Source: Candidatus Micrarchaeota archaeon (lineage in GTDB: Archaea > Micrarchaeota > Micrarchaeia > Anstonellales > Bilamarchaeaceae). Taken from it: a stretch of 64,000 bases of DNA. The notes under the pieces were generated by a model. That model did not search any database. It was not told the origin of the DNA and saw only the letters and a program-made list of their open reading frames with translations. The stretch lies in NCBI GenBank assembly GCA_040754495.1, contig JBFMCO010000022.1, positions 1 through 64,000 of the forward strand, written 5' to 3'. Position 1 is the stretch's first letter. Every line of letters begins with the position of its first letter. The position numbers and the translations under genes are program-made. Positions 1-64,000 of the stretch are shown here, in pieces.

Positions 1-53
1 CTCAGCAAGCGGGCGCTCTTTCGGAGTGAAGTACACCCCTTCCCGTGTCCTCT

Positions 54-410
54 TTAGCGATTTCCATAATTCACACCTCCATTTTTTCTCAGGTAGCTCC
101 CGTTGCGGGAGTATGCGCATGAATCTGCATCCTGCGGTGCTTTCGCCAGGCGGATAAGGATTTGGCCGCTGCCATCATCGCTCGCGCTGAGCAGTATTCT
201 TCCGTTCGTTTCAATGCCGATGGCTTCCCGGATTTCCAAAGGTAAGACTAGCCGCCCCTTCCTGTCGAGGCGTATGAAGAAAATCCTTCTCCGTGACACG
301 AGGTTTGGCTCCTGAGCCAGCCCTCCGTGCTTCCGACGGGTCCCCTCCCGAGGCAGACCTCGTGAAGGAGACCCCTTCCCGATTTCACCATTGGCTCCAC
401 CATTTGTCAC
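54..410 (-). CDS. AbrB/MazE/SpoVT-family DNA-binding protein
   Basis: IRLDRKGRLVLPLEIREAIGI matches the swapped-hairpin AbrB pattern; real start may be the GTG at 299. Confidence 0.7.
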   Translation of the reverse strand: MTNGGANGEIGKGSPSRGLPREGTRRKHGGLAQEPNLVSRRRIFFIRLDRKGRLVLPLEIREAIGIETNGRILLSASDDGSGQILIRLAKAPQDADSCAYSRNGSYLRKNGGVNYGNR

Positions 411-529
411 AGTAATTGGAAATTTCCCACTATTTAATTGTTTGTAACAGGGCGCTCGCTACGCCGGCGGCTCGGGGCGTTTGGGGGACGAAACAGGTGT
501 TTTTATATCGTTCGTGGTAGATTAGAGTC

Positions 530-1159
530 ATGGGTGGGAGAAAGGCGCGCATAGCCGCGGCAGCGGTGCTATTTGGCACCATCATGCCAGCGATGCTGCC
601 GATGCAGGAGTCCGGGGCGGCGTATGCCCAGGCCAGGCGCAGGGATGATATCTCCGGGTGGGTGAGGGAGAGCGCATCGTCGGCCCTGAGGGACAAGGAC
701 GAGAATGTCAGGGTGGATGCCGCCTGGAGGCTCAGGTACGGGGTAGAGGACGGGGCGGACATTTCGCCTGCGGTGGCCGCGCTGGCGGATGCTCTCTCCG
801 ACTCGAACCAGAACGTGAGGGGATATTCTGCCTTCGCGCTCGCCATGCAGCACCTGAAGAGGAAGGAATGGCCCAAGGCCGCCGCACTGCTCGAGCACAA
901 GGACGACGAGGTCCGGGCGAACGCTGGGTGGGCCGTAGGCGCAGCCGCGGAGAAAAAATACGCCCTCGCGCCTTTCGTCCAGACTCTCGAGAAGTCCCTC
1001 TCGAACGGGAACGAGTACGTGGAATGGAACGCGGGAAAGGCTCTCGCGCTGCACTATCTTGGCAAGGGGCAGAAGAGGAAGGCGGAGGAGCTCCTGCAGA
1101 AGGACGACGAGGATGTGCGGCAGGGCGCCGAGGAGGCCTTCAGGCTGTTTCGCAAGTGA
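530..1159 (+). CDS. HEAT-repeat protein with N-terminal hydrophobic/signal segment
   Basis: Repeated L-x-D-x-(D/N)-x-x-VR-x-x-A units (LRDKDENVRVDAA, LSDSNQNVRGYSA, LEHKDDEVRANAG, LQKDDEDVRQGA). Confidence 0.75.
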   Translation: MGGRKARIAAAAVLFGTIMPAMLPMQESGAAYAQARRRDDISGWVRESASSALRDKDENVRVDAAWRLRYGVEDGADISPAVAALADALSDSNQNVRGYSAFALAMQHLKRKEWPKAAALLEHKDDEVRANAGWAVGAAAEKKYALAPFVQTLEKSLSNGNEYVEWNAGKALALHYLGKGQKRKAEELLQKDDEDVRQGAEEAFRLFRK

Positions 1160-2524
1160 CTATTTTTGCCAGGCGGACCATGCCTTCTTCGGCGTCCCGT
1201 CGCTATATTTTATCCCGGGGCTGCACAGGTATTCCTTGAAGACGCTCATGAACGCGGCGTCGTTCTTGAGATATTGCGCGTCGGTCAGGAAGCTCTCGGC
1301 GGCCGCGGTGCAGTCCGAGCCGTCGTGAAGGGCGAACCAGGTCATGAACTCGGCATCGGTATCGTTCAGCCTTGCGAAATAGGCTTTCGCAAATTCTTCC
1401 TGCTTTTCCACGCTGGAATTGAGCAGGAAGGAGCTGCTCCAGCCTGTTTCAACGATTGCATACGGCTTTCCCGGGACGATAGCGGCCGGGGCGTCCAGGT
1501 ACTCCTCCCCCCGGCTGACGTTGTCGAACATAAAGAGGTCGTGGTATCCATAAGACGTGTAGCCTATGATGTCGGCCTCTTCCGCGAGCTCCCCTATTAT
1601 GTCCGTCGCGTTGTGCGATATGGCGTCATGGTAGGTCGTAGTGAATCCCACCTTCGTGCCGGGGCTCGCCTCATGGACGCGCTCGCGCGTCTTGCGCAAT
1701 ATCTCCTTGAACGCCGGCACCTTGTCGCGGTGCGAGTAGAGGTAGTCGTCCACCTCGTTGCCCACGAAGAGGTAGTCCGGCTTGTAGCGCGCGGCGAATC
1801 CGGCCGAGCGCCCGGCGAACTCGTCCGCGAACCCCGGCTCGTCGAAAGATGAATAGCGCGACGGGTAGGCCCCGAGGACGCTCGTGTGGATGACGGATAT
1901 CGTTATGGCGGTCCTGCCCTCGTAGGACAGCGGCTCCATGAGATAATCCGGGAGCGTCCAGTTGTCTGCTATGTCCTTGTAGGAGAAGTACCAGTATAAG
2001 ACGTCCGTCCCTAGTCCGCGCGCCTCCTTCATCGCATCGATTAGTTTCAGCGGGTCGTCCCCGGCAGGGCTCGCGACCATGCCCAGTTTCGGCAAAACGT
2101 CCAGCTGCCGCTCCTTGCAGGATGCAGAGCCCAGGGCGCGCTCATCCGGCACGCCTTCGCACGCCACGGTGAGCGCGTACGTCTTGTAGTCGCAGTAAAG
2201 CAGCCTTGTCGCGGCGCCCAGGCTGCGGCCCCCGGCGCTGAGTGAATAACGGAGGTATCCGCCCTGCCCGCTCGCATTGAAGGCCTTCTTCAGCTCTTCC
2301 TCCAGCATGATTGGGGTGACCGGATAGGCAGCGGCCCCGAAGAGGCAGGTGCCGTTGGTCCTCGCCATGAACATGCCCGGCTCCTTCGCGGCATCCGGCC
2401 AGGACGGGGCATCGAACGAAAGCGGGCCAACGGTGTGGTTTGAGTAAGCGGTCTGGGCGGGGGCCTTCTGGGCACAGGCGGAGAGCAGGAGGAGGATGAA
2501 GAGGGCGGCAGGGCCGGTTTTCAT
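1160..2524 (-). CDS. Lipoprotein with clan GH-A-like glycoside hydrolase TIM barrel
   Basis: Start at MKTGPAALFILLLLSAC (lipobox-like); acid/base-like VGNEVD and nucleophile-like IVETGW motifs. Confidence 0.65.
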   Translation of the reverse strand: MKTGPAALFILLLLSACAQKAPAQTAYSNHTVGPLSFDAPSWPDAAKEPGMFMARTNGTCLFGAAAYPVTPIMLEEELKKAFNASGQGGYLRYSLSAGGRSLGAATRLLYCDYKTYALTVACEGVPDERALGSASCKERQLDVLPKLGMVASPAGDDPLKLIDAMKEARGLGTDVLYWYFSYKDIADNWTLPDYLMEPLSYEGRTAITISVIHTSVLGAYPSRYSSFDEPGFADEFAGRSAGFAARYKPDYLFVGNEVDDYLYSHRDKVPAFKEILRKTRERVHEASPGTKVGFTTTYHDAISHNATDIIGELAEEADIIGYTSYGYHDLFMFDNVSRGEEYLDAPAAIVPGKPYAIVETGWSSSFLLNSSVEKQEEFAKAYFARLNDTDAEFMTWFALHDGSDCTAAAESFLTDAQYLKNDAAFMSVFKEYLCSPGIKYSDGTPKKAWSAWQK

Positions 2525-2575
2525 GCAGTTGATGCTCTGACAAGCCATAAAATCCCTCCATTTGAAGTATAAGCG

Positions 2576-4021
2576 ATGTTGAGGAAGCTCGCGGCGGTCA
2601 TGTTCTACGCGTCCGTCCCGCTCTGGCTCGCTTTTTTCTACAGCTTCATTTCCCCCGACGATGGCTGGATACCGATAGGCCTCACGCTCCTCATCATGGG
2701 CCTTCCCGCAGTGCCGCAGATTTTGCGCGGGATGCTGGAAAACACCAAGACCGCCCTGCGCTCGCTTGTGCATAAGGACACTCCGTTCAACTATGCGAAG
2801 GTGCTTGACACGGAGTCCATGAGGAAGGAGGTGGAGACGCTCACTTTCGGGGAGGTGCTCGCGCTCACCGCGCTCGCGTGGATTCTCGTGCCGTTCCTGT
2901 CCGTCTTTCCATATATTTACTACGGCGTGCCGGTGCTGGACGCGTTCTTCGAGAGCGTATCCGGATGGACCTCAACCGGGCTTTCGGCGCTGCCGACAGT
3001 CGCAATAATACCAAAGAGCGTGATATTCTTCAGGAGCATCACGCAGTGGGTCGGGGGGCTCGGGATAGTGGTGCTGATATTGAGCACGACAAAGGGGAGG
3101 GAGGCCATCAGCTTCCTCCGGGCCGAGGGGAGGAGCCAGACCGAGCTCGGGATAGCCCAGACGGTAAGCACCACGTTCAACGTGTATTTCGTGCTGACAA
3201 TTCTTGGGATAATCCTTTGCCTCATCGTGGGATTCGACCCGTTCAACGCGGTGAATCTCACTTTCGCCGCGATTGCGAACGGGGGCTTCTTCCCGTTCGA
3301 CAGCTATCCCTTGACTGACATCCAGAAGCTTGCGCTCGCCGCAATCTTGTTTGCCGGGGCCACAAGCGTGCTCTTCTTCAGGAGCGTATGGCAGGGGATG
3401 ATTGCGAAGGCATTCTCGGACGAGGAGTTAGTCCTGTACGCAGGCCTGACTGCGCTGGCGGTTATTCTCATGCTGACCGTAGGCGGGGAGGGGGGATTCA
3501 ACGCCCTGCTCAACGGCGTAGCCGCCATCACCGGAGGGGGATTCGGCATAGGGGATTTGACTATAATGCATACGTTCGGGATATACGTGCTCATTATTCT
3601 GATGCTTTCCGGGGGCATGACCGGCTCTACCACCGGGGCCATCAAGCTCTGGCGCGTCCTCGTAATCATGAAGGCGGTCTGGAAGCAGGTGAAGGAGAGC
3701 TTCATGCCTGCAGGAAGCGTCCAGGTGGTCAAGATAAACTACCTTCCCATAAACGAGAGGATGATAGTGGAGAGCGCCATCTTCGTGTTCGCTTACCTTC
3801 TCGTGTTCCTTGCAGCCTCCGGGGCGTTCATGACCGCGGCTTACGGGACCGAGGACTCCATGTTCCTCGTGGCCACCGCAATGGGCAACGTCGGGCTCTC
3901 CACGGTGAGCATCCCGGCAGTCGGGGCCGCCGGCAAGTCCCTTTTAATTTTCCTGATGTATATCGGAAGGATAGAGATATTCCCGAGCCTCGCGCTCGTG
4001 GCGTTCATTACGAGGAGATGA
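2576..4021 (+). CDS. trkH: Trk potassium uptake membrane protein
   Basis: Multi-TM protein with four pore-loop motifs (FFESVSGWTSTGLS, IANGGF, ITGGGF, MGNVGLS) and QWVGGLGI. Confidence 0.92.
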   Translation: MLRKLAAVMFYASVPLWLAFFYSFISPDDGWIPIGLTLLIMGLPAVPQILRGMLENTKTALRSLVHKDTPFNYAKVLDTESMRKEVETLTFGEVLALTALAWILVPFLSVFPYIYYGVPVLDAFFESVSGWTSTGLSALPTVAIIPKSVIFFRSITQWVGGLGIVVLILSTTKGREAISFLRAEGRSQTELGIAQTVSTTFNVYFVLTILGIILCLIVGFDPFNAVNLTFAAIANGGFFPFDSYPLTDIQKLALAAILFAGATSVLFFRSVWQGMIAKAFSDEELVLYAGLTALAVILMLTVGGEGGFNALLNGVAAITGGGFGIGDLTIMHTFGIYVLIILMLSGGMTGSTTGAIKLWRVLVIMKAVWKQVKESFMPAGSVQVVKINYLPINERMIVESAIFVFAYLLVFLAASGAFMTAAYGTEDSMFLVATAMGNVGLSTVSIPAVGAAGKSLLIFLMYIGRIEIFPSLALVAFITRR

Positions 4022-4022
4022 G

Positions 4023-4634
4023 ATGCACATTGTGGTTTTCGGGGCAGGGAGGGTAGGGAAGGCCCTCGTGAGGATACTCGAGGAGCGGAAGCAGAAGGTC
4101 ACCGTAGTGGATGCGAACAGGGCCATCTGCGACGAAGTCGCCGGGGAAACGAACGCGTCCGTCATATGCGGGGACGTCTCGGACCCGAAGCTGATGGAAG
4201 AGCTCAAGCTCGACAAGGCGGATTTCGTTTTCGCGGTCACTGGGAGCGAGGAGACGAACTTCCTGGTTTCCATGTACGCAAAGCACATGAACGCGAAGAA
4301 GGTCATCTCGCGGGCATCAGAGGAGAAATACTCCCAGCTCATGGGAAAGCTAGGCGTGGAGCCGCTGATTCCGGAGCAGACGCTCGCGCGCGAGCTTGCC
4401 AACATGGTGCTCAACCCGCTGATTTCCCGCATGCTCGACCCGAGCTTCTCGGGCGTGGAGATGTTCGAGAAGGAGGTTTCTGGCGACATGAGGAACAAGA
4501 CGGTCGCGGATGTCAGCAAGAAGCAGAGCGTGGGGATAGTATCGGTCTATCACGAGGGGAAGTTCATCCTGCCTTCGCCGGAATTCGTGCTGAAGGAGGG
4601 GATGACGGTCGTGGTCGTCAGGCATAACGACTGA
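4023..4634 (+). CDS. trkA: TrkA-family RCK NAD-binding potassium uptake regulator
   Basis: IVVFGAGRVG Rossmann motif, GDVSDP; directly follows trkH. Confidence 0.9.
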   Translation: MHIVVFGAGRVGKALVRILEERKQKVTVVDANRAICDEVAGETNASVICGDVSDPKLMEELKLDKADFVFAVTGSEETNFLVSMYAKHMNAKKVISRASEEKYSQLMGKLGVEPLIPEQTLARELANMVLNPLISRMLDPSFSGVEMFEKEVSGDMRNKTVADVSKKQSVGIVSVYHEGKFILPSPEFVLKEGMTVVVVRHND

Positions 4635-4655
4635 CAGCGGAGCCGGGATAATTGG

Positions 4656-4663
4656 TTTTAAAA
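4656..4663 (+). promoter_or_regulatory. Archaeal TATA box for tRNA-Gln
   Basis: TTTTAAAA about 30 nt upstream of tRNA start 4693. Confidence 0.45.
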
Positions 4664-4692
4664 ACTATAGAATGAGAATAAGTTATAGTTTT

Positions 4693-4894
4693 AGCCCCGT
4701 CGTCTAGTCCGCCTTTTAGGAAAAGGAGGCCCAAACTGGGTCGTTAATCGGCGGTAGGATAACGGTCAAGGATAGGAGGCTCTGGGGGCTTTTTGGCCTC
4801 AACCTTTCTCCGGGCAAAAACCCCGGAAAAAGCCATGAGGAAACCAGAAGGCCCGGGAAACCTCTTGACAGCGGTTCGAATCCGCTCGGGGCTA
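4693..4894 (+). tRNA. tRNA-Gln(CTG) with two introns (D-loop ~4709-4762; 37/38 at 4786-4859)
   Basis: AGCCCCG/CGGGGCT acceptor, GTCT/GGAT D-stem, GGAGG-CTCTGG|A-CCTCT anticodon arm, AGCGG-TTCGAAT-CCGCT T-arm; D-loop junction uncertain by 1-2 nt. Confidence 0.88.
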
Positions 4895-4941
4895 TGCTGC
4901 TTTTTTCCTCTTCATTACGGTCTGGCGCAGGTGGTTTCGGG
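4875..4941 (+). repeat. Direct repeat copy 1 (tRNA-Gln 3' end plus ~47 nt downstream)
   Basis: TTCGAATCCGCTCGGGGCTATGCTGCTTTTTTCCTCTTCATTACGGTCTG recurs at 5894-5960 with a few differences. Confidence 0.92.
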
Positions 4942-5007
4942 CATCCAGTCTCCAGTTTTGGGTGGTGGGGGTGAAAGATATTTAAGTATTCGAAACCTTT
5001 TTCTCGC

Positions 5008-5808
5008 ATGGCATACTGGTTTGTTCAACATGATGTCAAGGCATTCAGGGAACACCCAAATCTTATAGGAAGCACGTACAAAAACAAAGTTGGAAAGATT
5101 AGAAAGGGGGACAAAATTGCGTATTATGCCACCGGTGACATGGTCATCATAGGAACCTTTGATGTAATGTCAAATGCCCACGAGATGAAAAACGACCCTA
5201 AATGGGGGACGCTGTGGGTCCTGAAAATAAAGAAAAGGCACGTGTCGAGGGAGCCGCACGTCCCAATTCAGGAGGTACTAAGGGAGAATGATTTGACTCT
5301 TTTCCCGAAAAGGAAGATAGTCGGAATCAAGCTAAAAGGGCAGACTGCGATTCCGATAGATAAGCAGGATTTCAGAACGATTGAAGGGCAGTTGAAAAAG
5401 CCGCAGCCTACGAATACATTCTTTCGGGAGTCCACAAATGACGAACGGTTGGGGGAACCGGCAGAGCTTAGGGTCATGAGGTTTACACCGACCAACGAAA
5501 TGGGGGTGGTTGTATTGTTTACCTCTTTCATGAAGCAGATGGGATTTGAGTATTTCGACTTTATCAGAAGCGGATTTCCAGATGCATGCGTATATGAAAA
5601 AACTGAAAGCGGGTTGCATAGGAGATTCGTCGAGTTTGAGTATACCGCTTCACAGTTCAGGATGCACCTGAAAAATCCGGTGCATAGACGTATAAAATGT
5701 GACTATGTGGTGTGTTGGGAAAATGATTATCCCCTTTGTCCTGTCAAAGTGATTGAGCTAAAGAGAGTGTTGTTGAAATTAGGCATCTATAGAGAAAAAA
5801 GCTCTTGA
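5008..5808 (+). CDS. EVE-domain plus PD-(D/E)xK-like nuclease, putative modification-dependent restriction enzyme
   Basis: N-terminal MAYW...IRKGDKIAYY...VIIGTFDV EVE/PUA-like pattern; C-terminal SGFPDAC...VEFE nuclease core; visibly more AT-rich than flanks. Confidence 0.75.
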   Translation: MAYWFVQHDVKAFREHPNLIGSTYKNKVGKIRKGDKIAYYATGDMVIIGTFDVMSNAHEMKNDPKWGTLWVLKIKKRHVSREPHVPIQEVLRENDLTLFPKRKIVGIKLKGQTAIPIDKQDFRTIEGQLKKPQPTNTFFRESTNDERLGEPAELRVMRFTPTNEMGVVVLFTSFMKQMGFEYFDFIRSGFPDACVYEKTESGLHRRFVEFEYTASQFRMHLKNPVHRRIKCDYVVCWENDYPLCPVKVIELKRVLLKLGIYREKSS

Positions 5809-5833
5809 TGACCCCTAAACAAAGTGGACCTCA

Positions 5834-5892
5834 GGGCTTTTGGGTGAGGCCTAGCCTTTTGCCCGGGGAAAGGCAGTAGTCAAAAGGCTCGG
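5834..5892 (+). mobile_element. Short palindromic non-autonomous element (tRNA-associated hairpin family)
   Basis: TTTTGGGTGAGGCCTAGCCTTTT...CAAAAGGCTCGG; homologous to the reverse complement of 61086-61150 and to tRNA intron modules. Confidence 0.55.
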
Positions 5893-5893
5893 C

Positions 5894-5960
5894 TTCGAAC
5901 CGCTCGGGGCTATGCTGCTTTTTTTCCTCTTCATTACGGTCTGACTCAGGTGGTCTCGGG
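5894..5960 (+). repeat. Direct repeat copy 2 (degenerate duplicate of tRNA-Gln 3' end, att-like)
   Basis: TTCGAACCGCTCGGGGCTATGCTGC...; lacks T60 and has one extra T plus a few substitutions versus 4875-4941. Confidence 0.92.
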
Positions 5961-6047
5961 TTTCCGGTTGTGGGTTTAGGGACCCCGAAGGCATATTAGG
6001 CGCCCGTAGAGAGATTAATAATTCCTACTGATTTCATTCTTTCCGCA

Positions 6048-6455
6048 ATGACCCCCCCAGCCAGCATCAGCGATAAGCTAGCAGACCTAGATTGGGATGC
6101 GCTAGCCCAATTGCTGAAAACCGTCAACTGCGGCATCGAGGGCAACGACGCCGGGGCCAAAAGGCTCCGGGCGCGCCTCGGCATGATGAGGATGCTGATG
6201 TACGAGGAGATACGCTGCTGGAACGGCCACAACACCATCGAGCTGTCCTATTTCATCGCGTCCTTCAAGGCCATCCGCACGCTGGAGAGGGAGTTCGACG
6301 CGAGGGGGATAAAGAAGCGGGAGTTCCTGCTGTTCCTCAAGCTGCTGTTTTATAAATTCAAGAAGCAGAGGATATTGGTGAAGAAGCCGCTGGCTGCGCT
6401 GGCGGAATTCAAGAAAATGAAGGGGGTGGTGGAGAATGGACATGGTCCTTTATGA
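6048..6455 (+). CDS. Hypothetical helical protein
   Basis: 135-aa ORF overlapping the pgi start, typical codon usage. Confidence 0.5.
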   Translation: MTPPASISDKLADLDWDALAQLLKTVNCGIEGNDAGAKRLRARLGMMRMLMYEEIRCWNGHNTIELSYFIASFKAIRTLEREFDARGIKKREFLLFLKLLFYKFKKQRILVKKPLAALAEFKKMKGVVENGHGPL

Positions 6456-7155
6456 GAAACCGCTCCGCGTCGAGCTGGTCGGGAGCAACCTTTTCGTGAA
6501 CGGCGGGCGGCATCCGAGGTCCGTGCGCACTCTGGCGCAGATGAGGAAAGTCATGATGGGGTTCAACGAGGACGCCTCGCCCATCGAGCTCTATTACATG
6601 TATCGGAGCGTGTACGTGAACGGTGACATACGCTTCGACATCACGGTGATACCCGCTCTTGCGGTAGGCGGCGAGTGCGCGAAGACGCACGGCCATTATC
6701 ATCCCGGGAGCGAGGACGGCCTTGCCTACCCTGAGGTCTACCAGGTCCTGCGCGGAAACGCGGCCTTCATCCTGCAGAAGAAGAACAGGAACGGCAGCGT
6801 GGATGCGATGGTGATCGACGCCAGGGACGGGGATGTGGTGCTCCTCCCGCCGGGCTGGGGCCACGTGTCCGTGAACAAGGGGGAGACGACGCTCGTCCTC
6901 TCAAACCTCGTATATGACCGGTTCGAGTCGCTTTATGGGGATTACGAGGAGAGCCAGGGCGCGGCCTATTACTACACCAAGGACGGCGAAATCGTCCAGA
7001 ACACGAATTACATAGTGCAGAAGAACGAGCATCTCTCGGCGAAGGAGCTGAACGAAAAATACGGCTTCGCCTGCAAGGACCTCCTTTCGGAGTTCCAGGC
7101 AGAGCCGAAGAGGTTCGAGTTCCTGAAGAAGCCTAAAAGCATGTTCAAGTCCTGA
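6436..7155 (+). CDS. pgiA: Cupin-type archaeal glucose-6-phosphate isomerase
   Basis: KTHGHYH...YPEVYQVLRG...LLPPGWGHVSVN metal-binding cupin motifs. Confidence 0.88.
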   Translation: MDMVLYEKPLRVELVGSNLFVNGGRHPRSVRTLAQMRKVMMGFNEDASPIELYYMYRSVYVNGDIRFDITVIPALAVGGECAKTHGHYHPGSEDGLAYPEVYQVLRGNAAFILQKKNRNGSVDAMVIDARDGDVVLLPPGWGHVSVNKGETTLVLSNLVYDRFESLYGDYEESQGAAYYYTKDGEIVQNTNYIVQKNEHLSAKELNEKYGFACKDLLSEFQAEPKRFEFLKKPKSMFKS

Positions 7156-7160
7156 GAAAG

Positions 7161-7571
7161 CTAAGATTGGGCCTGGCGAGGAATCTCAACGCCCTTTGCC
7201 GCGACGGCAAAGCATTCTATAGGCCAGCAGTCAATGCGGATTACCCCCCTCTCCTCTTTCAATTCGGTATCTGCATCCAAGAGGCAGATATCCAACAAGC
7301 GGCCCCGGTAGGTAGTTATTTTCAATCTTCCCTGGCCGTGTTCCACCCGTTTTATTGTGTCACGAAGAGTTTCTTCGGGATTGGAGTGGCTTGTGTATGC
7401 CACGATGGTTCCCCCGATTAACCTGGATTTGCAGGATCTGTCCATCAATTCGGCCTTAAGCTCTCTGCTGCTTTTGGGAGTGCCGTCCACCTGCGGCTCG
7501 ACCGGCGCCATGTTTCTTGGAAATTGCTTTGGGTGGCTGCGGGGTTCCCTTGCTCTGGAGCGGAAAGTCAT
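7161..7571 (-). CDS. Hypothetical protein
   Basis: 136-aa ORF filling the gap between pgi and alaS; start uncertain. Confidence 0.4.
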   Translation of the reverse strand: MTFRSRAREPRSHPKQFPRNMAPVEPQVDGTPKSSRELKAELMDRSCKSRLIGGTIVAYTSHSNPEETLRDTIKRVEHGQGRLKITTYRGRLLDICLLDADTELKEERGVIRIDCWPIECFAVAAKGVEIPRQAQS

Positions 7572-7615
7572 TTTACAACCTCTCAGTGATGTTGTAGACT
7601 ATGTTCGTTTGTTTT

Positions 7616-10354
7616 TTAAAGCTTCACTGCCGCCGCCTTCTGCGCCTTGCCTTGGGCGATGCGGTCGCTCCCGCCGCCCGAGCCGCCAAGCTCCTTCAGG
7701 ACCTTCTCGAGCAGGGATTTCGCGCTCACCCCGGATTCGATGCCGGCCGCGCAGACAAGCGTGCCGTTCTTGTTTATCAGGCAGGCCGAGGCCTTCTCGC
7801 TCTCCGCGACCTTGAGCGCGAGCTTCCTGAGCGAGGCCTCGTCAAGGTCCAGCATCTTCATGACCGGCTGGCCGCGGTGGCCCTCCATTATCTCCCTCGC
7901 CTCCTCCTTCACGAGCAGGTCGCCGAGCGCCTCGATTTTCTTCCTCTGCGCCTTCCACTCGCCAAAGAAGCGCTCTGACGTGCGGACAAGCTCGCCATCG
8001 GAAACGCTGAACACGCCGGCCGCGTCGCGCAGCATCCTCTCGCGCTCCTGCATGTAGGCCATTGCGACATGGCCGCACTTGTATATTATGCGCTCTATGC
8101 CGTCCTGGATGCTCTCGCGCTTCACGATTTTGAAGCAGCCGATTTCGCCTGTGCGCCTGTGCATGGTGTGCGTGCCGCCGCACGCCTCGCTGTCCACGTC
8201 TCCCATGCTGACGATGCGGAGCTCCTTGCCCGGCACTGCGCCGCCCTGGTATATCGTGAATCCGTATTTCGACTCCGCGGTGTTCCTCGGAAGGACGTGC
8301 GTCGCGATTTCCATGTCGGCCATTATGTATTCGTTGACCTTCTGCTCGATGGCGGCGAGCTCCTCGTGCGTTATCTTCCGGTAGTGCGTTATGTCCAGGT
8401 GAGCCTTGTCCGCATCCTTGTGCGAGCCGCCCTGCCACACGTGCGGCCCGAGGACCGAGCGGCATGCAGCGTTCAGCAGGTGCGCTGCGCTGTGGTGGCG
8501 GGCAATCGTCTTGCGCCTCTCCAAATCAACTACGCCCTCGACTTCCCTGCCGACCTTGAAGTGCGAGACGTCCTCGACCTCGTGCAGGGCGACCCCGGCC
8601 TGCTTCGAGACGTTCAGGACGCGGGACTGGGAACCGGAAACCGCCAGGGTGCCGGTATCAGACACCTGCCCGCCGCCCTCCGGATAGAACGCGGTCTGGT
8701 CGAGCACCACGTATTTCCCGTGCACGATTGCCAGCACTTTCGCGCCGAACCTGCTTTCGAGGCTGTAATAGAGCGGCTTTGTCTTCTCCAAGGTTGCTAT
8801 GTCCGAGAACAGCACCTTCACTGCCGGCGCCTGCTCAGGAGATGCCTCCTCGCCTTCCCCGGCGCGCACCTGCGCGTAGAAATTGCCGGGCATCTCCACG
8901 TCCACTTCGTTCTCGGCCGCGACCTCGGCCACCGCCTCGGGAGGGATGCCGTGGCTCCGGTAAAGCGTGAAGAGCTCCTCCCTGCCTATCGTCCCCCCGC
9001 CCACGCGGTCCTTGTTGCTGACGTTGGGCTTCGTCCCCTTCGCCTTCTTCACTATGTTGAGCACCATGCTCCCTGCCTTCTCGCGGGTTGCCCGGTACCT
9101 CTTCTTCTCCTCGTCTATGACGTCGATGGTGGTTTCCACGCCGTCGTGCAGGTGCGGGAACATGTATTCAAGGAAGTCCGCGTGCCCCTGGATGATCTTG
9201 CCGTAATCGAGCGAGTAGCCGAAGCGCTCCTCGAACCCGAACACCCTGCGCAGGACCATCCTGAGGTTGTAGCCGCCGCCGGAGTTGCTCGGCAGCATGC
9301 CGTCCGTAACCGTGAAGAGCAGGGTGCAGAGGTGGTCGGCCGAAGCGTAAAGCGCCTGGAGCGGCTCCAGCGTCTGGAACAATTCCTTCTTGCTCACGCC
9401 GAGCATCTGCGCTATGCGCTCCTTTTCCTTCTCCAAATCAGGAACCTCGTCCTCGTTCAGGCTGCCTGAAATCTTTGCAAAGCGCACGAAGAGGTCCTTG
9501 TCTATGCTGACTCCGGCCTCGCGCTTCATCTCCTCGATGACAGGGCCGAATACCACCTCGTAGCTCGTCGGCTCGCCCGAGGTTATCCATGCAAGGCGCG
9601 ATAAGCCCGCGCCCATGTCTATGACTTTCGTGCGCAGCTCCTTGGGCCCGGACGGAGTGACCTCGTACTGCATGAAGACGCAGTTGCCAAGCTCCAGGCC
9701 GCGGCAGAAATACTCTATGCAGGGGCCGAAGTTGCCTCCGCCGGCCCACACGTCCTCCTGGAATATGATTTCGTCCTCCGGGATGCCTAGAGCGGACAGG
9801 TAGTTGAGGTCGTGGGTGAGGGCCTGCTCCTTCCAGTAGAAGTTGCCGGTCTTTGCCGTGTTGAAGGCGTGCTGGCCAATCATCACGAAATTCGTGTAGT
9901 GCCTCCCGCTCACGCCAACATTGCTGATGTCGCTGAAGCGGATGCACGGCTGCGGCACGATGAGGGGGTTGAAGGGCGGCTCGAGCTCGCCATTGACCAC
10001 GTAGGGCTGGAAGTCGTTTATCGAGGCTATCGTGAAATAGAGGTCGTCCCTCCAGCGGGCGACCGTCGGGTAGGGCTTCACGTAGCCGTGCCCGCTCTGT
10101 ATGAAATAGCGCTCTATGGCCTTCCACGTGTCTATGTAGCCAAGCTTCCTCTTGACGGGCGTGGAGCCGATGAACTGGTAGCCGATGCACGAGGGGTCCC
10201 CGCACATCGAGCGCTTCTCCTTGGCCCAGAACATCCTGGAGCACTTTCCGCACTGCTGGCGCACGAAGCCGCGGTCGTGGAGGACCTTAATCCTGTAGTG
10301 CTTCTCCCACTCGGCTGCAAACTGCTTTCTGAGAGCGTTCTTGTCAACGTCCAT
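7616..10354 (-). CDS. alaS: Alanine--tRNA ligase (archaeal type)
   Basis: RWRDDLYFTIASINDFQP, WAGGGNFGP, IDMGAGL, editing HSAAH...CGGTH, C-terminal DHHA1 GGSGGG. Confidence 0.97.
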   Translation of the reverse strand: MDVDKNALRKQFAAEWEKHYRIKVLHDRGFVRQQCGKCSRMFWAKEKRSMCGDPSCIGYQFIGSTPVKRKLGYIDTWKAIERYFIQSGHGYVKPYPTVARWRDDLYFTIASINDFQPYVVNGELEPPFNPLIVPQPCIRFSDISNVGVSGRHYTNFVMIGQHAFNTAKTGNFYWKEQALTHDLNYLSALGIPEDEIIFQEDVWAGGGNFGPCIEYFCRGLELGNCVFMQYEVTPSGPKELRTKVIDMGAGLSRLAWITSGEPTSYEVVFGPVIEEMKREAGVSIDKDLFVRFAKISGSLNEDEVPDLEKEKERIAQMLGVSKKELFQTLEPLQALYASADHLCTLLFTVTDGMLPSNSGGGYNLRMVLRRVFGFEERFGYSLDYGKIIQGHADFLEYMFPHLHDGVETTIDVIDEEKKRYRATREKAGSMVLNIVKKAKGTKPNVSNKDRVGGGTIGREELFTLYRSHGIPPEAVAEVAAENEVDVEMPGNFYAQVRAGEGEEASPEQAPAVKVLFSDIATLEKTKPLYYSLESRFGAKVLAIVHGKYVVLDQTAFYPEGGGQVSDTGTLAVSGSQSRVLNVSKQAGVALHEVEDVSHFKVGREVEGVVDLERRKTIARHHSAAHLLNAACRSVLGPHVWQGGSHKDADKAHLDITHYRKITHEELAAIEQKVNEYIMADMEIATHVLPRNTAESKYGFTIYQGGAVPGKELRIVSMGDVDSEACGGTHTMHRRTGEIGCFKIVKRESIQDGIERIIYKCGHVAMAYMQERERMLRDAAGVFSVSDGELVRTSERFFGEWKAQRKKIEALGDLLVKEEAREIMEGHRGQPVMKMLDLDEASLRKLALKVAESEKASACLINKNGTLVCAAGIESGVSAKSLLEKVLKELGGSGGGSDRIAQGKAQKAAAVKL

Positions 10355-10396
10355 GAGACCTACCTGAAGAGTAGGAATAATAGGCCGGATAGGGTT

Positions 10397-11401
10397 TTAA
10401 CGGTAGCGAATGCCGGGCTGCGGCTGCCGGGATTTTCCGGCGCCGGGGCCGGCCGGCGTGTACCTGAACTTTATCAGCTCCGCGTACATGAAGAAGTCGT
10501 AGTCGCTCATAATGTCGTCGAACTTCAGCCGGATTTCGTCGAGTATGGAATAGAACTGCGGGGTGTTCCTCGCATAGACCTCGAACTCCACGTCCGCCCA
10601 GCCGATCGTCTTGACCAGGCAGAAGATGTCCTCGTGCTCCTTCGCGAAGCGCCGCATCTTCTCGTAGCCCGCTGCGTCCTTCAAATTGAAGTCAATCTTG
10701 TAGAGCGTGTATCCCAGCATCTCCATGTCGAGCATGGGCCTGAAGCCGAGCACGATGCGGTCCTTCATGAGCTGCCTGAGGCGGTATTGCACCCCGGCCG
10801 GAGTCAGGCCGAGGCTTTTGGCCATCTCGAGGAGTGGCATCCTCGCGTTCGCTGAAAGGAGCTGGAGCAGCCGCGAGTCCGTGGCGTCTATTTCCGCGGC
10901 CTCCCCGACATGCACCTCGTCCACGTTCGCGCGGTTCTTCAGGTGCCTCTTGGCAAAGGGCAGGCGGTATCTCTCGAGCCCGCTGGATATGCCGACGTGC
11001 GACTTCGAGATGTACGGGCGGTAGATTGCGATGAACGCGTTGTACTGCTCGACGAACTCCTTCTGCGTCCTGACCAGGAAGACCACGCCGATGTTGTACG
11101 TGCCCTTGATGAGCCCGACCCAGCGCGTCTGCTTGAGGGCGGCAAGGTAGTCGATTATCTCCCTTTCCTTCTTCGGGCTCGCATGCCGCAGCTTCAGGTA
11201 GATGCGGTAGGACGAGTAGCCGAGGCGGTAGGAGTCGATGACGGCGTAGTAGTATTTTATCACTCCGGATTTCTCGAGCCTTCTTATCCGGTATCCCACC
11301 ACGCTTTTCGGGACGCCGGTCCGCCTCGCGATTTGGGAATTGCTCTGCCGGGCGTTGTTGTCCAGCTCGGATATTATTTTTTCGTCAATAGTATCGAGCA
11401 T
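10397..11401 (-). CDS. Lrp/AsnC-family regulator with duplicated wHTH+RAM units
   Basis: LDTIDEKIISELDNNARQS and IDATDSRLLQLLSANARMP HTH starts. Confidence 0.85.
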   Translation of the reverse strand: MLDTIDEKIISELDNNARQSNSQIARRTGVPKSVVGYRIRRLEKSGVIKYYYAVIDSYRLGYSSYRIYLKLRHASPKKEREIIDYLAALKQTRWVGLIKGTYNIGVVFLVRTQKEFVEQYNAFIAIYRPYISKSHVGISSGLERYRLPFAKRHLKNRANVDEVHVGEAAEIDATDSRLLQLLSANARMPLLEMAKSLGLTPAGVQYRLRQLMKDRIVLGFRPMLDMEMLGYTLYKIDFNLKDAAGYEKMRRFAKEHEDIFCLVKTIGWADVEFEVYARNTPQFYSILDEIRLKFDDIMSDYDFFMYAELIKFRYTPAGPGAGKSRQPQPGIRYR

Positions 11402-11458
11402 ATGTTGTTCATTATTTAACCAAGATTAAATATTTTTGCATTTTGGCCAATTTCCCTG

Positions 11459-12988
11459 ATGGAGAATATAAATAGACGGCCCGGTGGAGCCTCCACAATC
11501 ATGAGGGATAGCATGACTGTTCTAAGAGGAGGCAATCTGGCTGAGCGCAGGCACGTGGAATTGTCTAGGGAGCCGTACCGGGCGGTGCAGAAAACCCCGT
11601 CGCCGGTGAACCTCTACCCCAGGCTCGCGAACGAATGGCAGAAACGCCTCATAGCAGAGGGCAGGTGGAGGCAGGAGGACTTCGTGCAGGCCGGCCTCGG
11701 GGACGGGACGCAGCGCCTTCCGGAAAGCGTGACCGGAGCCTGCGGCAGCACGCTGAGGAGGCTCGGGCACTCCACCTACACCCCCATACTAGGGGAGCAG
11801 GGGGCCAGGCAGTTCTTTTCGGAGAGGATAACGAGGAAGGGCGGCGTGAAGGTCGGGCCTTCGAACGTCTTCCTCGTCGGCGGAAGCAGGGGAGCTGTGG
11901 ACGACTTCTTCCACGTAGCCGCGAACGCAATGGCGCCGGAGGACGTCTTCTTCACGCAGACACCGACATGGGCGACATACAAGGAGAACGCGTGGCGCGT
12001 CGGGCGGACTCTTTTGACAGCGGACCTGGAGCAGGACCCGCGGAGCGCGTACAAGCCGATGACCGCGGAGTCGCTGGCTTCTGCGCTGGAGAGGCACCCG
12101 GAAATCGGGTGCGTGGTCATAGTGGACCCCCACAACCCGACGGGGTTCATACTTTCCGAGGCCGAGGCAATCAGGATGGCAAGGGTGCTCGCGAACTGGC
12201 ACGGCTTCGTCCTGCAGGACTCGACCTATGCGGACGTCACGTACGGGCAGCAGCACGTCAGCCTCCTTTCGGCCGCGGAGCACCTGAGCGGAGCGGAAAG
12301 GAAAAGCCTGCTGGGGCGGCTCGGCATCATACACGGAACACAGAAGCTCTCCCTTTCGGGCGAGCGGATTGCCCTGGTGGTCATAGCGGATGCCGCCCTC
12401 GCAGGCGCATACGAGGCCCAGATGACCGCGGGCAGGGGCGCGGCAAGCAGGGCGGCGCAGGAGACCGCGGTGGCGCTGTATTCCGACGAAGAGGCCATCG
12501 CCGGCATGGTGGCTGAGCTCCAGAAGAGGAGGGTCGAGCTGTCCCTTGTGCGGATGAGGACCAACGAGCTCTTCAGGGCCAGGTTCATATCGGCGCTCGG
12601 CAACGGGCAGGCAGTGGTTCCGGACGTCATGGCCGCCTCAACGGTCTGCGACGTGCATGCAGACCCGAAGGTGCCGGGCGGAGGGTTCTACAGCGTCGAG
12701 CGCTTCGGCAGGTTCGTCGCGGACGTCATACCGCCTGCGCTCAGGGGACCCGGGGGCGGGCTGAAGGAGGACAGCCTGATGCGGTTCCTGCTCGAGGAGG
12801 CCGCAATCGTCACCCAGCCCTCATCCGCCATGCTCTCCGGGAACGGGCTCGAATTGAGGGTGTCGTTCGGGGCCGCGGACGCGGAGTCCCTACGGCGCAT
12901 ACCGGGAAGAATCGTCGATGCGCTGATGAGGAACATCCGGCCCGAGGAGTTCGTCAAATCGGTCGCGCGGCAGTACGGATACGCGTGA
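11459..12988 (+). CDS. PLP-dependent aminotransferase class I/II (divergent)
   Basis: DPHNPTG, DSTY, GTQKLSLSGERI (PLP lysine) and LRVSFG motifs. Confidence 0.8.
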   Translation: MENINRRPGGASTIMRDSMTVLRGGNLAERRHVELSREPYRAVQKTPSPVNLYPRLANEWQKRLIAEGRWRQEDFVQAGLGDGTQRLPESVTGACGSTLRRLGHSTYTPILGEQGARQFFSERITRKGGVKVGPSNVFLVGGSRGAVDDFFHVAANAMAPEDVFFTQTPTWATYKENAWRVGRTLLTADLEQDPRSAYKPMTAESLASALERHPEIGCVVIVDPHNPTGFILSEAEAIRMARVLANWHGFVLQDSTYADVTYGQQHVSLLSAAEHLSGAERKSLLGRLGIIHGTQKLSLSGERIALVVIADAALAGAYEAQMTAGRGAASRAAQETAVALYSDEEAIAGMVAELQKRRVELSLVRMRTNELFRARFISALGNGQAVVPDVMAASTVCDVHADPKVPGGGFYSVERFGRFVADVIPPALRGPGGGLKEDSLMRFLLEEAAIVTQPSSAMLSGNGLELRVSFGAADAESLRRIPGRIVDALMRNIRPEEFVKSVARQYGYA

Positions 12989-13065
12989 GCCCCCCTGCCG
13001 CGGCTGATGCATCGGCGTCAGTCCGGCAGGATATATTTTAATTTGCAGCGGCCGAAAGGGGAGCA

Positions 13066-14112
13066 ATGCGCCCAATCGACCTCCTGCTCCTTTTCATACC
13101 GGCCACGCTCGCGCTCAATTTCATAGGGGCGGACAGCACGCTGCTCTTCGCATTTTCGCTTCTCGCCATACTCCCGCTTGCGGCCAAGATGGGCGAGGCG
13201 ACCGAGGAGCTTGCCAAGATATTCGGCGGGCACATAGGCGGGCTGCTTAACGCGACCTTCGGTAACGCGGCCGAGCTGATAATCGCCCTGCTCGCCATCA
13301 ACCGCGGGCTCGAGGACCTTGTCAAGGCGTCCATAGCCGGCAGCATAATGGGGAACCTCCTCTTCGTGCTCGGGCTTAGCCTCTTCATCGGGGGCCTCAA
13401 GTACAAGGAGCAGAAGTTCTCCGCGCACCTCGGCAGCATGAACTCGACGATGCTCATGATAGCGATGATGAGCCTGATGGTGCCGAGCATGTTCCATTTC
13501 CTCCCGGCCGAGCACAGGGGGGATGACGAGAGGGCGCTCAGCCTGAGCGTGGCGGTGCTCCTGATAATACTTTATGTGCTCAGCATGGTGTTCTCGCTCA
13601 AGACTCACGAGTACCTCTTCAGGGGCAAGGAGAACCATGGCGAGAAGCCCAAGTGGAGCAGGAACTTCGCCATAGGCGTCCTGGCCCTCTCCACGATAGC
13701 CCTGGGGGTCGTGTCCGAGGTGTTCGTGGGCCAGGTGGAGAATGTGGCGAAGGATTTCGGGCTCACCGAGCTGTTCATAGGCGCCATAGTGGTGGCGGTG
13801 ATAGGCAACGCGGCCGAGCACATAGCCGCGGTGTTCTTCGCCCTCAAGAACGACCTCGACCTGGCCGTGAACGTAACAGTCGGCTCCAGCCTGCAGATAG
13901 CGCTGTTCGTAGCCCCCATCGCGGTGCTTGCCGGCTTTTTCATGGGAAAGCCGATGGACCTCGTATTCACGCCGTTCGAGCTCATCGCCGTCTTCGCGAG
14001 CGTGCTGATTGTGAACGAGATAACCACCGACGGCAGGTTCAACTGGTTCGAAGGGGCGCAGCTCGTGATAATGTACCTGATCCTGGCGGTGCTGTTCTTC
14101 TTCGTCAGGTGA
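13066..14112 (+). CDS. cax: Calcium/proton exchanger
   Basis: Alpha repeats GLLNATFGNAAEL and GNAAEH, GSSLQIALF. Confidence 0.93.
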   Translation: MRPIDLLLLFIPATLALNFIGADSTLLFAFSLLAILPLAAKMGEATEELAKIFGGHIGGLLNATFGNAAELIIALLAINRGLEDLVKASIAGSIMGNLLFVLGLSLFIGGLKYKEQKFSAHLGSMNSTMLMIAMMSLMVPSMFHFLPAEHRGDDERALSLSVAVLLIILYVLSMVFSLKTHEYLFRGKENHGEKPKWSRNFAIGVLALSTIALGVVSEVFVGQVENVAKDFGLTELFIGAIVVAVIGNAAEHIAAVFFALKNDLDLAVNVTVGSSLQIALFVAPIAVLAGFFMGKPMDLVFTPFELIAVFASVLIVNEITTDGRFNWFEGAQLVIMYLILAVLFFFVR

Positions 14113-14808
14113 CTATTCAATCCGGAAGGAGAGCAGGAAGTTGTCCCGCAGCTCCCTCGCCTTCCCGGGGTCGAGGGCGATTATGCGGACCTTGACATGC
14201 AATGAGCGCTCGGGCACGTAGATGCTGAGCGCGTAGCCGGTATAGGTCTTCGAGCTGTTGTCCCCGAAGCTTATCCTGAATGGCATCTCCGCGACCGCCC
14301 CGTCGCGCGCCACTGAGAATGTCGAGACGTTCCCCGCCTCCTGCGCCTTGCTTAGGAGGCCGCCCATGTTGCCATCGCTTTTCCTGTCGGAGAGGAGCAG
14401 GTCGGATGCGGCCTTCGTAGGGTTGTCCTGGAAAATCTCGTCCTCCCTCCCGAAAGCCGCGCTCGTATTGACATAGGCGACTATGAGGAGCTCCCCGGTC
14501 TGGCCGTCAAGGTCGTGTGTGCCTGCGAAAACCCCGTAGCCGCCCGGGCTTCCGGACTCCTGCGTCTCCATGTTCCTGGCGTATTCGAAGCTGAACTGGC
14601 CGGCATCGTAGCGCTCCCAATAGGACGGGGGCGGCGCGGTCTGGTTTGTCTGGTTTTGGGTTCCGGTCTGGTTTGTTTCGTTTGTGGTGGCATTAGGCTC
14701 GGGCGGTGGCGGAGTCACATCCGTGCCGTTCGTGGCGTTCGTCCCCCGCTCGCCCAGGCTGATGCAGCCAATGAGAAGCAGCGGCACAAGGAGCAAAGCG
14801 AGCCTCAT
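14113..14808 (-). CDS. Lipoprotein-like exported protein with N/T/Q-rich stalk
   Basis: MRLALLLVPLLLIGC signal, several N-x-T sequons, globular C-terminal domain. Confidence 0.7.
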   Translation of the reverse strand: MRLALLLVPLLLIGCISLGERGTNATNGTDVTPPPPEPNATTNETNQTGTQNQTNQTAPPPSYWERYDAGQFSFEYARNMETQESGSPGGYGVFAGTHDLDGQTGELLIVAYVNTSAAFGREDEIFQDNPTKAASDLLLSDRKSDGNMGGLLSKAQEAGNVSTFSVARDGAVAEMPFRISFGDNSSKTYTGYALSIYVPERSLHVKVRIIALDPGKARELRDNFLLSFRIE

Positions 14809-15236
14809 CCCATCATCTCCGCCCGGGCCGACTCGATGAATATGGAGGCGGCCGAAAGCGCGTCGGTTGCTTCTTGCTCGCCAGCTTTCTTAAGCTTTCC
14901 TAACGCGCTCAGTATCATGTTGTACAGCCCCGGGCTGTCCTCGATGGGTATGGATTCGAGGCGCTCCCATTCATCCAGGGGGAATGAGCCGGGATACCTC
15001 CATGCAAGGTAGGAGGATGCGGATTCAAGGGTGGGGCAGACGCAGCCGTCTCGGAAAAGCAGCGCGGACGATGCCAGCCTCATCGCGTTCCGGGAAAGCT
15101 CGAGGGCGGCAGTGTAGTCCCTCCGGGAGAACCGCACCCTGGCCTCGCCGAGCGATTCCGCGGCCAGCTGGAGGGCGAGAATGGCGCTTGCGGTATCGGG
15201 CTCGCGCCTGATTAAGTCCAGGCCCTCGTCATCCAT
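14805..15236 (-). CDS. HEPN-domain protein
   Basis: All-helical, AAESLGEARVRF...YTAALELSRNAMRLASSALL and DALSAASIFIE HEPN-like pattern. Confidence 0.65.
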   Translation of the reverse strand: MDDEGLDLIRREPDTASAILALQLAAESLGEARVRFSRRDYTAALELSRNAMRLASSALLFRDGCVCPTLESASSYLAWRYPGSFPLDEWERLESIPIEDSPGLYNMILSALGKLKKAGEQEATDALSAASIFIESARAEMMG

Positions 15237-15287
15237 ATCACCGTATCCGTAAAAAGCGATTTAAAACCGCGCCTATATAGGTGCTTC

Positions 15288-16805
15288 ATGCAATTGCATG
15301 AGAGGGTAATAGAGTTGGCCCTGAAAAGGTCGTTCTTCTTCCCCGCCAACGAGCCGTACGGGGGCACTGGCGGGTTCTACGAGTACGGGCCTGTGGGCGT
15401 GCTCATCAAGCACAAGATTGAGTCGCTCTGGCGCGACATGTTCATAAAGGGCGAGGGGTTCCACGAGGTCGAGACCAGCATCGTTACGCCAGAGGCCGTG
15501 CTCGTCGCATCAGGGCATGTCTCGAGCTTCGCGGACCCGGTCGTCGAGTGCGAAGAATGCAAGACGCGCGTCCGGGCCGACACGCTGGCCGAGGAGAAGC
15601 ACTACAATCTTCACGGAGAAAAATGGGACGGGAAACTCGAGACCCTGGACCAGGTCATAAGCTCCAAGGCCATCAAGTGCCCGAGGTGCGGCGGCGGGTT
15701 CGGGAAGGCTCACATGTTCAACCTCATGTTCCAGACAGGGATAGGCGGCGAAAGGGCGGCCGCGTATGCAAGGCCCGAGACCGCGCAGGGCATCTTCACC
15801 GCGTTCCCGAGGATATTCCGCAACCACGGCACGAAGCTGCCCCTTGCGGTCGGGCAGGTGGGGAGGAGCTTCCGCAACGAGATATCCCCGAGGAAGGGGC
15901 TCGTGCGGATGAGGGAGTTCACGCAGATGGAGCTGGAGTATTTCTTCAACCCCTCCGAGCCCGGATTTTCCGGCTTCGGAAGCCAGTCCGGCTACAGGAT
16001 GACTATGAAGATAGACGACAGGCTGGTCGAGATGAGCGCGGCCGAGCTCGTGGAGAAGGGAGTGGCCTCGAACCAGATTATGGCGTATTTCCTCGCCCGG
16101 GAGTGGGAGTTCTACAGGAGGGTCGGCATCGACGCGAAAAGGATGTATCTCAGGGTGCTCGATGGGAACGAGATACCGCACTATTCCAAGGGCAACATAG
16201 ACATGGAGGTCGAGACCTCTTTCGGCAGCATCGAGACCATCGGCAACGCCTACCGCACGGATTTCGACCTCTCGCAGCACTCGAAGCACAGCGGCTCGGA
16301 CCTGAGCGTATTCGTAGAGGCCGAGAAGAAGAAGGTCATGCCGCACGTCTTCGAGCTCTCGATGGGCGTGGACAGGCTGTTCTACTGCCTGCTCGAGCAC
16401 TGCTTCAGGGACAAGGACGTGAAGGACGATGCAGGTAACTGGAGGCTGGGGACTGGCAAGGAATGGGAATGGTTCGACTTCCCCCCGGTTATCGCGCCTT
16501 ACCATGTGGCGGTGTATCCGCTCATGCCCAAAGACGGTCTTGATGCGAAGGCGGAGGAGGTGGCCTCGATTCTACGCTCCGCAGGCCTGGATGTGGCTTA
16601 CCGGGACACCGGCAGCATCGGAAGGAGATACGCCCGGGGCGACGAGATAGGCATCCCGTATGCCCTCACCATCGACTATGACACGCAGAGCGACGGCACA
16701 ATCACGATAAGGTACAGGAACGACGGCAAGCAGGAAAGGATTAAAATAGACGGATGCGCAACGAAGATAGCCGAGCTTATCCGGATGGGGAAGGTGGCTC
16801 TATGA
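15288..16805 (+). CDS. glyS: Glycine--tRNA ligase (alpha2 type)
   Basis: YEYGPVG, LMFQT, RPETAQGIF, FRNEISPR, REFTQMELE, anticodon domain GSIGRRYARGDEIG. Confidence 0.96.
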   Translation: MQLHERVIELALKRSFFFPANEPYGGTGGFYEYGPVGVLIKHKIESLWRDMFIKGEGFHEVETSIVTPEAVLVASGHVSSFADPVVECEECKTRVRADTLAEEKHYNLHGEKWDGKLETLDQVISSKAIKCPRCGGGFGKAHMFNLMFQTGIGGERAAAYARPETAQGIFTAFPRIFRNHGTKLPLAVGQVGRSFRNEISPRKGLVRMREFTQMELEYFFNPSEPGFSGFGSQSGYRMTMKIDDRLVEMSAAELVEKGVASNQIMAYFLAREWEFYRRVGIDAKRMYLRVLDGNEIPHYSKGNIDMEVETSFGSIETIGNAYRTDFDLSQHSKHSGSDLSVFVEAEKKKVMPHVFELSMGVDRLFYCLLEHCFRDKDVKDDAGNWRLGTGKEWEWFDFPPVIAPYHVAVYPLMPKDGLDAKAEEVASILRSAGLDVAYRDTGSIGRRYARGDEIGIPYALTIDYDTQSDGTITIRYRNDGKQERIKIDGCATKIAELIRMGKVAL

Positions 16806-17824
16806 GAATCATCGCGTTACTGCTTGCGGCGCTTCTGCTGCTCGGATGCACGGACGGAGGGCGGCAGCCCCCGGCCCAGAACCAGACGAACCAGACAGAG
16901 GAGAAACCCCCCGTCAATATAATAGTGGAGGAGCAGAAGAACCAGACGACCGAGAAGAACGAGACCGAAGTCCCTGTGGAGCCTCCCGGGGAGGAGCCGG
17001 AGGGGCTCCAGTACGAGAGCACGCCTGATGCGAACCTCGGCGTCTTCTTCATAGATGTGGGGGCCCCCGGCCTGCACGGAGATGCGATTCTGCTGAAGAA
17101 GGGAGACCTCGACGTCCTCGTGGACGCCGGCCCGCCCGAGAAATCCGGGAAGGTCGTGGATTTCCTGCATGAGCACGGCGTCGATGATATCGAGGTCCTC
17201 GTATCCACCAACGGCGACCCGCGCCATTACGGCGGGATGGACGCCGTGGCTGAAGCATTCACGATAGAGGAATTCTGGTGGGCCAACTACACTCTCGACG
17301 ACCCGGCATATGAGGCCGTTGCGGAGCGTATGAGCGGAAAGGCCCGCTACGTGAAGGAGGTCGAGGAAGGGTTCGGCGCGGAGCTGAACGGCATAAACTT
17401 CACTGCCCTCAACCCGCCGAAGGAGGACCGGTTCGACGACGTGAACAACGATGCGATAGTGATGAGGGTGGTCGACAGGAACTTCTCCCTCCTCCTGACA
17501 TCAGGCATCCAGACCGGCGCGCAGGGCAGGCTCACCAACGAGAGGAAGAGTGAGATACAGACGGAGATAATACAGGCGCCTTATTACGGCGTCGGCTCCG
17601 GCACGAGCAACATAGGGCTGTTCCTCATCACCGCGAAGCCCAAGATGATGGTGATAAGCGGAAGCAGCGACGAGTCGGCCGCGAACGGCGGCTCCAGGGA
17701 CCCGTACAAGAGGCTCATGACGCAGTACAACATATCGTGGCGGGAGAACTACGTGAACGGCACGATAAGGGTCACCTACGACGGGGAGGCTTACTCGCTG
17801 CAGGCGCTCGGAGCGGGGCAGTAG
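16802..17824 (+). CDS. Lipoprotein with ComEC/Rec2-like metallo-beta-lactamase fold (metal ligands degenerate)
   Basis: LLLLGC signal; FIDVG...GDAIL, VLVDAG, NNDAIV motifs; HxHxDH is replaced by NGDPRH. Confidence 0.75.
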   Translation: MRIIALLLAALLLLGCTDGGRQPPAQNQTNQTEEKPPVNIIVEEQKNQTTEKNETEVPVEPPGEEPEGLQYESTPDANLGVFFIDVGAPGLHGDAILLKKGDLDVLVDAGPPEKSGKVVDFLHEHGVDDIEVLVSTNGDPRHYGGMDAVAEAFTIEEFWWANYTLDDPAYEAVAERMSGKARYVKEVEEGFGAELNGINFTALNPPKEDRFDDVNNDAIVMRVVDRNFSLLLTSGIQTGAQGRLTNERKSEIQTEIIQAPYYGVGSGTSNIGLFLITAKPKMMVISGSSDESAANGGSRDPYKRLMTQYNISWRENYVNGTIRVTYDGEAYSLQALGAGQ

Positions 17825-17893
17825 AGCCCGCTGGGTTTCCGCGGAAACATTCCGTCTTGGTTCTAATAAAGGCCATCTCGCGGTAATCGGAAC

Positions 17894-18547
17894 ATGCAGC
17901 TTAATGAAGACCTCGCCGAGGTCATAGGCGCTTTTATAGGAGATGGCTGCATAAGCTCGTATTACGAAGGGGAGAGAAGGAGAAGTGTCGTACTCTTTAC
18001 GGGAAATTGGAAAAACGACCGTGTGTATTATAGAAAGACGATAGTTCCGGCAATCAGAAAGGAATTCGGCGGGAAGAGGATTATATATCATAGGAAGGAC
18101 GATAACAGCCTCAGGTACGTGCTATGCGATAGAACGATCATAAGTTTCTTCCTTAAATCTGGCATGCCCGTGGGGGTCAAGGGAAACAAACTCAAAGTTC
18201 CGATTGAAATCCGGAAAAGCGAGAGGCTTGCCAAAGCGTGTATACGGGGAATTTTCAATACGGATGGAAGCATATACAGAAGATACTCCAAAAAATATTC
18301 GAATCACTCCGCCTGCTACAGGAACTACGCAGTGATTCAATTCAAGATGGAGAGCAGGAGTATCATTCGCTGGATAAAAACCAGTTTAGAGACGCATGGG
18401 ATCCGGGTAAATAGAATAATAAAAACCTCGAATTGCAGGGTAATAAGGATAACCAACCAGGATGGGGTCCGCCGATTTTACAAAGATATAGGGTTTACAC
18501 ACCCCTACCATGAGAGGAGATACCGCAAGATAACCGGAGTTGGCTGA
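17894..18547 (+). CDS. Free-standing double-motif LAGLIDADG homing endonuclease
   Basis: LAEVIGAFIGDG and CIRGIFNTDGS motifs; AT-richer than flanks. Confidence 0.88.
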   Translation: MQLNEDLAEVIGAFIGDGCISSYYEGERRRSVVLFTGNWKNDRVYYRKTIVPAIRKEFGGKRIIYHRKDDNSLRYVLCDRTIISFFLKSGMPVGVKGNKLKVPIEIRKSERLAKACIRGIFNTDGSIYRRYSKKYSNHSACYRNYAVIQFKMESRSIIRWIKTSLETHGIRVNRIIKTSNCRVIRITNQDGVRRFYKDIGFTHPYHERRYRKITGVG

Positions 18548-18570
18548 AGAGCGGACGGCTGTGATTAGAC

Positions 18571-18577
18571 TTTAAAA
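18571..18577 (+). promoter_or_regulatory. Archaeal TATA box for tRNA-Lys
   Basis: TTTAAAA about 30 nt upstream of 18607. Confidence 0.45.
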
Positions 18578-18606
18578 GGGGATGGGCCAAAGATTTATCC
18601 GTTTAT

Positions 18607-18772
18607 GGGCCCATAGCTCAGCTTGGTAGGGGGGCCGCTCTTATTATAAGAGAGGCCTCGCCGTAAGCGACGGACTCTTATCTTTTGGAAAGGCACTTAC
18701 AGCCCGTTTTGGGCCGCCTTTTCCCAAAAGGCGGAAATCCGTGTGTCGAGGGTTCAAATCCCTCTGGGCCCG
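18607..18772 (+). tRNA. tRNA-Lys(CTT) with two introns (22/23 at 18630-18665; 37/38 at 18681-18736)
   Basis: GGGCCCA/TGGGCCC acceptor, G73, ACGGA-CTCTTA|A-TCCGT arm, GAGGG-TTCAAAT-CCCTC; first intron forms a 3-4-3 BHB. Confidence 0.9.
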
Positions 18773-18773
18773 T

Positions 18774-18805
18774 CCCCTTTTTTAGTAAAAAAGGGGCCAA
18801 AAAAC
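18774..18805 (-). repeat. Hairpin-family copy immediately after tRNA-Lys (may double as terminator)
   Basis: CCCCTTTTTT-AGT-AAAAAAGGGG-CCAAAAAAC; reverse complement fits GTTTTGG-CC..CTTTT-NNN-AAAAG consensus. Confidence 0.55.
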
Positions 18806-18886
18806 TAATTGTTTGTCAACCCCCCGTGGTTACCATTTATCCAAAAAATCCAGCGGATTAAAAACGCGATTAGCGATAAAATATTC

Positions 18887-19777
18887 ATGTCACAGCCCCT
18901 GCAGAAGCCCGCGCAAGAGCACCAGCGCCTCCAGACCACTCCCCGCATCCGCAGGCCTCCTTTCGTGATGTGCAGGGACATCGAGCAGGTGAGGGAGGTG
19001 CTGAGGATTTACGGCGCGATGGAGATGCACCTGATGATGTCCGGAATCCTGGAGAACAGGAAGGAGATCGGGAGCCTCATGTATGCTTATGACGAGACTT
19101 CGAGGCAGGCGCTCGCGCGCGCCCCGCCGATGGTGGTGAGGGTCCCGCAGGGCCTTCTGGACCAGCTTGCGATAGCCGGGGGCGCGAGCGGTGCCTACGT
19201 CCCGGGGACCAATATCGTCCTCGTGTCATCGTCGCCGGCCCGTTTCCCGGACGGGACGCCGCAGAGGGTGGAGGACATAATAACCCACGAGACTCTCCAC
19301 TATCTCGACTATCTCCTTCATGCCAATCGCATGGCCTTCAGGAGCCGGGGGCGGCTTGTGAATCCGGAGCCGCCGAGATTCTTCGACGAGGGAGCGACCA
19401 ACTATGCTGCCCTCCAGGTCGTCAGCGGGATGCATCTGCCCGGAAACCGGGAAGCACCTGCCAACTACGCATATCCGACGGCAGTGATGGTGGCAATCGA
19501 GATGCTCGCAGGCATCGAAAGGCTGGCTCCGGCCATGCAGAGCGGCAACTGGGAGCATGTGCAGCAGGCAATCGACCAGAAGCTCGGCCAGGGCAGCTTC
19601 GAGCGGATACTGGATTGCGGCAACGGCGCGGAAGCCATCGGGCTCATACTGGAACTGGATAACGGCCAGCCCCCCTTTATAGACAGGCAGCTTCTCGAGC
19701 GGCATCCGGTCATGAGGAGGGCGAGGCGCGGAATCGAGGCCATGAGGCCGCCGTCCATGGCGGGCCAGGAGATATGA
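18887..19777 (+). CDS. Zincin-like metallopeptidase
   Basis: HETLH plus downstream FDEGATNY third-ligand motif; start MSQPLQKPA. Confidence 0.75.
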   Translation: MSQPLQKPAQEHQRLQTTPRIRRPPFVMCRDIEQVREVLRIYGAMEMHLMMSGILENRKEIGSLMYAYDETSRQALARAPPMVVRVPQGLLDQLAIAGGASGAYVPGTNIVLVSSSPARFPDGTPQRVEDIITHETLHYLDYLLHANRMAFRSRGRLVNPEPPRFFDEGATNYAALQVVSGMHLPGNREAPANYAYPTAVMVAIEMLAGIERLAPAMQSGNWEHVQQAIDQKLGQGSFERILDCGNGAEAIGLILELDNGQPPFIDRQLLERHPVMRRARRGIEAMRPPSMAGQEI

Positions 19778-19848
19778 ATCGACCGGCGGTTCGCTAGCCA
19801 TAAAAAGCGTCTCCTGCATATCCATTCGCCGCTCCGGGTGCGAACTAC

Positions 19849-20178
19849 ATGGCGAAGGAAAAAATCGACTGGTCACAGCCCCCCAACCCGTCACTGCCGT
19901 TTATCAGCCCGGAGAACATAGGCGAGGTCGAGAAGGAGGCGCTGGCGATGGCCAACAAGGCTATTTCTCTCCTTGAGCAGGCGATAGCAGCCTGGGACAA
20001 CGCTAAGGACAAGCCGCCTGAGCTGAAAGGGACGATTCAGAGGTACAGGCGGTTCCACGAGGCGCTGAGCGACTGGGAGAAAAGGATGCTGCAGTCCCTG
20101 GGGAAGGCGGATTTCAATGCCCGGGTGAGGATGCTCGAGGAGTTCGTGAGGATAAGCAGGGCATACGAGGGTAACTGA
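19849..20178 (+). CDS. Small helical-hairpin hypothetical protein
   Basis: 109 aa amphipathic helices; its TGA overlaps the ATG of the giant ORF (TGATG). Confidence 0.7.
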   Translation: MAKEKIDWSQPPNPSLPFISPENIGEVEKEALAMANKAISLLEQAIAAWDNAKDKPPELKGTIQRYRRFHEALSDWEKRMLQSLGKADFNARVRMLEEFVRISRAYEGN

Positions 20179-23100
20179 TGGGCCAGAAACCTGCGGAGAG
20201 GCAGCCCGAGGTGCGGGACGAAGGAGTCAGGGTCGCCCAGCCGCAGGTCCCGATGGTTCCGAGGGAACAGCCGCGCGGCGGCGCGAATGAAGCAGCCGCA
20301 AATGCCGCGACCGGCCTCGGCGTTATGGGCAAGTTCGCCGCGGTTCTCGATTTCATAATAGCAGACCCCAGCAGGGCCGAGGGGAGGCTCGCTGAATTCA
20401 GCCGGCGCCTGGAGCCGTACCGGGCGGATTATCCCGAGGAGACGCGCATCGCCCTCGGCCTTTTCGGCGCCGCGTCACGAATGTACAGGGAAGCGCAGGA
20501 CGCGCGGGCCCATGGAGACACGCAGCGCGCGCAGGAGCTGGAGGATTCCGCGAGGGCCCATTTCAGGGAGGGCATGGCGAAGGCCGGCTCCGTTCCCGGC
20601 ATGGCGCAGGACATACACAGCCTGGCGGGTGCGGGAGCGTCGCCGGAATGGATTGAATCGCGCAAGGCGGCTTTCAACGACGTGGGGCTCGGGACGTGGA
20701 ACAGGGCTATCGCCATCGACCAGGCGGTGGAGTGGCGGGTGAAGAACGACGCGATAATAGATGCCGGAGGCCCGGCTGCGCGGGAAGCAGAGGCCAGGAT
20801 GCGCGATGAGGCAGTGAGGCTGGCCGAGGGCTCGAGGCAGGGCCAGGCCTTCAGCGAGCAGGATTATCAGGACACGATGAGGCGCTTTTCGGAGGCTTCC
20901 GCGCCTGTCACCGCCCTCGCAGCGCACATCCACGGGGCGGCCGCGCTGTTCCACCAGGCCGCGATGAGGCAGGGCGTAAGCGAGCAGTACACGAAGGCGA
21001 TGGAGGACCTGAAGAAGGAATTCGACAAGCTGCTCAAGAAGCTCGAGGAAGGGACCGCGACGAAGGAGGACGTGGAGAAGGCGAAGGAGCTGGCCGATGC
21101 AGTGAAGGCCGCTGAAACCGACCTAGAAGGGCTCTCGGGCGATGATGCAGTTACAGTCAGCGGAATCCATGCCCGCGGGCTCAGCGCCCTCAGGCAGGGG
21201 AAGGGAGAGATGGCGAGGGTGCAGCGCCAGCTCGCAAGGGAATACGCTAAAACGAAGGACCCCGGGATGAGGAAGAAGCTCGAGAGATGGAGCGCTGACC
21301 TCGCCAAGGGAAAGGCGCCGGAGGCCGAGTTGGAGAGGTGGCTGGAAGCGCAGAGGCCGGCGGAGTTCCGTGCGCTGACGACCGAAAACATAAAACGCGA
21401 AACCGCAGAAAGGGCGGGCCTGCTGCGGGAGAAGGGGTACGAGCGCAGCCATCCGCGCGAAACGAAAAGGATAGCTGAGCTGGACCGGGAAGCGGCCAAG
21501 GCGCTCGAAGAAGCGAAGGCATTGAGAAAAAGAGGCGACCTGGACGGCGCGGGGAAGCTCGAGGCGAAAGCGTTCAGGCTGCTTCGGGAGGCGAGGGCGA
21601 AAGTCCTCTGGCTCGAGCGGCTCGACAGGTTCCAGGCAAGGCTGGCCGGCATTAAGGAGCCTCCGGAAATGAAGAAGGCCGCGGAGGAGGTTTCGAAAGC
21701 GCTGGGCGGTGCATTCAATTTCATAGGGACGCAGGACGGGTGGCGGGCGAGGCTGGCATTCATCGCAGCGGACGTGTTCATCCGCTATGGCAAGGTTCTC
21801 CAGAGCAAGCCCGCGGCGCCGCTCCTCAAGGGCATCCTCAGCATCGTGGGCATCCTCTCGGACCCGAGGAAGAAGGTGGACGAGAAGAGGGCGCAGGAGG
21901 AGGTCGGAAGGCTGGAGCCGAAGGCGCTCTCTGCAGAGCTTGGCGGCCTCAAGGGCAAGGTCGATGACAAGGCGCATTCCAAGCTGACGGACGCGGTGAA
22001 GGCGGCATCAGGCTTCATAGGCACGAACCAGCAGTGGAGGGCAGCGTATCTCCTCAGGGGCGTGAAATTCTTCCTTGACAACCGGGAGAAGATTGGCACG
22101 CGGGGGAAGCTCTTCGAGGGCATCATGGGATTCCTCGGCAGGCTCGCCGACCCGAAGGGGGAGATAGGGGAAGAGGAGGCGAAGAGGGAGTTCGCGCGCA
22201 TCACCGGGATACCTGCGGAAGCGCCGGCGCAGGCAGGCGGAAGACGGGAGGCGGCACTTACGGTAGCCGGCCTCAAGCAGGCCGGGGAAGGGTTCGAGAA
22301 GCGCCTCCGCGCCATACCAGGCCACGAGGAGCAGGTGCGCTCCATAACCGAAACAGTGAAGCTCGCCGGGGAGGAGTTCAGGGCTGGCAATGTGAAGAAG
22401 GCGCAGGAGCTCCTCGCGCTCGCGGAGAAGAAGGCCGCCGCCCTGGAAGGCGTAGTGGAGAGGGAAAAGAGGATAGACGCCTCAGGCGCGCCCGAGGAGG
22501 CGAGGGAGAAGCTGAAGAAGGCCGGCCTCGCGGCATTCAACGACTTGGGAAAGCAGAGCGGGGGAAGATTCGACACGGTAGTGAAGGCCACGGACCTGTT
22601 CCTGGGGGGGATGGAGCGGAAACTCTGGCTCCAGCCCGGCGGGGAGACGGCGGCCCTGAAGCTGCTCGATTTCATCGGCAGGCTGGGCGAAGGCGCGCTG
22701 CAGGGGCTGGAATTCGACTCCCAGGCCGCCGAATCCGAGCTGTCTGATATATCGGCGCAGGCCGGGGAACTGTGGAAGGCGATGCTCGGCGCGTCCATCA
22801 CCGAATGGCTCAGGCTGATAGAGGGATGGCGCACGATGGGCGGGCTCGGCACGGCGAACGCGAAATTCCTGGACGACCTGGCAGAAAGCTACAGGGCGCT
22901 GCAGAAGCGGCTCGAGGAGGGCGCGAAGGCTGAGGACATCGAGCAGGAGGCATCGGCCCTCGAGGCGAGGGCGGAGCACGCGAAAAAAATCGGGGAGGAG
23001 CTCGAGGAAAGGGAGCGGGCGGTTGCGGTCTTCAGGGGGGACGTCGAGGACTTCAAGGCTGATACCGCTGCGTTCCGGGCATCCGAGCGGTTCAAAAAAT

Positions 23101-26100
23101 ACGCGGCCGATGCCGAGCCGTACGTGAAAAAGGCCGAGGAGTGGGAGGAGAAAGCGGCGACGTTCATGGCGGAAGCCGAGAAGCTGGAGGGCGACGCCAA
23201 GGCCGAGATGATAAAGAGGGCCGCTGATGCAGTGAAGCGCTCTGAGGAGCTGCTCGGCCACGCAGGGAAGATAATCGGGCTGCGGGAGGCCGGAGCGTCC
23301 GATGAGGTCGTTTCCGCGTACAGGAAGGCGGCGAATTCGTACATCGCAGTCTTCGAGCCGGCGCCGCCGGGGCTTGCAGGCGAGGCGCAGATATTTCCGG
23401 ACGACGTTCTCGCCTACGCGGCAATCGTGTTCTCTGCAGCCGACAGCTACCTGTTCTTCAGGAAGCACGGGAGGGCCGAGGCGGAGAAGCGCGCCGAGAG
23501 GCTGGTTCTGGGCACGACCTTCGCCTCCCGCATCGCGGATGCAGAAGCCGAGCTCAGGGGGCTGGACGGCGAGATGGAGTATGCCGAGGCTATTGACAGC
23601 GACACTGCGGCAAGGAAGCAGAAGCTCATGGATTCCGCGACCGAACTCCGTGGCGACAAGAGGAAAGTCCCCAAGCCCCGCGAAGGCAGCGCGGAGTGGT
23701 ACGGGCAGATGGCCCTCGATGCCTTGGAGCGGGGGGACTTCGCGGTTGCCGACCTGGCGGTGTATCGCGGCATGTTCGAGAAAGTGGCGCCTGGGGGCGG
23801 CAGGAACTACGTCCCGGAAGACATTGAGCGGGACATAAGCGCGGTGCTCAGGGGAGAGAAGGTGCCGGCCGCCGGGGAACTGGACAGATACCTGACGCTC
23901 ATAGATTCTGCTTCGCTGACCGCGCAAGCTGACCTGCTGAAAAGGGACAACCCGGTTTCCGGCTCCGCGGAGGAGAGGGAGAGGAAGCAGAGGGTGCACA
24001 AGCTCGCTGAAGAAATAAAGAGGAGGGCGGACGCGCACGATTTCGCGGGAGCGGAAAGGCTCCTTGAGATGGCGACGGTCTATACCGGCCTCGCAAGGGA
24101 CAAGAAGTGGAAGGCGTTTGCCGGCGCGGACAGGATGGAGGCGGCCCTCGATGCCGAGCTTGCGGGCGGCGACCATTCCGGAGAGTTCCAGGCAGCGGTC
24201 GTGTACCAGAAGGCGAGCGAGGAGACGGCCTCGTTCCGCGCCTCGCTCGCGGATTGGGGAGCAGGGCTTGCAGAAAACAAAAAGCTCGTGGAGAGGGGCC
24301 TCCTGCGCGTGGAGCAGCTTGTCTCCGAAGGAAAGACCGAGGAGGCGGGCGCGCTCTTTGGTCAGCTCATGCTCTATGCCGGCGCGGTGAGGACCTTTGC
24401 CGCCCCGAAGAAAAGGGATGTGATACCCGGATTCGACCCGGCATATGACAGCTCGAAGCTCGGAGGAATGGGCCTCGCGCTCGACGCGCTGATAAAGGGA
24501 GAGGCGGAGGTCGGCGGGAAGAAGCCGGAGGAGGTGTTCTCGCAGAGCTTCTTGGAGACGCAGAGGGAGTATCTCAACAAGAGGGCGGACGCGTATCTCA
24601 GGCTTTCAGAGAAAATGCCTGTCGGCGCGGAAACGGTCGGGCAGGGGCTTGCCGAGGTACGGAGAAGGGCTGCGGAAGGGGACTTCGAGGGGGCACTGCG
24701 CCTGCTTGAGATGGCCGGCAACTACTACGGCGAGGCAGCCCCCGGCAAGCAGGCCGGGTGGAGATACAGGGATGCGACAAGGAAAGGGCCGGGCTACGAG
24801 AGGGGCAGGCAGGACATGCTGAACGCCATAAGCATGGAGATTGCGGCCAAGGACCCGGCGGACCATGACGAAGCTCTGGAGACGTTCAACAGCGGCAGTC
24901 AGAGAATATCTGTTGCAAAGGCCGCCATCGAGCGCTACGAAATCGTGGAGCGTAATATCTACAACGCCCTTCCGACAGCGGTGATAGACGAATGGGACCA
25001 CCACGGCACGATTGCGCTGCGGGGGGAACCTACACCCGAAAACGAGGAAGGGCCGGTGCTGGGCCGCGTAAGCATGGAAAAGATACGCAGGTACGAGAGC
25101 GAGCACCCCGATGATACGGCTCTCGGGGGAGGTCTGAGTCTCAAGACACTCCTTACGAAAATGAAAAAAGCGGCCGAAGAAGGGGACGACGAGGCATTCA
25201 GGAAATACGAGAAGGCGTTCTTCTCAAGGCTATACCTGGTCGCTGGACGCATCTTGAGGCGGGAGCAGCTCGAGGAGAACAGGCAGGAGGTAAAAAAGTA
25301 CATAGAGGTCCTCGAAGGCTTCACGGCGGCCATTACAATCGACCAGCTTGTGCCTTACGGATGGCTGGAAGGGGACGATGAAAGGCTGAAGAAGGTCACG
25401 GCTCTTGAAAAACAGCTTAAAAATAACGAGATAAGCAAGGCGGAGTTCGAGAGCAAGCTGAACGTGATTCTTTCCGAGCGCCTGCAGATGATAGAGCAGA
25501 ACAAGTTCACGGACAAGGTCCCGGGGCCCATGAGGGAAACGGTCCGGCAGCTGGCGCCGAGGGCGAAGGCGTTGCTAGAGAGAGCCCGGGGCCTTTATGG
25601 CAAGCTCGAAAAGATGGACAACAACAGCAGTGAATTCCCGCTCGAGGAATACAAGCAGGTCGTAAAGGACTTGAGCGCGCTGACGGAGGAGTACCAGACA
25701 CAGAGGAAGATTTCGGTCGCCTATTCACATATCGACCAGCAGCTCCAGATGAATAAGAGCTACCATGAGGCCATCGCCGGAGAGGGCGCGTTAGCCTCGG
25801 ATTACCCAGACGCTTATGGGAGGGCGGTCAAGTTCCTCGGCTTCTCGAACGGACATTTCAAAAAAGCCCAGGAGCTTCTCCTTAAAGGAGAGTTCAAACA
25901 GGCAGGCGCGGAGTTCGAGCGCGGTATAAACCGCCGCGAGTGGGCGCTGATGGAGGCCGACCCGAACGTGCTCTTCGGCCAGGCGAATACCTACCTTGGA
26001 AACCTCCCGATAAGCATGCTGACAGGAGTGCCCATCATCCCGGAATCCACGACAGCGATGGACGAGGTCAGCATGATCAAGCACAGGCCGGGCTGGGGCG

Positions 26101-29100
26101 TGCTGAAATTAGCCGCAAGGGGGAGGGGGGAGGACCCGTACAAGTATACGTACGGGTGGGCCAAGCAGCAGATGGAGAACGACCAGGACGTCAACCTTGG
26201 CAATCCGGCGAGGCCGGACTATGTGAAAGACCCCCAGCAGAGCTGGGCTTACTATAATTACAGCCCCATCACCGAGTACGGCGCCGACTTCATGGGCTAC
26301 GAGGAGCTTGGAGGGCGGCTATGGAACTCGGTCCTTGAGGGAGATGGCAGGAAAGTCCAAAGATACCAGAAGCAGATGCTGGTGATGGAAGCCTCGGTTT
26401 TCTATATCCCGGTAGATACCTTCATAGACGGGATAAACTCCAAGATTACATACAAGGACTGGCAAAAGAGGATACACTTCCAAGCCATGTATAACGGCGA
26501 CCTCGCGTATGATGAGCTGTTTGGCGACTGGGGGCTCATGGACGCGAGGACCGGGGCCAAAATCGCAGAAGGCGTCGGGATGTTTGCGCTCTCCATCGCC
26601 ACGATGGGCCTCGGGAGCGTTGGTTTCGTCGTGGGCGGGGGGAAGATGCTATGGGATGCCATAGACGGGATACAGAAGGACCTCGCCAAGTACGGCGAGG
26701 TAACCACCATGTCCTGGGTCAACCTCGGCCTCACGGTCGTGGGACTCGGAGCGAGCGCAGCAGCAGGCAGGCTGGTGAAGGCGTCCCAGACGGCGATTGA
26801 AGCCGCAAAGCTTGGCGATGCTGCTAAATTCACCACGCAGGTGGCGCGCGCCGGGAGGTTCGCGACCGCGGCGAGGGTCGTCGCCTACACCGATATAACC
26901 GTCAACGTAATCGGCATGGTGCCGCAGTTCTATTACGGAATCAAGCTCATGGCGGAAGGGAAATACGCCGAAGGCACGCAACAGCTCGCTTTCGGCGCAT
27001 TCTCGGCCTTCATGGCGTACCATGGCGGTGTGCAGCAGCTACGCGGCATGAGGGGCCTGAAGACGGAAATCGCGAAGATGGGGGCGCTGAGAGAGGCGCA
27101 TGCCAAGGCCCCAGAGGTCTTTGCAAGCCTCTCTACTCCGGAGGGGATGTTCTCGTTCCTGCAGCGCGTCCGGGCGAGGGACCCGGTCTCGCTCGTCATC
27201 TATGACAACCTGCCGAAGCCCCAGCGCATACTTTTCGACGGGATGCTCGCTGACCGGAACGTCGTTTCCGCGCTCAAGAAAAACGATATCGGCTTGGCTA
27301 GGGGCGCCTTCGACAGCGGGCTCGAAACATTTAAGCAGCTATCCGACCTTGGCGGAACAAGGGCGCTCACGGACGCGGCGCATCTTGGCACGCAGGCCGG
27401 CCTCGAGCCGTTCATGAGAGACCTCCTGATACCTGAAAGCGCGACCGGCCCGCAGCGCACGCGGAGGGACGCGGCGTATGCGAGGCTGGGGGAGATGAAG
27501 AAGCGGCCCGAGACCGCAGAGGCCGCGGCCACCATAGAGACGCTGCTCAAGGACAAGGACGTGCAGAAAGGGAACGAAACAGGGGTTCTGAAGATAGGGT
27601 GGGCTGCCGACGAGATACGGAGCCAGCAGATGCAGACGATTAACAGATATACCGATTCAGTCGTGAGCGGCGAGCAGGCCCGCCTCGGATTATATTCGAG
27701 CGAAGGCGAAGCCGCGCGCGCGAACGCGAAAAGGATAGGGGATTCCTACCTTGCATATGCCAGGGCGAGGAGCGAGGGGAAGCCGTTCGACTGGGATTAT
27801 CACGCAAAACGGATGGGCATGGGGCCGGAGGATGCCAAAAAGCTGTTTGCGAAGCTGGATGCCGTGCCGGACGCGAGGACGGTAGCGGGAGTGATATCCA
27901 GGGAGGGCGTCCGCCAGGCAGTCCGGAATAGGGTGGCCCTTGACGGGCGCGCGATACTCGGGGACACGCCGCTTACCGAGCTCGCCGGCGAAGGGGCGCT
28001 GTTCTCAAGGTGGGGCGAACTCACCCCTGAAGACCTTTTCGGCATGGCGCTAAACAGGAGGGAGAGGGCTGCAGAGGAACTCGAAGGGGCGGGCAGGGAA
28101 ACGGATGGGAGGCTGGCCGCGGCAAAGAGGGAACGGGCGACCGCCCTCTCGCGCGAGGCCGATGCCCTAGATGCAGAGGTAAAAAGGCGGCAGGCGCCCG
28201 AGGAGGTATTGACGCCCGATTCACTCCGCAGCGGCGCAAAGGAGAAGTTCGGGCGGGCCCAGCGCCTGCGCAGCGAGGGAAGGGACGAGGAGGCATTCGC
28301 GCTTGAGAGCGAAGCGAGGCGGAGCATAGCGCTCGCGGCAGACCTGGAGAAGTTCGGCGAATACGGCATCGTCCGTGCGACCCCGGACGGGCAGTTCATA
28401 CACAGGGATTTCCCTGACAGGAGATTCACAAGGGCGGAGCTGGATGACGCTGCCATACTCGTGAGGGCCATCAGGAAGAGGGGCGTCCCGACCGACAAGC
28501 GCCTTCTGGCCATATACGACGCGCTGCCGAAAGAGGTCAAGAAGGATTACCGGGGCGGCGAGGACGCCCTGATGAAGTCCGTGCTCGATGTAATCTATTC
28601 ACGGAGGGGGCAGGCGGCCGAGGCGGCGGCTCCGGTGCTCCGCTCCGAGGAGCTGCCGGTCCCCTCAGACCCGGCCCTTGCCGCAGTGGCCGGCATGACG
28701 GTGCCCGGGACGAACCTCAGGTGGGGAGTGATACCTCCGGACCAGGTGCTTCAGTGGCAGGCGAAGGTCTATGAGGCTTACAAGGCCGCGTACGGGAAAA
28801 TCGGCCTCATCTACGACAGCCCGGAGGCGATGTTCGCGAAGAACCCAGAAGTCCTGGTCGCGACGGACGGCGAGGGGAGGATTGTCGCATTCACGATTCT
28901 GAAAAAGACCGCTTTCGGGACGAAGCTGTCCCTTGTCGGGGCGGTGCCTGACATCCCCGAGGGAAGGGCTGCCGCAAGGGCAATGATACAGGGCTTTCCA
29001 GCTCTCGAGGGTGCCTATATCACGGCACCGGGTGCTCCTGCGCATCTTGCAATCAAGGCCGGAGTGCCGGTCGTCCCTTACGATTCGGCAAGAATCATCC

Positions 29101-32100
29101 AGGGCGAGGTTCCGGCCGAGGCCGGAAGCCCGGGCGCGTACCAGAACGGGGAGGGGAAGTGGGTCCGCCAGGAGGCGCAGCGCGGGGACGGTCCTGAAGG
29201 CATGGCTGCCATTAGCAGGATGCCAGGGTTCGCGGACTCGGAGCTCGTGAAGCACGCCATAGCGCAGGACGGGGTGAAGCCCGGCGCGAAGCCCGAGGAG
29301 CTCACCTGGAACGACTTGGTTGAGCAGGCGGTGAAGATGGGCGAGCTTCCGGACAGGCCGGAAGTCAGGCAGAACGCGTTCGCGGTGCCTATGGTGATAA
29401 ACGGGAAGCCCGAAATCGTGGTCAAGGTCATGTTCGGCAAGCCGCCGGCAGACGCGCTCGAGGTGCGCTCGGTCCTGCAATCAAGGGGAATTGGCGGGCA
29501 GGTAGCCGCGGATGCAATAAACCTTTACAAGATTTTCAATGGCGAGCAGGTGCCGCTCGAAGTCGCATCAAGATACATGGACGTCACGCTGCATGACCAG
29601 TACACGCGCATAAAGCAGGAGAAGATTGCCTCTGGGATGCCAGAGACGAAAGCCGATGCCGAGGCCCTCGTGGAGGTAGCCAAAAGCATGGCGCCCCGCG
29701 CCGGAGAGGGCGGGTTGGAAGCGGGCGGCCCGATATCTCAGGAGGGGGTGGAGCTCCTCAGGATGGCCGAGGGGAAGCTCGACCTCGTGGAGGGGCTGAC
29801 CGGGGCGGATGTCGCGAAGGCGACACTGGACTGGAGCCAGCCCAGGCTGGAGATGCTCAGGATTCTTACTGTTGAGGGAAGCCCGTACCGGGAGCGGTTC
29901 CTCGCAGCGGACCCGGCCGAGCGCGCGGTCATCGCGGACGCGATTGCAAGGGGCGCGACACCGGAGCGCGCGTTCCTCAAGGCGGCCGAGGGCATGGTGC
30001 CTGCGGATGGCCGAAAACTGCTTGAGGTGGGAGAGCGGCTGAAGGGGCTTCCCGAAGCAGAGAGGAATCTCAGGTTAAGAGACCTTGAATCGCTGAATCC
30101 GGCCCTCGGAAGGATGCTTAAGAGGCTGGCGGACCCTGCGACTCCGGAAACTGTGAAACAGGAGATTGCGGCCGAATGGGATTCGGCTGTTGCGGGCGCA
30201 GAGAGGCATAAGCGGGTCAATGAGGCGAGAGCGGCGCGGGACGCTGCGCAGCTTGCTGAGCAGGAGCTCGCCCTGCTGAAAGGGACGCCGGACGAGCAGG
30301 CCGCAGGACGCGTGCCGGCATGGATAGAGTCGGCCGCGAAGGCAAGGGGAAAGGACCCCGCGGCGCTCCATGAGGCGCTCGTGAAGGCATACGGAGAAGG
30401 CGGAACCGAAGGCAGGCTCAGGGTGCTTAACGAGCTGGGCGCGCTCGGCGGGATGCCTGAGGGGGTGCGCTCCACCTTCGTGCAGAACAGCCCGGAGTTC
30501 TTCGAGCTCATAGTGCGGGGCGGCCTTGAAGGCCGCGTGGCGGCGATGCCTGGATTCGAGGGCGGGATCATAGTCAATGCGGAGAAGCTCGAGGGGCTTC
30601 GCGGGGCGTACAAAATCGACGTGGAGATGCCGGACGGGTCAAAGCGCTCGCTGTTCGTGAAGGCCGAAGACCTGGTGCCGGCGCAGCTTGGAAGCGAGCT
30701 TGCCGGGGGGCATGGGCTTCTTCCGCCCGTGATACACGCGGCCGACGGACAGGGCATGCCCTTCACCTATGATACGGGGATAAGATACACGGACCCCGTC
30801 TCAGGGCAGGAGACGGCGCACATGCAGGAGTTCGGCATAATGGAGGACGTCCATGATTATGCGACAGCCAGGCACAGCGACGTCATCATGCTTCCGGACG
30901 GCAGGAGCGCGCAGGTTACCGTGGAGAGCGTGGCGGTCGTCTCCAGGGAGGTGTTCGCGGACCCGGCGAGGATGCAGGCGATACTAGCGGACGAGCATCA
31001 TCCCGCGCACAAGGTTGTCAAGGCGTTCTGGGAGCTTGCAAAAACAGAGGAGGGAAGGCAAAGGATTTTCCAGGCATGGCGGGCCTATCACGAGCTCTCG
31101 AGGAGGGCCATGCTCCTCGACCGGTTCGACAGGAACACGGTGGCAGTGCTCGTCACCACCCCGGAGGGAGAAAGCGTCCTCACGTTCCAGCCCATCGACA
31201 TGGACTATGTGGCGGGAAAGATAGGCTCGGACGGCGACCTTCGGTTCTTCAATGACGACTTCGCGTCAGCGAGCGTGGATTTTGCTACGAAGATTGCGGG
31301 GGCTGCGGGGGTTCCCGCAGAGACCGTCCTGGGAGAGATGGCGAAGGCGTACGGCTCTGACAGTGTGTTCCCGCGCGAAGCCGCGGACGAGAGGGCGGCC
31401 GCAGCGGCCTCGGTGCGCGCCACGCTGAACAAATACGACGGCAAGCCTTTCGGGGCCGGCTACGACGTCGAGGACTACGGCAAGACGATTGGAAAGGATT
31501 ACGTCGAATACGGCGGCAGGGACAGGATAGTCGGCCGGAGGGACGGCCGCGCGATTCTGCACGCCGGCGACATCACCCCGCTCGGCGAGCGGATAGGCGG
31601 GGCCGAGGCTGAGGCCGATTTCAGCAGGTTCAATCGGGAGAAGTTCGAGAGGATGGCAAAGCCGCTCGAAGAAGCGGCTCCGCCTCCGGCAGTGGAAGCG
31701 CAGCCGCCCGCCGGAGAGAAGACTCCGCCCGGAAAGCGCGGTGCCGGCAACGTAACGCCGCCGGCAAGGCCGGGTGCGATGCGGGGCGCGCCTGCAGGCG
31801 GGCCGAGAACCGTGCCGGGCAAACGGGGGGCCGGAGGCGGGGAGCCGGTTGCAGCGCCGGGCGGAAGGAGGAAGGTGGCAATCGGAGGCGGGGAGGTGGA
31901 GCTCGAGCCTGCGCCGGAAAGGGCTCCGGAGCTCGCCGCGATGAAGATAAGCGAGGACGAGCTTTCGCAGCTCGGCGTCTCATACCAGGGCCTTTATCAG
32001 GACGGCGCAGGGAGGAGGCTGAACGTATTCGAAACGGAGGCCGGGGGGGAGAGGAGGCTTGTCGCCATCCCGGCAGACCTCAGCGGGAAGGCGATGCTCG

Positions 32101-35100
32101 ATGCAATCGGGGCCGAGGTGCGCGCCCTGGGAAGGCCGACGGAACTGCCGCCGGAGCTGCGCGGCATGCCGCCGGACGTTTCGTCCCAGGTCGGGATGGA
32201 CGGGGCGCCAAAGGCAAGGCTGCTCTCGTCCGAGCCCCTGGGGCGCGGCTCGAGCGCGGACGTGTATCTTGCGGAAATGGTGATTGACGGAAGGCCGACC
32301 CGCGTCGCGGTGAAGATATACAAGAACCCGGAGGGAAACGGGACGTGGCAGGAGCGGGCAGAATATTTCGCGGACGAGGTGAGGAAAGCGAAGATCCTGG
32401 GCGATGCAGGCCTCGGCCCGAAGGTGTTCGGGATTGCCGATGCGGGCGGGAACATGGCTTTCGCGATGGAGGTCATCGAAGGCAAGCCGATGTACATAGA
32501 CGAGATGGCGCCCGGGCTCCGCGCGAAATACATCAATGAGGACACGTTCGCGCAGGTCCGGAAAATGTATGACGAGCTGATAGCCCACGGATACGAAATC
32601 GGCGATTTCGATTTCATGATATTGACCGAAGGGCCGAATGCCGGCAGGGTTGTGTTCCTGGACGCCGGGGCGCTGCGGGAGGTGCCGCGCGGCGCCCAGG
32701 GCGAGCCACGGCCAAGGTACGGCGACGGCGCGAAGAGGGCGGAGGGCGGGAGGCTTCAGGCTGAGGCCATGACCGCCATGGAATATTTCACGAAGATGGA
32801 CCGCGACGAGCTTGCCGCGGTAGCCGAGGTCTCGAAGGGCCTGCTCGGACAGGGCCATGTGGATTCGGACACCATGCGCCTGCTTGCGGTAAGATGGGGG
32901 AGCCGCGAGGGAAGGGCCAGGGCGATAGGAGAGTATATCACCAGTATCGCAGGGGCCGATGAGCAGAAGGCAAAGGCCACGTTCGACGCGCTGAAACGCA
33001 TCGAGGCGGAAACCGGCATACGGCTGCTGCCGGATGGCGCGAGGTTCGAGGACCTTGCAGCCAGGGCGGGGGAGGGCGAGATATCGGAGGCGGAAATCAT
33101 CGCGCCGATGTCAGGGGACGATTACCATGCCGCGCTCGCAGGGATGCGCACGCAGGCAGCACGCGAAAGCGTAGCGCTCCACTTCAGCGGAAGGGGCGAA
33201 ATCCCGGACGCGGCCACCTTCGAAAATGCTGCCATACTGGCCGATGAGGCGGCAGGCGCGAAGGTGCCGGAGCAGGGCCAGGCCGAGCTGTCCGTATATT
33301 ATGATGGGAACGGCAGGATAATCGGCATAGCGGATAACGAGCGGCTCTTCTACGGCGACCCCAAGGCGATAAATGACAAGACGCCGGAGGCGAAGGTCAG
33401 GGTGGACCTGGAGAGCGGCAGGATAGTCTCCATGGACGAGCGCGGCATGAAGAACCCGCTCCTTGCGGACCTGGTAGGGCTGAGGATACTTCCGGGCAAG
33501 GGAGCGGAGGGCGCAGGGCCCGGCGGAAGGGGCCCGCCACCGTTGCCCCCGATGAAAGTGCTTGACGAAGGCAGCATAGTTTCGGCTTATGCAAGCGGGA
33601 CAGGGCAGGCGCAGAGGACGAGGGCCGCCCGGTCGTTCGTGATGCTCGATGGCGAGGGGCAGGGGAGGGTGATATCGGAGCTGCGCTCCCAGGGCCGCCA
33701 TGAAGAGGCCAGGCATCTTACCGAGCTGCAGGCGATAGGTGGGGAAGCCGGCGCAGGCATCGAAAGGGTTTACGGAATCCCGAGGGACGAGATTATCACG
33801 ATATACGCGCGGGAGCCGACAGCCCAGGGCGCGAGGAAGGCGCTCGCGGAGAGGCTCGGCATCGTCATCCTGCCTTTCGAATGGGAGCATTATCCTGCGG
33901 ACAGGAGGCAGTGGGTGTCCGTCCCGTACCGGGATTTCAGGTCTTTCGAGGACGACCACTTCCTCTTCGGGCTCATTACCTCAGGGAACATGATTGACAC
34001 GGTCTCGCAGATGTATCCGGGAGGGAGGATAGCCTCCATAGAATACCATAACGGGGCGATAGGCGCTTACGAGGTCGCCATCAGGACGCAAAACGGGGAG
34101 ACGCGCACCGTTTTCGTGAAGAGGCAGGATTTGCGCCCGGATGCGGCCGGCTCGGACTACTCGGTCCGCTCAGGCGTCCCGGCTCCTGAGGTCATCACCA
34201 GCGCCGGAGGCAGGGAGCTTACTTACGTCGGCCCGGACGGGGAGGTCTCGCGCTACGGCATTATAACCAACATGAGGGATTTCGGGGGGATGATGAGGTT
34301 CGGGGGAGTCGAGGCGCAGGTCAGGGCTACGGACGAGACCGCGCTGTGGGACCTCGACAGGAGCCCCCTTGCCGGCTCGCTCATGTCTCAGGACCCGCAG
34401 GTGAGGGCGAAATTCTGGGAGGAGCTCGGCTACATGCTGGCAGGCTCTTACGCGACCGGGATATGGGACAGGCATGCGGGAAACGCGCGCGCGATGGTCC
34501 TCGAGGTGCAGAACGCGGACGCGCACACGAACCCCGCGGACCAATCATCACCGACAGTGGGCGAGGCGCTGTCGCAGAAGGGCTACTGGGTGTGGCAGCA
34601 GGACGGAAAGACGTACATGTTCATGATAGGCGGCATAGACACCGACACCGCGGCCAACTACCTTGCCGGCGAGGCGCACGGCAGCTTCGACATGACCGGC
34701 ATGAACATAAGGTACGGCTATGTCGACCTCCACAGCCTCTTTAACAGGCTAGCGACGATAAGAGGCACGAGCGTGGATGCGCTCGTCATGGAAGCCTTCG
34801 GCGATGTCAGCGGCGGTCAGGTGCCCGGCCCGGTCGCGATGGGCATGAAGAGGTGGTGGCGCGACTTCGGGAGCGACCCGCACTATGCCGATGAGATGGC
34901 CGGCCGGTTCTCCAGCCACGAAGGCGAGAGCATAGGCTTCGGATACCCCAGGACCGAGCAGGAGCTGGACGTGATAAGGCAGGGGGGCGTGCTCCATCAG
35001 GAGAATCCGCAGAACGGCGACCCTTACACCATCATCGCCTTCGCTGACGGCAGGTCTCGGATGAGGCCGGAATACGAGATAGTGCACCGTGAGGACATCG

Positions 35101-38100
35101 AAGCCCTCGACCCGCGCATAGCCGCGATGTTCCCTCCAGGGAGGGACATGTACGCCGTGGAGATAACCGGCGAGGTGCGGAAGGCCGTTCCGGACATAGA
35201 CAAGAGGACGAACCGCATCCGGACCTCGGACGGCAGGATGGTCGCGATAATAGACTCGGCCGACCCGCTCGCGAAAACGCTGCTCGACGGGGGAATTCCT
35301 ATGGTGAAGGCGAGGCGCGACATGCCCCGGCAGGGAGAAGTTGCCGTGGATGATGCGACCGGCATAATACGGGCCGCTCCAGGGTTCGGAAAGCTGACCG
35401 GAATCCAGGCCTACCAGGCCGGCCCGGTTCCGGTTTTCCGGGCGATGATGGGGGCAGGGGAGGGGTTCATGCTCGGGCAGTTCGCGCACATCGGCCATTA
35501 TATATTGGCCAAGGAAACGAGCGTGAGGGAAGCCGCGCAGGTTCCTGCCGGAGTGGTGGCCGGGGAGATAGAAGCGCCGGGAATAGAGCGCATGCCCGCC
35601 CCGGCGCAGGTGGAAGGGGTAAGGGGCGGGATGAGGGACCTGGTAGGGGCAGTCAGGTCCGGAGACGAGGGCAGGATAAGGGCCGCGGAAGCCGAGTACG
35701 ATAAGAGGCTCGGAGTGCTGGCCAGGCTAAGGCCAGATACGGAACTGAGGGTCGTGGAAAACGAGACGCTGTTCGCGGACCTGGCTCCAGGGGGGCAGGC
35801 ACAAGCGAAGGTGCTCGCGGCAGACTATCTCAGGAACAGGTCCGCAGGAAAGAAGCTTGACGGCGACCTGCTCGTCATCGACTACCTCGTATCGCATGGA
35901 ATGAACGCGGTGGATGCGGCTGCGGCAGTCGTGAATCTGGGGGGCGCCGGGAAGGCGCCTGCCCCTGTGACGCTTCCGCCGTACGTTGCCGAGCACTTCG
36001 GGACCAGGCAGCCTGACCCGGTCACGGCTGAAAACGCGCTGATTCTTGCCGGGGACAGGAATACGCTCGGAAGATTGGGCATACCGGACGGCCTTGGCAG
36101 GGTCCTGAAAAGCGAGGGCATGGCTGTCGTGTCCGAAGGAAAGAGGATGACCGAGGTGAGAGGCTATTACGATCTGGAGAGCGGCAGGATAATATACCTC
36201 GGCAGGACGGACGCGCCAAGGGAGGTCACGGCGGGAGGAGTGGAGTTCGTCCTCCGTTTCGACCATGAGAGCGGGAGGGTATCCATTCCGGAAAGCGAGG
36301 ACGTGCCGCTTCCGGATTCGATTGCCAGGCTGAACGGAATGCGCATTGCGCCCCCGCCCCAGGCAGTGCCGTTTGGCGTTTTCGGCATTTTCATGCCACT
36401 GTTCAAGTATTTCAGGAAGCCCCCGGCAGCCGCCCCGCAACCTGAGGCCGTGCCCATCAAGGTCCCGAGGTCCAGGAACGACATCCAGGGAAGGGCCGAG
36501 GGCATAAGGGGGCTGCCCCCGGACCAGCAGGCGCAGGAGCTTGCGGGGCTGCACGATGCCGTGGCCGCCGAGCATGGCGACGTTTATGCGAGGAATTACC
36601 GCGACATGATGGAGGAGCTGGTGAAGCATCCGGAGCATTCGGGCAGGATTCTCGACGAGTGGGAGGCGGTGAGGGCCGAGGAGAAGCATTACGAGGCGCT
36701 CGAGAGGGCGAGGAGGTATGCCTTCTCGGCCGCAGAGGGGTTCGGGATTGTCAGGGGGCAGGACAGGAAGCTCATATCAGGCGGAGAGTACGCGGCGGAC
36801 ATGGCACGCTCGAGGGGCGAGAAGCCCAAGGCATTCCGGAAACGGCTCCTCGAAGCGTATGATGCCGGGTTCAGGAGAGGAGGCGTGCTCGATGCGAGGC
36901 TCGGCGTGGCAAATTCGCTGGGTGTGCTCGACAATATAGTGGTAGAGTCGCGGCCGGGCGTCTTGGACGAAAAGAGGACGATGCAGGCGAGGAAGGAATT
37001 CATCAGGAAGAACCCGGAGTTCTTCGACCTAATCATGAGGGGCGGACTCGAGGAGGTCATCTCCGCGAACCTCGGGGCCGGCGACGTGAGAATCGCAGGA
37101 GTCTCGCACGCGGGCGGCATGGCGCGGGGCGCGTACGGCGTGGAGGTCCTCCTTCCGGACGGCAGGAGGAAGCGCGTGTTCGTGAAGCTGGAGGACCTCG
37201 GGCCTGCCGCGTTCGGGGCTGATTTGGCCAGAGTCGAGGGCATGATTGCGCCGAAAGTCTTCACTGCGGATTCGCAGGGAAGGCCGCTCTCGTATGACGT
37301 GAGCTACAAGGACCCCATCGGAAAGAGGATGGTGAGCGGCCAGAGGCGCTTTGGCATCATGCTGGATGTCCGCGACACGGTAGGGCAGAAGGCCAGGGTG
37401 AGGACCGCGGACGGGAGGTTCAGGGAGATAACGGTCACGAGCGTGGCGCTCGTTGGCGACGACATCTTCAATGCCAGGTCGCTTGACGGGATACCCCAGC
37501 CCTCCAGGGCCGCCGCGGAGGACTTCTGGACCGCAATGGGAAGCGAGGGCGGGCGCGAGGAGATGTTCAGGACGTGGTACGCGTACCAGGAGATGTCAAG
37601 GCGGGCCACCCTCAGCGACAGGCACACCGGGAATTCGATGTACGTCATCGGCGTGACGTCGGATGGCGAGACCGTGAGGACGTTCCAGCCCATAGACCCG
37701 GACGATATCGGAGCCAAGGTCGAGGCCAGGCCGGAGGGCATGAACTTCAGCGAGTTCAACGATTTTTCCGCGCTCTACACGTCGAATTTCGTGAACGGCC
37801 TGTACCTCGCGTCGGATAACGCCGCGAGCCTCGGCCTGCTCAAATCCCCGATCAACCGCGCGCAAGCGAGCAGGGCAGCATCGAGCGACGCCGCGATGTC
37901 AGGGTGGAGGCTTCCGGAAGACCCCGGGTGGGTGAGGTCCGCGGCTGAGTTCATAATCATGGATTACGATGGCAAGCCGTTCGGCCTCGGAACGGACATG
38001 ACGATAGGCGGGCACGGCTCGTACATAAAATACCATGCCGGCAGGAGGAGGGCGGCAGGCTACGACGGCCGCGTCCGGATGTACTCGGACGAGATGCTGG

Positions 38101-40703
38101 CGGTTTATCGGGGAGCGCAGGACCCTGCCAACGCGGCGGATGTCGCGCGCAGGGTGGATGAGCGGATGGGCTGGGAGAACGCCGGCCACATGAGGGCGCT
38201 TGAGCGGAGGTATCCGGACCTCGGCACCCTGCCTCCGCACATGCAGGAGTACAGGGAGCCCCTCGAGCGTGCGCGCAGGCGCATAGCGGGCGGCGAGAAG
38301 CCCGATGACGTTTACCTTGACGAGTCGAAGAGGATGCTGAGGGCTAATCCCCGGGAGAGGGCGAAGGCCGAGGACATAATCACGAGGCACGGGAGGGGCG
38401 TGGCAGACGCCGAGGTGTCCGCGGTCCTGGAGTTCCAGAAGAGAAACGGCATCGCGTCTTTCGAAGATGCGGCGTATGCATTCGTGAGACAGCAGGCCGC
38501 GCCGAAACCTCCAGCGGAACCGCTGCAGCCATCCGAAGCCATTTACCGGAAGCATGAAGCGAATATTTTCGGCCCTGCCCGGGGGCAGCTTGGCAGCGAG
38601 CTCCTTGCCAGCCTGAGGGGCGCTGAGGAGAGGATAGCCGGCATGGTGCCTGAGGGGCCGGAGAGGGAGCGCGCGCTCAAAAGATGGGGCGAGTTTGCAG
38701 ACCGGGCGCTCTCGCGCATCGCCGATCTCCCGGCACCCGAGCGCGCGGACGCGCTGGCGCGCTTCATGATAGCGGGCGACTATCTCCTCACAAGGGCGGC
38801 TGAGAACCCGGCGCGCACGAAGGCATGGCTCGATTTCATCGCCGACAACCCGAACGCCGTCGAATACGCCATGCTCGCCAAACGAGGTCTCGACATAAGG
38901 GCGCAGGACATAGTCGTGGCCGAAATCCGCCCCAGCATCCATGACATGTCTGACAGGAAAGCGCTGAAGAAGGCCCTCGGGAAGAGGGTATCGTTCATGG
39001 AGGACGTGATACGCGAGATACCGGAAAGGTGGTTCATGGAGGCGGGGGTGAGGCGCGATTATATGATGGACCTTGCAGGTTCCGACCCGCTCAGGGCGGC
39101 GGCCGAGCTCGACCGCGTCACGATGCCGCACGGAATCAGTGTTGTGAGGAAGGCAACGGGCGTGTACCTCGCAGAGGTCTCGCACACGTTCTCGCTGCAT
39201 GGCCAGCCGGACATCCGGGGCCTCGTAATAACCGGCGCTTACGGGACGGGCGACATGTTCGACGGCATGACCGCGTATTTCAATCCCCTCAGCGGCAGGA
39301 TTTTCATGCGCGGGACTGCCCATTTCGCGGAGGCCGGCATACCGGAATCCGCGCTTCCGGGCATGAAGATGACGTACGTGCATGAGATGCAGCACCTGCT
39401 CGACAACGCCGGCGGGTATGTCGCGGCACTCTCGGCCAGGTCTGCAGGGCGCGGAATGGCCTTCATGCCGGAATACCGCGCCAGGCTCGAGACCACGGCG
39501 GTCGCGAGAGAGGTCCTGGAGATGGTTCCCCGGCTGGGGGGCCGCGGGACCGAGGATGCCATCAACGCAGCCATCAGGAAGGACCCGGAGGAATACAAGC
39601 AGGCTTACAGGAAGGCGCTGGACGCCATGCGCACAGGCGAGGACGGAAGGCCCGACCCGGACTGGGCGGGCAGGCCGCCCGAGGTTCTGCAGAACCGGCT
39701 GAGGAAGCTTATAGACGACGAATACCGGAGCCTTATGCCGCTGAGCTATACCGAGCTCTACGGGCCGACAACCGCAGGGATCGTCCGCGGGGAGATCACG
39801 GTCAGGAAGCCGGCCGCCCCCGAGGCCGTTCCCTTCAAGCCCGCCGTAGCCGCGGACTCGGCTCCGGGACGCGGGGAGCCGGACCTGCTGCGCTCTGCCA
39901 AGTATGAAAATGGAATCCTGACGATAGAGGCGGATTACCTGGGAGGCGAGCTTGCACATGCGGTGAAGCCGCAATTCGCCGAATCCGCGGTGAATGGCGA
40001 GTTCATCCCTTCCGGCGACAGGACAAAGCCGAGCGGCCTGTGGCTCTCGTGGGGCTCCGGCTGGGATTACTTCACAGGGAGCAACCCCGGCCTGATGTTC
40101 AAAGGCACCGTGAAGTTCAGGGCCGAGATGAGGTCCGGATTGAAGCTCTTCCTGCTTGACGGGCGCGAATCTTTCGATAGCATGATGGCCGAATTCCGGC
40201 GGGAAGTTAAGGTCGCCGAGACAACGGGGAGCGGGTATCCGGATGGCACCTGGCCTGATAACAACTGGGTGTACTACGAGAAGAGCCCATGGCAGTGGCT
40301 TAGGGAAAGGGGCTATGACGGCGTGGCCGTGACGGAGGAGGGATATCTGGATACCAATTTCCAGTTCGGCTGGGACGCGGCCTCCATAGTCATTTTCGAG
40401 CCTGCGGGCAATGTGCGCCTGCCTGGAGGCGAAGCCAGGCTGGAGGAGTACAGGAAGGGTGCCCAGGGCAGCGCGGACGCCATGCTGCCCCTTATTGAAG
40501 AGGCAGGCCTGCCGTTATTCGGCCCGAATAAGGCGTATGACCTCATAGAGGCGTACGCCGGCGGCAGGGCTGAGCGCAGCCCGGGAAAGCGCATCGATGC
40601 CGAGGATGAGGCTTTCCTTAAAAAGCTCCTGGACGAGAAACCGGGCCTTGAAGAGGCTGCGAAAAGGATTATCGAATACGTTAGAAAGAGGGAAGGGGGA
40701 TAG
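20178..40703 (+). CDS. Giant 6,841-aa multidomain effector-like protein
   Basis: Uninterrupted 20.5-kb ORF with recognisable kinase (DRHAGN, DRHTGN, GRGSSADVY/VAVK), HEMQH, GNAT-like and ART-like motifs and a TM block. Confidence 0.93.
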   Translation: MGQKPAERQPEVRDEGVRVAQPQVPMVPREQPRGGANEAAANAATGLGVMGKFAAVLDFIIADPSRAEGRLAEFSRRLEPYRADYPEETRIALGLFGAASRMYREAQDARAHGDTQRAQELEDSARAHFREGMAKAGSVPGMAQDIHSLAGAGASPEWIESRKAAFNDVGLGTWNRAIAIDQAVEWRVKNDAIIDAGGPAAREAEARMRDEAVRLAEGSRQGQAFSEQDYQDTMRRFSEASAPVTALAAHIHGAAALFHQAAMRQGVSEQYTKAMEDLKKEFDKLLKKLEEGTATKEDVEKAKELADAVKAAETDLEGLSGDDAVTVSGIHARGLSALRQGKGEMARVQRQLAREYAKTKDPGMRKKLERWSADLAKGKAPEAELERWLEAQRPAEFRALTTENIKRETAERAGLLREKGYERSHPRETKRIAELDREAAKALEEAKALRKRGDLDGAGKLEAKAFRLLREARAKVLWLERLDRFQARLAGIKEPPEMKKAAEEVSKALGGAFNFIGTQDGWRARLAFIAADVFIRYGKVLQSKPAAPLLKGILSIVGILSDPRKKVDEKRAQEEVGRLEPKALSAELGGLKGKVDDKAHSKLTDAVKAASGFIGTNQQWRAAYLLRGVKFFLDNREKIGTRGKLFEGIMGFLGRLADPKGEIGEEEAKREFARITGIPAEAPAQAGGRREAALTVAGLKQAGEGFEKRLRAIPGHEEQVRSITETVKLAGEEFRAGNVKKAQELLALAEKKAAALEGVVEREKRIDASGAPEEAREKLKKAGLAAFNDLGKQSGGRFDTVVKATDLFLGGMERKLWLQPGGETAALKLLDFIGRLGEGALQGLEFDSQAAESELSDISAQAGELWKAMLGASITEWLRLIEGWRTMGGLGTANAKFLDDLAESYRALQKRLEEGAKAEDIEQEASALEARAEHAKKIGEELEERERAVAVFRGDVEDFKADTAAFRASERFKKYAADAEPYVKKAEEWEEKAATFMAEAEKLEGDAKAEMIKRAADAVKRSEELLGHAGKIIGLREAGASDEVVSAYRKAANSYIAVFEPAPPGLAGEAQIFPDDVLAYAAIVFSAADSYLFFRKHGRAEAEKRAERLVLGTTFASRIADAEAELRGLDGEMEYAEAIDSDTAARKQKLMDSATELRGDKRKVPKPREGSAEWYGQMALDALERGDFAVADLAVYRGMFEKVAPGGGRNYVPEDIERDISAVLRGEKVPAAGELDRYLTLIDSASLTAQADLLKRDNPVSGSAEERERKQRVHKLAEEIKRRADAHDFAGAERLLEMATVYTGLARDKKWKAFAGADRMEAALDAELAGGDHSGEFQAAVVYQKASEETASFRASLADWGAGLAENKKLVERGLLRVEQLVSEGKTEEAGALFGQLMLYAGAVRTFAAPKKRDVIPGFDPAYDSSKLGGMGLALDALIKGEAEVGGKKPEEVFSQSFLETQREYLNKRADAYLRLSEKMPVGAETVGQGLAEVRRRAAEGDFEGALRLLEMAGNYYGEAAPGKQAGWRYRDATRKGPGYERGRQDMLNAISMEIAAKDPADHDEALETFNSGSQRISVAKAAIERYEIVERNIYNALPTAVIDEWDHHGTIALRGEPTPENEEGPVLGRVSMEKIRRYESEHPDDTALGGGLSLKTLLTKMKKAAEEGDDEAFRKYEKAFFSRLYLVAGRILRREQLEENRQEVKKYIEVLEGFTAAITIDQLVPYGWLEGDDERLKKVTALEKQLKNNEISKAEFESKLNVILSERLQMIEQNKFTDKVPGPMRETVRQLAPRAKALLERARGLYGKLEKMDNNSSEFPLEEYKQVVKDLSALTEEYQTQRKISVAYSHIDQQLQMNKSYHEAIAGEGALASDYPDAYGRAVKFLGFSNGHFKKAQELLLKGEFKQAGAEFERGINRREWALMEADPNVLFGQANTYLGNLPISMLTGVPIIPESTTAMDEVSMIKHRPGWGVLKLAARGRGEDPYKYTYGWAKQQMENDQDVNLGNPARPDYVKDPQQSWAYYNYSPITEYGADFMGYEELGGRLWNSVLEGDGRKVQRYQKQMLVMEASVFYIPVDTFIDGINSKITYKDWQKRIHFQAMYNGDLAYDELFGDWGLMDARTGAKIAEGVGMFALSIATMGLGSVGFVVGGGKMLWDAIDGIQKDLAKYGEVTTMSWVNLGLTVVGLGASAAAGRLVKASQTAIEAAKLGDAAKFTTQVARAGRFATAARVVAYTDITVNVIGMVPQFYYGIKLMAEGKYAEGTQQLAFGAFSAFMAYHGGVQQLRGMRGLKTEIAKMGALREAHAKAPEVFASLSTPEGMFSFLQRVRARDPVSLVIYDNLPKPQRILFDGMLADRNVVSALKKNDIGLARGAFDSGLETFKQLSDLGGTRALTDAAHLGTQAGLEPFMRDLLIPESATGPQRTRRDAAYARLGEMKKRPETAEAAATIETLLKDKDVQKGNETGVLKIGWAADEIRSQQMQTINRYTDSVVSGEQARLGLYSSEGEAARANAKRIGDSYLAYARARSEGKPFDWDYHAKRMGMGPEDAKKLFAKLDAVPDARTVAGVISREGVRQAVRNRVALDGRAILGDTPLTELAGEGALFSRWGELTPEDLFGMALNRRERAAEELEGAGRETDGRLAAAKRERATALSREADALDAEVKRRQAPEEVLTPDSLRSGAKEKFGRAQRLRSEGRDEEAFALESEARRSIALAADLEKFGEYGIVRATPDGQFIHRDFPDRRFTRAELDDAAILVRAIRKRGVPTDKRLLAIYDALPKEVKKDYRGGEDALMKSVLDVIYSRRGQAAEAAAPVLRSEELPVPSDPALAAVAGMTVPGTNLRWGVIPPDQVLQWQAKVYEAYKAAYGKIGLIYDSPEAMFAKNPEVLVATDGEGRIVAFTILKKTAFGTKLSLVGAVPDIPEGRAAARAMIQGFPALEGAYITAPGAPAHLAIKAGVPVVPYDSARIIQGEVPAEAGSPGAYQNGEGKWVRQEAQRGDGPEGMAAISRMPGFADSELVKHAIAQDGVKPGAKPEELTWNDLVEQAVKMGELPDRPEVRQNAFAVPMVINGKPEIVVKVMFGKPPADALEVRSVLQSRGIGGQVAADAINLYKIFNGEQVPLEVASRYMDVTLHDQYTRIKQEKIASGMPETKADAEALVEVAKSMAPRAGEGGLEAGGPISQEGVELLRMAEGKLDLVEGLTGADVAKATLDWSQPRLEMLRILTVEGSPYRERFLAADPAERAVIADAIARGATPERAFLKAAEGMVPADGRKLLEVGERLKGLPEAERNLRLRDLESLNPALGRMLKRLADPATPETVKQEIAAEWDSAVAGAERHKRVNEARAARDAAQLAEQELALLKGTPDEQAAGRVPAWIESAAKARGKDPAALHEALVKAYGEGGTEGRLRVLNELGALGGMPEGVRSTFVQNSPEFFELIVRGGLEGRVAAMPGFEGGIIVNAEKLEGLRGAYKIDVEMPDGSKRSLFVKAEDLVPAQLGSELAGGHGLLPPVIHAADGQGMPFTYDTGIRYTDPVSGQETAHMQEFGIMEDVHDYATARHSDVIMLPDGRSAQVTVESVAVVSREVFADPARMQAILADEHHPAHKVVKAFWELAKTEEGRQRIFQAWRAYHELSRRAMLLDRFDRNTVAVLVTTPEGESVLTFQPIDMDYVAGKIGSDGDLRFFNDDFASASVDFATKIAGAAGVPAETVLGEMAKAYGSDSVFPREAADERAAAAASVRATLNKYDGKPFGAGYDVEDYGKTIGKDYVEYGGRDRIVGRRDGRAILHAGDITPLGERIGGAEAEADFSRFNREKFERMAKPLEEAAPPPAVEAQPPAGEKTPPGKRGAGNVTPPARPGAMRGAPAGGPRTVPGKRGAGGGEPVAAPGGRRKVAIGGGEVELEPAPERAPELAAMKISEDELSQLGVSYQGLYQDGAGRRLNVFETEAGGERRLVAIPADLSGKAMLDAIGAEVRALGRPTELPPELRGMPPDVSSQVGMDGAPKARLLSSEPLGRGSSADVYLAEMVIDGRPTRVAVKIYKNPEGNGTWQERAEYFADEVRKAKILGDAGLGPKVFGIADAGGNMAFAMEVIEGKPMYIDEMAPGLRAKYINEDTFAQVRKMYDELIAHGYEIGDFDFMILTEGPNAGRVVFLDAGALREVPRGAQGEPRPRYGDGAKRAEGGRLQAEAMTAMEYFTKMDRDELAAVAEVSKGLLGQGHVDSDTMRLLAVRWGSREGRARAIGEYITSIAGADEQKAKATFDALKRIEAETGIRLLPDGARFEDLAARAGEGEISEAEIIAPMSGDDYHAALAGMRTQAARESVALHFSGRGEIPDAATFENAAILADEAAGAKVPEQGQAELSVYYDGNGRIIGIADNERLFYGDPKAINDKTPEAKVRVDLESGRIVSMDERGMKNPLLADLVGLRILPGKGAEGAGPGGRGPPPLPPMKVLDEGSIVSAYASGTGQAQRTRAARSFVMLDGEGQGRVISELRSQGRHEEARHLTELQAIGGEAGAGIERVYGIPRDEIITIYAREPTAQGARKALAERLGIVILPFEWEHYPADRRQWVSVPYRDFRSFEDDHFLFGLITSGNMIDTVSQMYPGGRIASIEYHNGAIGAYEVAIRTQNGETRTVFVKRQDLRPDAAGSDYSVRSGVPAPEVITSAGGRELTYVGPDGEVSRYGIITNMRDFGGMMRFGGVEAQVRATDETALWDLDRSPLAGSLMSQDPQVRAKFWEELGYMLAGSYATGIWDRHAGNARAMVLEVQNADAHTNPADQSSPTVGEALSQKGYWVWQQDGKTYMFMIGGIDTDTAANYLAGEAHGSFDMTGMNIRYGYVDLHSLFNRLATIRGTSVDALVMEAFGDVSGGQVPGPVAMGMKRWWRDFGSDPHYADEMAGRFSSHEGESIGFGYPRTEQELDVIRQGGVLHQENPQNGDPYTIIAFADGRSRMRPEYEIVHREDIEALDPRIAAMFPPGRDMYAVEITGEVRKAVPDIDKRTNRIRTSDGRMVAIIDSADPLAKTLLDGGIPMVKARRDMPRQGEVAVDDATGIIRAAPGFGKLTGIQAYQAGPVPVFRAMMGAGEGFMLGQFAHIGHYILAKETSVREAAQVPAGVVAGEIEAPGIERMPAPAQVEGVRGGMRDLVGAVRSGDEGRIRAAEAEYDKRLGVLARLRPDTELRVVENETLFADLAPGGQAQAKVLAADYLRNRSAGKKLDGDLLVIDYLVSHGMNAVDAAAAVVNLGGAGKAPAPVTLPPYVAEHFGTRQPDPVTAENALILAGDRNTLGRLGIPDGLGRVLKSEGMAVVSEGKRMTEVRGYYDLESGRIIYLGRTDAPREVTAGGVEFVLRFDHESGRVSIPESEDVPLPDSIARLNGMRIAPPPQAVPFGVFGIFMPLFKYFRKPPAAAPQPEAVPIKVPRSRNDIQGRAEGIRGLPPDQQAQELAGLHDAVAAEHGDVYARNYRDMMEELVKHPEHSGRILDEWEAVRAEEKHYEALERARRYAFSAAEGFGIVRGQDRKLISGGEYAADMARSRGEKPKAFRKRLLEAYDAGFRRGGVLDARLGVANSLGVLDNIVVESRPGVLDEKRTMQARKEFIRKNPEFFDLIMRGGLEEVISANLGAGDVRIAGVSHAGGMARGAYGVEVLLPDGRRKRVFVKLEDLGPAAFGADLARVEGMIAPKVFTADSQGRPLSYDVSYKDPIGKRMVSGQRRFGIMLDVRDTVGQKARVRTADGRFREITVTSVALVGDDIFNARSLDGIPQPSRAAAEDFWTAMGSEGGREEMFRTWYAYQEMSRRATLSDRHTGNSMYVIGVTSDGETVRTFQPIDPDDIGAKVEARPEGMNFSEFNDFSALYTSNFVNGLYLASDNAASLGLLKSPINRAQASRAASSDAAMSGWRLPEDPGWVRSAAEFIIMDYDGKPFGLGTDMTIGGHGSYIKYHAGRRRAAGYDGRVRMYSDEMLAVYRGAQDPANAADVARRVDERMGWENAGHMRALERRYPDLGTLPPHMQEYREPLERARRRIAGGEKPDDVYLDESKRMLRANPRERAKAEDIITRHGRGVADAEVSAVLEFQKRNGIASFEDAAYAFVRQQAAPKPPAEPLQPSEAIYRKHEANIFGPARGQLGSELLASLRGAEERIAGMVPEGPERERALKRWGEFADRALSRIADLPAPERADALARFMIAGDYLLTRAAENPARTKAWLDFIADNPNAVEYAMLAKRGLDIRAQDIVVAEIRPSIHDMSDRKALKKALGKRVSFMEDVIREIPERWFMEAGVRRDYMMDLAGSDPLRAAAELDRVTMPHGISVVRKATGVYLAEVSHTFSLHGQPDIRGLVITGAYGTGDMFDGMTAYFNPLSGRIFMRGTAHFAEAGIPESALPGMKMTYVHEMQHLLDNAGGYVAALSARSAGRGMAFMPEYRARLETTAVAREVLEMVPRLGGRGTEDAINAAIRKDPEEYKQAYRKALDAMRTGEDGRPDPDWAGRPPEVLQNRLRKLIDDEYRSLMPLSYTELYGPTTAGIVRGEITVRKPAAPEAVPFKPAVAADSAPGRGEPDLLRSAKYENGILTIEADYLGGELAHAVKPQFAESAVNGEFIPSGDRTKPSGLWLSWGSGWDYFTGSNPGLMFKGTVKFRAEMRSGLKLFLLDGRESFDSMMAEFRREVKVAETTGSGYPDGTWPDNNWVYYEKSPWQWLRERGYDGVAVTEEGYLDTNFQFGWDAASIVIFEPAGNVRLPGGEARLEEYRKGAQGSADAMLPLIEEAGLPLFGPNKAYDLIEAYAGGRAERSPGKRIDAEDEAFLKKLLDEKPGLEEAAKRIIEYVRKREGG

Positions 40704-40721
40704 CTGCCGCTGGAAGGGGAC

Positions 40722-41264
40722 TCAGGGCACGGCCTGCCCGTTTATCACGAAGCTGAATTTCTGCCTCTCCTTCTCAAGCGCCTTCACGGTTTCCAGAGAG
40801 TCCTTCAGCATGCGCAGGAAAGGCTCCCAGGAGCCGCTGCCGGAATGGATGCTGCGGATGGCCTCGGAAACGACGACCTTCCTTTTCTTGTCCACGAAAG
40901 TGCAGTAGATGCTGCTTCCCCGGCGCCTGACATCGATGCCGTATTCCGCGAAATCCTCCTCCGGCGGAAGTGTGGCGCCGAGCGCGAGCGCGGATGCGAC
41001 GGATTCTATCCCCTTCCTCGGCTCGGACGAATAGGACTGGACGCCGACGCCGTCCTTGAGATAAAGGCTGTCCGGAATCCTGAGGAGCGGCTCCAGCTCC
41101 CGGGGCATCCCGCCGGCGATTTCCGCGAGGGTGTCCATGAGGCGCTCTTTAGTTGCGCGGTCCCGCAGGAGCGGATCTGCCAGCATCTTCTGGAACCTTT
41201 TTTCGCCTATGTCCGTTACGGTTGCTCCGGCCGTTTTCTTTTTTCTCTTTCCTGCCATCGTCAC
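40722..41264 (-). CDS. Hypothetical protein, paralog family A
   Basis: LLRIPDSLY...YGIDVRRRGSSIYCTFVDKKRKVVV...GSW shared with 42365-42895. Confidence 0.75.
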   Translation of the reverse strand: MTMAGKRKKKTAGATVTDIGEKRFQKMLADPLLRDRATKERLMDTLAEIAGGMPRELEPLLRIPDSLYLKDGVGVQSYSSEPRKGIESVASALALGATLPPEEDFAEYGIDVRRRGSSIYCTFVDKKRKVVVSEAIRSIHSGSGSWEPFLRMLKDSLETVKALEKERQKFSFVINGQAVP

Positions 41265-41809
41265 ACCAGGTACATGTCGCCGCAGTCGCTGACCGCTACT
41301 CTCCCCGGCTTCGCCTTCGCGGCTGCCTCGGCGGCCCTTATCGCGCCAGCGACTTCCGCCCAGTCCTTTTTTTGCGGCTTGTCCATATAGCGCATGAGCG
41401 GCTCCCTCACCATTATCCTCCGGCCCATGTCCGCGAGCACGAGATAGACTGTGCTTGTCGTCTCATAGACGGCGATGCCGTATCCCATGTCGGGCTTCCG
41501 GTCCATATGGCCGGATGAAAGGAAACGCGCCAGGACAGCGTTTATCCCGAACCCGGCGTCATCCGAAAGCGTGATTGCATTACCGGCCTCGCGCCGGTAA
41601 AGGCGCGCGGGGAGCGCAAGCGCCGCCTTGACATCCTCGCTCCAGTTCTGCGCGTATCCTGCAAGGCCCGAAGCGGCGTCCTCCCGCGACACGGAGGCAG
41701 GTGGCGCAGCTTCTGCAAGATGGCCTTCAGTGGCGCCGGCCTTCGCGATGAACGGCTTTTCCGGCGGAGGCAGGGGCACTGGACCGCGGGCATCCCTTTT
41801 CTTTGGCAT
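41261..41809 (-). CDS. Hypothetical protein, paralog family A
   Basis: LALPARLY...YGIAVYE..STVYLVLADMGRRIMV; 4-nt overlap with the next gene. Confidence 0.7.
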   Translation of the reverse strand: MPKKRDARGPVPLPPPEKPFIAKAGATEGHLAEAAPPASVSREDAASGLAGYAQNWSEDVKAALALPARLYRREAGNAITLSDDAGFGINAVLARFLSSGHMDRKPDMGYGIAVYETTSTVYLVLADMGRRIMVREPLMRYMDKPQKKDWAEVAGAIRAAEAAAKAKPGRVAVSDCGDMYLV

Positions 41810-41841
41810 GAGTAAAACTTGCGATGAACCGTTTAAAATGG

Positions 41842-42339
41842 CTAGGTCGCCTCGATGAGCCGCCAGTAGGTGTTGTTGTCGAGGATGTTCCTCGCCTTCG
41901 CGAGGTCGGCCGGGGGAATCTGCGCCCCCGTATCCAGCGCCTTCTTCACCGAGCGCAGGAATGCGAGGTCGGCCCGGGCGGCGGTTATGCAGCCCTGGAC
42001 GATGCGTTCTATCTTGCCCTTGGCTTCCTCCCGCGACGCCTCCCCGCTTTCCAAGGATACCTCGATTTTTGACGGGTCTGCCAGGCTCCTGAAAACCACG
42101 CCGGAGCCGCCAAGCTCGTCTTTCTTCCCTCCGGCCATGCCCCGGACGAAGCTCTCGACGCCCCTCCGGAGGACGCCTGCCCCGTTCTCCAGGTCCCGCT
42201 CGAGGTATTCGATTTTGCCATCAATCCCGCGGGCAAGGCCGGCCATCTCCAGGCCCTCGCCTTTTTCCGGGGCGGCGCCTCTTGACGGGAATTTTCCTGA
42301 ATCGCGCTTTTTCGGGAAGGGAATCACCTTTCTCTCCAT
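41842..42339 (-). CDS. Hypothetical coiled-coil protein
   Basis: 165-aa helical ORF within the same-strand cluster. Confidence 0.6.
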   Translation of the reverse strand: MERKVIPFPKKRDSGKFPSRGAAPEKGEGLEMAGLARGIDGKIEYLERDLENGAGVLRRGVESFVRGMAGGKKDELGGSGVVFRSLADPSKIEVSLESGEASREEAKGKIERIVQGCITAARADLAFLRSVKKALDTGAQIPPADLAKARNILDNNTYWRLIEAT

Positions 42340-42364
42340 GGGGGGTTATTGGCGAATCGGGATT

Positions 42365-42895
42365 TTAAATTGAGCTAACCGAGCCTTCTTTCACAATCAC
42401 GAACTCGAAGCGCCTGCCGCTGCGCCTGTAGGACTCGGCGAGCCTGAGCGCCTGGGAGAGGCTGTCCAGGAATCCGGTCCAGGAACCGGTGCTGACGTAC
42501 ATGTTCTTTATGTCGTCGAACACGACTACGCCCCGCTTCCGGTCCACCAGCGTGCAGAAGGTGTTGTCGCCCCGCGAGCTGATGTGTATGCCATAATCCG
42601 GAAGGCCGGGCGGGAACCCTGAGCCCAGCATGAGCGCCCCTGCGGCTTTCGCCGCGCCTTTCTCGGCATCAGATGAGAAGGACGATTCGCCGGTGCGGTA
42701 AAGCCTGGCAGGGATTCCAAGAAGGTGGGCCTGCTCGTCGCTCATCGGGACGATTCTCCGCAGCTGTCCGATGCACTCTTCCCGCGTTACTGAATTGGCG
42801 TCGGTCATATTGCGCCTCCTCCTCCACTCCGCAAGGTCCGTCATCCCCGACTCGCGCTCCGGCGCGCCGGAGGAGCGGCCCTTCCCGCCAAGCAT
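42365..42895 (-). CDS. Hypothetical protein, paralog family A
   Basis: LLGIPARLY...YGIHISSRGDNTFCTLVDRKRGVVV...GSW; alternative start 42844. Confidence 0.75.
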   Translation of the reverse strand: MLGGKGRSSGAPERESGMTDLAEWRRRRNMTDANSVTREECIGQLRRIVPMSDEQAHLLGIPARLYRTGESSFSSDAEKGAAKAAGALMLGSGFPPGLPDYGIHISSRGDNTFCTLVDRKRGVVVFDDIKNMYVSTGSWTGFLDSLSQALRLAESYRRSGRRFEFVIVKEGSVSSI

Positions 42896-42935
42896 GCCAT
42901 CTAACTCTTGCGAAGATATTTTAATGGGGCACGGA

Positions 42936-43460
42936 CTAGCGGCCCGTCCTGATTCTGTCCGCGAAGCGCTCCATGGAGCAGGATGGGTTCCCGGGGTCGC
43001 GGACCGCCATCTCCAGCTCCTTGAGCCGCAATCCGTCGGGATGGGCGCGGTCTATGAAGCGCGCGATAATTTTTCCGCCCTCTTCATGGAGCGAGAGATA
43101 CCAGTATTTCACCCACTGCGAGATGTCGCCGAGAGTCTCGCCTTCCATGCGCGGCCTCTGCCTCGACGACTTGGTGTCGCAGAGCTCGAGGCCGCCCTCG
43201 AAGCGGGAGAGCCGGACCTTCGGCGGGAACGCGAGCGCCACGTAGATGTCGAAGCCCGGCTCTGCGCCGAGCGTCCTGCAAAGCTCGGCGATGGCTTGCC
43301 GGGCCTCCACGGTCTTCCGCATGGGTATCGGCCAGCCGGGGCTCGCCTTCCCGGCACGGTCGCCTTCCGGTTTCATGGCATCCAGCTCCCGCCTGGGGGG
43401 CCGGCCTGGCTTTTCCGGCGTGTCCGTTTCGCGGGGCGGGCCGGTGATCCTTTTGACCAT
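42936..43460 (-). CDS. Hypothetical protein, possible distant family A member
   Basis: LAFPPKV and WYLSLHEEGGKIIARFIDR weakly echo the family pattern. Confidence 0.55.
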   Translation of the reverse strand: MVKRITGPPRETDTPEKPGRPPRRELDAMKPEGDRAGKASPGWPIPMRKTVEARQAIAELCRTLGAEPGFDIYVALAFPPKVRLSRFEGGLELCDTKSSRQRPRMEGETLGDISQWVKYWYLSLHEEGGKIIARFIDRAHPDGLRLKELEMAVRDPGNPSCSMERFADRIRTGR

Positions 43461-43515
43461 AGGATATTACTTATGGTTATCAACATTTTTAAACAGAATT
43501 AATGACATATTGTGC

Positions 43516-44439
43516 ATGATGCTCGCAGGACCCAGGGCCAGGCTTGCGCAGAGGGCTGCAAGGTTCTCTTCGTACGCGGTGCTTGCCGGCAGCCTGATGG
43601 GCGGATGCCATGACAAAGGCGGTGCCGCCCCTGCCGAAGACGGGGGCGCCGAACTTCCGTTCTACCGGCTTCCGAGGGAGAGGGACGCGTCAGCGCCGGA
43701 TTCCGCAGGGGCAATGCCGCCGGCGGCTGCTCCGCCTGGCACGCAGAGCGCCATACGAGGCCCCCCGCCGCAACGCTCAAGCCTCGGCTGCCAGGACGGG
43801 ATGGCGAATGCGGGCAGGTACTGCATAGACGCTTACGAAGTCCACCTCGTGGACGGAACGGGCTCGCCCCGTCCCTATTACACGCGCCCGCCGGAGGACA
43901 TGCGGGGGCTTAGGGCGGCGACTGCTCCGGGCGTGTTCCCGCAGGGCTACCTGAACCAGCTCCAGGCGCGCACGGCGTGCCGGAATGCGGGCAAGAGGCT
44001 CTGCACGCTCGAGGAGTGGCAGGGCGCGTGCAGGGGAAGCGGAGGCATGAGGTATCCATATGGCATGTCGTTCGAGGAAGGGAGATGCAATACGCTGAAG
44101 TCGCCGCACATACTCGACAAAATCTTCCCGGACATACCGCACCTCCGGCGCATGGGCAGGGAGTTCAACGACCCGAGGCTCCTGCAGGAGCCGGGCTACC
44201 TGGCGAGGGGCGGCGAATACAGCGGCTGCGCCACGGAGAGCGGGATTCACGACATGGCCGGAAACCTCTCGGAATGGGTGGATGATTCCGTGGAGCGGGA
44301 CGGCATGCTGTATGGGACTTTCGCGGGCGGACCTTTCAGCGGGCCGGTGAAAGGCGGGTGCGGGCACTGGACGAGCGTGCATGCGGCGAAATACTCGGAT
44401 TACTCGATAGGGACAAGGTGCTGCGCGGACGGGCGGTAG
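43516..44439 (+). CDS. SUMF1/FGE-sulfatase (C-type-lectin-fold) domain lipoprotein-like protein
   Basis: CIDAYE, CRNAGKRLCTLEEWQGAC, GIHDMAGNLSEW, SIGTRCC; LMGGC lipobox-like. Confidence 0.85.
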   Translation: MMLAGPRARLAQRAARFSSYAVLAGSLMGGCHDKGGAAPAEDGGAELPFYRLPRERDASAPDSAGAMPPAAAPPGTQSAIRGPPPQRSSLGCQDGMANAGRYCIDAYEVHLVDGTGSPRPYYTRPPEDMRGLRAATAPGVFPQGYLNQLQARTACRNAGKRLCTLEEWQGACRGSGGMRYPYGMSFEEGRCNTLKSPHILDKIFPDIPHLRRMGREFNDPRLLQEPGYLARGGEYSGCATESGIHDMAGNLSEWVDDSVERDGMLYGTFAGGPFSGPVKGGCGHWTSVHAAKYSDYSIGTRCCADGR

Positions 44440-44454
44440 CGGTTTCCTGCCTTA

Positions 44455-45069
44455 TTATTTCGGGACGAACGAGACGCGCCTCCCTTCGACCGCATAAGCG
44501 CCTTTCGAGAAAGAGTCCACGACTTTCGCATACGCCTTGTGCTCGTGCGCGAGTATTTTCGCGGCGACCTCCTCCGCGCTAATGCAATCCGCGATATCCA
44601 CGGCCTCCTGGTAGATTATGGGGCCGGCGTCCAGGCTCTCGTCCACGAAATGGATGGTGAGCCCTGACACCTTCGCGCCGTAGTCGAAAGCCTGCTTCTG
44701 CGCGTCCGAGCCCGGGAAGGACGGGAGGAGGGCCGGGTGGATGTTGATTATCCTGTTCCGGTACGCATCGAGAAGCGCCTTTCCCTTGAGGAGCAGCATG
44801 TAGCCGGCCAGCACGACGAGCTCCGCCCCGTATCGTTCAAGCAGCTCGAGGATGCGCATATCGAGCTCGCCGCGGCTCCCGAACGACTTCCGCTCCACCA
44901 GCTCGACAGGGATGCCGTTCTCCTTTGCGATTGAGACGGCCGGCGCATCAGGGTTGTTGGTGATGAGCACCTTCACTTCTGCGTCGCAGCGGCCGGCACG
45001 GATTTCCCCGAGAATCGCGCTGAAGTTGCTTCCCCTCCCGGAGGCCAGGACCGCCACCTTGACTGCCAT
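44455..45069 (-). CDS. purN: Phosphoribosylglycinamide formyltransferase
   Basis: VLASGRGSN, VLAGYM, NIHPALLPSFPG, HFVDESLDAGPII. Confidence 0.96.
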   Translation of the reverse strand: MAVKVAVLASGRGSNFSAILGEIRAGRCDAEVKVLITNNPDAPAVSIAKENGIPVELVERKSFGSRGELDMRILELLERYGAELVVLAGYMLLLKGKALLDAYRNRIINIHPALLPSFPGSDAQKQAFDYGAKVSGLTIHFVDESLDAGPIIYQEAVDIADCISAEEVAAKILAHEHKAYAKVVDSFSKGAYAVEGRRVSFVPK

Positions 45070-45104
45070 GCATATATGCGGGGAGAAAATGTTTTAATTA
45101 TCTT

Positions 45105-45407
45105 GTGCGAAAGGAGCGCATGGGGGAAAATTATTCCGGCAGGTTCGCGATACCGGATGTGCCGGGGACGGAGCCTATTGAGAGCATCGTGGCCAGGCTT
45201 CGGCGCGACATCGCCTCCGATTGCTCGGGCCTCCTGCGGAGGGCGAAAACCGCCAGGGTGTCCCAGGCCGGCTCTTACCGGGCCCGCGTCTGGGAGAGCA
45301 GGATTTGCAGGATAATCGAGGCGAACGCGACGACTTTCAGCATACTGGAGCTGAGGCGGCTCAAGCGCGAATGCACCGTGCTTTCGCAGGAGCTGCGGGG
45401 ATTCTGA
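45105..45407 (+). CDS. Hypothetical protein
   Basis: 100-aa ORF filling the gap between purN and the next gene. Confidence 0.35.
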   Translation: MRKERMGENYSGRFAIPDVPGTEPIESIVARLRRDIASDCSGLLRRAKTARVSQAGSYRARVWESRICRIIEANATTFSILELRRLKRECTVLSQELRGF

Positions 45408-45440
45408 GCCTTGCCCTTTGCGCAAGCCGCGTGGCCAGGC

Positions 45441-46625
45441 CTACTCTTCGGTTATCCTCAGATTAGGATTGCACATCGCCCGCTCGATGAATTGCATGTG
45501 CTCCATGCTTATCGGGGCGATGCCCGCCGCTTCCCGTATTTTCTGCCCGTCGAGCATCTCCTCGTGGCTGCGGCCGCCAAGGCTCGTGAAGATTGCGCCC
45601 GCGAGGATGTCGGCCCACTTTCGCAGGAAATCCTCCCCCACCGCGAATGCCCCGGCGCCGAGCTGGCGCATGGAGCTGTCGAAAGACGGCAGTACCACCG
45701 TAACGTCAACTCCGTGCAGCATCATAGAGCGGAACGCTTCCGCCGGGTCGGAATAAAGCGCCTGGAGCATGTATGCCGCAATCTCCATCACGTCGCGCGG
45801 GAGCGGAACGTTGCCGTTGGCCTCGCGCTCGAGCATATGGGCCACCTCGTGCGCGAATGCCGAGCCTATCTGCGCGTTCAGTGAGCGCATCAGGAACTCG
45901 CGGGGGCTGCCGCTTTCCGCGGCGATCGACGCGAGCCTGGATATCATCAGCCGCAGGCACGACACATCCAGCGCGAAAAGGACGCTTGCCTCCTCCGTCA
46001 GCCCTTCCGCGGCGAACGCCCTTGCGAGGGCCTCTCCGGCCGCCCCGGCCCCGGTCCTTGCAAGGGATATCCTCATGCCTTCCGGGCGGCAGTCCAGCTC
46101 TTCCGGGCCGGCCAGCCAGAAATCAAGCAGCTGCGCGAGCCTGGCGGCGTTCTGCGTGGCGTTGAGCTCGAACCACAGGAGGCCCTCCATGCCCATGTTG
46201 AACCTGGCCCGGCCCACCCTCATCCCGTCCGACTCGTCAAGGAACACGTGAACGGGCCGGCCGAAGGCCTCGAAACTGTGCAGCATGAGGCCCACGCTCT
46301 CCGGCCGGCCGAAGCGGGAGTGGAGCCCCCGGGAGAGGAACACCTCCCTTATCCCGGAGAGCACCTGGTGCCTCACGATTTCAGGGCTGTCGCCGCCGAG
46401 GGGGCGGAGGGCCTCCGAGATATCGCAGCGAAGGTTGTGATCCGTCATGCGCAGCTCCCGGATGAAGCGGCGCGAGGACGGGCCCGGGTTTCCGAACGCC
46501 TTTGCCAGCTTCAGGCCCTCCAGCACCGGCTCGTCAACTAGTCCTTTGAGCCGTCCGAACTTGAATGTCTTGCGCCGGAGCATGGGCGCGCAATATGACT
46601 TTATCTGCTCCTTGCCTACTGCCAC
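45441..46625 (-). CDS. Hypothetical protein with HExxH zincin-like motif
   Basis: AFAHEVAHMLE followed by MEIAAY. Confidence 0.6.
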   Translation of the reverse strand: MAVGKEQIKSYCAPMLRRKTFKFGRLKGLVDEPVLEGLKLAKAFGNPGPSSRRFIRELRMTDHNLRCDISEALRPLGGDSPEIVRHQVLSGIREVFLSRGLHSRFGRPESVGLMLHSFEAFGRPVHVFLDESDGMRVGRARFNMGMEGLLWFELNATQNAARLAQLLDFWLAGPEELDCRPEGMRISLARTGAGAAGEALARAFAAEGLTEEASVLFALDVSCLRLMISRLASIAAESGSPREFLMRSLNAQIGSAFAHEVAHMLEREANGNVPLPRDVMEIAAYMLQALYSDPAEAFRSMMLHGVDVTVVLPSFDSSMRQLGAGAFAVGEDFLRKWADILAGAIFTSLGGRSHEEMLDGQKIREAAGIAPISMEHMQFIERAMCNPNLRITEE

Positions 46626-46736
46626 GTCATGATTATCCTAGGGAACGTTTTAAAAAGTGGTCTAACGTTAAATATGATGGGCAATGCTTCAAAATGATTT
46701 AATTCCTTGCCAATCCAGTACATCACGGCGGTAGTC

Positions 46737-47441
46737 ATGCTGAGCATCGTGATACCAACATACAACGAGGAGGAGCACATCGGGGGGCTCCTCGAATCAC
46801 TTAAGCCTCAGCTCGCGGAAGGCGACGAGATAATAGTAGTGGACAGCCGCAGCCATGACCGCACAGCGGAGATAGCGCGGAGGCATGGCGCGAGGGTGAT
46901 AGAGGAGCCCAAGAGAGGGAACGGCCTTGCGAGGACGGCCGGCGCGAGAGCCGCCCGGAACGGCATAGTGGTATTCGTTGACGCAGACTGCGTCCCCTCG
47001 GGCGGCTTCCTGGCGCGGATAAGGAGGCATTTTGCCTCGCAGGAGACCGTTGCCGTGGGCGGCCTCGACTTATATCACTCCGAATCCGGCCTGAACAGGC
47101 TCGTATATGACACGTTTTCCAGGAGCGTGTTCTTTTCCGCCATGCTGACGCACGCGCTGACAGGCAGGTATTGGCTCGCCTCGAACAACTCCGCCTACAG
47201 GAAGGACGTGTTCCTTTCCGCAGGCGGCTACCGCTCCGTGATATGCGAGGACACGGACCTCACGCGGAGGCTCCCTCCATCTAAGCACGTGGTGTATGAC
47301 GCTCATCTCGTGCTCTCGCTCTCGGACCGCAGGTTCAAAAAAGACGGATTCCTGAGCACCATCTCGCTCTGGGGCAGGAGCAACATAGCCGCATGGACCG
47401 GCAGGGGCGCCGACAGCTCCGCCTACAAGACGTCCTATTAG
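46737..47441 (+). CDS. Glycosyltransferase family 2
   Basis: SIVIPTYNEE, IIVVDSRSHD, VFVDAD (DxD), CEDTDL. Confidence 0.92.
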   Translation: MLSIVIPTYNEEEHIGGLLESLKPQLAEGDEIIVVDSRSHDRTAEIARRHGARVIEEPKRGNGLARTAGARAARNGIVVFVDADCVPSGGFLARIRRHFASQETVAVGGLDLYHSESGLNRLVYDTFSRSVFFSAMLTHALTGRYWLASNNSAYRKDVFLSAGGYRSVICEDTDLTRRLPPSKHVVYDAHLVLSLSDRRFKKDGFLSTISLWGRSNIAAWTGRGADSSAYKTSY

Positions 47442-48892
47442 GCGCGCTTCCATCTGACGCCGCCGGCCGCGGCCTTGTCCTCGAGCATGATGCCTGCTTC
47501 CTTCAGCCTCGCCCGGATGGCATCCGACTTCCCGTAGTCCTTTTTGGCTCTCGCCTCGTCGCGCATGCGGATTAGCGCCTCGAGCGCCGCCTCCGCGCTT
47601 CCGGCCGCCGGCGCCCCGAATTCAAGCAGGAGCGCGGAGAGCGCCGCGGCCAAATCATCGAGGCCAGCCTTCTTCTCCTCGAGGCCGAGCACCCACAGCA
47701 TGCCTGAAAGCGAATCCGAGACCTTCCGGAGCTGCTCGTGGTCTACGCGGCCGCTCATGTGGGCATTCGCGATGCGGAGCAGGTTGAAGAGGGAGGCGAT
47801 CGCCTCGGGCGTCCGGAGGTCGTCTTCCATGCAGGCGTGGAAGTCCGCAATCAGCGCGTCGCTCTTTTTCCTGAATTCCTCGTCCCTGTGCCCGTCGCCC
47901 TTCGTGGTGTCTATCTCGCGGATGAGGCCCAGCGAGTTGAATATCCTCTCCACGCTCTCCTCCATCGAGTCGAGAACGTCCTCGTCGTAGTCAAGCGGGC
48001 TGCGGTAGTGGGCCTGGAGGTAGAAGAGGCGGAGGGCGTTCGGGCTGCTCCGCGATAGGGCCTGCGCAAGCGTCACGAAGTTCCCGAGGGACTTGCTCAT
48101 CTTCTCCCCTTCCACGGTCAGGAAGCCGAAGTGCATCCAGTGCCTGCAGAACTGCTCCCCGCTCGCAGCCTCGCTTTGCGCGATTTCGTTCTCATGGTGC
48201 GGGAATATCAGGTCCCGCCCCCCGCCGTGGACGTCGAGCGTGCCGCCCGCGTACTTTCCCGCCATCGCAGAGCATTCTATGTGCCAGCCGGGCCTCCCCC
48301 TGCCCCAGGGGCTGTCGAACTCGATGATTTCGCCGCTCGTCTTTTTCCACAGCGCGAAATCGGCCGGGTCCTTCTTCGTTTCCTCGACCTCGAAGCGCGA
48401 GCCGGCCCGTATCTCCTCCAGGTTCTGCCCCGAGAGCGAGCCGTAACGGGGGAATGAGGAGATGTCGAAATAGACGCCGCTTTTCGTCTCGTACGCCTTC
48501 CCGCGCGCAATCAGCTTCTGCACGAGCGCGATGATGTCCGGGATGTGCCCTGTGACCTTCGGATAGACGTCGGCCGGGAGGATGGAGAGCTTGCCAAAAA
48601 GCTCGAGCGCCTCGTCGTGGTTGGCTTTCGTCAGCGCGGCCGGGTCTGCCCCGGTCTCCTTGCAGCGCCTGATTATCTTGTCGTCAACGTCGGTTATGTT
48701 CTGGATATGGTAGATGATATGCCCACTGCGGAGGAGGTAGCGCTTCAGCACGTCGAATGAGACGTACGCCCGGGCGTGGCCTATGTGCGCGCTGTCGTAG
48801 GGGGTGAGGCCGCAGACGTACATCACGACCTTCCTGCCGCGCGGCGGGGAGAAGTCTTCCGCCCGCTTTGTGAGCGAATTGAAAAGGCGCAT
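47438..48892 (-). CDS. cysS: Cysteine--tRNA ligase
   Basis: MYVCGLTPY, HIGH, QNITDVDDKI, GRPGWHIEC, HHENE, KMSKSLGN; start MRLFNSLT. Confidence 0.97.
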   Translation of the reverse strand: MRLFNSLTKRAEDFSPPRGRKVVMYVCGLTPYDSAHIGHARAYVSFDVLKRYLLRSGHIIYHIQNITDVDDKIIRRCKETGADPAALTKANHDEALELFGKLSILPADVYPKVTGHIPDIIALVQKLIARGKAYETKSGVYFDISSFPRYGSLSGQNLEEIRAGSRFEVEETKKDPADFALWKKTSGEIIEFDSPWGRGRPGWHIECSAMAGKYAGGTLDVHGGGRDLIFPHHENEIAQSEAASGEQFCRHWMHFGFLTVEGEKMSKSLGNFVTLAQALSRSSPNALRLFYLQAHYRSPLDYDEDVLDSMEESVERIFNSLGLIREIDTTKGDGHRDEEFRKKSDALIADFHACMEDDLRTPEAIASLFNLLRIANAHMSGRVDHEQLRKVSDSLSGMLWVLGLEEKKAGLDDLAAALSALLLEFGAPAAGSAEAALEALIRMRDEARAKKDYGKSDAIRARLKEAGIMLEDKAAAGGVRWKRA

Positions 48893-48994
48893 CGGAGATT
48901 TGTGCGCTCGAAAAATATTTATAAAGATACCATACGAGTATAAGCCCAAACCGCTCCGGAATCCGGAGGGGAGTCTAGCAGGGAGGTATTGATT

Positions 48995-49366
48995 ATGGCA
49001 GAAGAGAAAAAAGAGGTCAAAGCGCCTGCGATGGCGTCGACCACCGTCTCTGGGCTGAGCAATGAGAGCAAGTTGTGGGCGGCGTTGTGCTACGTCTTCC
49101 CCATCCTCATGTTCATCCTGGTCTACGTGATGGAGGACAAGAAGAAGGACAAGTTCATCTTCTTCCATGCATGGCAGAGCCTCCTGGCAGGCCTTGCGGG
49201 CTGGGCAATCTCCATGGTGATTGCGGTCGTCACGTTCGGCATCGGCTCGCTGTGCTTCCCGGTTTACTGGCTGGTGCTGCTCTACTTCGCGTACAAGGCA
49301 TACCAGGGCGAGAAGTTCCTGCTGCCGACGATTGGCCCGATGGCCGAGCAGTACGCCAGCAAGTGA
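48995..49366 (+). CDS. DUF4870-like small membrane protein
   Basis: WAALCY...FIFFHAWQS...AYQGEKFLLPTIG pattern; GGAGGT ribosome site upstream. Confidence 0.75.
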   Translation: MAEEKKEVKAPAMASTTVSGLSNESKLWAALCYVFPILMFILVYVMEDKKKDKFIFFHAWQSLLAGLAGWAISMVIAVVTFGIGSLCFPVYWLVLLYFAYKAYQGEKFLLPTIGPMAEQYASK

Positions 49367-49467
49367 GTTTTTTTCATTTTTCTTTCTTATTTTCCCTCTT
49401 TATCCGGGAATTCGGACACCAATAGCGGATTTTTAAAACTTATCCCCGATTTATCCGCGGTGATAAT

Positions 49468-49917
49468 TTGGGTATTGATATTGGCAAATCGCTGAAAGTG
49501 GCGACAATTCCGATCGTGATTCTTATCGCCATCGGGGTGTTTTCGAGCATCGTCGGGGCCATCCCGGTCCTGAACATACTCTTGTGCCTCGTGGGCATAC
49601 CCCTCGCGCTTGTGAGCTGGGTGGTTACCGCCTGGTCCGGGTACAAGGCGGTCAAGGAAGCGCAGATGGACCTCGTAGGCGGCGCGGTCACCGGCGGCCT
49701 CACGGCCCTCATAGCGGGCATAGTGAACGGCATCGTCAGCTTCGTGCTCAGCCTCCTCGGCATGGGCGTCGGGGTTGCTACCGGCGGTGACGTTGGCGGC
49801 GCTGCGGTTGGCGCGGGCTTCGGCCTGGTCTTCATCGTGATAGGCATCGTGGTCGGCACGATATTCGGCCTGGTGCTCGGTGCGATAGGCGCTTTCGTAG
49901 CAGGGATGAAGAAGTAG
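49468..49917 (+). CDS. Gly/Ala-rich multi-pass membrane protein
   Basis: Four hydrophobic helices, 149 aa. Confidence 0.7.
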   Translation: MGIDIGKSLKVATIPIVILIAIGVFSSIVGAIPVLNILLCLVGIPLALVSWVVTAWSGYKAVKEAQMDLVGGAVTGGLTALIAGIVNGIVSFVLSLLGMGVGVATGGDVGGAAVGAGFGLVFIVIGIVVGTIFGLVLGAIGAFVAGMKK

Positions 49918-50009
49918 GTTTCTTTTTCCCTTATTTTTCCCTTTTCTCTATTCTTCAAGACCCTAGACCGGAAACTGGAAACCGCAAGTCATACCTGAGG
50001 CCCGGGAGT

Positions 50010-53000
50010 TCACAGGAAATCGGACAGCCCCATCTGCTTGACCTTGTCGTCCTCGAATATGCTCTTTATCTCCCGCTCGACAAGCACCAGCCTCTGCTTC
50101 AGGTAGGAGGGAAGGTCGTAGCGGTCGCATATGTCGCGGGATATCTCCAGGTATTTCTCGATTCCGCCCTTGTTGATTGTGAGGAGGAGGTTGCCCCCGC
50201 AGCGCGCGCACTTGCCCGCCAAGGGCACCCTGCGGAAGATGGTGTTGCACGAGACGCAGCGGAAGGTCTGCCTTGAGAAGGAGCGCAGGTTGCCGTAGAG
50301 GTCCGGGATGAAATGGCTCAGTATCAGGCGCTCGGCTGCATCGCGCCTATCAACCGGGCGGAGGCGGCCCTGGAGCCTGAACTGTATGTCTATCTTGTCC
50401 GGTATGGACTGCAGCTCCACGTAAGCCGTCCGTATGTTCCCGACATCAAGCGTGCCGCCCGGATGCGTGATGGGAAGCTCGTACTGCTCGTCGGTCCCCA
50501 GGACGTCCTTCACGGTCTTGAGCTTCACCTCGCCCGGCGGCGCGAAGCGCTCCGCGGCCTCGTAGAACTCGAGGGGGTAGCGCGAGACGATTTCGATGCA
50601 GTGCGCCTCGTCGTCCACCTCCTTGGGGTTTATCTCTATGGAGAGCACGAGGGGCGCGTCCATGGTGCCCCCGCGCTTCTCGTCGAGGAACCTGCGGGAG
50701 AAGTTGATGAGGGCGTCCATCAGGAGCATCACGCAGTCCTCGTCGCCGTCGCACCGAATCGTAAAGACCTGGTTGTTCAGAAGAACATTCTTTTCTTCCA
50801 GGGATTGGCCTTCCACATCGAGGCAGTATGCCGGAACTCCGTCTGTGAATTTCTCAATCGACCTGACCTTATCGAAAATATAGTCGCTTTGAGGCACGAC
50901 CGTGAACAGCTTATTCTGGTATTTGATAAATCGCGCATCGCTCGACAGACCGTTTCTTCTCAGTTCGGACATTCGTTCTGCCTTATGCTTCACAGAGGGC
51001 GCGCAGATATTTGCAAAGGCATATAGGTCGGTGCCATAAAGACTAATGAATCTCTGCGAAAGCAAACGCGGGGTTTTTCCGAGCTCTTTATACCTTTCAA
51101 GGACCTTTTTGCCAGGCAAACGCGGTTTGGTTTTGCCATACCTGCAGAAGATTCCAAATCGCAAAAGCAGCGTGCCGAAATCCTCCAAAAGATTTTGTGA
51201 AACGGAGTAGAAGTGCATTCTCGGGGGGGTGGCGATTACACTTCCATCTCCGTCAAAATAAGCAGAAATAAAGGATTTGACAAGACGGTCAGGCAGTGAA
51301 AAGACGAGATTTGGAACCCGTTTCGTGTAGGCATTTGAGCCGGTCTTCAAGACTTTATCAAACAGAAGGTGGATTATCCGGCTGCACATTGTTATCTGAG
51401 TGCCGTTCTCGCCAAGATAAGGGTTCGTCATAAAAACGCTTTTGATGGCGGCAATAAGCCGGTTCTGCATTATTTTATTGCAAACCCTGAAGCTGACCTG
51501 ATAACACGAAGGGCTTCTCCGTGCATACCCCTCTGAGACGAAGTAGCCGAGAATGAGCATCAGGTCCTCATCTATTGGAATTCTTACCGGCAGCCCCAGG
51601 TTATCTCTCTTCATGGCAATTTTTGCATCCATGGGCAAATCCTCAAAATTGCACACCCCCTCTTCCACAAGGATTTCGAAATGGGAGAGTGGAACGCGTC
51701 CATACCACCTGCTCGGAGTCCGTCTCTCGATTTTGTTGAGCGGCAGGATTCTGAGCAGCAAATCGCGATGATTATAGAATATTTTCTTGAAAAAATCCTT
51801 CGAGCGAAGTATTATCGCTTCTTTTTCTTCCTTTTTTAGTGGAGATAGGGCCTTTGCAAGATTGAGCACGCGGGAGTCGTCTATCGTGTGCGGATTGAAT
51901 TTTATGCAAACTGGCAGATCGGAGCCTTCAGTCATATCTTTTGCCTGAACTGCGCTAAGCGCCCCTTTGTTGAGGCAAAGAATATTATGGTCGGGAGTCA
52001 CGGTAATCTCCCGGTGGGTGGTTGTCGTAAGCTTAATCCATTTATCGGGAGCCTTTGCTCTGATGAAGCATTTGATTTTTTTACGGATTGTTTTGTGGGA
52101 TTGGAGGTCTATTCCGAATGAGTAAAGAGTTCCGGGAACTTCCACTTTTTCTGTATAAGCATCAAGCCGCTTGACCCTGTCGGGGTATTTGGCAAACATT
52201 TCTTCGGTAACATCGCCCAGTGCCCTTTTGATATATTTTTTCTCGTGCTCATCAAATATGATAATCTCGGTTGCCGGATGGAAGCAGTTCCTTCTCTTCG
52301 CCGTGTGGAAATACGGGTGGCCGTAGCCGACGTTGGCCTTGTTGAAGCCCACGATGCGGCACAGGACGCCGGCGCTCGTGTGCGGCGAGAGCCCGACTGC
52401 CAGGTGGCCTATCAGGTCGTCCTTCGACTTCACGTTGTAGAAGGGCTTCATGCCGTAGAGGTTGATTAGCATGTCGTCGATGAAATCCGCCACACGCATG
52501 AAGTACGCGGCGCCGTTCTCGGAGAGGACGATGTCCTGGTGCCGCAGCGCCAGCGTCTGGGAGCCGCTCTCGAGGGGCTTGCCAAGATAATCCACGGCAT
52601 AACCGAGCGCCCTGGCCCTATCGAGGCTTATGCCCACCTCGTCCGGCGTGAAATGCGTGAGCGGGATGTCTGTCGCGTCGAAGCGGGAGGTGCCGTCCCT
52701 GAAAACGTAGACGTCGTGCTTTGCGCGGAGGAAGCCCTTCTCCAGCCGCTCCGGGATGCGGATGGTGTTCGAGAGGCCCTTCACCCCCTTCACGTCTTCC
52801 GGGGAGCTCCCCACCCGGTCCTTCACGCGCTCGAAGAGCTCCATTATGTCTACGGGCCTGCGGTCGTAGGAGAGCGTCTTCATCTCGCAGTGGATTTCGT
52901 ACTCGCAGATGCGGCCGCACTTCTGGCATATCCGCTCCTCGGCGGCCCTGCCGCCGCAGACGTCGCAGCGCCGGTAATAGCCGAGGCGGCGGCATTTTTC

Positions 53001-54890
53001 GCATCGCAGCCTGGCGAGCTCCAGGTTGATCGTCTTCTCGCCCTCGGCACCCCTGAGGGCACGGTGGACCTTGCTCAGGCTCCGGTTCTTGAACGAGCCG
53101 GTCGGGAAGAGGACGTGCGGCGAGCCGTCCATCTTCCTTTCCTTTGCCTTCTCCGGCCTGCCCATGCGCGCTCCTATATAAGTAGGAGCCTTGGCCTTGA
53201 TGCGTATCTGGGAGGCCGCGTTCACGATTTCGAGCGCGCCCTTTGCGGCATCGTATGCCGCTTCGAAGCGGGAGAGGTCTATGCGGCCATCCGAAAGCGC
53301 CCCCAGCGAAGAGAGGAGCGCGTACGCGTCGTCGCCGTCAAGGATGACATTCCCGTCGTGCACCCTGTGCTCCGCGAGGAGCTCCTCCAGGGCCCTTTTC
53401 GCAGGCGATGGCGGAAGGACGAGCGAGCGGAGCCTGCCATCGTGCATCTCCAGCTTCCCGCCCTTGAGCCAGTCCGCCAGGGATTTGAGCTGGTCCGGCG
53501 ACAGGTCGTGCCAGTGGAATGTGTAGCGCGGATGTAGAGGCACGCCATGCGTCCGCGAGAATGCAAAAAGCCCCGGCGCGTCCATGGCGGCAGGAGGCTG
53601 GACTCCCTTGGATTCGAGCTCGCGCTCCCACCACTCTTCGCAGTAGCCGGATGGCATGAGGGGGTGGTTGGACTTGTGGAAATCGCCGTACGTGCAGAGC
53701 AGGTCGCCCAGGAAAAGGATTTCTTCCACCTCGTCCTTGATGCCGTACGACTCCTCCAGCGTCCGCACCTTCATCACGCGCCCGCTTTTGAGCTTCACGA
53801 CCGGCGGCTCGAGCCCCTCGTGCGCCGCGACCACGCAGCCCTTCCCGGGGCGCTCTATCTTCATGTGAGTCCCGTAGGCCAGGAAGTTGTCGAGCAGTAT
53901 CATCGTGGCAGGATGGACGTCCTTGCCCATGAGGCAGGTGGTCTTGCTCCTGCCGTAGCGCAACCGGAACCCGCCCTTGGCCGAAGGGTGGCTGAAGACC
54001 GGCCTCCCCGCTACAAGCCCTTCCATGTAGGTCCAGTCCGGCTTCACCTCGACCTTGTCCGCCTTTTTCTTTATCTTGATGATTTTCTCGAGCCAGTCCC
54101 AGCCCAGCTTGAGCTTCTTGGCGTATTTGAGGAGCTTGGCGGCCTTCGCTGCCACGCCCTCGCACATGACGAGGGGCACGCCGCCGCGCACGCGGTCCGT
54201 CTCCACTCCCGGCACCCCGCGGTAGGTCGAGACCTCGATTTCCTCGGTCGGGTCGCCGTCTATGCAGACCGGGCAGTTGGATGCTATCACGCGCACGTCG
54301 TCCTCCGGCGGCATGTACTGGAGGTGGGTTACGCGCGTCTCGTATGTCGTTACCTCCTCGTAGTATCTTGCAATCTGGGAGTCCGTGGCGCGGTAGTCCC
54401 CCACGCTGCATACGCGGCGCGCGATGTCGGCAAGCACCAGGCTGAGGGCGGCCGCAGTGCCTCCTGCGCTCCGGATGGGGCCCGCATAATAGACCGCCAC
54501 GTAGTCGCTCCCGTCCGGGTTGCGCTTTATCCTCACTTTCGCTATGCCCTCGGTCGGGGCGACCAGGACGCCCTCGGTGAGTATGCCGAGGCCCGTCCTC
54601 ACCGCCTGTTCGATGAGAAGCTCCTTGGACGCCTTCATCAGCTCGCCGCCGGCGATTTTGCGTGCGATTTCGAACGCGATGTCCTCGCGGCCCATGCCAC
54701 CTTTTTCCATGTCCCGGATGAGATCTGCCACTCCGGGGGGGCCGACGATACCCTCCACGCGGGCGGCGATGTCCTTGGCTATCTTGACTTCTATGTCGTC
54801 GCTCGGGTCATAGCCGAGCCTCCTTGCCTCTGAGGCGACGGCGTATGCCTTCTGCAGCCCCTCGCGGAGCGTCTCCACATACTCTCCCAT
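50010..54890 (-). CDS. polC: DNA polymerase D large subunit DP2, intein-containing
   Basis: YYAGPIRSAGGT, GGFRLRYGR, IGARMGRPEKAKERKM, KRRN|CDGDED, RGGTMDAPL, HFIPDLYGNLR. Confidence 0.97.
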   Translation of the reverse strand: MGEYVETLREGLQKAYAVASEARRLGYDPSDDIEVKIAKDIAARVEGIVGPPGVADLIRDMEKGGMGREDIAFEIARKIAGGELMKASKELLIEQAVRTGLGILTEGVLVAPTEGIAKVRIKRNPDGSDYVAVYYAGPIRSAGGTAAALSLVLADIARRVCSVGDYRATDSQIARYYEEVTTYETRVTHLQYMPPEDDVRVIASNCPVCIDGDPTEEIEVSTYRGVPGVETDRVRGGVPLVMCEGVAAKAAKLLKYAKKLKLGWDWLEKIIKIKKKADKVEVKPDWTYMEGLVAGRPVFSHPSAKGGFRLRYGRSKTTCLMGKDVHPATMILLDNFLAYGTHMKIERPGKGCVVAAHEGLEPPVVKLKSGRVMKVRTLEESYGIKDEVEEILFLGDLLCTYGDFHKSNHPLMPSGYCEEWWERELESKGVQPPAAMDAPGLFAFSRTHGVPLHPRYTFHWHDLSPDQLKSLADWLKGGKLEMHDGRLRSLVLPPSPAKRALEELLAEHRVHDGNVILDGDDAYALLSSLGALSDGRIDLSRFEAAYDAAKGALEIVNAASQIRIKAKAPTYIGARMGRPEKAKERKMDGSPHVLFPTGSFKNRSLSKVHRALRGAEGEKTINLELARLRCEKCRRLGYYRRCDVCGGRAAEERICQKCGRICEYEIHCEMKTLSYDRRPVDIMELFERVKDRVGSSPEDVKGVKGLSNTIRIPERLEKGFLRAKHDVYVFRDGTSRFDATDIPLTHFTPDEVGISLDRARALGYAVDYLGKPLESGSQTLALRHQDIVLSENGAAYFMRVADFIDDMLINLYGMKPFYNVKSKDDLIGHLAVGLSPHTSAGVLCRIVGFNKANVGYGHPYFHTAKRRNCFHPATEIIIFDEHEKKYIKRALGDVTEEMFAKYPDRVKRLDAYTEKVEVPGTLYSFGIDLQSHKTIRKKIKCFIRAKAPDKWIKLTTTTHREITVTPDHNILCLNKGALSAVQAKDMTEGSDLPVCIKFNPHTIDDSRVLNLAKALSPLKKEEKEAIILRSKDFFKKIFYNHRDLLLRILPLNKIERRTPSRWYGRVPLSHFEILVEEGVCNFEDLPMDAKIAMKRDNLGLPVRIPIDEDLMLILGYFVSEGYARRSPSCYQVSFRVCNKIMQNRLIAAIKSVFMTNPYLGENGTQITMCSRIIHLLFDKVLKTGSNAYTKRVPNLVFSLPDRLVKSFISAYFDGDGSVIATPPRMHFYSVSQNLLEDFGTLLLRFGIFCRYGKTKPRLPGKKVLERYKELGKTPRLLSQRFISLYGTDLYAFANICAPSVKHKAERMSELRRNGLSSDARFIKYQNKLFTVVPQSDYIFDKVRSIEKFTDGVPAYCLDVEGQSLEEKNVLLNNQVFTIRCDGDEDCVMLLMDALINFSRRFLDEKRGGTMDAPLVLSIEINPKEVDDEAHCIEIVSRYPLEFYEAAERFAPPGEVKLKTVKDVLGTDEQYELPITHPGGTLDVGNIRTAYVELQSIPDKIDIQFRLQGRLRPVDRRDAAERLILSHFIPDLYGNLRSFSRQTFRCVSCNTIFRRVPLAGKCARCGGNLLLTINKGGIEKYLEISRDICDRYDLPSYLKQRLVLVEREIKSIFEDDKVKQMGLSDFL
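50754..52286 (-). mobile_element. 511-aa LAGLIDADG intein in DP2
   Basis: Inserted between KRRN and CDGDED; starts CFHP; blocks LGYFVSEG and ISAYFDGDG; AT-rich; ends NNQVFTIR. Confidence 0.92.
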
Positions 54891-54977
54891 CAGTCCGCCC
54901 TGGAAAATTCGAATACCAATTTAAACATGAGCAAATTAAATAACTCTGCTCTTCCGGCAGAGGCCGGAGGCTCTTTC

Positions 54978-55192
54978 GCCGAGGTAGCTCAGTCGGCTAG
55001 AGTGCTCGACTCATAGGTAAAGTCCGATGAGTGATGAGGTCTGAGACCGATGATATTAGCGCACTCAACTGAGACATCGAGAGGTCGGGGATTCGAAACG
55101 GTCTCCTGCAGCCCGCATCCGGCATCCAGAACCCGAAACGGCTGGTTGCTGGCGACTGGTTGCTGGAAACCGCGAACCTTCCCCCCTCGGCA
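54978..55192 (+). tRNA. tRNA-Met(CAT) elongator with two introns (37/38 at 55016-55075; 59/60 at 55098-55178)
   Basis: GCCGAGG/CCTCGGC acceptor, CTCGA-CTCATA|A-TCGAG arm, GGGGA-TTCGAA|T-TCCCC; both junctions have 4-bp central helices with 3-nt bulges. Confidence 0.92.
55016..55075 (+). ncRNA. Possible intron-encoded C/D box guide RNA
   Basis: CGATGA...CTGA-gacc-GATGA...CTGA box arrangement within the tRNA-Met intron. Confidence 0.45.
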
Positions 55193-55337
55193 TTTTTCCA
55201 CTGGTTTACAGTTTCCGGTCCCGGGTTTTCACTTGGGAAAAATGCCGGCCCTTGGAGCCGCAGCTCCAAGCGGACGGCAAGCAAAACATATATACGCTTT
55301 TTCTCCGATTGACATCCCGCGACCAAAAGGTGAGACT

Positions 55338-55577
55338 ATGGAACTTCGGAAATGCGAAAGCTGCGGCATGGCTATGGTAAGGCTCTCTGACTTCGGCGGC
55401 ATGAAGAACGACAACAGGTACTGCAAGCACTGCGCTTACGACAACGGCGACCTGCGCCCCAGGCACGAGGTGCGCGAGGGGATGATACTCTACTACATGA
55501 AGACCAAGGGGAAGGACCGCAGGAGCGCGGAGGAGTACGTTGACGAAGTGATGGCCGGCCAGCCCGCCTGGCAGTAG
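55338..55577 (+). CDS. Putative zinc-ribbon protein
   Basis: CESCGM...YCKHC and C-terminal PAW; AAGGTGA ribosome site. Confidence 0.8.
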   Translation: MELRKCESCGMAMVRLSDFGGMKNDNRYCKHCAYDNGDLRPRHEVREGMILYYMKTKGKDRRSAEEYVDEVMAGQPAWQ

Positions 55578-55666
55578 TGGCAGAGAGAAAAGTTTTCTGT
55601 CGCAAGGATTCCGGCGTGAAAACAACCATTTATAATTTGTTGATGCGTTTAGCGTAAGGGATTCCC

Positions 55667-55840
55667 ATGACAGACGAAATCAAATTCCCGGCTCCTGAGG
55701 GCGGATTGGCCGTGCCGGCCGAGGTGCTTTCGGAAGCCCAGAAAATAAAGAAAGGCATCTGCCCTTCGTGCGACGGCAGCCTCGTCTTCCAGGAAGGCTG
55801 CAAGGTCTGCTATTCCTGCGGCTGGGGCGGCTGCGAGTAA
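55667..55840 (+). CDS. 57-aa zinc-ribbon protein resembling the class II ribonucleotide reductase C-terminus (not in the ORF track)
   Basis: Manually translated MTDEIKF...CPSCDGSLVFQEGCKVCYSCGWGGCE*. Confidence 0.75.
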   Translation: MTDEIKFPAPEGGLAVPAEVLSEAQKIKKGICPSCDGSLVFQEGCKVCYSCGWGGCE

Positions 55841-55904
55841 TTCTTGAAAAATCCCTTCGGGATTTTTATTGTTTTCCCTGCTATCCAGTTCCGATGGTGA
55901 TTGC

Positions 55905-56198
55905 ATGGGGCTCAAGGAACTGAAGCCGGACATAGTGAAGGCGTATTTCGATTTCAGCAAGCTCGTCGACAAGACTGACAAGCTCAGCCAGAAGGAGAAG
56001 GAGCTGATAGCGGTCGGCGTCTCGCATGCACTGCTTTGCAGCTTCTGCATAGAGGACCATGTGCAGAAGGCCAGGGTAGCTGGCGCGACTGAAGAGGAGA
56101 TTGCCGAGGCGATACTGGTAGCCGCGAAGGTAAGGGCAGGCTCCGCGCTTACATACGCCCAGAAATATGCCTTCAGGAACGAGCCGCCCAAAGGCTAA
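55905..56198 (+). CDS. Carboxymuconolactone decarboxylase/AhpD-family protein
   Basis: KEKELIAVGVS...CSFCIEDH...GATEEEIAE. Confidence 0.88.
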   Translation: MGLKELKPDIVKAYFDFSKLVDKTDKLSQKEKELIAVGVSHALLCSFCIEDHVQKARVAGATEEEIAEAILVAAKVRAGSALTYAQKYAFRNEPPKG

Positions 56199-56228
56199 TT
56201 AATCCCTTTTACCAAGTATTTTTTCATT

Positions 56229-56397
56229 GGGCTCGTAGCTCAGCATCTTGAGGGAAAAGCGCCTAACAATGGGTTTTGGCCCAGCTTTTCCCAAAAGCTG
56301 GAAGCAGAGCACTCGCCTTGCAGTTTCCTCGAAACCGGAAACGGGAAACAGGAGACCGGAACGCGAGGGGCCGGGGGTGCGAGTCCCCCCGAGTCCA
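56229..56397 (+). tRNA. tRNA-Ala(TGC) with two introns (D-loop 56247-56302; 37/38 at 56323-56361)
   Basis: GGGCTCG/CGAGTCC acceptor with G3:U70 Ala determinant, A73, CTCGC-CTTGCA|C-GCGAG arm; atypical T-loop TGCGAGT. Confidence 0.85.
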
Positions 56398-56467
56398 TTT
56401 TCTCATTTTGAACCATATGGAAACACTTAAAAAGCGTAATATACACAATACCCCTAGAGTGGTACTT

Positions 56468-57169
56468 ATGAAGCTTGTTCACGAGCAGGACCGCAAGAAG
56501 GACGAGGACAAGGGCATCCCGAAGGGGAAGGCGCCGCTTCTCGAGGAGATAGGCGGCACCGGGGGATTTTCCAGGAAGGGCTTTGTTCTGGCGGCAGCCG
56601 CTGCAGCCATTATCGCGGGCAAGTCCGGCTGCACTTACGAAATCGGCGGCGTGCCCGTCCCTGAAGAGGAGGACGGGGGCAACGATGCCGGAGGGGCGGA
56701 TGCCGATGTAGACGGAGGCGAGGTCACCGACGGCGGGCATGACGAGGACGCGGGCATGGACGGCGGTCCGGACGCGGATGTCGACGGCGGAGAGACGGAT
56801 GGCGGCGTCACGGACGGCGGAGAGACCGACGGTGGCGTAGAAGACGGCGGGACCGATGGCGGCGCTGATGCCGGCGGCCCGCTCTGCGCGGGAGTATACA
56901 ACGAAGTTGTCGTCAACGGACCTTTCGACAGGAACGTTGATACGGAAGTCGGCGGGTACTACTTCAGATACCTGTCCTACACGACGACCACGGTCACGAT
57001 GGACATCCGCTGCGGCTCGGACAGCTCGTTGGTCGAGGCCGCCCATGTGTTCACTGTCGGCGTGGAGGGCACGATAAACGTCCCTGCCGACAGCAAGAGG
57101 ATACGCGTCACCGTGAACAGCAAGAACACGTTCACCGCGAACTGCGATGTAACGGTGGAGAACCTGTAG
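56468..57169 (+). CDS. Exported/lipoprotein-like protein with DGG-repeat stalk (paralog 1)
   Basis: Hydrophobic segment ending SGC, (D/T)DGG repeats, Cys-containing beta-rich C-domain. Confidence 0.8.
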   Translation: MKLVHEQDRKKDEDKGIPKGKAPLLEEIGGTGGFSRKGFVLAAAAAAIIAGKSGCTYEIGGVPVPEEEDGGNDAGGADADVDGGEVTDGGHDEDAGMDGGPDADVDGGETDGGVTDGGETDGGVEDGGTDGGADAGGPLCAGVYNEVVVNGPFDRNVDTEVGGYYFRYLSYTTTTVTMDIRCGSDSSLVEAAHVFTVGVEGTINVPADSKRIRVTVNSKNTFTANCDVTVENL

Positions 57170-57178
57170 GGTGATTTA

Positions 57179-57772
57179 TTGAGATTGCAGCCCCGGAATG
57201 AGGAACACAAGGAAGAAAAGAAGGAAGGATTCGCGAGAGAGCCCCTTCTCGAGAGGGCAGGGAAGAAGGCGGGAATAGCCCTCCTCGCAGCCGGACTTGC
57301 CGCAGGCTGCACGTATCAGAGCAGCAGCCTCCCCAGTGGTGATGGCGGAACTGACGCCCACCAGGATGCCGGCATGGACGGCGGCGCCGATGCAGGACCG
57401 GACCTCGATGCGGGACCGGATTCCGGTCTTCCGGATGCGGGAACGGATGCAGGTTTCGATGCCGGCACGGACGGCGGAGGGCCGCTGTGCGTAGGCGTCT
57501 TCAACGAGGCAGTGGTCAATGGGGCCTTCGACAAGAACGTGCCGAGGGCCGTGGGCGGATACAGCTTCAATTACACGGCTTACACCACGAGCACAATCAC
57601 CATGGACATCCGCTGCGGCTCGGACAGCTCGGGCGTAGCGCTCGGCCAGGTCTTCACTGTCGGAGTCGAGGCCGTAATAGACGTCCCTGCCGACAGCAAG
57701 AGGATACGCGTCACCGTGAACAGCAAGAACACGTTCACCGCGAACTGCGATGTGACCGTGGAAAACCTCTAG
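57179..57772 (+). CDS. Exported/lipoprotein-like protein with DAG/DGG-repeat stalk (paralog 2)
   Basis: LAAGC, DAG repeats, C-domain nearly identical to paralog 1; TTG start after AGGGTGA. Confidence 0.8.
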   Translation: MRLQPRNEEHKEEKKEGFAREPLLERAGKKAGIALLAAGLAAGCTYQSSSLPSGDGGTDAHQDAGMDGGADAGPDLDAGPDSGLPDAGTDAGFDAGTDGGGPLCVGVFNEAVVNGAFDKNVPRAVGGYSFNYTAYTTSTITMDIRCGSDSSGVALGQVFTVGVEAVIDVPADSKRIRVTVNSKNTFTANCDVTVENL

Positions 57773-57882
57773 CCTACCCTTATCCCTTTATTCTTATCGC
57801 TCCATGCTTCTTATGCGGTCATGATGAGAAGAGGTATTCCTGAATGATGATGGGACGTCAGAGCTGAACCGCACAGATTTCC

Positions 57883-58407
57883 ATGGAGAAGAAGGCAGAG
57901 GGGATTGTAGAGATCGTTTCGGCAGCAGCCATCGCCGGAGCTGTCCTTTATTTCTCGAGCGACATATCGGCCCTCGGCTCCTATGGGTATGCCGGGGCAT
58001 TCCTCATAGCGATGCTCAGTTCGGCCACGATAATATTCCCTGCGCCAGGCTGGGCTGCGGTGGTGGCCCTCAGCGGCACCCTGGACCCCCTTCTTCTTGG
58101 CATAGTGGTGGGGGCGGGCTCCGCCATCGGCGAGATTACGGGCTACCTTGCCGGCGACGGCGTGCGGGACATCATGAACAGCCGGCTGAAGGAGGCCAGG
58201 AAGTTCGAGGATTTCGTGAAAAAATACGGAATCATGGCGATAGCCGTGCTAGCGTTCATACCCAACCCCCTATTCGACATAGCCGGGATTATAGCAGGCG
58301 GGCTGAGGATACCGTGGTGGAAGTACCTACTCTCATGCGCTGCAGGCCGGATAATCAGGTATGTGCTCCTTGCTTACATCGGGGCGTTCACGATAGGCCT
58401 GCTCTAG
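57883..58407 (+). CDS. VTT/DedA (SNARE-associated) membrane protein
   Basis: GSAIGEITGYLAG, FIPNPLFDIAGIIAG, AAGRIIR. Confidence 0.9.
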   Translation: MEKKAEGIVEIVSAAAIAGAVLYFSSDISALGSYGYAGAFLIAMLSSATIIFPAPGWAAVVALSGTLDPLLLGIVVGAGSAIGEITGYLAGDGVRDIMNSRLKEARKFEDFVKKYGIMAIAVLAFIPNPLFDIAGIIAGGLRIPWWKYLLSCAAGRIIRYVLLAYIGAFTIGLL

Positions 58408-58527
58408 CCTGATGGGAACGTATATAAAGAGGGAAAAACATAATTATCTGCTTAAAAAAGGGACAAAGTTCGCAAGAAATCTGTTTCTGCGGCCCTTTTT
58501 GATACAAAATTACAGGGAGGTGGGGAG

Positions 58528-58983
58528 ATGAAGATGGGGGCAATAGACCTGGATATCCTGCGGGAGCTGCGCGAGAACTCAGACAGGCCGGTGCGGGAGC
58601 TTGCCAAGAAGATGGGATTGCACCCGAACACCCTGCTGCAGCACATAAGGAAGATGGAGAGCAGCGGCATCATCGTGAAGTATACGGCAGAGATAGACTA
58701 CACCAAGCTCGGCTACGACCTGCAGGCTCTTGTGATGATAAAGGTCGGCAAGGAGGTCCGGAGCGACTGGAAGGTTCTCGATGAGCTGCGCGCGTTCAAG
58801 GACGTCTCGGCGCTCTATGCGATAACCGGGGGCTACGACCTTTGCGCCATCGTGAAGACGAAGAACAGGGAAACGCTCGCAAACCTGCTCTCCGAGATAA
58901 ACAAGAGGCCGTACGTGGTCGAGACGAACACGACGCTCATGCTCCACGCTTTCAAGCACGCGTACGAGTTCAACCCGCTCTGA
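58528..58983 (+). CDS. Lrp/AsnC-family transcriptional regulator
   Basis: IDLDILRELRENSDRP HTH, YAITGGYDL RAM domain. Confidence 0.9.
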   Translation: MKMGAIDLDILRELRENSDRPVRELAKKMGLHPNTLLQHIRKMESSGIIVKYTAEIDYTKLGYDLQALVMIKVGKEVRSDWKVLDELRAFKDVSALYAITGGYDLCAIVKTKNRETLANLLSEINKRPYVVETNTTLMLHAFKHAYEFNPL

Positions 58984-58986
58984 GGC

Positions 58987-59922
58987 TCAGTCCTTGTGGA
59001 ATACCATGCCATACATGTCATGGTATTCGTCTATCCTCTTCCGCATCAGCGTGGCAGGCACATAGTGGAATCCGGTGAGCTGGAAGATGGAGCTGATTTC
59101 AGGAATCTGGAGGACGGTGACGGCGATGCGTATAAGCCTGGCCAGCTTCTGGACTTCATTGTCATCCGGATGGAGGTCCGTCCTGACGACAAGGGGCGAC
59201 TCCTCGATGGAAATGAGCCTGCCTCCAGGGGGGAGCGTGTTGAAAAGCATGCTGGCGACGTTGCATTTCTCATCCGAGCCCCTGATCCAGTGCATGACGT
59301 AAGACAGGATGGCGGTCCTTACTTCCCCGCCGTCCTCCACCTCGCGGAGGTCCTTTGCGTCCCTGCACTCGAAGCGGACACGCAAGAGCTCCAGCTCCCG
59401 CACCATCAGCTGCATTTTCCGCCCGTCGTCGGAGTCAACGATGTGGAGCGATGCGGGGTGGATGCCCGGGGATACGAAAGGCATGGACTCGATGAGCCTC
59501 TGCATCGCATTCCTCACGTTGGCCCGTGCCAGGCCGAGCATCACTTCCGACATGTCCAGCAGTATGAACTTGAGGGGGAGCTTCGGCACCTGGAGCAGGC
59601 TGTCCTGTGTGGAGAGGACTTCTGCGGACATGCTCACCATGAGGTTAGCGGAAAGGACGCCGGTGCCGCATCCCAGTTCCGCAATCGGGCCGGCCGAATG
59701 CCCTTCGGCGACATAGTTCCTGAGAATCTCGAGCGCAATCGGGTGGTGGCTTTCGCGCATCCATTCATCGTAGCGCGGCGCGAACCTTTCCGTAGCCCGG
59801 AGCACGGTTGCCAGGGTCGGCGGTTTCATGAGACGGGCGTCCGGCGAGCGGCTTATGATAAGCGGCATCGGCCTTCCTGAAGCCATAGAATTGCCGCCTG
59901 CGTCCCCTCCCATTATACCCAC
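58987..59922 (-). CDS. Class I SAM-dependent methyltransferase
   Basis: IAELGCGTG, LDMSEVML, LSYVMHW, LPPGGRL. Confidence 0.82.
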   Translation of the reverse strand: MGIMGGDAGGNSMASGRPMPLIISRSPDARLMKPPTLATVLRATERFAPRYDEWMRESHHPIALEILRNYVAEGHSAGPIAELGCGTGVLSANLMVSMSAEVLSTQDSLLQVPKLPLKFILLDMSEVMLGLARANVRNAMQRLIESMPFVSPGIHPASLHIVDSDDGRKMQLMVRELELLRVRFECRDAKDLREVEDGGEVRTAILSYVMHWIRGSDEKCNVASMLFNTLPPGGRLISIEESPLVVRTDLHPDDNEVQKLARLIRIAVTVLQIPEISSIFQLTGFHYVPATLMRKRIDEYHDMYGMVFHKD

Positions 59923-59962
59923 AGGGATATATGTTCTACCATTTATTTAAAAAGGCTTCCGC

Positions 59963-60919
59963 TCAGGAGGGTTTCTTGAAGCAGAGGCAGCGCATCTCGC
60001 CCCAGTAATCCGGAGGCAGGCCCGGGCCGCGGAGCACCTCGGCCAGGCGGACCACTTCCACCCGCGTCTCGGCCGCGGCCTGCATGTCGGTCTCGGCCAC
60101 CCGGGCTATCCACTTGTCCCTCACCCAGCCGGAAACATCCTCGCTCATGTCGAGCGGGCGGCTTATGAATGCCAGGAGCTTGGCGCCTTCGGAGCCGACG
60201 ACGCCGTAGGGAAGGGGCAGCCATGGGTAGACGTCCATAATTATGAACCGCCCGCCGTCCCTCAGGAGGTCGAACGCATTCGTCATCACGGCCCCCCTGC
60301 TCGCCAGCGTCTGGAAAGAGCCCCACCAGAGGACTATGTCGAACATGGCCGGCTTCACCACCGGGCTTTCCCGGACGAGGCCCTCCATGGAGAGGTCGAT
60401 TGACGCCATCGTGACGGCCTTCCCGTCCGGCCTGATGAACTCCGCCAGGTTCGACCTCGCTATTAGGTTCAGCTCGGGCGACACCTCGTTGGCGAATACG
60501 CGCAGGCCCGAGTTAGCGGTGTGGAGGAGATAGCGCGACACCATCCCGGTGCCGCAGGTGGCATCAAGGATGAGTTTCGCGTGGTTGATGTCAGGCACGA
60601 GGGACCGGAGCTTCATCCAGTTGACCGCGATAGCGGTATACTGGCCCGTCAAATCCATGAAGACGTCGAGGGAGCTCCCGCCGCCCTCGTGCGGGCGGGC
60701 CAGATACCCGCCCGTGGTAACCCGGACGGCCCCGAAGCCTCTTTCGCGCAGGACTTCATCTTCGTGCTGGCTTCCGTTTCCGAAAAGCGCGGGTGATTCT
60801 TCCACAAGCGGGGCAGCGCCGCCGCCTGCGCGGCGCAGGCCGGAGATGGGGACGCTCCGCTCGCCCTGGACTACGAACACGCGCTGGGGCTTCCTGAAAC
60901 GTTCCGGCATATCACCCAC
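59963..60919 (-). CDS. Class I SAM-dependent methyltransferase
   Basis: ILDATCGTG, NEVSPEL, FDIV, LRDGGRFI. Confidence 0.82.
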   Translation of the reverse strand: MGDMPERFRKPQRVFVVQGERSVPISGLRRAGGGAAPLVEESPALFGNGSQHEDEVLRERGFGAVRVTTGGYLARPHEGGGSSLDVFMDLTGQYTAIAVNWMKLRSLVPDINHAKLILDATCGTGMVSRYLLHTANSGLRVFANEVSPELNLIARSNLAEFIRPDGKAVTMASIDLSMEGLVRESPVVKPAMFDIVLWWGSFQTLASRGAVMTNAFDLLRDGGRFIIMDVYPWLPLPYGVVGSEGAKLLAFISRPLDMSEDVSGWVRDKWIARVAETDMQAAAETRVEVVRLAEVLRGPGLPPDYWGEMRCLCFKKPS

Positions 60920-61048
60920 TCGGGACTTTATTAGACTGGAAAGGTATTTAAGTTATTATATATGTCGCGTCTTGGATAATAACGCGTTGCACCCGGAAAA
61001 CAGAACTCGGGCCCGGGGCACTGAACCGGAAACCGGCTGCCGGGGGCT

Positions 61049-64000: not shown

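Follow-up and report, generated by a model that had tools for sequence, protein, structure and literature searches.

This analysis revealed a 24-kb cassette in Micrarchaeota that comprises a helper gene, a giant gene and facing small genes. We judge the chances to be about even that this locus represents a single copy of a three-part cassette specific to the lineage, in which the giant is an exported or transferred multi-kinase effector with cognate small proteins. According to this explanation, the partner of about 100 residues would bind an amphipathic helix near the N-terminus of the giant (aa 26-63) and serve as a chaperone or targeting adaptor. The giant itself would combine a long N-terminal region and a Gly-rich hydrophobic block with serial enzyme modules, namely two type-A kinases and one type-B kinase, a RIO-like module and an HExxH domain. 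It would be exported or passed from cell to cell, with host or rival archaea as the target cells. The small proteins, transcribed separately, would bind the kinase modules (T1 with type A, T2 with type B) and inhibit their cognate kinases, sparing the producer. We infer export, toxicity and neutralisation; the cassette looks like an undescribed effector-plus-antidote system, and no description of its families was found in the literature.

Layout of the locus and its insertion site

At this locus, the window (the whole 64,000-nt stretch of DNA that was analysed) carries the following features:

18693..18772 (+), tRNA-Gly(CCC), intron-containing (ARAGORN)
18887-19777 (+), zincin-like gene, 296 aa, HETLH
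19849-20178 (+), partner gene, 109 aa, helical, motifs WDxxKxKPxxL and HxxLxxWE
20178-40703 (+), giant gene, 6,841 aa, 0 Cys
40722-41264 (-), arr1, small soluble protein of subtype T1, pairs with kinase type A (arrT1 HMM 238 bits; alignment A3)
41261-41809 (-), arr2, subtype T2, pairs with kinase type B (arrT2 HMM 263 bits)
41842-42339 (-), arr3, unrelated small protein outside family A3, beside a giant elsewhere too
42365-42895 (-), arr4, subtype T1, confident alpha/beta model
42936-43460 (-), arr5, unrelated small protein outside family A3, in giant loci elsewhere

The initial annotation had described three co-oriented genes, the last two coupled by TGATG, facing a convergent five-gene cluster, and the open reading frames bear this out. 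The ATG of the giant is overlapped by the TGA of the partner (TGATG, in context ...CTGATGGGC...), and the pair is translationally coupled. The TAG of the giant ends at 40703 and the first minus-strand stop starts at 40722, which leaves exactly the claimed gap of 18 bp. The organism is indeed a DPANN archaeon (Micrarchaeota), as expected from the suggestion of a small symbiotic or predatory archaeon, and the claimed lack of secretion machinery also holds: no secretion genes were found in the window, the remainder of which is housekeeping (aminoacyl-tRNA synthetases, PolD, PurN, GT2, transporters). The description of the facing genes as a paralog array is correct for arr1, arr2 and arr4, but not for arr3 and arr5, which belong to other families. 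The effector-system interpretation as a whole is partly supported, with a conserved unit of three parts rather than four. A putative TATA-like box precedes the partner gene.

The part that falls away is the zincin. At the matching site, relatives carry ProRS, MBL, tRNA-Gly, zero or one gene, and PurN, and the spot beside the tRNA-Gly is variable, with different genes occupying it. The cassette is an insertion at this variable site, because relatives keep an ortholog of the zincin at the same tRNA-Gly without a giant; in G157 (contig C6), this ortholog, with 39-40% identity, lies between tRNA-Gly and PurN. The zincin gene is therefore a resident neighbour outside the cassette unit. The initial annotation had instead made it the dedicated processing protease of the giant in a full four-part device. 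Its orientation, its distance of 71 bp from the partner gene and a plausible zincin-like fold favour that reading, which is nevertheless highly improbable: besides the giant-less G157 locus, no zincin homolog adjoins any of the eight giants in five relatives or either of the two C42 giants, other zincin paralogs are cargos themselves, each with its own partner gene, and the probable TATA-like box also speaks against it. The label zincin rests on the motif HETLH ... DEGATNY (HExxH with a downstream Glu) and on ESM-Atlas look-alikes, namely Peptidase MA-like clusters by features (score 0.95) and Peptidase_MA_2 and DUF1570 clusters by structure (TM 0.43-0.59; Atlas model pLDDT 0.63). No Pfam family matched this 296-aa gene product.

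Insertion beside a tRNA gene would also suit a polyvalent protein of a mobile element, phage or conjugative, injected with DNA, the cassette being a remnant or cargo at tRNA-Gly. The giant has an HExxH domain, such as occurs in many polyvalent proteins, and aa 6100-6841, which comprise this domain and the C-terminal region, were linked by Atlas features to ART-PolyVal/LPD23 clusters (0.88), a mere lead. However, Pfam gave no confirmation of this lead and detected no PolyVal-type or LPD domain, no integrase, capsid, conjugation, replication or other mobile-element genes lie at the locus, att-like direct repeats longer than 14 nt are absent around the insertion, and other copies of the cassette lie among housekeeping genes, e.g. 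ybaK and rtcA. We therefore regard this origin as improbable.

With regard to the partner, this genome encodes ten paralogs, all of them immediately upstream of a cargo gene of 366-6,841 aa, and many cargo N-termini start with an MGGQxxERR-like sequence. A survey of related genomes showed that a partner homolog directly upstream and an array gene convergent downstream co-occur with every giant checked, that is, both other giants here and 8/8 giants in five relatives. The partner is present in 27 of the 28 genomes of the genus. Next to one related giant, it is directly upstream and in frame, and the two can be read as one 6,003-aa open frame or with a stop between them. A model of the partner with giant residues 1-330 reached an ipSAE of 0.84 versus 0.00 for the best control, a mark that is reached by 58 of 80 solved pairs and by 2 of 110 mismatched pairs. 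In this model, the pLDDT of the partner was at least 84, at least 69% of contacts were common to the runs, and the predicted interface is giant aa 26-63. The conserved synteny, the coupling and the predicted complex thus support the earlier claim of a dedicated helical partner, which probably binds the N-terminal helix of the giant. Neither the partner nor the N-terminus of the giant matched a Pfam family, including LXG and WXG100.

Architecture of the giant and its kinase modules

The following regions were delineated in the giant:

20253..20366 (+), aa 26-63, N-terminal amphipathic/hydrophobic helix, predicted partner-binding site, hydropathy peak at aa 44-62
26565..27032 (+), aa 2130-2285, four Gly-rich, moderately hydrophobic helices, candidate membrane-insertion block (hydropathy)
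28575..29462 (+), aa 2800-3095, conserved domain, 57% identical module in P0061 and 31% in P0020
30060..31748 (+), kinase-like module A-1, kinA HMM 701 bits, loop DRFDRN with the His of DRH replaced
32055..33077 (+), RIO/Bud32-like small kinase module, VAVK ... GDFDF ... LDAG, invariant in alignment A6
33627..35531 (+), kinase-like module B, FVKRQDLRPD ... DRHAGN ... IDTD, PI3K/PI4K-like fold
36618..38177 (+), kinase-like module A-2, FVKLEDL ... DRHTGN ... IDPDD, kinA HMM 590 bits
38598..39872 (+), HExxH domain, HEMQHLLD ... LETTA, common to other giants
39873..40703 (+), C-terminal region of about 275 aa, unique to this giant

Homologs of the giant in Micrarchaeota MAGs measure 4,855-7,300 aa, and a giant in G342 reaches 8,609 aa. 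Apart from a weak PADLOC kinase match, the giant returned no matches when its halves and ten pieces of it were searched against Pfam, NCBIfam and PADLOC and the halves also against PDB sequences. It had been described as free of a signal peptide and of Ig, RHS, beta-helix and adhesin repeats, and both descriptions proved accurate: hydropathy shows 43 hydrophilic residues followed by one moderately hydrophobic helix (aa 44-62) instead of a classical signal peptide, and no such repeats were detected with Pfam, NCBIfam or PDB sequences. Several observations count against an effector reading, namely the missing signal peptide, the lack of recognised secretion machinery in the window and the fact that no Pfam model recognises any cassette part. 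The giant contains no cysteine versus about 87 expected, and its sister giants contain 1 and 3; an autoprocessing cysteine protease is therefore impossible. The Gly-rich block is homologous in the C49 and P0025 cargos and has a similar position in other giants, whose modules are shuffled in order and number. This evidence supports a multi-enzyme protein of modular build whose Gly-rich hydrophobic block is conserved and which avoids cysteine to an extreme degree; the last two traits are export-like, and the combination fits an exported or translocated protein.

The kinase set of the giant consists of three PI3K/PI4K-like modules, two of type A and one of type B, and the RIO-like module. For module B, the AF2 model (pLDDT 90, pTM 0.87) has a kinase fold, and its top 50 Foldseek matches are all PI3K/PIKK (E 5e-3 to 4e-2). 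In VIA comparisons, Vps34 gave Z 10.8 (rmsd 5.0, 244 aligned), PI3KC2a Z 10.0 and PI4KIIIb Z 9.8, with PI3K-alpha within 9.8-10.8. Since Bud32 (Z 10.3) and LicM2, the kinase domain of a lanthipeptide synthetase (Z 10.1), tie with the PI3K matches, only the general PKL fold is certain; actin-fragmin kinase scored similarly (Z about 10). The catalytic residues are invariant in type B (K169, D285, H287, N290, D342) and in type A (K196, D349, R350, N354, D375; K, D-R-x3-N and D-x-D in alignment A2), where the His is variable. Module A-1 lacks the catalytic-loop His, which counts against an effector reading. The RIO-like module matched Rio1 best among PDB profiles, below the threshold (E 0.11), and also accounts for the weak PADLOC match (PD-T4-6, E 9e-4). 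The models and alignments thus show a kinase fold and catalytic motifs.

PI3K/PI4K-like kinases are otherwise a eukaryotic hallmark and, to our knowledge, this kinase type is not known from archaea. Bacterial effectors with PI-kinase-like folds include LepB and MavQ of Legionella and OpiA of Francisella. The cassette kinases share with PI3K, PI4K and PIKK enzymes the PKL fold, the DRHxxN loop and the metal-binding Asp, and the Lys in their FVK-x-x-DLR-x-D motif recalls FK-x-G-DDLRQD. In contrast to these enzymes, they have no PF00454 match (Pfam, E <= 1) and no significant PDB sequence or profile match, whether halves of the giant or five module alignments as profiles were used. Just 78 relatives were counted among 1.84 billion representatives. 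The kinase module occurs in 15 of the 28 genomes of the genus, and kinase modules are also present in cargos of 655-3,600 aa.

In the HExxH domain of the giant, H, E, Q, H, D and a downstream E are invariant (alignment A7). Neither PDB nor Pfam matched this domain, and beyond the motif itself no pairwise similarity was seen among the HExxH regions of the giant, the zincin and a 394-aa ORF. The conserved domain at aa 2800-3095 had no PDB profile match, and the C-terminal region had neither a homolog among 80 relatives nor a Pfam match. About half of the giant consists of enzyme-like modules with conserved catalytic residues. The term enzyme-rich used in the initial annotation is backed by the fold of one kinase module and by conserved motifs in the others.

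This content bears on whether the giant is instead a structural protein, anchored by its hydrophobic helices as part of a host attachment or cytoplasmic bridge and not delivered. Its size, cysteine avoidance and hydrophobic block, and the DPANN lifestyle, would be compatible with such a role, and the SPEARE giants of nanohaloarchaea, strain-variable proteins of about 9,000 aa, have been proposed to function in host interaction (PMC10266531). SPEARE giants start from a Sec signal peptide and contain both Ig/fibronectin-like domains and a VirB4/TraG-like ATPase, and a further ATPase gene lies downstream of them (PMC10266531). Both are giant proteins of DPANN archaea, but none of these features was detected here (Pfam), and for SPEARE no partner, kinase modules or matched small genes have been reported (PMC10266531). 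The large share of enzyme-like modules with conserved catalytic residues also speaks against a structural role, module-matched soluble partners would not be expected for a structural fibre, and we consider this role quite unlikely.

Pairing of the facing small genes with kinase modules

From the type of kinase module in a cargo, the subtype of the small gene opposite can be predicted: T1 goes with A and T2 with B. Across 23 loci, arrT1 was found in 11 of the 12 with kinA and in 0/11 without it, and arrT2 in all 18 with kinB and in 0/5 without it, so that presence and absence agree in 22 of the 23 loci, a count whose statistics overstate independence because the compared genomes are close kin. 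The exception is a kinA cargo in G169, which has no classed array gene nearby. Copy numbers also match in most loci: two type-A modules occur with two T1 genes in G144 and here, where two A modules and one B module face two T1 genes and one T2 gene. One array cluster in C65 (T1, then T2 and T1) has no kinase cargo adjoining it. These data support a specific genomic link between the convergent small genes and the kinase modules of the giant.

The small proteins are soluble and alpha/beta, with a basic N-terminal tail, and matched nothing in Pfam, NCBIfam or PADLOC. The AF2 model of arr4 is alpha/beta (pLDDT 87.6) and found no fold match (Foldseek E > 0.1; best VIA Z 4.2; Atlas TM <= 0.41), while a word-based search for homologs of arr4 yielded only two near-identical proteins. 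The lack of a known fold in the small proteins counts against an effector reading. A homolog of arr3 lies directly downstream of the 8,609-aa giant in G342, and arr5 has homologs in the array of G358 and close to the giant of G244. We considered whether arr3 pairs with the RIO-like module and rejected this idea, as the G157 giants have the module and no arr3 homolog was found there. The array genes appear in mirror-image order to the modules in 6 of 7 two-type loci, which are too few to claim such a rule.

Judging from genomic logic, the small proteins most likely act as inhibitors and shield the producer as immunity proteins. The pairing would fit substrates or regulators equally well, as expected if the giant were an intracellular mega-kinase, a cytoplasmic signalling scaffold for which the partner is a folding chaperone; the absence of a signal peptide and of detected secretion machinery points the same way. 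Such a regulatory role is hard to reconcile with a near-total cysteine avoidance specific to these cargos, a patchy occurrence within the genus (kinase module in 15/28), the multi-copy state, the domain shuffling, the insertion at a variable site and array genes without a kinase neighbour. A share of 3.6% of a reduced genome would also be unusual for housekeeping regulation. We regard this alternative as unlikely.

Likeness to known systems and possible delivery

Effectors with small helical helpers are known from T7SSb, where the LXG polymorphic toxins of Firmicutes come with Lap1 and Lap2, which are WXG100-like, and with immunity genes. The cassette is similar in that a helical gene of about 100 aa lies directly upstream of the gene for a large, modular toxin-like protein, whose helical N-terminal part its product is predicted to bind, and in that the enzyme modules vary and cognate small genes adjoin. 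It differs in being archaeal, in lacking an LXG/WXG100 Pfam match and an EssC-type FtsK/SpoIIIE ATPase above the cut-off, in cargos that carry several enzyme modules and reach 8,600 aa, and in small genes that are convergent and not co-directional. In T6SS, Eag chaperones (DUF1795) shield the N-terminal hydrophobic helix of an effector before export, and immunity is toxin-domain-specific. The predicted position of the partner on the N-terminal helix of the giant and the module-matched small genes resemble this arrangement, but no relation in sequence or fold was seen, and this 80%-complete genome yielded no contractile sheath gene. The same genome contains no FtsK/EssC-like ATPase above the cut-off (FtsK_SpoIIIE fell below it), and its only such ATPases found were generic HerA/VirB4-like AAA_10.

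MARTX and large clostridial toxins are multi-effector proteins with a hydrophobic translocation region. The giant resembles them in architecture only (a long N-terminal part that is non-enzymatic, a hydrophobic block rich in Gly, several enzymes and cysteine avoidance), whereas no homology and no repeats of that type were detected. In pore-forming colicin operons, the immunity gene lies downstream on the opposite strand, is transcribed independently and encodes a membrane protein. The facing small genes share this position, unlike those of most bacterial toxin-immunity pairs, but encode soluble alpha/beta proteins. As in polymorphic toxins, variable enzyme modules are carried on a shared scaffold with a module-specific small gene adjoining (genomic pairing); unlike for these toxins, no defined secretion route was found for the giant, as judged from the signal peptide, the window and the 80%-complete genome.

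More tentatively, the cassette may represent a new delivery pathway, in which a three-helix adaptor of about 100 aa would recognise Cys-free cargos, from zincin-like proteins to giants of 8,600 aa, by their N-terminal helix, and the cargos would then pass into host or rival archaea. There, the PI3K/PI4K-like kinases would rewire or poison the target, each being held by a new-fold inhibitor in the producer. We know of no effector system in Micrarchaeota, and host manipulation by DPANN archaea is an open question for which the cassette gives concrete handles: an adaptor with a predicted binding site, kinases with intact motifs and small proteins whose subtype predicts the kinase. The one-to-one matching rule turns a giant of unknown function into a question that can be addressed pair by pair. 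Should lipids or proteins of other archaea be the targets of the kinases, the cassette would be the first effector-immunity system between archaea that is based on kinases, and PI3K/PI4K-like enzymes would exist outside eukaryotes and bacterial pathogens.

All cassette families are confined to one Micrarchaeota family. The three complete giants account for 3.6% of the assembly, which, together with the module shuffling, the kinase-less C65 array and the cassette insertion, is a conflict-like trait. No RNA run is listed among the sequencing runs with this sequence, which are small-share DNA runs of one groundwater study.

Locus layout and insertion of the cassette

Our analysis recovered the ORFs as described in the initial annotation. 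The assembly that holds the window comprises 1.63 Mb in 72 contigs and is approximately 80% complete. The PolD subunit DP2 encoded in the window marks the source as an archaeon, and Micrarchaeota MAGs are its closest named relatives.

Features of the locus (forward-strand coordinates)
18693-18772, plus strand: intron-containing tRNA-Gly(CCC), just 5' of the zincin, partner and giant genes
18887-19777, plus strand: zincin ORF, 296 aa, with a HETLH motif
19849-20178, plus strand: partner, 109 aa
20178-40703, plus strand: giant, 6,841 aa
40722-43460, minus strand: arr1 to arr5, five small genes facing the giant

The ATG of the giant is overlapped by the TGA of the partner gene, and only 18 bp separate the giant stop codon from that of the first convergent gene. 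The remaining genes of the 64-kb window are all housekeeping genes.

The zincin had initially been regarded as part of the same unit as the partner, the giant and the array, but our analysis places it outside this unit. In the related genome G157, the best zincin homolog (39-40% identity) is located between tRNA-Gly and PurN without a giant. No zincin homolog was found beside any other giant examined, and the other zincin paralogs are cargos, that is, genes following a partner, each with its own partner gene. The distance that separates ProRS, an MBL-fold gene, tRNA-Gly and PurN is 1.8-3.4 kb in relatives, versus 27.6 kb in the window. Given this tRNA-Gly/PurN spacing and the contexts of the zincin homologs, the partner-giant-array block (~23.6 kb) has been inserted next to a resident zincin gene, in a variable stretch close to the tRNA. 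Neither att-like repeats at the insertion nor mobile-element genes in the window were found.

Several features were observed around the block. A free-standing LAGLIDADG-domain ORF (17894-18547, plus strand) lies directly 5' of tRNA-Gly(CCC), and the gene content 3' of this tRNA differs per relative, being a zincin, an FGE-like gene or none. The longest ORF of an FGE-sulfatase-like gene (43246-44439, plus strand) overlaps arr5 by ~215 bp. With the ATG at 43517 as its likely start, the gene has a lipoprotein-like N-terminus (LMGGC) and diverges from arr5, the two being separated by 56 bp of AT-rich spacer. A 394-aa ORF (45441-46625, minus strand) with a HEVAH motif and no Pfam match is conserved beside PurN, with 33-46% identity across four relatives; lying outside the cassette, it encodes a further, unrelated HExxH protein. 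An intein with a LAGLIDADG domain interrupts DP2, the large subunit of PolD (50010-54890, minus strand). Finally, a partial tRNA match in Rfam (61216-61273, minus strand; model positions 10-63, 30 bits), with no ARAGORN call, may represent an intron-containing or split tRNA.

Family, composition and modules of the giant

The giant had no match in Pfam, NCBIfam or PDB sequence searches. Its central modules are common to proteins of 4,855-7,300 aa from Micrarchaeota MAGs, with 31-54% identity. The giant is an orphan at the sequence level, yet belongs to a real gene family. Two further complete giants (6,147 and 6,652 aa) are encoded on contig C42 of the same genome, which also holds giant pieces cut by contig ends; the three complete giants account for 3.6% of the assembly. 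The order and number of modules vary between giants, indicating shuffling. The giant contains no cysteine, versus ~87 expected from the genome average for ORFs (1.27%), and its sister giants contain one and three. Residues 2130-2285 form four glycine-rich, moderately hydrophobic helices, and homologous blocks were found in other cargos and, similarly placed, in other giants. No signal peptide was found at the N-terminus, which carries a single amphipathic helix (aa 44-62). Three repeats of ~100 aa (aa 505-830, window ~21690-22670; G-F-I-G-T ... W-R-A ... L-x-G-I-x-x-x-x-G) are discernible by eye in the N-terminal region and were missed by BLAST self-comparison.

Two related types of kinase module recur in the giant: type B (aa 4484-5118) and type A (aa 3295-3857 and 5481-6000). 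The lysine of FVK-x-x-DL, the D-R-(H)-x-x-N loop and I-D-x-D are invariant in the module alignments, with the loop histidine replaced by phenylalanine in the first type-A module. The AlphaFold2 model of module B (pLDDT 90, pTM 0.87) retrieved only PI3K or PIKK structures among the top 50 Foldseek rows, with weak E-values (5e-3 to 4e-2). In an exhaustive structural scan, it matched Vps34 (Z 10.8), Bud32 (10.3), LicM2 (10.1), PI3KC2a (10.0), actin-fragmin kinase (9.9) and PI4KIIIb (9.8). On the strength of these Foldseek rows and Z scores, the predicted protein-kinase-like fold of module B can be considered secure. The putative PI3K/PI4K flavour of the modules rests on the DRHxxN and lysine motifs; no sequence model placed the modules within a family. 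A small RIO/Bud32-like module is suggested at aa 3960-4300 by motifs and sub-threshold matches, and a HExxH...E domain (aa 6141-6565) is kept in five other giants with an invariant motif. Among 1.84 billion representatives, the module B profile matched no more than 78 proteins. In the phylum sample, module B is almost confined to one family (21/76 genomes; 15/28 in the genus), with one weak match outside it (E 8e-4).

The partner and its cargos

Ten paralogs of the partner were identified in the genome, each immediately 5' of a cargo gene. The cargos are the three giants, proteins of 1,573 aa, >1,746 aa and 366-585 aa, and two zincin-like proteins of ~400 aa; many cargo N-termini display a MGGQxxERR-like start. 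In five other genomes, a partner homolog likewise stands before every one of the eight giants inspected. The partner family is present in 27 of the 28 genomes of the genus, 38 of the 76 of the family and one of 325 outside it.

Complex prediction for the partner and residues 1-330 of the giant yielded an ipSAE of 0.84 (best control 0.00), a value reached by 58 of 80 solved pairs and 2 of 110 mismatched pairs. In this model, the partner (pLDDT at least 84) wraps giant residues 26-63, and at least 69% of the contacts are common to runs. The prediction supports binding of these residues by the partner. In G157 (G157:C2:147604-165612; loci L035 and L036), only 4 nt lie between the end of the partner ORF and a 5,882-aa giant in the same frame. 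The pair forms one 6,003-aa open frame in one reading and is separated by a stop in another; it may be a natural near-fusion. Partners and ~400-aa zincin-like cargos also occur in tandem, with two pairs in C55:16098-19017 (locus L027, same genome) and three in G244:C20:2900-7500 (a related genome), which argues that the same adaptor serves a second cargo class.

Covariation of kinase types and small genes

The convergent genes had been described as a paralog array. This holds for arr1, arr2 and arr4, which constitute one family, but not for arr3 and arr5, which fall outside it. Other genomes carry homologs of these two at their giant loci. The family model, a confident one (pLDDT 87.6), combines a disordered, basic tail at the N-terminus with a compact alpha/beta domain; structural searches with the model found no match. 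Two subtypes, T1 and T2, were distinguished. HMMs for both, built from copies of the own genome only, were scanned together with two kinase-type HMMs against 23 loci from 16 genomes, including the own genome. Where the cargo carries type-B kinase alone, the facing genes are all T2 (11 complete loci); type A alone goes with T1 genes exclusively (four loci), and cargos with both types face T1 and T2 (six loci). Numbers also correspond: the window carries two A modules and one B module versus two T1 genes (arr1, arr4) and one T2 gene (arr2), and two A modules accompany two T1 genes in the related genomes G144 and G050, although one of the two in G050 is found across the cargo from the other. C7, another contig of the genome that holds the window, encodes a 799-aa type-A kinase protein that stands alone and is accompanied by a T1 gene of its own. 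Presence and absence agreed at 22 of the 23 loci (Fisher p ~1e-5 for A with T1 and 3e-5 for B with T2, values that are overstated because the genomes compared are kin). The exception is a type-A cargo in the related genome G169 without a classed array gene nearby; G244 carries an additional T2 upstream, and giant 1 of C42 an additional weak T1-like domain. Of the new evidence presented here, this covariation is the strongest; it argues for a specific, one-to-one functional tie of each kinase module with a small protein.

The best reading of the cassette is a putative polymorphic multi-kinase effector system. The partner, as an adaptor or chaperone, would hold the N-terminal helix of the giant, which would then be exported or transferred; matched small proteins would neutralise the kinases inside the producer, and perhaps also in neighbouring recipient cells. 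In favour of the effector reading are the avoidance of cysteine, the hydrophobic block, the shuffling of modules, the presence of several copies, the patchy distribution, the insertion at a variable site and the module-matched small genes, some of them free-standing. A serious rival is that the giant is an intracellular regulatory kinase, with the small proteins as its cognate substrates or regulators; a search for an export route for the giant, in the window and in the ~80% complete genome, identified none, which we count against the effector reading. No description of these proteins emerged from literature searches. Nanohaloarchaeal giants, which possess a Sec signal, Ig-like domains and a VirB4-like ATPase (PMC10266531), are built differently.

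At C65:824-6183 (locus L022, same genome), a T1 gene and then T2 and T1 genes flank a partner and a non-kinase cargo of 585 aa. With no kinase beside them, these array genes resemble orphan immunity genes. Directly 3' of giant 1, C42:21889-23343 (locus L020) forms one long ORF with a xylose-isomerase/AP-endonuclease-like N-terminal part and a weak array-like (T1) domain at its C-terminus; it could represent either a fusion or two separate genes.

Follow-up and report, generated by a model that had tools for sequence, protein, structure and literature searches.

What do the three kinase-like modules of this archaeal giant protein do, and which kinases are their relatives? The window (the whole 64,000 nt stretch analysed) contains an uninterrupted ORF of 6841 aa (20178..40703, + strand) that carries all of the kinase-like modules. 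The initial annotation had read them as three tandem-duplicated PI3/PI4-kinase-like domains of an archaeal protein. The archaeal assignment stands, as the related loci are Candidatus Micrarchaeota MAGs, and every motif quoted for the three homologous modules was recovered at its position inside this one ORF. Unit 1 (30450..31742, + strand, aa 3425-3855) has Lys3495 in FVK (30654), the catalytic loop D3648-R-F-D-R-N3653 (DRFDRN, 31119) and the metal-binding D3674-x-D3676 (QPID, 31188). The equivalent positions of unit 2 (33843..35357, + strand, aa 4556-5060) are Lys4648 (FVK, 34113), D4764-R-H-A-G-N4769 (DRHAGN, 34467) and D4821-x-D4823 (GGID, 34629), with an insert of ~31 residues separating the catalytic loop from the IDxD motif. 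Unit 3 (36957..38177, + strand, aa 5594-6000) has Lys5670 (FVK, 37179), D5814-R-H-T-G-N5819 (DRHTGN, 37617) and D5840-x-D5842 (QPID, 37686).

Self-BLAST found 34% identity (E 6e-54) between aa 3401-3799 of unit 1 and aa 5557-5973 of unit 3; the unit 2 N-lobe (aa 4596-4725) is 31-36% identical to units 1 and 3 (E 2e-9 to 7e-11). A 49-unit HMM matched units 1, 2 and 3 with E-values of 9e-123, 1.5e-52 and 1.2e-118, and a type-B HMM matched unit 2 at 6e-200. The DGKPFG..DGR tail had been described as common to the units, and it does occur in all three: as YDGKPFG..DGR in units 1 and 3 (YDGKPFG at 31434 and 37965) and in a diverged form, HEGESIGFG..ADGR, in unit 2. A helical module upstream had been assigned to units 1 and 3 only. 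This holds for an additional ~100 aa, namely a ~95 aa stretch before unit 1 (30165..30449, + strand, aa 3330-3424) and its counterpart before unit 3 (36648..36956, + strand, aa 5491-5593), which are homologous (aa 3330-3593 vs 5491-5764, E 3e-37) and also present in 10-19 other giants. It does not hold for the helical PEFF segment (PEFF at 30492 and 37014), which is common to all three units and reads HFLFGLITSGNM in unit 2.

At the level of sequence, units 1-3 keep the full set of residues needed by a phosphotransferase of the kinase fold: a loop rich in glycine, the FVK lysine of strand 3, the D-R-x-x-x-N loop and, two strands further on, a metal-binding I-D-x-D. The alignment of 49 units consists almost wholly of type A; in it, D215, R216, N220 and the metal-binding D241 (unit 3 model numbering) are invariant (49/49), both loop glycines are near-invariant and the strand-3 lysine, K71, occurs in 40/46 units. 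The 14 type-B units are invariant for K, D-x-H-x-x-N, IDxD and DGR. The proposed DRHxxN signature did not survive this comparison: only D, R and N of the loop are invariant in these mostly type-A units, and the third position is F in 14, Y in 10, R in 9, H in 8 and A in 4, with others in the remainder. The suggestion that unit 1 may be a pseudokinase is left without support, because the His of DRH is no hallmark of type A and Phe is more frequent there than any other residue; unit 1 also keeps Lys, Asp, Arg, Asn and Asp-x-Asp. Some family members need not be active, since in stand-alone relatives of ~800 aa a Ser replaces the strand-3 Lys.

Nor did a recent tandem triplication find support. 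Units 1 and 3 are not sisters in the tree; each clusters with units from the giants of other organisms (unit 1 with those of P0006 and P0009), and unit 2 falls in a separate clade (support 100). On this tree, units 1-3 are paralogues of long standing that fall into two subtypes: units 1 and 3 belong to A, unit 2 to B.

The fold was addressed with an AlphaFold2 model of unit 3 based on a 49-homologue alignment (pLDDT 93.5, pTM 0.92). G48 and G52, both conserved, sit between strands 39-45 and 54-59, strand 65-71 terminates in K71 and is followed by helix 76-87, helix 191-210 leads to D215..N220, and strands 221-227 and 233-239 precede D241. This order of elements is canonical for a kinase and, judging from it, the conserved residues are predicted to cluster around the nucleotide pocket. 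As modelled, unit 3 has a protein-kinase-like fold, and among the structural matches cited here as support only kinases were returned. The top Foldseek matches were PI3Kgamma, VPS34 and ATM (E 1e-4, probability 0.99-1.0). VIA-align gave Z-scores of 12.6 for PI4KIIIbeta, 12.4 for VPS34, 12.2 for CotH, 10.4 for both ATM and PI4KIIalpha (10-11 for ATM/SMG1), about 10 for Bud32 and 9.8 for actin-fragmin kinase. A shape search of the ESM Atlas recovered PI3_PI4_kinase and APH clusters, and the ESM-feature neighbours, which serve as leads only, included HipA_2, PI3_PI4_kinase and LepB_N clusters at 0.91-0.93. The annotated kinase fold, with PI3K/PI4K-type kinases among the closest structures, is thus borne out by the model. 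A Z of about 12 establishes the superfamily of the modelled unit and singles out no clade; PI4KIIIbeta, VPS34 and CotH tie. By sequence, membership of the PI3/PI4-kinases was not upheld: profiles PF00454 and LepB_N gave nothing significant against the 49 units, and Pfam, NCBIfam and PDB sequence profiles did not recognise the module as any known kinase family.

Units of each subtype are accompanied by a subtype-specific clade of small basic proteins, encoded downstream and tail-to-tail. At the giant locus these are s1 (40722..41264, - strand; 180 aa, pI 9.4), which lies 18 nt past the stop of the giant gene, s2 (41261..41809, - strand; 182 aa) and s4 (42365..42895, - strand; 176 aa), a paralogue of s1 at 35% identity. 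The partner tree has two clades (support 96/92), alpha with s1 and s4, and beta with s2. A beta partner is found in 11/11 loci with a type-B unit and in 0/7 loci with type-A units only, and all 27 kinase-positive genomes are also partner-positive. Units and partners number 3:3 at the giant locus, 2:2 (plus one weak) and 2:≥1 (at a contig end) on contig 42 of the same genome, and 1:1 on its contig 7. The counts disagree at a few loci, such as one with two type-A units and one partner (L019) and one with A and B units and a beta partner only (L021). In most loci the tail-to-tail gap is no more than ~20 nt. The partners have a basic pI of 9.0-9.4, whereas that of the units is acidic (5.0-6.2). 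Moreover, a (F/Y)-S-S-(D/E) motif with a near-invariant Ser is conserved in the partners; their N-terminal tails are basic and rich in Lys, Arg, Ser and Thr, and they evolve fast (median terminal branch of 1.03 changes per column). No helix-turn-helix or HipS-like relationship was detected in them.

The carrier itself has no cysteine in its 6841 aa; its two sister giants have 1 and 3, and counts are higher, up to 46, in the majority of the genome's other long ORFs. A Pfam scan of its full length (E<=0.1) returned nothing beyond four sub-threshold N-terminal matches, and its public relatives carry the annotation 'hypothetical protein' and lack Pfam domains. A single segment, aa 2132-2154, is strongly hydrophobic. 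Neither a signal peptide nor known secretion machinery nor a recognised secretion or processing domain was identified. Across the related giants the kinase modules alone are widespread; the remainder is mosaic.

The initial annotation suggested that the units may phosphorylate host archaetidylinositol or proteins. That they are lipid kinases of the PI3K/PI4K type acting on archaetidylinositol, like Legionella LepB or type II/III PI4-kinases, now seems doubtful. PI4KIIIbeta (8q6g), VPS34 (8rxr/2x6f), PI3Kgamma and PI4KIIalpha (4pla) are among the best structural matches. Together with ATM, these PF00454 kinases align over 240-265 residues (Z 10.4-12.6) and share the two-lobed fold, including N-terminal helices that pack against the N-lobe. 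D-R-x-x-x-N and I-D resemble the catalytic and metal-binding loops of PI-kinases, with the metal-binding Asp following Ile, and type B has the full D-R-H-x-x-N. PI3_PI4_kinase and LepB_N clusters are feature neighbours at 0.91, and a carrier with a hydrophobic segment would probably act at a membrane contact. However, the structural alignments are of ~10% identity and come with no significant profile match, the DRH His occurs in 8/49 (mostly type-A) units, the metal motif is I-D-x-D and not D-F-G, and the units have a family-specific C-terminal DGxxxG..DGR sub-domain. The protein kinases CotH, ATM/SMG1, Bud32 and actin-fragmin kinase reach the same or almost the same scores. Furthermore, the units stand serially in archaeal proteins of 3,000-7,300 aa, and a dedicated protein partner for each is unexpected for a plain lipid kinase. 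A protein substrate is weakly favoured over a lipid.

The partner may itself be that protein. In Bacillus, CotH acts on the products of neighbouring genes, phosphorylating CotG and CotB, and by analogy unit and partner could be a kinase-substrate or kinase-activator pair that builds or regulates a surface structure of the symbiont and has no part in attack on the host. CotH (Bacillus cereus, 5jda/5jd9; PF08757) has the largest aligned length, 276-285 of ~359 residues. Its catalytic and metal-binding Asp, D228 and D251, have a spacing similar to D215 and D241 of unit 3, and the cotH promoter lies just past the 3′ end of the adjacent cotG, whose product it phosphorylates (PMC7821199). The conserved Ser and basic tails of the partners, a stand-alone 799-aa kinase with one partner and without a giant carrier, and subtype-specific co-occurrence, which suits substrates as well as inhibitors, all speak for such a pair. 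Nevertheless, we regard it as unlikely: the stand-alone form has lost the strand-3 Lys, the mosaic Cys-free giants resemble exported effectors more, and the partners are fast-evolving, as is typical of immunity proteins. CotH is a single-domain protein of ~360 aa from the spore coat of Firmicutes, its Pfam profile does not match the units, and the partners are unrelated to CotG or CotB. Very improbable, in our view, is a kinase-like fold with other chemistry or none, whether SelO-type AMPylation with a flipped nucleotide, phosphorylation followed by elimination as in the kinase domains of lanthipeptide synthetases, or a pseudokinase scaffold for at least unit 1. The structural list does include SelO (Z 8.7), the lanthipeptide synthetases CylM and LicM2 (8.1-8.8) and NIS synthetases (8.3-9.5), the third catalytic-loop residue is free to vary in type A and the strand-3 Lys is absent in some members. 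These matches fall well below the PI-kinase and CotH group, invariance of four catalytic and metal-binding residues with near-invariant glycines is unexpected for pseudokinases, and at each key position unit 1 has the residue most frequent in the family.

On balance, we think it probable that the units are undescribed kinase modules, with cognate partners, in an effector-like giant. Mg-ATP would bind between the two lobes of each unit and donate its gamma-phosphate to a substrate hydroxyl. The units would be cargo domains of the cysteine-free mosaic giant and would act at or across the contact with a host cell. Within the producer cell, a cognate partner (alpha for type A, beta for type B) may bind each unit and, much as an immunity protein or a chaperone does, maintain it in an inactive or transport-competent state. 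HipA-type toxin kinases (HipA_2, CtkA) offer a likeness, as a kinase-like fold that is a toxin and is checked by a small, separately encoded protein; HipA_2 clusters are feature neighbours at 0.93, CtkA has a Z of 8.6 and the D-x-H-x-x-N of type B resembles the HipA catalytic loop. In contrast, the HipA Pfam profile does not match the units, HipA is absent among the best 50 structural matches, and unit and partner genes are convergent and not in one operon. Polymorphic toxins and polyvalent multi-effector giants with immunity arrays share the mosaic giant carrier, the swappable enzymatic modules and the small, fast-evolving cognate genes at the 3′ end whose number and type track the modules. 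They differ in that this kinase family has not been described as their cargo, and immunity genes of known polymorphic toxins are usually on the same strand as the toxin, so the convergent partners count against an effector-immunity reading. The Micrarchaeota giant, from a DPANN symbiont, may likewise be comparable to the SPEARE giants of Nanohaloarchaeota. It has the look of a novel effector system with several enzymes, in a tiny symbiotic archaeon.

Within the protein-kinase-like superfamily, the modules form a family that had not been described before and that, in the genomes searched, belongs to one DPANN Micrarchaeota family only (26/76 genomes there and 0/~325 elsewhere in a 401-genome phylum sample), mostly within giant mosaic proteins. 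There are 55 family representatives among 1.84 billion proteins. Kinase-positive genomes number 27/401 in the phylum sample, all in that one Micrarchaeota family.

Lastly, the giant has a fourth kinase-like stretch, apparently of RIO or eukaryotic-protein-kinase type and unrelated to units 1-3 (32145..33077, + strand, aa 3990-4300). It contains a glycine loop (LGRGSSADVY), a lysine in VAVK and, further on, FLDAG. Its sequence matches are weak (StkP and Rio1 E 0.1-0.4, PADLOC PD-T4-6 E 3e-5), and it is also found in four other giants.

All three kinase-like units lie in one uninterrupted giant ORF of 6841 aa (window 20178-40703, + strand), as unit 1 (aa 3425-3855), unit 2 (aa 4556-5060) and unit 3 (aa 5594-6000), and the kinase motifs that the initial annotation had quoted for them were each found where it had placed them. 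Self-comparison of the giant aligned unit 1 (aa 3401-3799) with unit 3 (aa 5557-5973) at 34% identity (E 6e-54), and the N-terminal half of unit 2 (aa 4596-4725) with units 1 and 3 at 31-36% identity (E 2e-9 to 7e-11). Judged from these alignments, the homology among the three units is real. The DGKPFG...DGR tail is present in all of them, in a diverged form in unit 2. A helical PEFF segment had been described as shared by units 1 and 3; they do share it, and approximately 100 more residues upstream, but a diverged form also occurs in unit 2. The three units had moreover been read as tandem duplicates. In a maximum-likelihood tree, unit 1 clusters with units of P0006 and P0009, giants of other organisms (support 96), unit 3 clusters with a further such giant, P0005 (support 95), and unit 2 falls in a separate type B clade (support 100). 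As the tree places the three apart, each grouping with other sequences, a recent tandem duplication was rejected; on this phylogeny the copies are old paralogues assembled in a mosaic protein.

The units were not recognised by Pfam (whole giant and 49 units searched), NCBIfam or PADLOC, and neither phmmer nor profile searches (units 1 and 2, type A, type B) matched them to a PDB sequence. Pfam recognised nothing across the whole giant, and on the 49 units it gave no match to HipA, HipA_2 or LepB_N (PF18640). We describe the fold from a model of unit 3, obtained with AlphaFold2 on an alignment of 49 units, almost entirely of type A (pLDDT 93.5, pTM 0.92). The model opens with three helices, containing PEFFDLIMRGGLE. 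A glycine-rich turn then joins strands 1 and 2, and strand 3, with a helix after it, ends at the FVK lysine. Next, a long helix precedes the D-R-x-x-x-N loop, after which come two strands and the I-D-x-D aspartate, whilst the C-lobe is helical and carries the DGR motif on a small hairpin. This order of elements is the canonical kinase order.

Foldseek returned PI3Kgamma, VPS34 and ATM as the best matches of the model (E 1e-4, probability 0.99-1.0), with a global TM of only ~0.25. VIA-align, run over 48,161 representatives plus Foldseek's top 1000, gave PI4KIIIbeta (Z 12.6, rmsd 5.1, 261 aligned), VPS34 (Z 12.4), the CotH structure 5jda (Z 12.2, rmsd 5.4, 285/359 aligned) and PI3Kgamma (Z 12.0), followed by ATM and PI4KIIalpha (both Z 10.4), Bud32 (Z ~10), actin-fragmin kinase (Z 9.8), aminoglycoside kinases, RIO, SelO and Fam20 (Z ~8-9) and CtkA, which is related to HipA (Z 8.6). 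We regard the kinase fold of unit 3 as established for the predicted structure, because the top matches in Foldseek, VIA-align and an ESM Atlas shape search were kinase-fold proteins only. The families that the initial annotation proposed for comparison were recovered in part: PI4K-type and CotH matches were found, and LepB and HipA are absent among the best 50 structural matches listed, which does not exclude either. An ESM feature search reached HipA_2, PI3_PI4_kinase and LepB_N clusters at 0.91-0.93, the 0.93 cluster having HipA_2 in 21% of its members and the LepB_N cluster scoring 0.91; we treat these scores as leads only.

By the model, the units come nearest to the atypical PI3K/PI4K/PIKK group, with CotH level with it, a placement that does not imply membership of any named family. 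The catalytic domain of unit 3 is similar in structure to the PI3_PI4_kinase family, as the PI4KIIIbeta score indicates, whereas the units lack a profile match to PF00454, with nothing at E<=0.1 on the giant or at E<=1 on any of the 49 units (membership threshold, the gathering score of 27.1 bits). Similarly, the likeness to CotH extends over most of the domain and is level with that to the PI-kinases, yet no Pfam match to PF08757 was found at E<=1 on the 49 units. The module represents a new atypical-kinase branch, which lies close to the PI3K/PI4K, CotH and HipA-like region of the superfamily.

Four catalytic and metal-binding residues, D215, R216, N220 and D241 in model numbering (D5814, R5815, N5819 and D5840 of the protein), are invariant in 49/49 units. 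G48 and G52 are near-invariant in the same alignment, and the lysine K71 is kept in 40/46 units. The third position of the catalytic loop is variable (F 14, Y 10, R 9, H 8, A 4, K 2, N 1, Q 1). The DRH histidine, which the initial annotation had taken as a signature, is found in 8/49 of these mainly type A units, where F, Y and R are commoner at this position and D, R and N are invariant. The same counts bear on the proposal that unit 1 is a pseudokinase by virtue of a His to Phe change, which we rejected; Phe is the commonest family state at that position (14/49), and therefore DRFDRN gives no sign of degeneracy in unit 1. Unit 2 represents subtype B, a module of ~500-600 aa with an insert of ~31 residues between the catalytic loop and the metal-binding Asp. 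Among 14 aligned type B members the lysine, D-x-H-x-x-N, I-D-x-D and D-G-R are invariant; here the His of the catalytic loop is kept in 14/14, and the Arg is replaced by Gly in three of 14. Units 1-3 all retain the residues expected for phosphotransfer, the single exception being a Gln in unit 2 at the Glu conserved in type A, two residues past the lysine. At the level of sequence, all three copies are thus shown to carry intact catalytic signatures.

Used as the query of an exhaustive phmmer search, unit 3 matched only 55 of 1.84 billion representative proteins, most of them 3,000-7,300 aa long. All related loci are in MAGs of Candidatus Micrarchaeota or Micrarchaeia, including one that bears the name Ca. 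Bilamarchaeum. Of 401 genomes sampled from the phylum, 27 carry the module, and these are all of one family; it is present in 26/76 genomes of that family, in 0 of the ~325 genomes of other families searched, and patchily in the window's own genus (17/28). These results show the units to be a new, lineage-restricted kinase-fold family with two subtypes, which extends the set of catalogued kinase-fold enzymes. Eight units were counted in the genome from which the window comes (1.63 Mb, 80% complete): the giant has three, its sister giants of contig 42 (6149 and 6659 aa) have two each, and a ~800-aa protein of contig 7 has one.

The giant genes of DPANN archaea occupy several per cent of genomes that are very small, and they lack annotation; public records call the giants described here 'hypothetical', without a Pfam domain. 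Across the giants retrieved via the module, the only widely common parts are the kinase modules and the adjoining upstream stretch, the rest being mosaic. Our assignment is the first structural one for the one module common to these Micrarchaeota giants. There are no cysteines in the 6841 residues of the window's giant, and 1 and 3 in its two sisters; most other ORFs of at least 1,500 aa in the genome have more than the giants, up to 46. The giant has one strongly hydrophobic segment (aa 2132-2154), and its gene has a G+C of ~0.64, higher than its flanks, with a strong purine skew. Just upstream of the giant-gene cassette are a LAGLIDADG-domain ORF (window 17894-18547; Pfam E 2.5e-6) and a tRNA-Gly(CCC) gene (window 18693-18772). 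An ORF of 109 aa with a predicted helical structure (window 19849-20178, + strand) overlaps the giant's ATG by 1 nt, which suggests that the two may be translationally coupled.

Five small convergent genes, s1 to s5, follow the giant. Three are paralogues, namely s1 (window 40722-41264, - strand), s2 (window 41261-41809, - strand) and s4 (window 42365-42895, - strand). Elsewhere in the genome, relatives of these three occur only where a contig starts or beside further kinase-bearing genes. Searched with a family HMM, these partner genes stand tail-to-tail with the kinase-bearing ORF in 15/18 related loci, often at a gap of <=20 nt. The partner tree divides into alpha and beta clades (support 96/92), with s1 and s4 in alpha and s2 in beta. 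A beta partner is found at 11/11 loci with a type B unit and at 0/7 loci with type A units only. Within the genome, A-B-A units correspond to alpha-beta-alpha partners in the window, A-B to alpha-beta on contig 42 and A to alpha on contig 7. Elsewhere the counts match in most loci, L019 and L021 being one partner short each. Moreover, 27/27 kinase-positive genomes are also partner-positive, and ten more genomes, all fragmented assemblies, have the partner only. Related genomes are not independent samples, and we therefore give these counts as description rather than as a statistical test. Gene content and order show each subtype to be tied genomically to its own partner clade, and the kinase module is accompanied by a dedicated, type-specific partner protein.

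Partners and units differ in charge, the former being basic (pI 9.0-9.4) and the latter acidic (pI 5.0-6.2). The motifs L-x-(I/L)-P, (F/Y)-S-S-(D/E), P-(D/E)-Y-G-I and D-x-x-R and a W recur in the partners, which matched no Pfam, NCBIfam or PADLOC family and gave no PDB profile match. The ESM Atlas model obtained for them cannot be relied on (pLDDT 0.42), and the neighbours that it has by shape carry no meaning. Two further observations concern these genes. On contig 65 (827-6255), alpha, beta and alpha partner genes lie near the contig start with no kinase unit on the contig; the matching giant was probably lost at the contig end or lies on another contig. The remaining small genes, s3 (window 41842-42339, - strand) and s5 (window 42936-43460, - strand), also recur after giants in other MAGs. 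The L021 giant, which has aa 2827-3087 in common with the window's giant, is followed by a homologue of s3 (E 1e-19), and the L020 giant by one of s5 (E 1e-14); s3 and s5 may be partners of other modules.

Taken together, these data are consistent with units that would carry out ATP-dependent phosphotransfer, within a giant that would be exported or inserted in a membrane and act as a multi-enzyme effector. The main alternative as to their target is one raised in the initial annotation, in which the units would phosphorylate an inositol lipid of the host. The partners, for their part, could be cognate inhibitors or chaperones. As in polymorphic toxin/immunity loci, a small type-specific gene adjoins the kinase modules; however, the immunity gene there usually lies directly downstream on the same strand, whereas the partners are convergent in every locus examined. 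The main alternative is that the partners are substrates or activators of the units. As substrates they would have a parallel in CotH, whose substrate gene cotG neighbours cotH (PMC7821199).

Returning to inhibitory partners, the fullest reading is a DPANN effector-immunity system of giants, serial kinase modules and type-matched partners. The Micrarchaeota symbiont would put a Cys-free giant into its host, by insertion or delivery, phosphorylation would rewire or poison that host, and a convergently encoded inhibitor would silence each kinase in the producer. We offer this tentatively and think it rather unlikely to hold as a whole. To our knowledge, the mechanisms by which DPANN archaea manipulate their hosts are largely unknown, and three expressible domains of ~400-500 aa with three partners of ~180 aa would give a testable biochemical handle on the symbiont-host interface. 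Fold and chemistry are already known in kind; the novelty lies in the kinase family, in the way its modules follow one another in DPANN giants, and in partner genes matched to them by type. In the searchable literature on DPANN/Micrarchaeota giant proteins with kinases we found no description of this kinase-module family.

Lastly, other modules were seen in and beside these proteins. Another kinase-like domain, differing in type from the units, lies at the C-terminus of the 6149-aa sister giant, with DSHAGN ... RIDFENAG (L030:901-2217; contig 42, about 20590-21906). When the entire genome was searched in six frames with PF00454, this domain gave the sole match, below significance (12 bits, E 0.1). 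The C-terminal domain of a convergent 485-aa ORF directly downstream (contig 42, 21889-23343) weakly resembles the partners (E 6e-9). The ~800-aa stand-alone relatives (L027:6046-8445, contig 7) form their own clade (support 100) and have Ser at the position of the strand-3 lysine (YLSLQD vs VFVKxED), yet their partner gene and D-R-x-x-x-N are retained. A stretch between units 1 and 2 (window 32145-33077, + strand; aa 3990-4300) resembles RIO and eukaryotic protein kinases, with a glycine loop, a VAVK lysine and FLDAG. It is common to four other giants, and its matches are weak (StkP and Rio1, E 0.1-0.4; PADLOC PD-T4-6, E 3e-5). A module at window 28656-29438 (+ strand; aa 2827-3087), which contains VATDGEGRIVAFTILKK and is common to a few other giants, appears acetyltransferase-like by eye.

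Follow-up and report, generated by a model that had tools for sequence, protein, structure and literature searches.

Arginine-ending inteins in the active site of archaeal DNA polymerase D form a conserved clade and probably splice by an undescribed third step

Results

A DNA polymerase D gene interrupted by a 511-residue intein

The window, by which we mean the whole 64,000-nucleotide stretch of DNA that was analysed (a groundwater Candidatus Micrarchaeota archaeon, GCA_040754495.1 JBFMCO010000022.1:1-64000), carries on its minus strand an open reading frame (50010..54890) whose stop-free translation is the 1626-aa large subunit (DP2) of DNA polymerase D (PolD). The Pfam profiles PolC_DP2_N, PolC_DP2_central and PolC_DP2_cat all matched this protein (E 1e-104 to 1e-119); an insert with matches to Intein_splicing and LAGLIDADG_3 interrupts PolC_DP2_cat at profile position ~179. 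This insert is a 511-aa intein (50754..52286, minus strand) made up of a Hint splicing domain and a nested LAGLIDADG endonuclease, as recognized by PF14890, PF14528 and AlphaFold2. It separates an N-extein (aa 1-868; 52287..54890, minus strand), which ends in ...YFHTAKRRN in agreement with intein-free alleles of the genus, from a C-extein (50010..50753, minus strand, stop codon included) that starts with the catalytic loop CDGDED (50736-50753).

The N-junction reads ...FHTAKRRN/CFHPATEI... and the C-junction ...NNQVFTIR/CDGDEDCVML, and because DP2 alleles of the genus that lack the intein run through the site as KRRN-CDGDED or KRRN-ADGDED, both junctions are fixed independently of the intein. 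A first-pass annotation of this DNA had called the same junctions (KRRN/CFHP...VFTIR/CDGDED, 511 aa), which translation and the intein-free alleles bear out, and had read the last intein codon as CGG (50754-50756) behind an Ile rather than a His, as translation confirms. Its placement of the site in the PolD catalytic region is likewise correct, since the DP2 catalytic loop, with its two catalytic Asp residues, is a known intein site (PMC4996933), and Gln-ending DP2 inteins are indeed known there (PMC8175363, PDB 2LCJ).

Along the intein (all features on the minus strand), the step-1 nucleophile is Cys1 (TGC, 52284..52286), a Cys in 145/145 DP2 inteins sampled. Block B follows as T97-P-D-H100 (51987..51998), with Thr97 and His100 invariant in the 64 Arg-ending inteins described below, and block F as Y487-C488-L-D490 (50817..50828), in which the Tyr and Cys are invariant and position 490 is acidic (D 55, E 9). 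Lys499 (50790..50792) takes the place of the block F His of Asn/Gln-ending relatives (K 60, R 4 in the Arg-ending set). The intein closes with Ile510, where canonical inteins have His, and the terminal Arg511 (CGG, 50754..50756), which is Arg in 64/64; the first C-extein residue, Cys+1 (TGC, 50751..50753), is the step-2 nucleophile. Between the splicing blocks lies the homing-endonuclease domain (50877..51884, limits approximate), delimited by Pfam LAGLIDADG_3 and by its match to PI-PkoII.

The splicing domain scored 44.3 bits against a cut-off of 35.8 (Pfam PF14890) and the endonuclease domain matched LAGLIDADG_3 (PF14528) at E 1.7e-12, the latter being homologous to that of PI-PkoII (PDB 2CW7). 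Both LAGLIDADG acids are present (E252 in GYFVSEG, D347 in YFDGDG), and they are retained in 50/60 and 52/60 full-length members of the Arg-ending group, respectively. The window intein thus carries a predicted LAGLIDADG homing endonuclease with both acidic residues kept.

One copy of DP2 was found in the source genome (1.63 Mb, 80% complete), which also holds a PolB gene. A search of this 80%-complete assembly for the partner subunit DP1 (PF04042) gave no match; three genomes of the genus that carry Arg-type inteins do have DP1. That PolD is essential in the source archaeon is an assumption taken from other archaea. Three further inteins in the source genome, hosted by a SufB-like protein, a helicase and an AAA ATPase, all end in His-Asn followed by Ser or Cys, and these serve as an internal control.

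The terminal arginine marks a single clade under selection

A search for other Arg-ending DP2 inteins, which the first-pass annotation had proposed, was productive: among 120 homologous DP2 inteins at this site the terminal residue is Arg in 60, Gln in 35 and Asn in 25, and Cys+1 is present in 120/120 of these intein-bearing genes (search with the intein region). A tree of 145 inteins, drawn from the search homologues and from a survey of 401 genomes in the phylum and built with the terminal column removed, placed the 64 Arg-enders in one clade on a single branch (SH-like support 94) with 1 change to Arg and no reversal, against 11-12 changes needed for Asn and Gln, which interchange at least 10 times elsewhere on the tree. 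All 64 members keep the arginine.

At the DNA level, a metagenome pattern scan recovered the terminal Arg codon in 36 distinct contexts, using CGA 14 times, AGA 9, CGT 5, CGC 3, CGG 3 and AGG 2, and within the phylum the codon is CGG, CGT, CGA or AGG. Six close pairs of Arg-clade inteins gave dN/dS values of 0.07-0.22, by which measure the clade is under purifying selection, and one pair with 99% amino acid identity has CGA in one member and AGA in the other. From the use of all six codons, the low dN/dS and the CGA/AGA pair it follows that what selection preserves is the amino acid arginine. Because all six codons are in use, editing or recoding of the Arg codon is ruled out.

These patterns also settle whether the terminal Arg might be a mistake of sequencing or assembly, an isolated mutation in an intein that ended in Gln or a symptom of a decaying DP2 pseudogene, the first-pass annotation having raised a sequencing error or a lethal-looking variant. 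The codon CGG is one transition from CAG, as had been pointed out, and the one public DNA run with any of the stretch, a groundwater metagenome (share of words 0.04), contributes a single 165-nt contig from an intein-free relative, ending at 50750; no RNA run holding the stretch was found among public sequencing runs. The proximity of CGG to CAG is true and yet irrelevant; AGA and AGG, which other members use, are two steps from CAG. An error would not recur as the same Arg, written in six codons, across 64 independent sequences that come from many assemblies, nor would a pseudogene be expected to keep its frame intact across 1626 aa with strong DP2 domain scores and a dN/dS of 0.07-0.22 within the clade. 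We consider the error reading refuted, with a residual probability close to nil.

By source name, the hosts of the Arg clade are Micrarchaeota, Nanoarchaeota, MSBL1 and a Thermoplasmatales-labelled metagenome-assembled genome (MAG). An intein-alignment scan of genome contigs returned 7 loci, all in Micrarchaeota MAGs, and the closest relatives of the window intein come from groundwater Micrarchaeota MAGs. For other host proteins, we compared a mini-intein profile with 1.84 billion representative proteins and examined the best 150 matches, in which all 12 scorable Arg-enders were DP2 and the inteins of other hosts ended in His-Asn; Arg-ending inteins outside DP2 were not found among these best 150. 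In this sampling the clade is deep and DP2-specific. No publication describing Arg-ending inteins was found in the literature searched, which lay outside most subscription journals.

Predicted structures put the arginine at the intein end

AlphaFold2 models of both the window intein (pLDDT 91.2, pTM 0.90) and a mini-intein relative (pLDDT 91.0) were confidently predicted, the latter with a Hint fold that matched solved inteins strongly (Foldseek E 6e-13, VIA Z 22-24). In structural alignments at Z 17-24, the mini-intein from Cys1 to its Arg ran from residue 1 to the last residue of each of four solved inteins, namely Mtu RecA (1..440), PI-PfuI (1..454), PI-PkoII (1..537) and Pab PolII (1..185). 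The IFCI stretch forms the last Hint strand in the mini-intein model, and the window-intein model has the same final strand. By this alignment, the position filled in solved inteins by a terminal Asn or Gln is taken by Arg in the predicted fold.

Several features of the sequence had made a shifted register conceivable, in which the true end would be Asn505 (..NVLLNN/QVFTIR) and QVFTIR would stay in the polymerase. The ..VLWHN/QLIQIR of relatives mimics block G and a canonical ..hhHN end, the residue at position 505, Asn in 54 and Glu in 10, could cyclise in either case, and HMMER places the canonical ..VLHN/TISIAK ends of other inteins on this stretch. Such a register would, however, make the +1 residue Gln or Gly, neither of which is a nucleophile, and would lengthen the catalytic loop of the product by six residues relative to intein-free alleles. 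In relatives that end in Asn or Gln, column 505 likewise falls in the last beta-turn, as Asn, Asp or Gly, and in the mini-intein model the IFCI strand is the last of the Hint fold with Arg aligned to the last residue of solved inteins, a final strand shared by the window-intein model. Asn505 as the intein end is rejected on the +1 residue, the extra residues, the beta-turn column and the models, and we give the shifted register only a very slight chance.

Comparative evidence for splicing

The GC content drops from 63-65% in both exteins to 45-48% in the window intein, changing sharply at the junctions, and DP2 is uninterrupted in 27/39 genomes of the genus, the remainder carrying Arg-type (full-length or mini) or Gln-type inteins. 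Low GC, a single-copy host gene, absence from most relatives in the genus and intact endonuclease motifs together give the intein the look of a recently acquired mobile element, and an element of this kind would therefore have to splice. Mini-inteins of 175-193 aa that lack the endonuclease still end in Arg, and we take these as evidence of splicing because endonuclease-free inteins survive only if they are harmless.

The retained residues point the same way. Cys1, Thr97, His100, Tyr487 and Cys488 are invariant in the Arg clade, and Cys+1 accompanies every intein at the site even though the polymerase can do without it: the +1 residue is Ala in 9/25 intein-free alleles of the genus, and in a phylum sample of exact-pattern intein-free alleles it is Ala in 27/76 and Cys in 49/76 (this sample includes one unpublished genome, G029, which enters the tallies only and on which no claim depends). 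Because intein-free alleles carry Ala there, Cys+1 is, on these counts, dispensable for PolD itself. A stuck insert would not need Cys+1, yet 120/120 intein-bearing genes keep it, which argues for splicing. The single-copy state of DP2 and the occurrence of DP1 in three Arg-intein genomes weigh on the same side.

We weighed this against the reading that the insert stays, either as a PolD that works with a 511-aa insertion or as a product cut at the N-junction only, giving two chains (N-extein and intein-C-extein). That Arg is incapable of any known third step (PMC4031507), that both step-3 His helpers are absent and that a PolB is present in the genome would all fit such an outcome. It leaves Cys+1 unexplained, as the sole need for that residue in 120/120 intein-bearing genes whose polymerase tolerates Ala is the transfer of the N-extein, and it gives no reason for an invariant Arg across six codons. 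The insert also sits immediately before the catalytic Asp residues (PMC4996933), where a fresh invader with a bulky active-site insertion should be purged. The polymerase tolerating a stuck insert, one of the options of the first-pass annotation, is accordingly unlikely in our judgement, given that Cys1, the block B Thr and His, and Cys+1 are invariant though PolD can do without the last of these.

We infer from this comparative evidence that the window intein probably works and that its third splicing step would proceed by undescribed chemistry. A tryptic digest of spliced PolD is expected to contain the junction peptide NCDGDEDCVMLLMDALINFSR, and the peptide CDGDEDCVMLLMDALINFSR would mark unspliced precursor or cleaved C-extein.

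Discussion

A third step without a cyclisable residue

In textbook accounts, protein splicing takes its third step by cyclising the last intein residue, and the class to which inteins are assigned is that of asparagine peptide lyases. The premise of the first-pass annotation that inteins finish by Asn or Gln cyclisation holds as background, to which a 2014 review adds two residues: the cyclising terminal residue is Asn, more rarely Gln, Asp or Glu, and only these (PMC4031507). Cyclisation of Asn is helped by two His residues, one in the penultimate position and one in block F (PMC4031507); the latter is 4.1 A away from the terminal Gln in the Pab PolII intein (PMC8175363). Members of the Arg clade never have a penultimate His but a hydrophobic residue (Ile/Val/Phe/Ala/Leu), and the block F His place is basic in 64/64 (Lys in 60, Arg in 4), so that the canonical step-3 apparatus has been replaced. 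Cys488 and the acidic residue 490 are not Arg-specific, as the sister clade with Asn or Gln ends has them too.

Under the scheme that we favour, step 1 would be an N-S acyl shift at Cys1 aided by block B Thr97/His100, step 2 the transfer of the N-extein to Cys+1, and step 4 the final S-N shift, and these three steps look canonical from the residues that are retained. Step 3 would break the Arg511-Cys512 bond by a route other than Asn/Gln/Asp/Glu cyclisation. Our favoured guess, held tentatively and with rather more doubt than belief, is that the Arg N-epsilon attacks its own backbone carbonyl to give a six-membered delta-lactam, equal in ring size to the glutarimide that Gln forms, with the basic residue 499 and the acidic residue 490 as possible assistants. 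Two other routes come close behind: the bond could be hydrolysed directly, or a conserved side chain, for instance Cys488, could attack it. Guanidinium is a very poor nucleophile at physiological pH, we know of no arginine-driven peptide-bond cleavage in proteins, and to our knowledge Arg delta-lactam formation is known only from activated Arg in peptide synthesis.

The bond might instead be cut from outside, with steps 1 and 2 autocatalytic and a host Arg-specific protease cleaving Arg-Cys in the branched intermediate, which would free the Cys+1 amine for the acyl shift. An invariant Arg before the scissile bond does resemble a protease recognition residue, and an outside enzyme would explain why the intein has lost its step-3 helpers. 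The hosts of the clade are however diverse (Micrarchaeota, Nanoarchaeota, MSBL1, a Thermoplasmatales-labelled MAG), and for a clade that looks mobile, dependence on a particular host protease would make for poor spread; the last strand is also buried in the Hint fold of the models, and no candidate protease was identified. We hold this arrangement to be improbable, and more so than a polymerase that keeps its insert.

Taken together, a novel splicing mechanism, which the first-pass annotation had listed among its options, is the best supported, although what supports it is conservation and not chemistry. We lean towards regarding the Arg-ending PolD inteins as a new mechanistic class in which the C-junction is resolved without Asn/Gln/Asp/Glu cyclisation, be it by Arg cyclisation to a delta-lactam, by a conserved intein nucleophile or by catalysed hydrolysis.

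What a selected, mobile, Arg-ending clade in the active site of a replicative polymerase would mean is either a new bond-breaking route or a polymerase that works in an unexpected form. In the first case, the Arg-ending inteins would extend protein splicing by a new kind of self-cleavage, and such a C-terminal cleavage chemistry could conceivably serve intein-based protein engineering, which is limited by control of C-terminal cleavage. Natural mini-inteins of 175-193 aa make both readings accessible in small constructs.

Comparison with known inteins

Among inteins that have been studied, those nearest to the window intein are the PolII (DP2) inteins with a terminal Gln from Pyrococcus abyssi and P. 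horikoshii (PDB 2LCJ, 5BKH, 7OEC), which occupy the same site of the same protein (KRRN/C.../CDGDED), share the Hint fold with the mini relative of the window intein (Z 17-23) and, like the window intein, have both Cys1 and Cys+1. Their terminal residue is likewise non-canonical and their step 3 is slow (PMC8175363, PMC4031507). They differ in that their Gln end can form a glutarimide and has the block F His close by (PMC8175363), whereas the window intein has an Arg end, Lys at the block F place and Ile as the penultimate residue, and carries a LAGLIDADG endonuclease in addition; sequence similarity between the window intein and 2LCJ is weak (E 0.038). The sister clade in our tree, the Asn/Gln-ending DP2 inteins of Asgard archaea, is homologous over the full length at the same site (30-35% identity) and has in common with the Arg clade both a LAGLIDADG domain and the YC motif of block F. 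In these Asgard inteins the end switches freely between Asn and Gln and block F has mostly His or Asn, whereas the Arg clade never switches.

Atypical class 1 inteins with a terminal Gln, Asp or Glu, for example the CIV RNR intein (Amitai et al. 2004, as treated in PMC4031507), resemble the Arg clade in having no terminal Asn while keeping Cys/Ser nucleophiles and the four-step scheme. Their Gln, Asp or Glu has a carbonyl-type side chain able to cyclise, and Arg has none. The invariant Cys488 invites a second comparison, as it falls on block F position 4, which is also Cys in class 3 inteins. Class 3 inteins lack a Cys1/Ser1 nucleophile, have Trp B:12, Cys F:4 and Thr G:5, and end in Asn. In the Arg clade, by contrast, Cys1 is invariant, Ile stands two residues after the block B His and G:5 varies, so that a class 3 mechanism is ruled out by the invariant Cys1 and by F:4 Cys being the only residue of the WCT set.

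Set against the features that define inteins in general, the window element has the Hint fold and is an in-frame insertion across which intein-free alleles are continuous. Set against class 1, it has Cys at positions 1 and +1 and the block B Thr...His, and it departs at the C-terminus, where a cyclisable Asn/Gln/Asp/Glu is replaced by Arg in 64/64; the helper His residues of class 1 (G:6 and F:13, which are common and not obligatory) are absent from the Arg clade. By its sequence features, the window element is therefore a class 1 intein in each defining feature but the cyclisable end.

Occupancy and sequence context of the DP2 intein site

Evaluating the DP2 site (the PolD large subunit) within genus g1, we found four states: an empty site, an Arg-ending full-length intein (genomes G000, G050 and G169), an Arg-ending mini-intein (G164) and a Gln-ending intein of ~466 aa (G144, G236, G287, G304 and G410). 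Base composition set the window's intein (50754-52286) apart from its surroundings, with GC of 45-48% inside the intein versus 63-65% in the exteins and sharp edges at both junctions.

Many intein-free DP2 alleles possessed Ala rather than Cys at the intein +1 position (KRRN-A-DGDED), including 9 of 25 such alleles from the genus (loci L046, L052, L055, L056, L060, L061, L063, L064 and L065), while among intein-free DP2 in the phylum sample the Ala form was seen in 27 genomes versus 49 for the Cys form. Alleles with Ala at +1 could not support splicing and, because of this, may be ‘immunised’ against intein invasion.

A further intein-free Ala+1 allele was recovered as a 165-nt contig from a groundwater metagenome (run X1). 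On the C-extein side, this contig matched the window at 79 of 80 positions (50671-50750), and on the N-extein side 4 of 9 codons differed, with every difference being synonymous. Recombination or co-conversion could have left a boundary at the intein site that would account for such uneven identity, or the pattern could have arisen by chance.

Directly after some Arg-ending inteins, altered forms of the catalytic loop (CDGDED in the window, 50736-50753) were observed, namely CDGEQD, CDGDQD and CDSDED (homologous DP2 proteins P0127, P0050 and P0121). Catalytic residues may be changed or lost in these DP2 copies.

Polymerase genes and other inteins in the source genome

The source assembly (80% complete) encodes a PolB gene (C32:60176-61450), and a search of it for the DP1 small subunit (PF04042) found none. 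The same genome contains three further inteins (C36:296-1291, C28:51479-52969 and C45:31930-33360; loci L003-L008), whose hosts are a SufB-like protein, a helicase and an AAA ATPase. Each of the three has the canonical His-Asn terminus, with Ser or Cys as the next residue.
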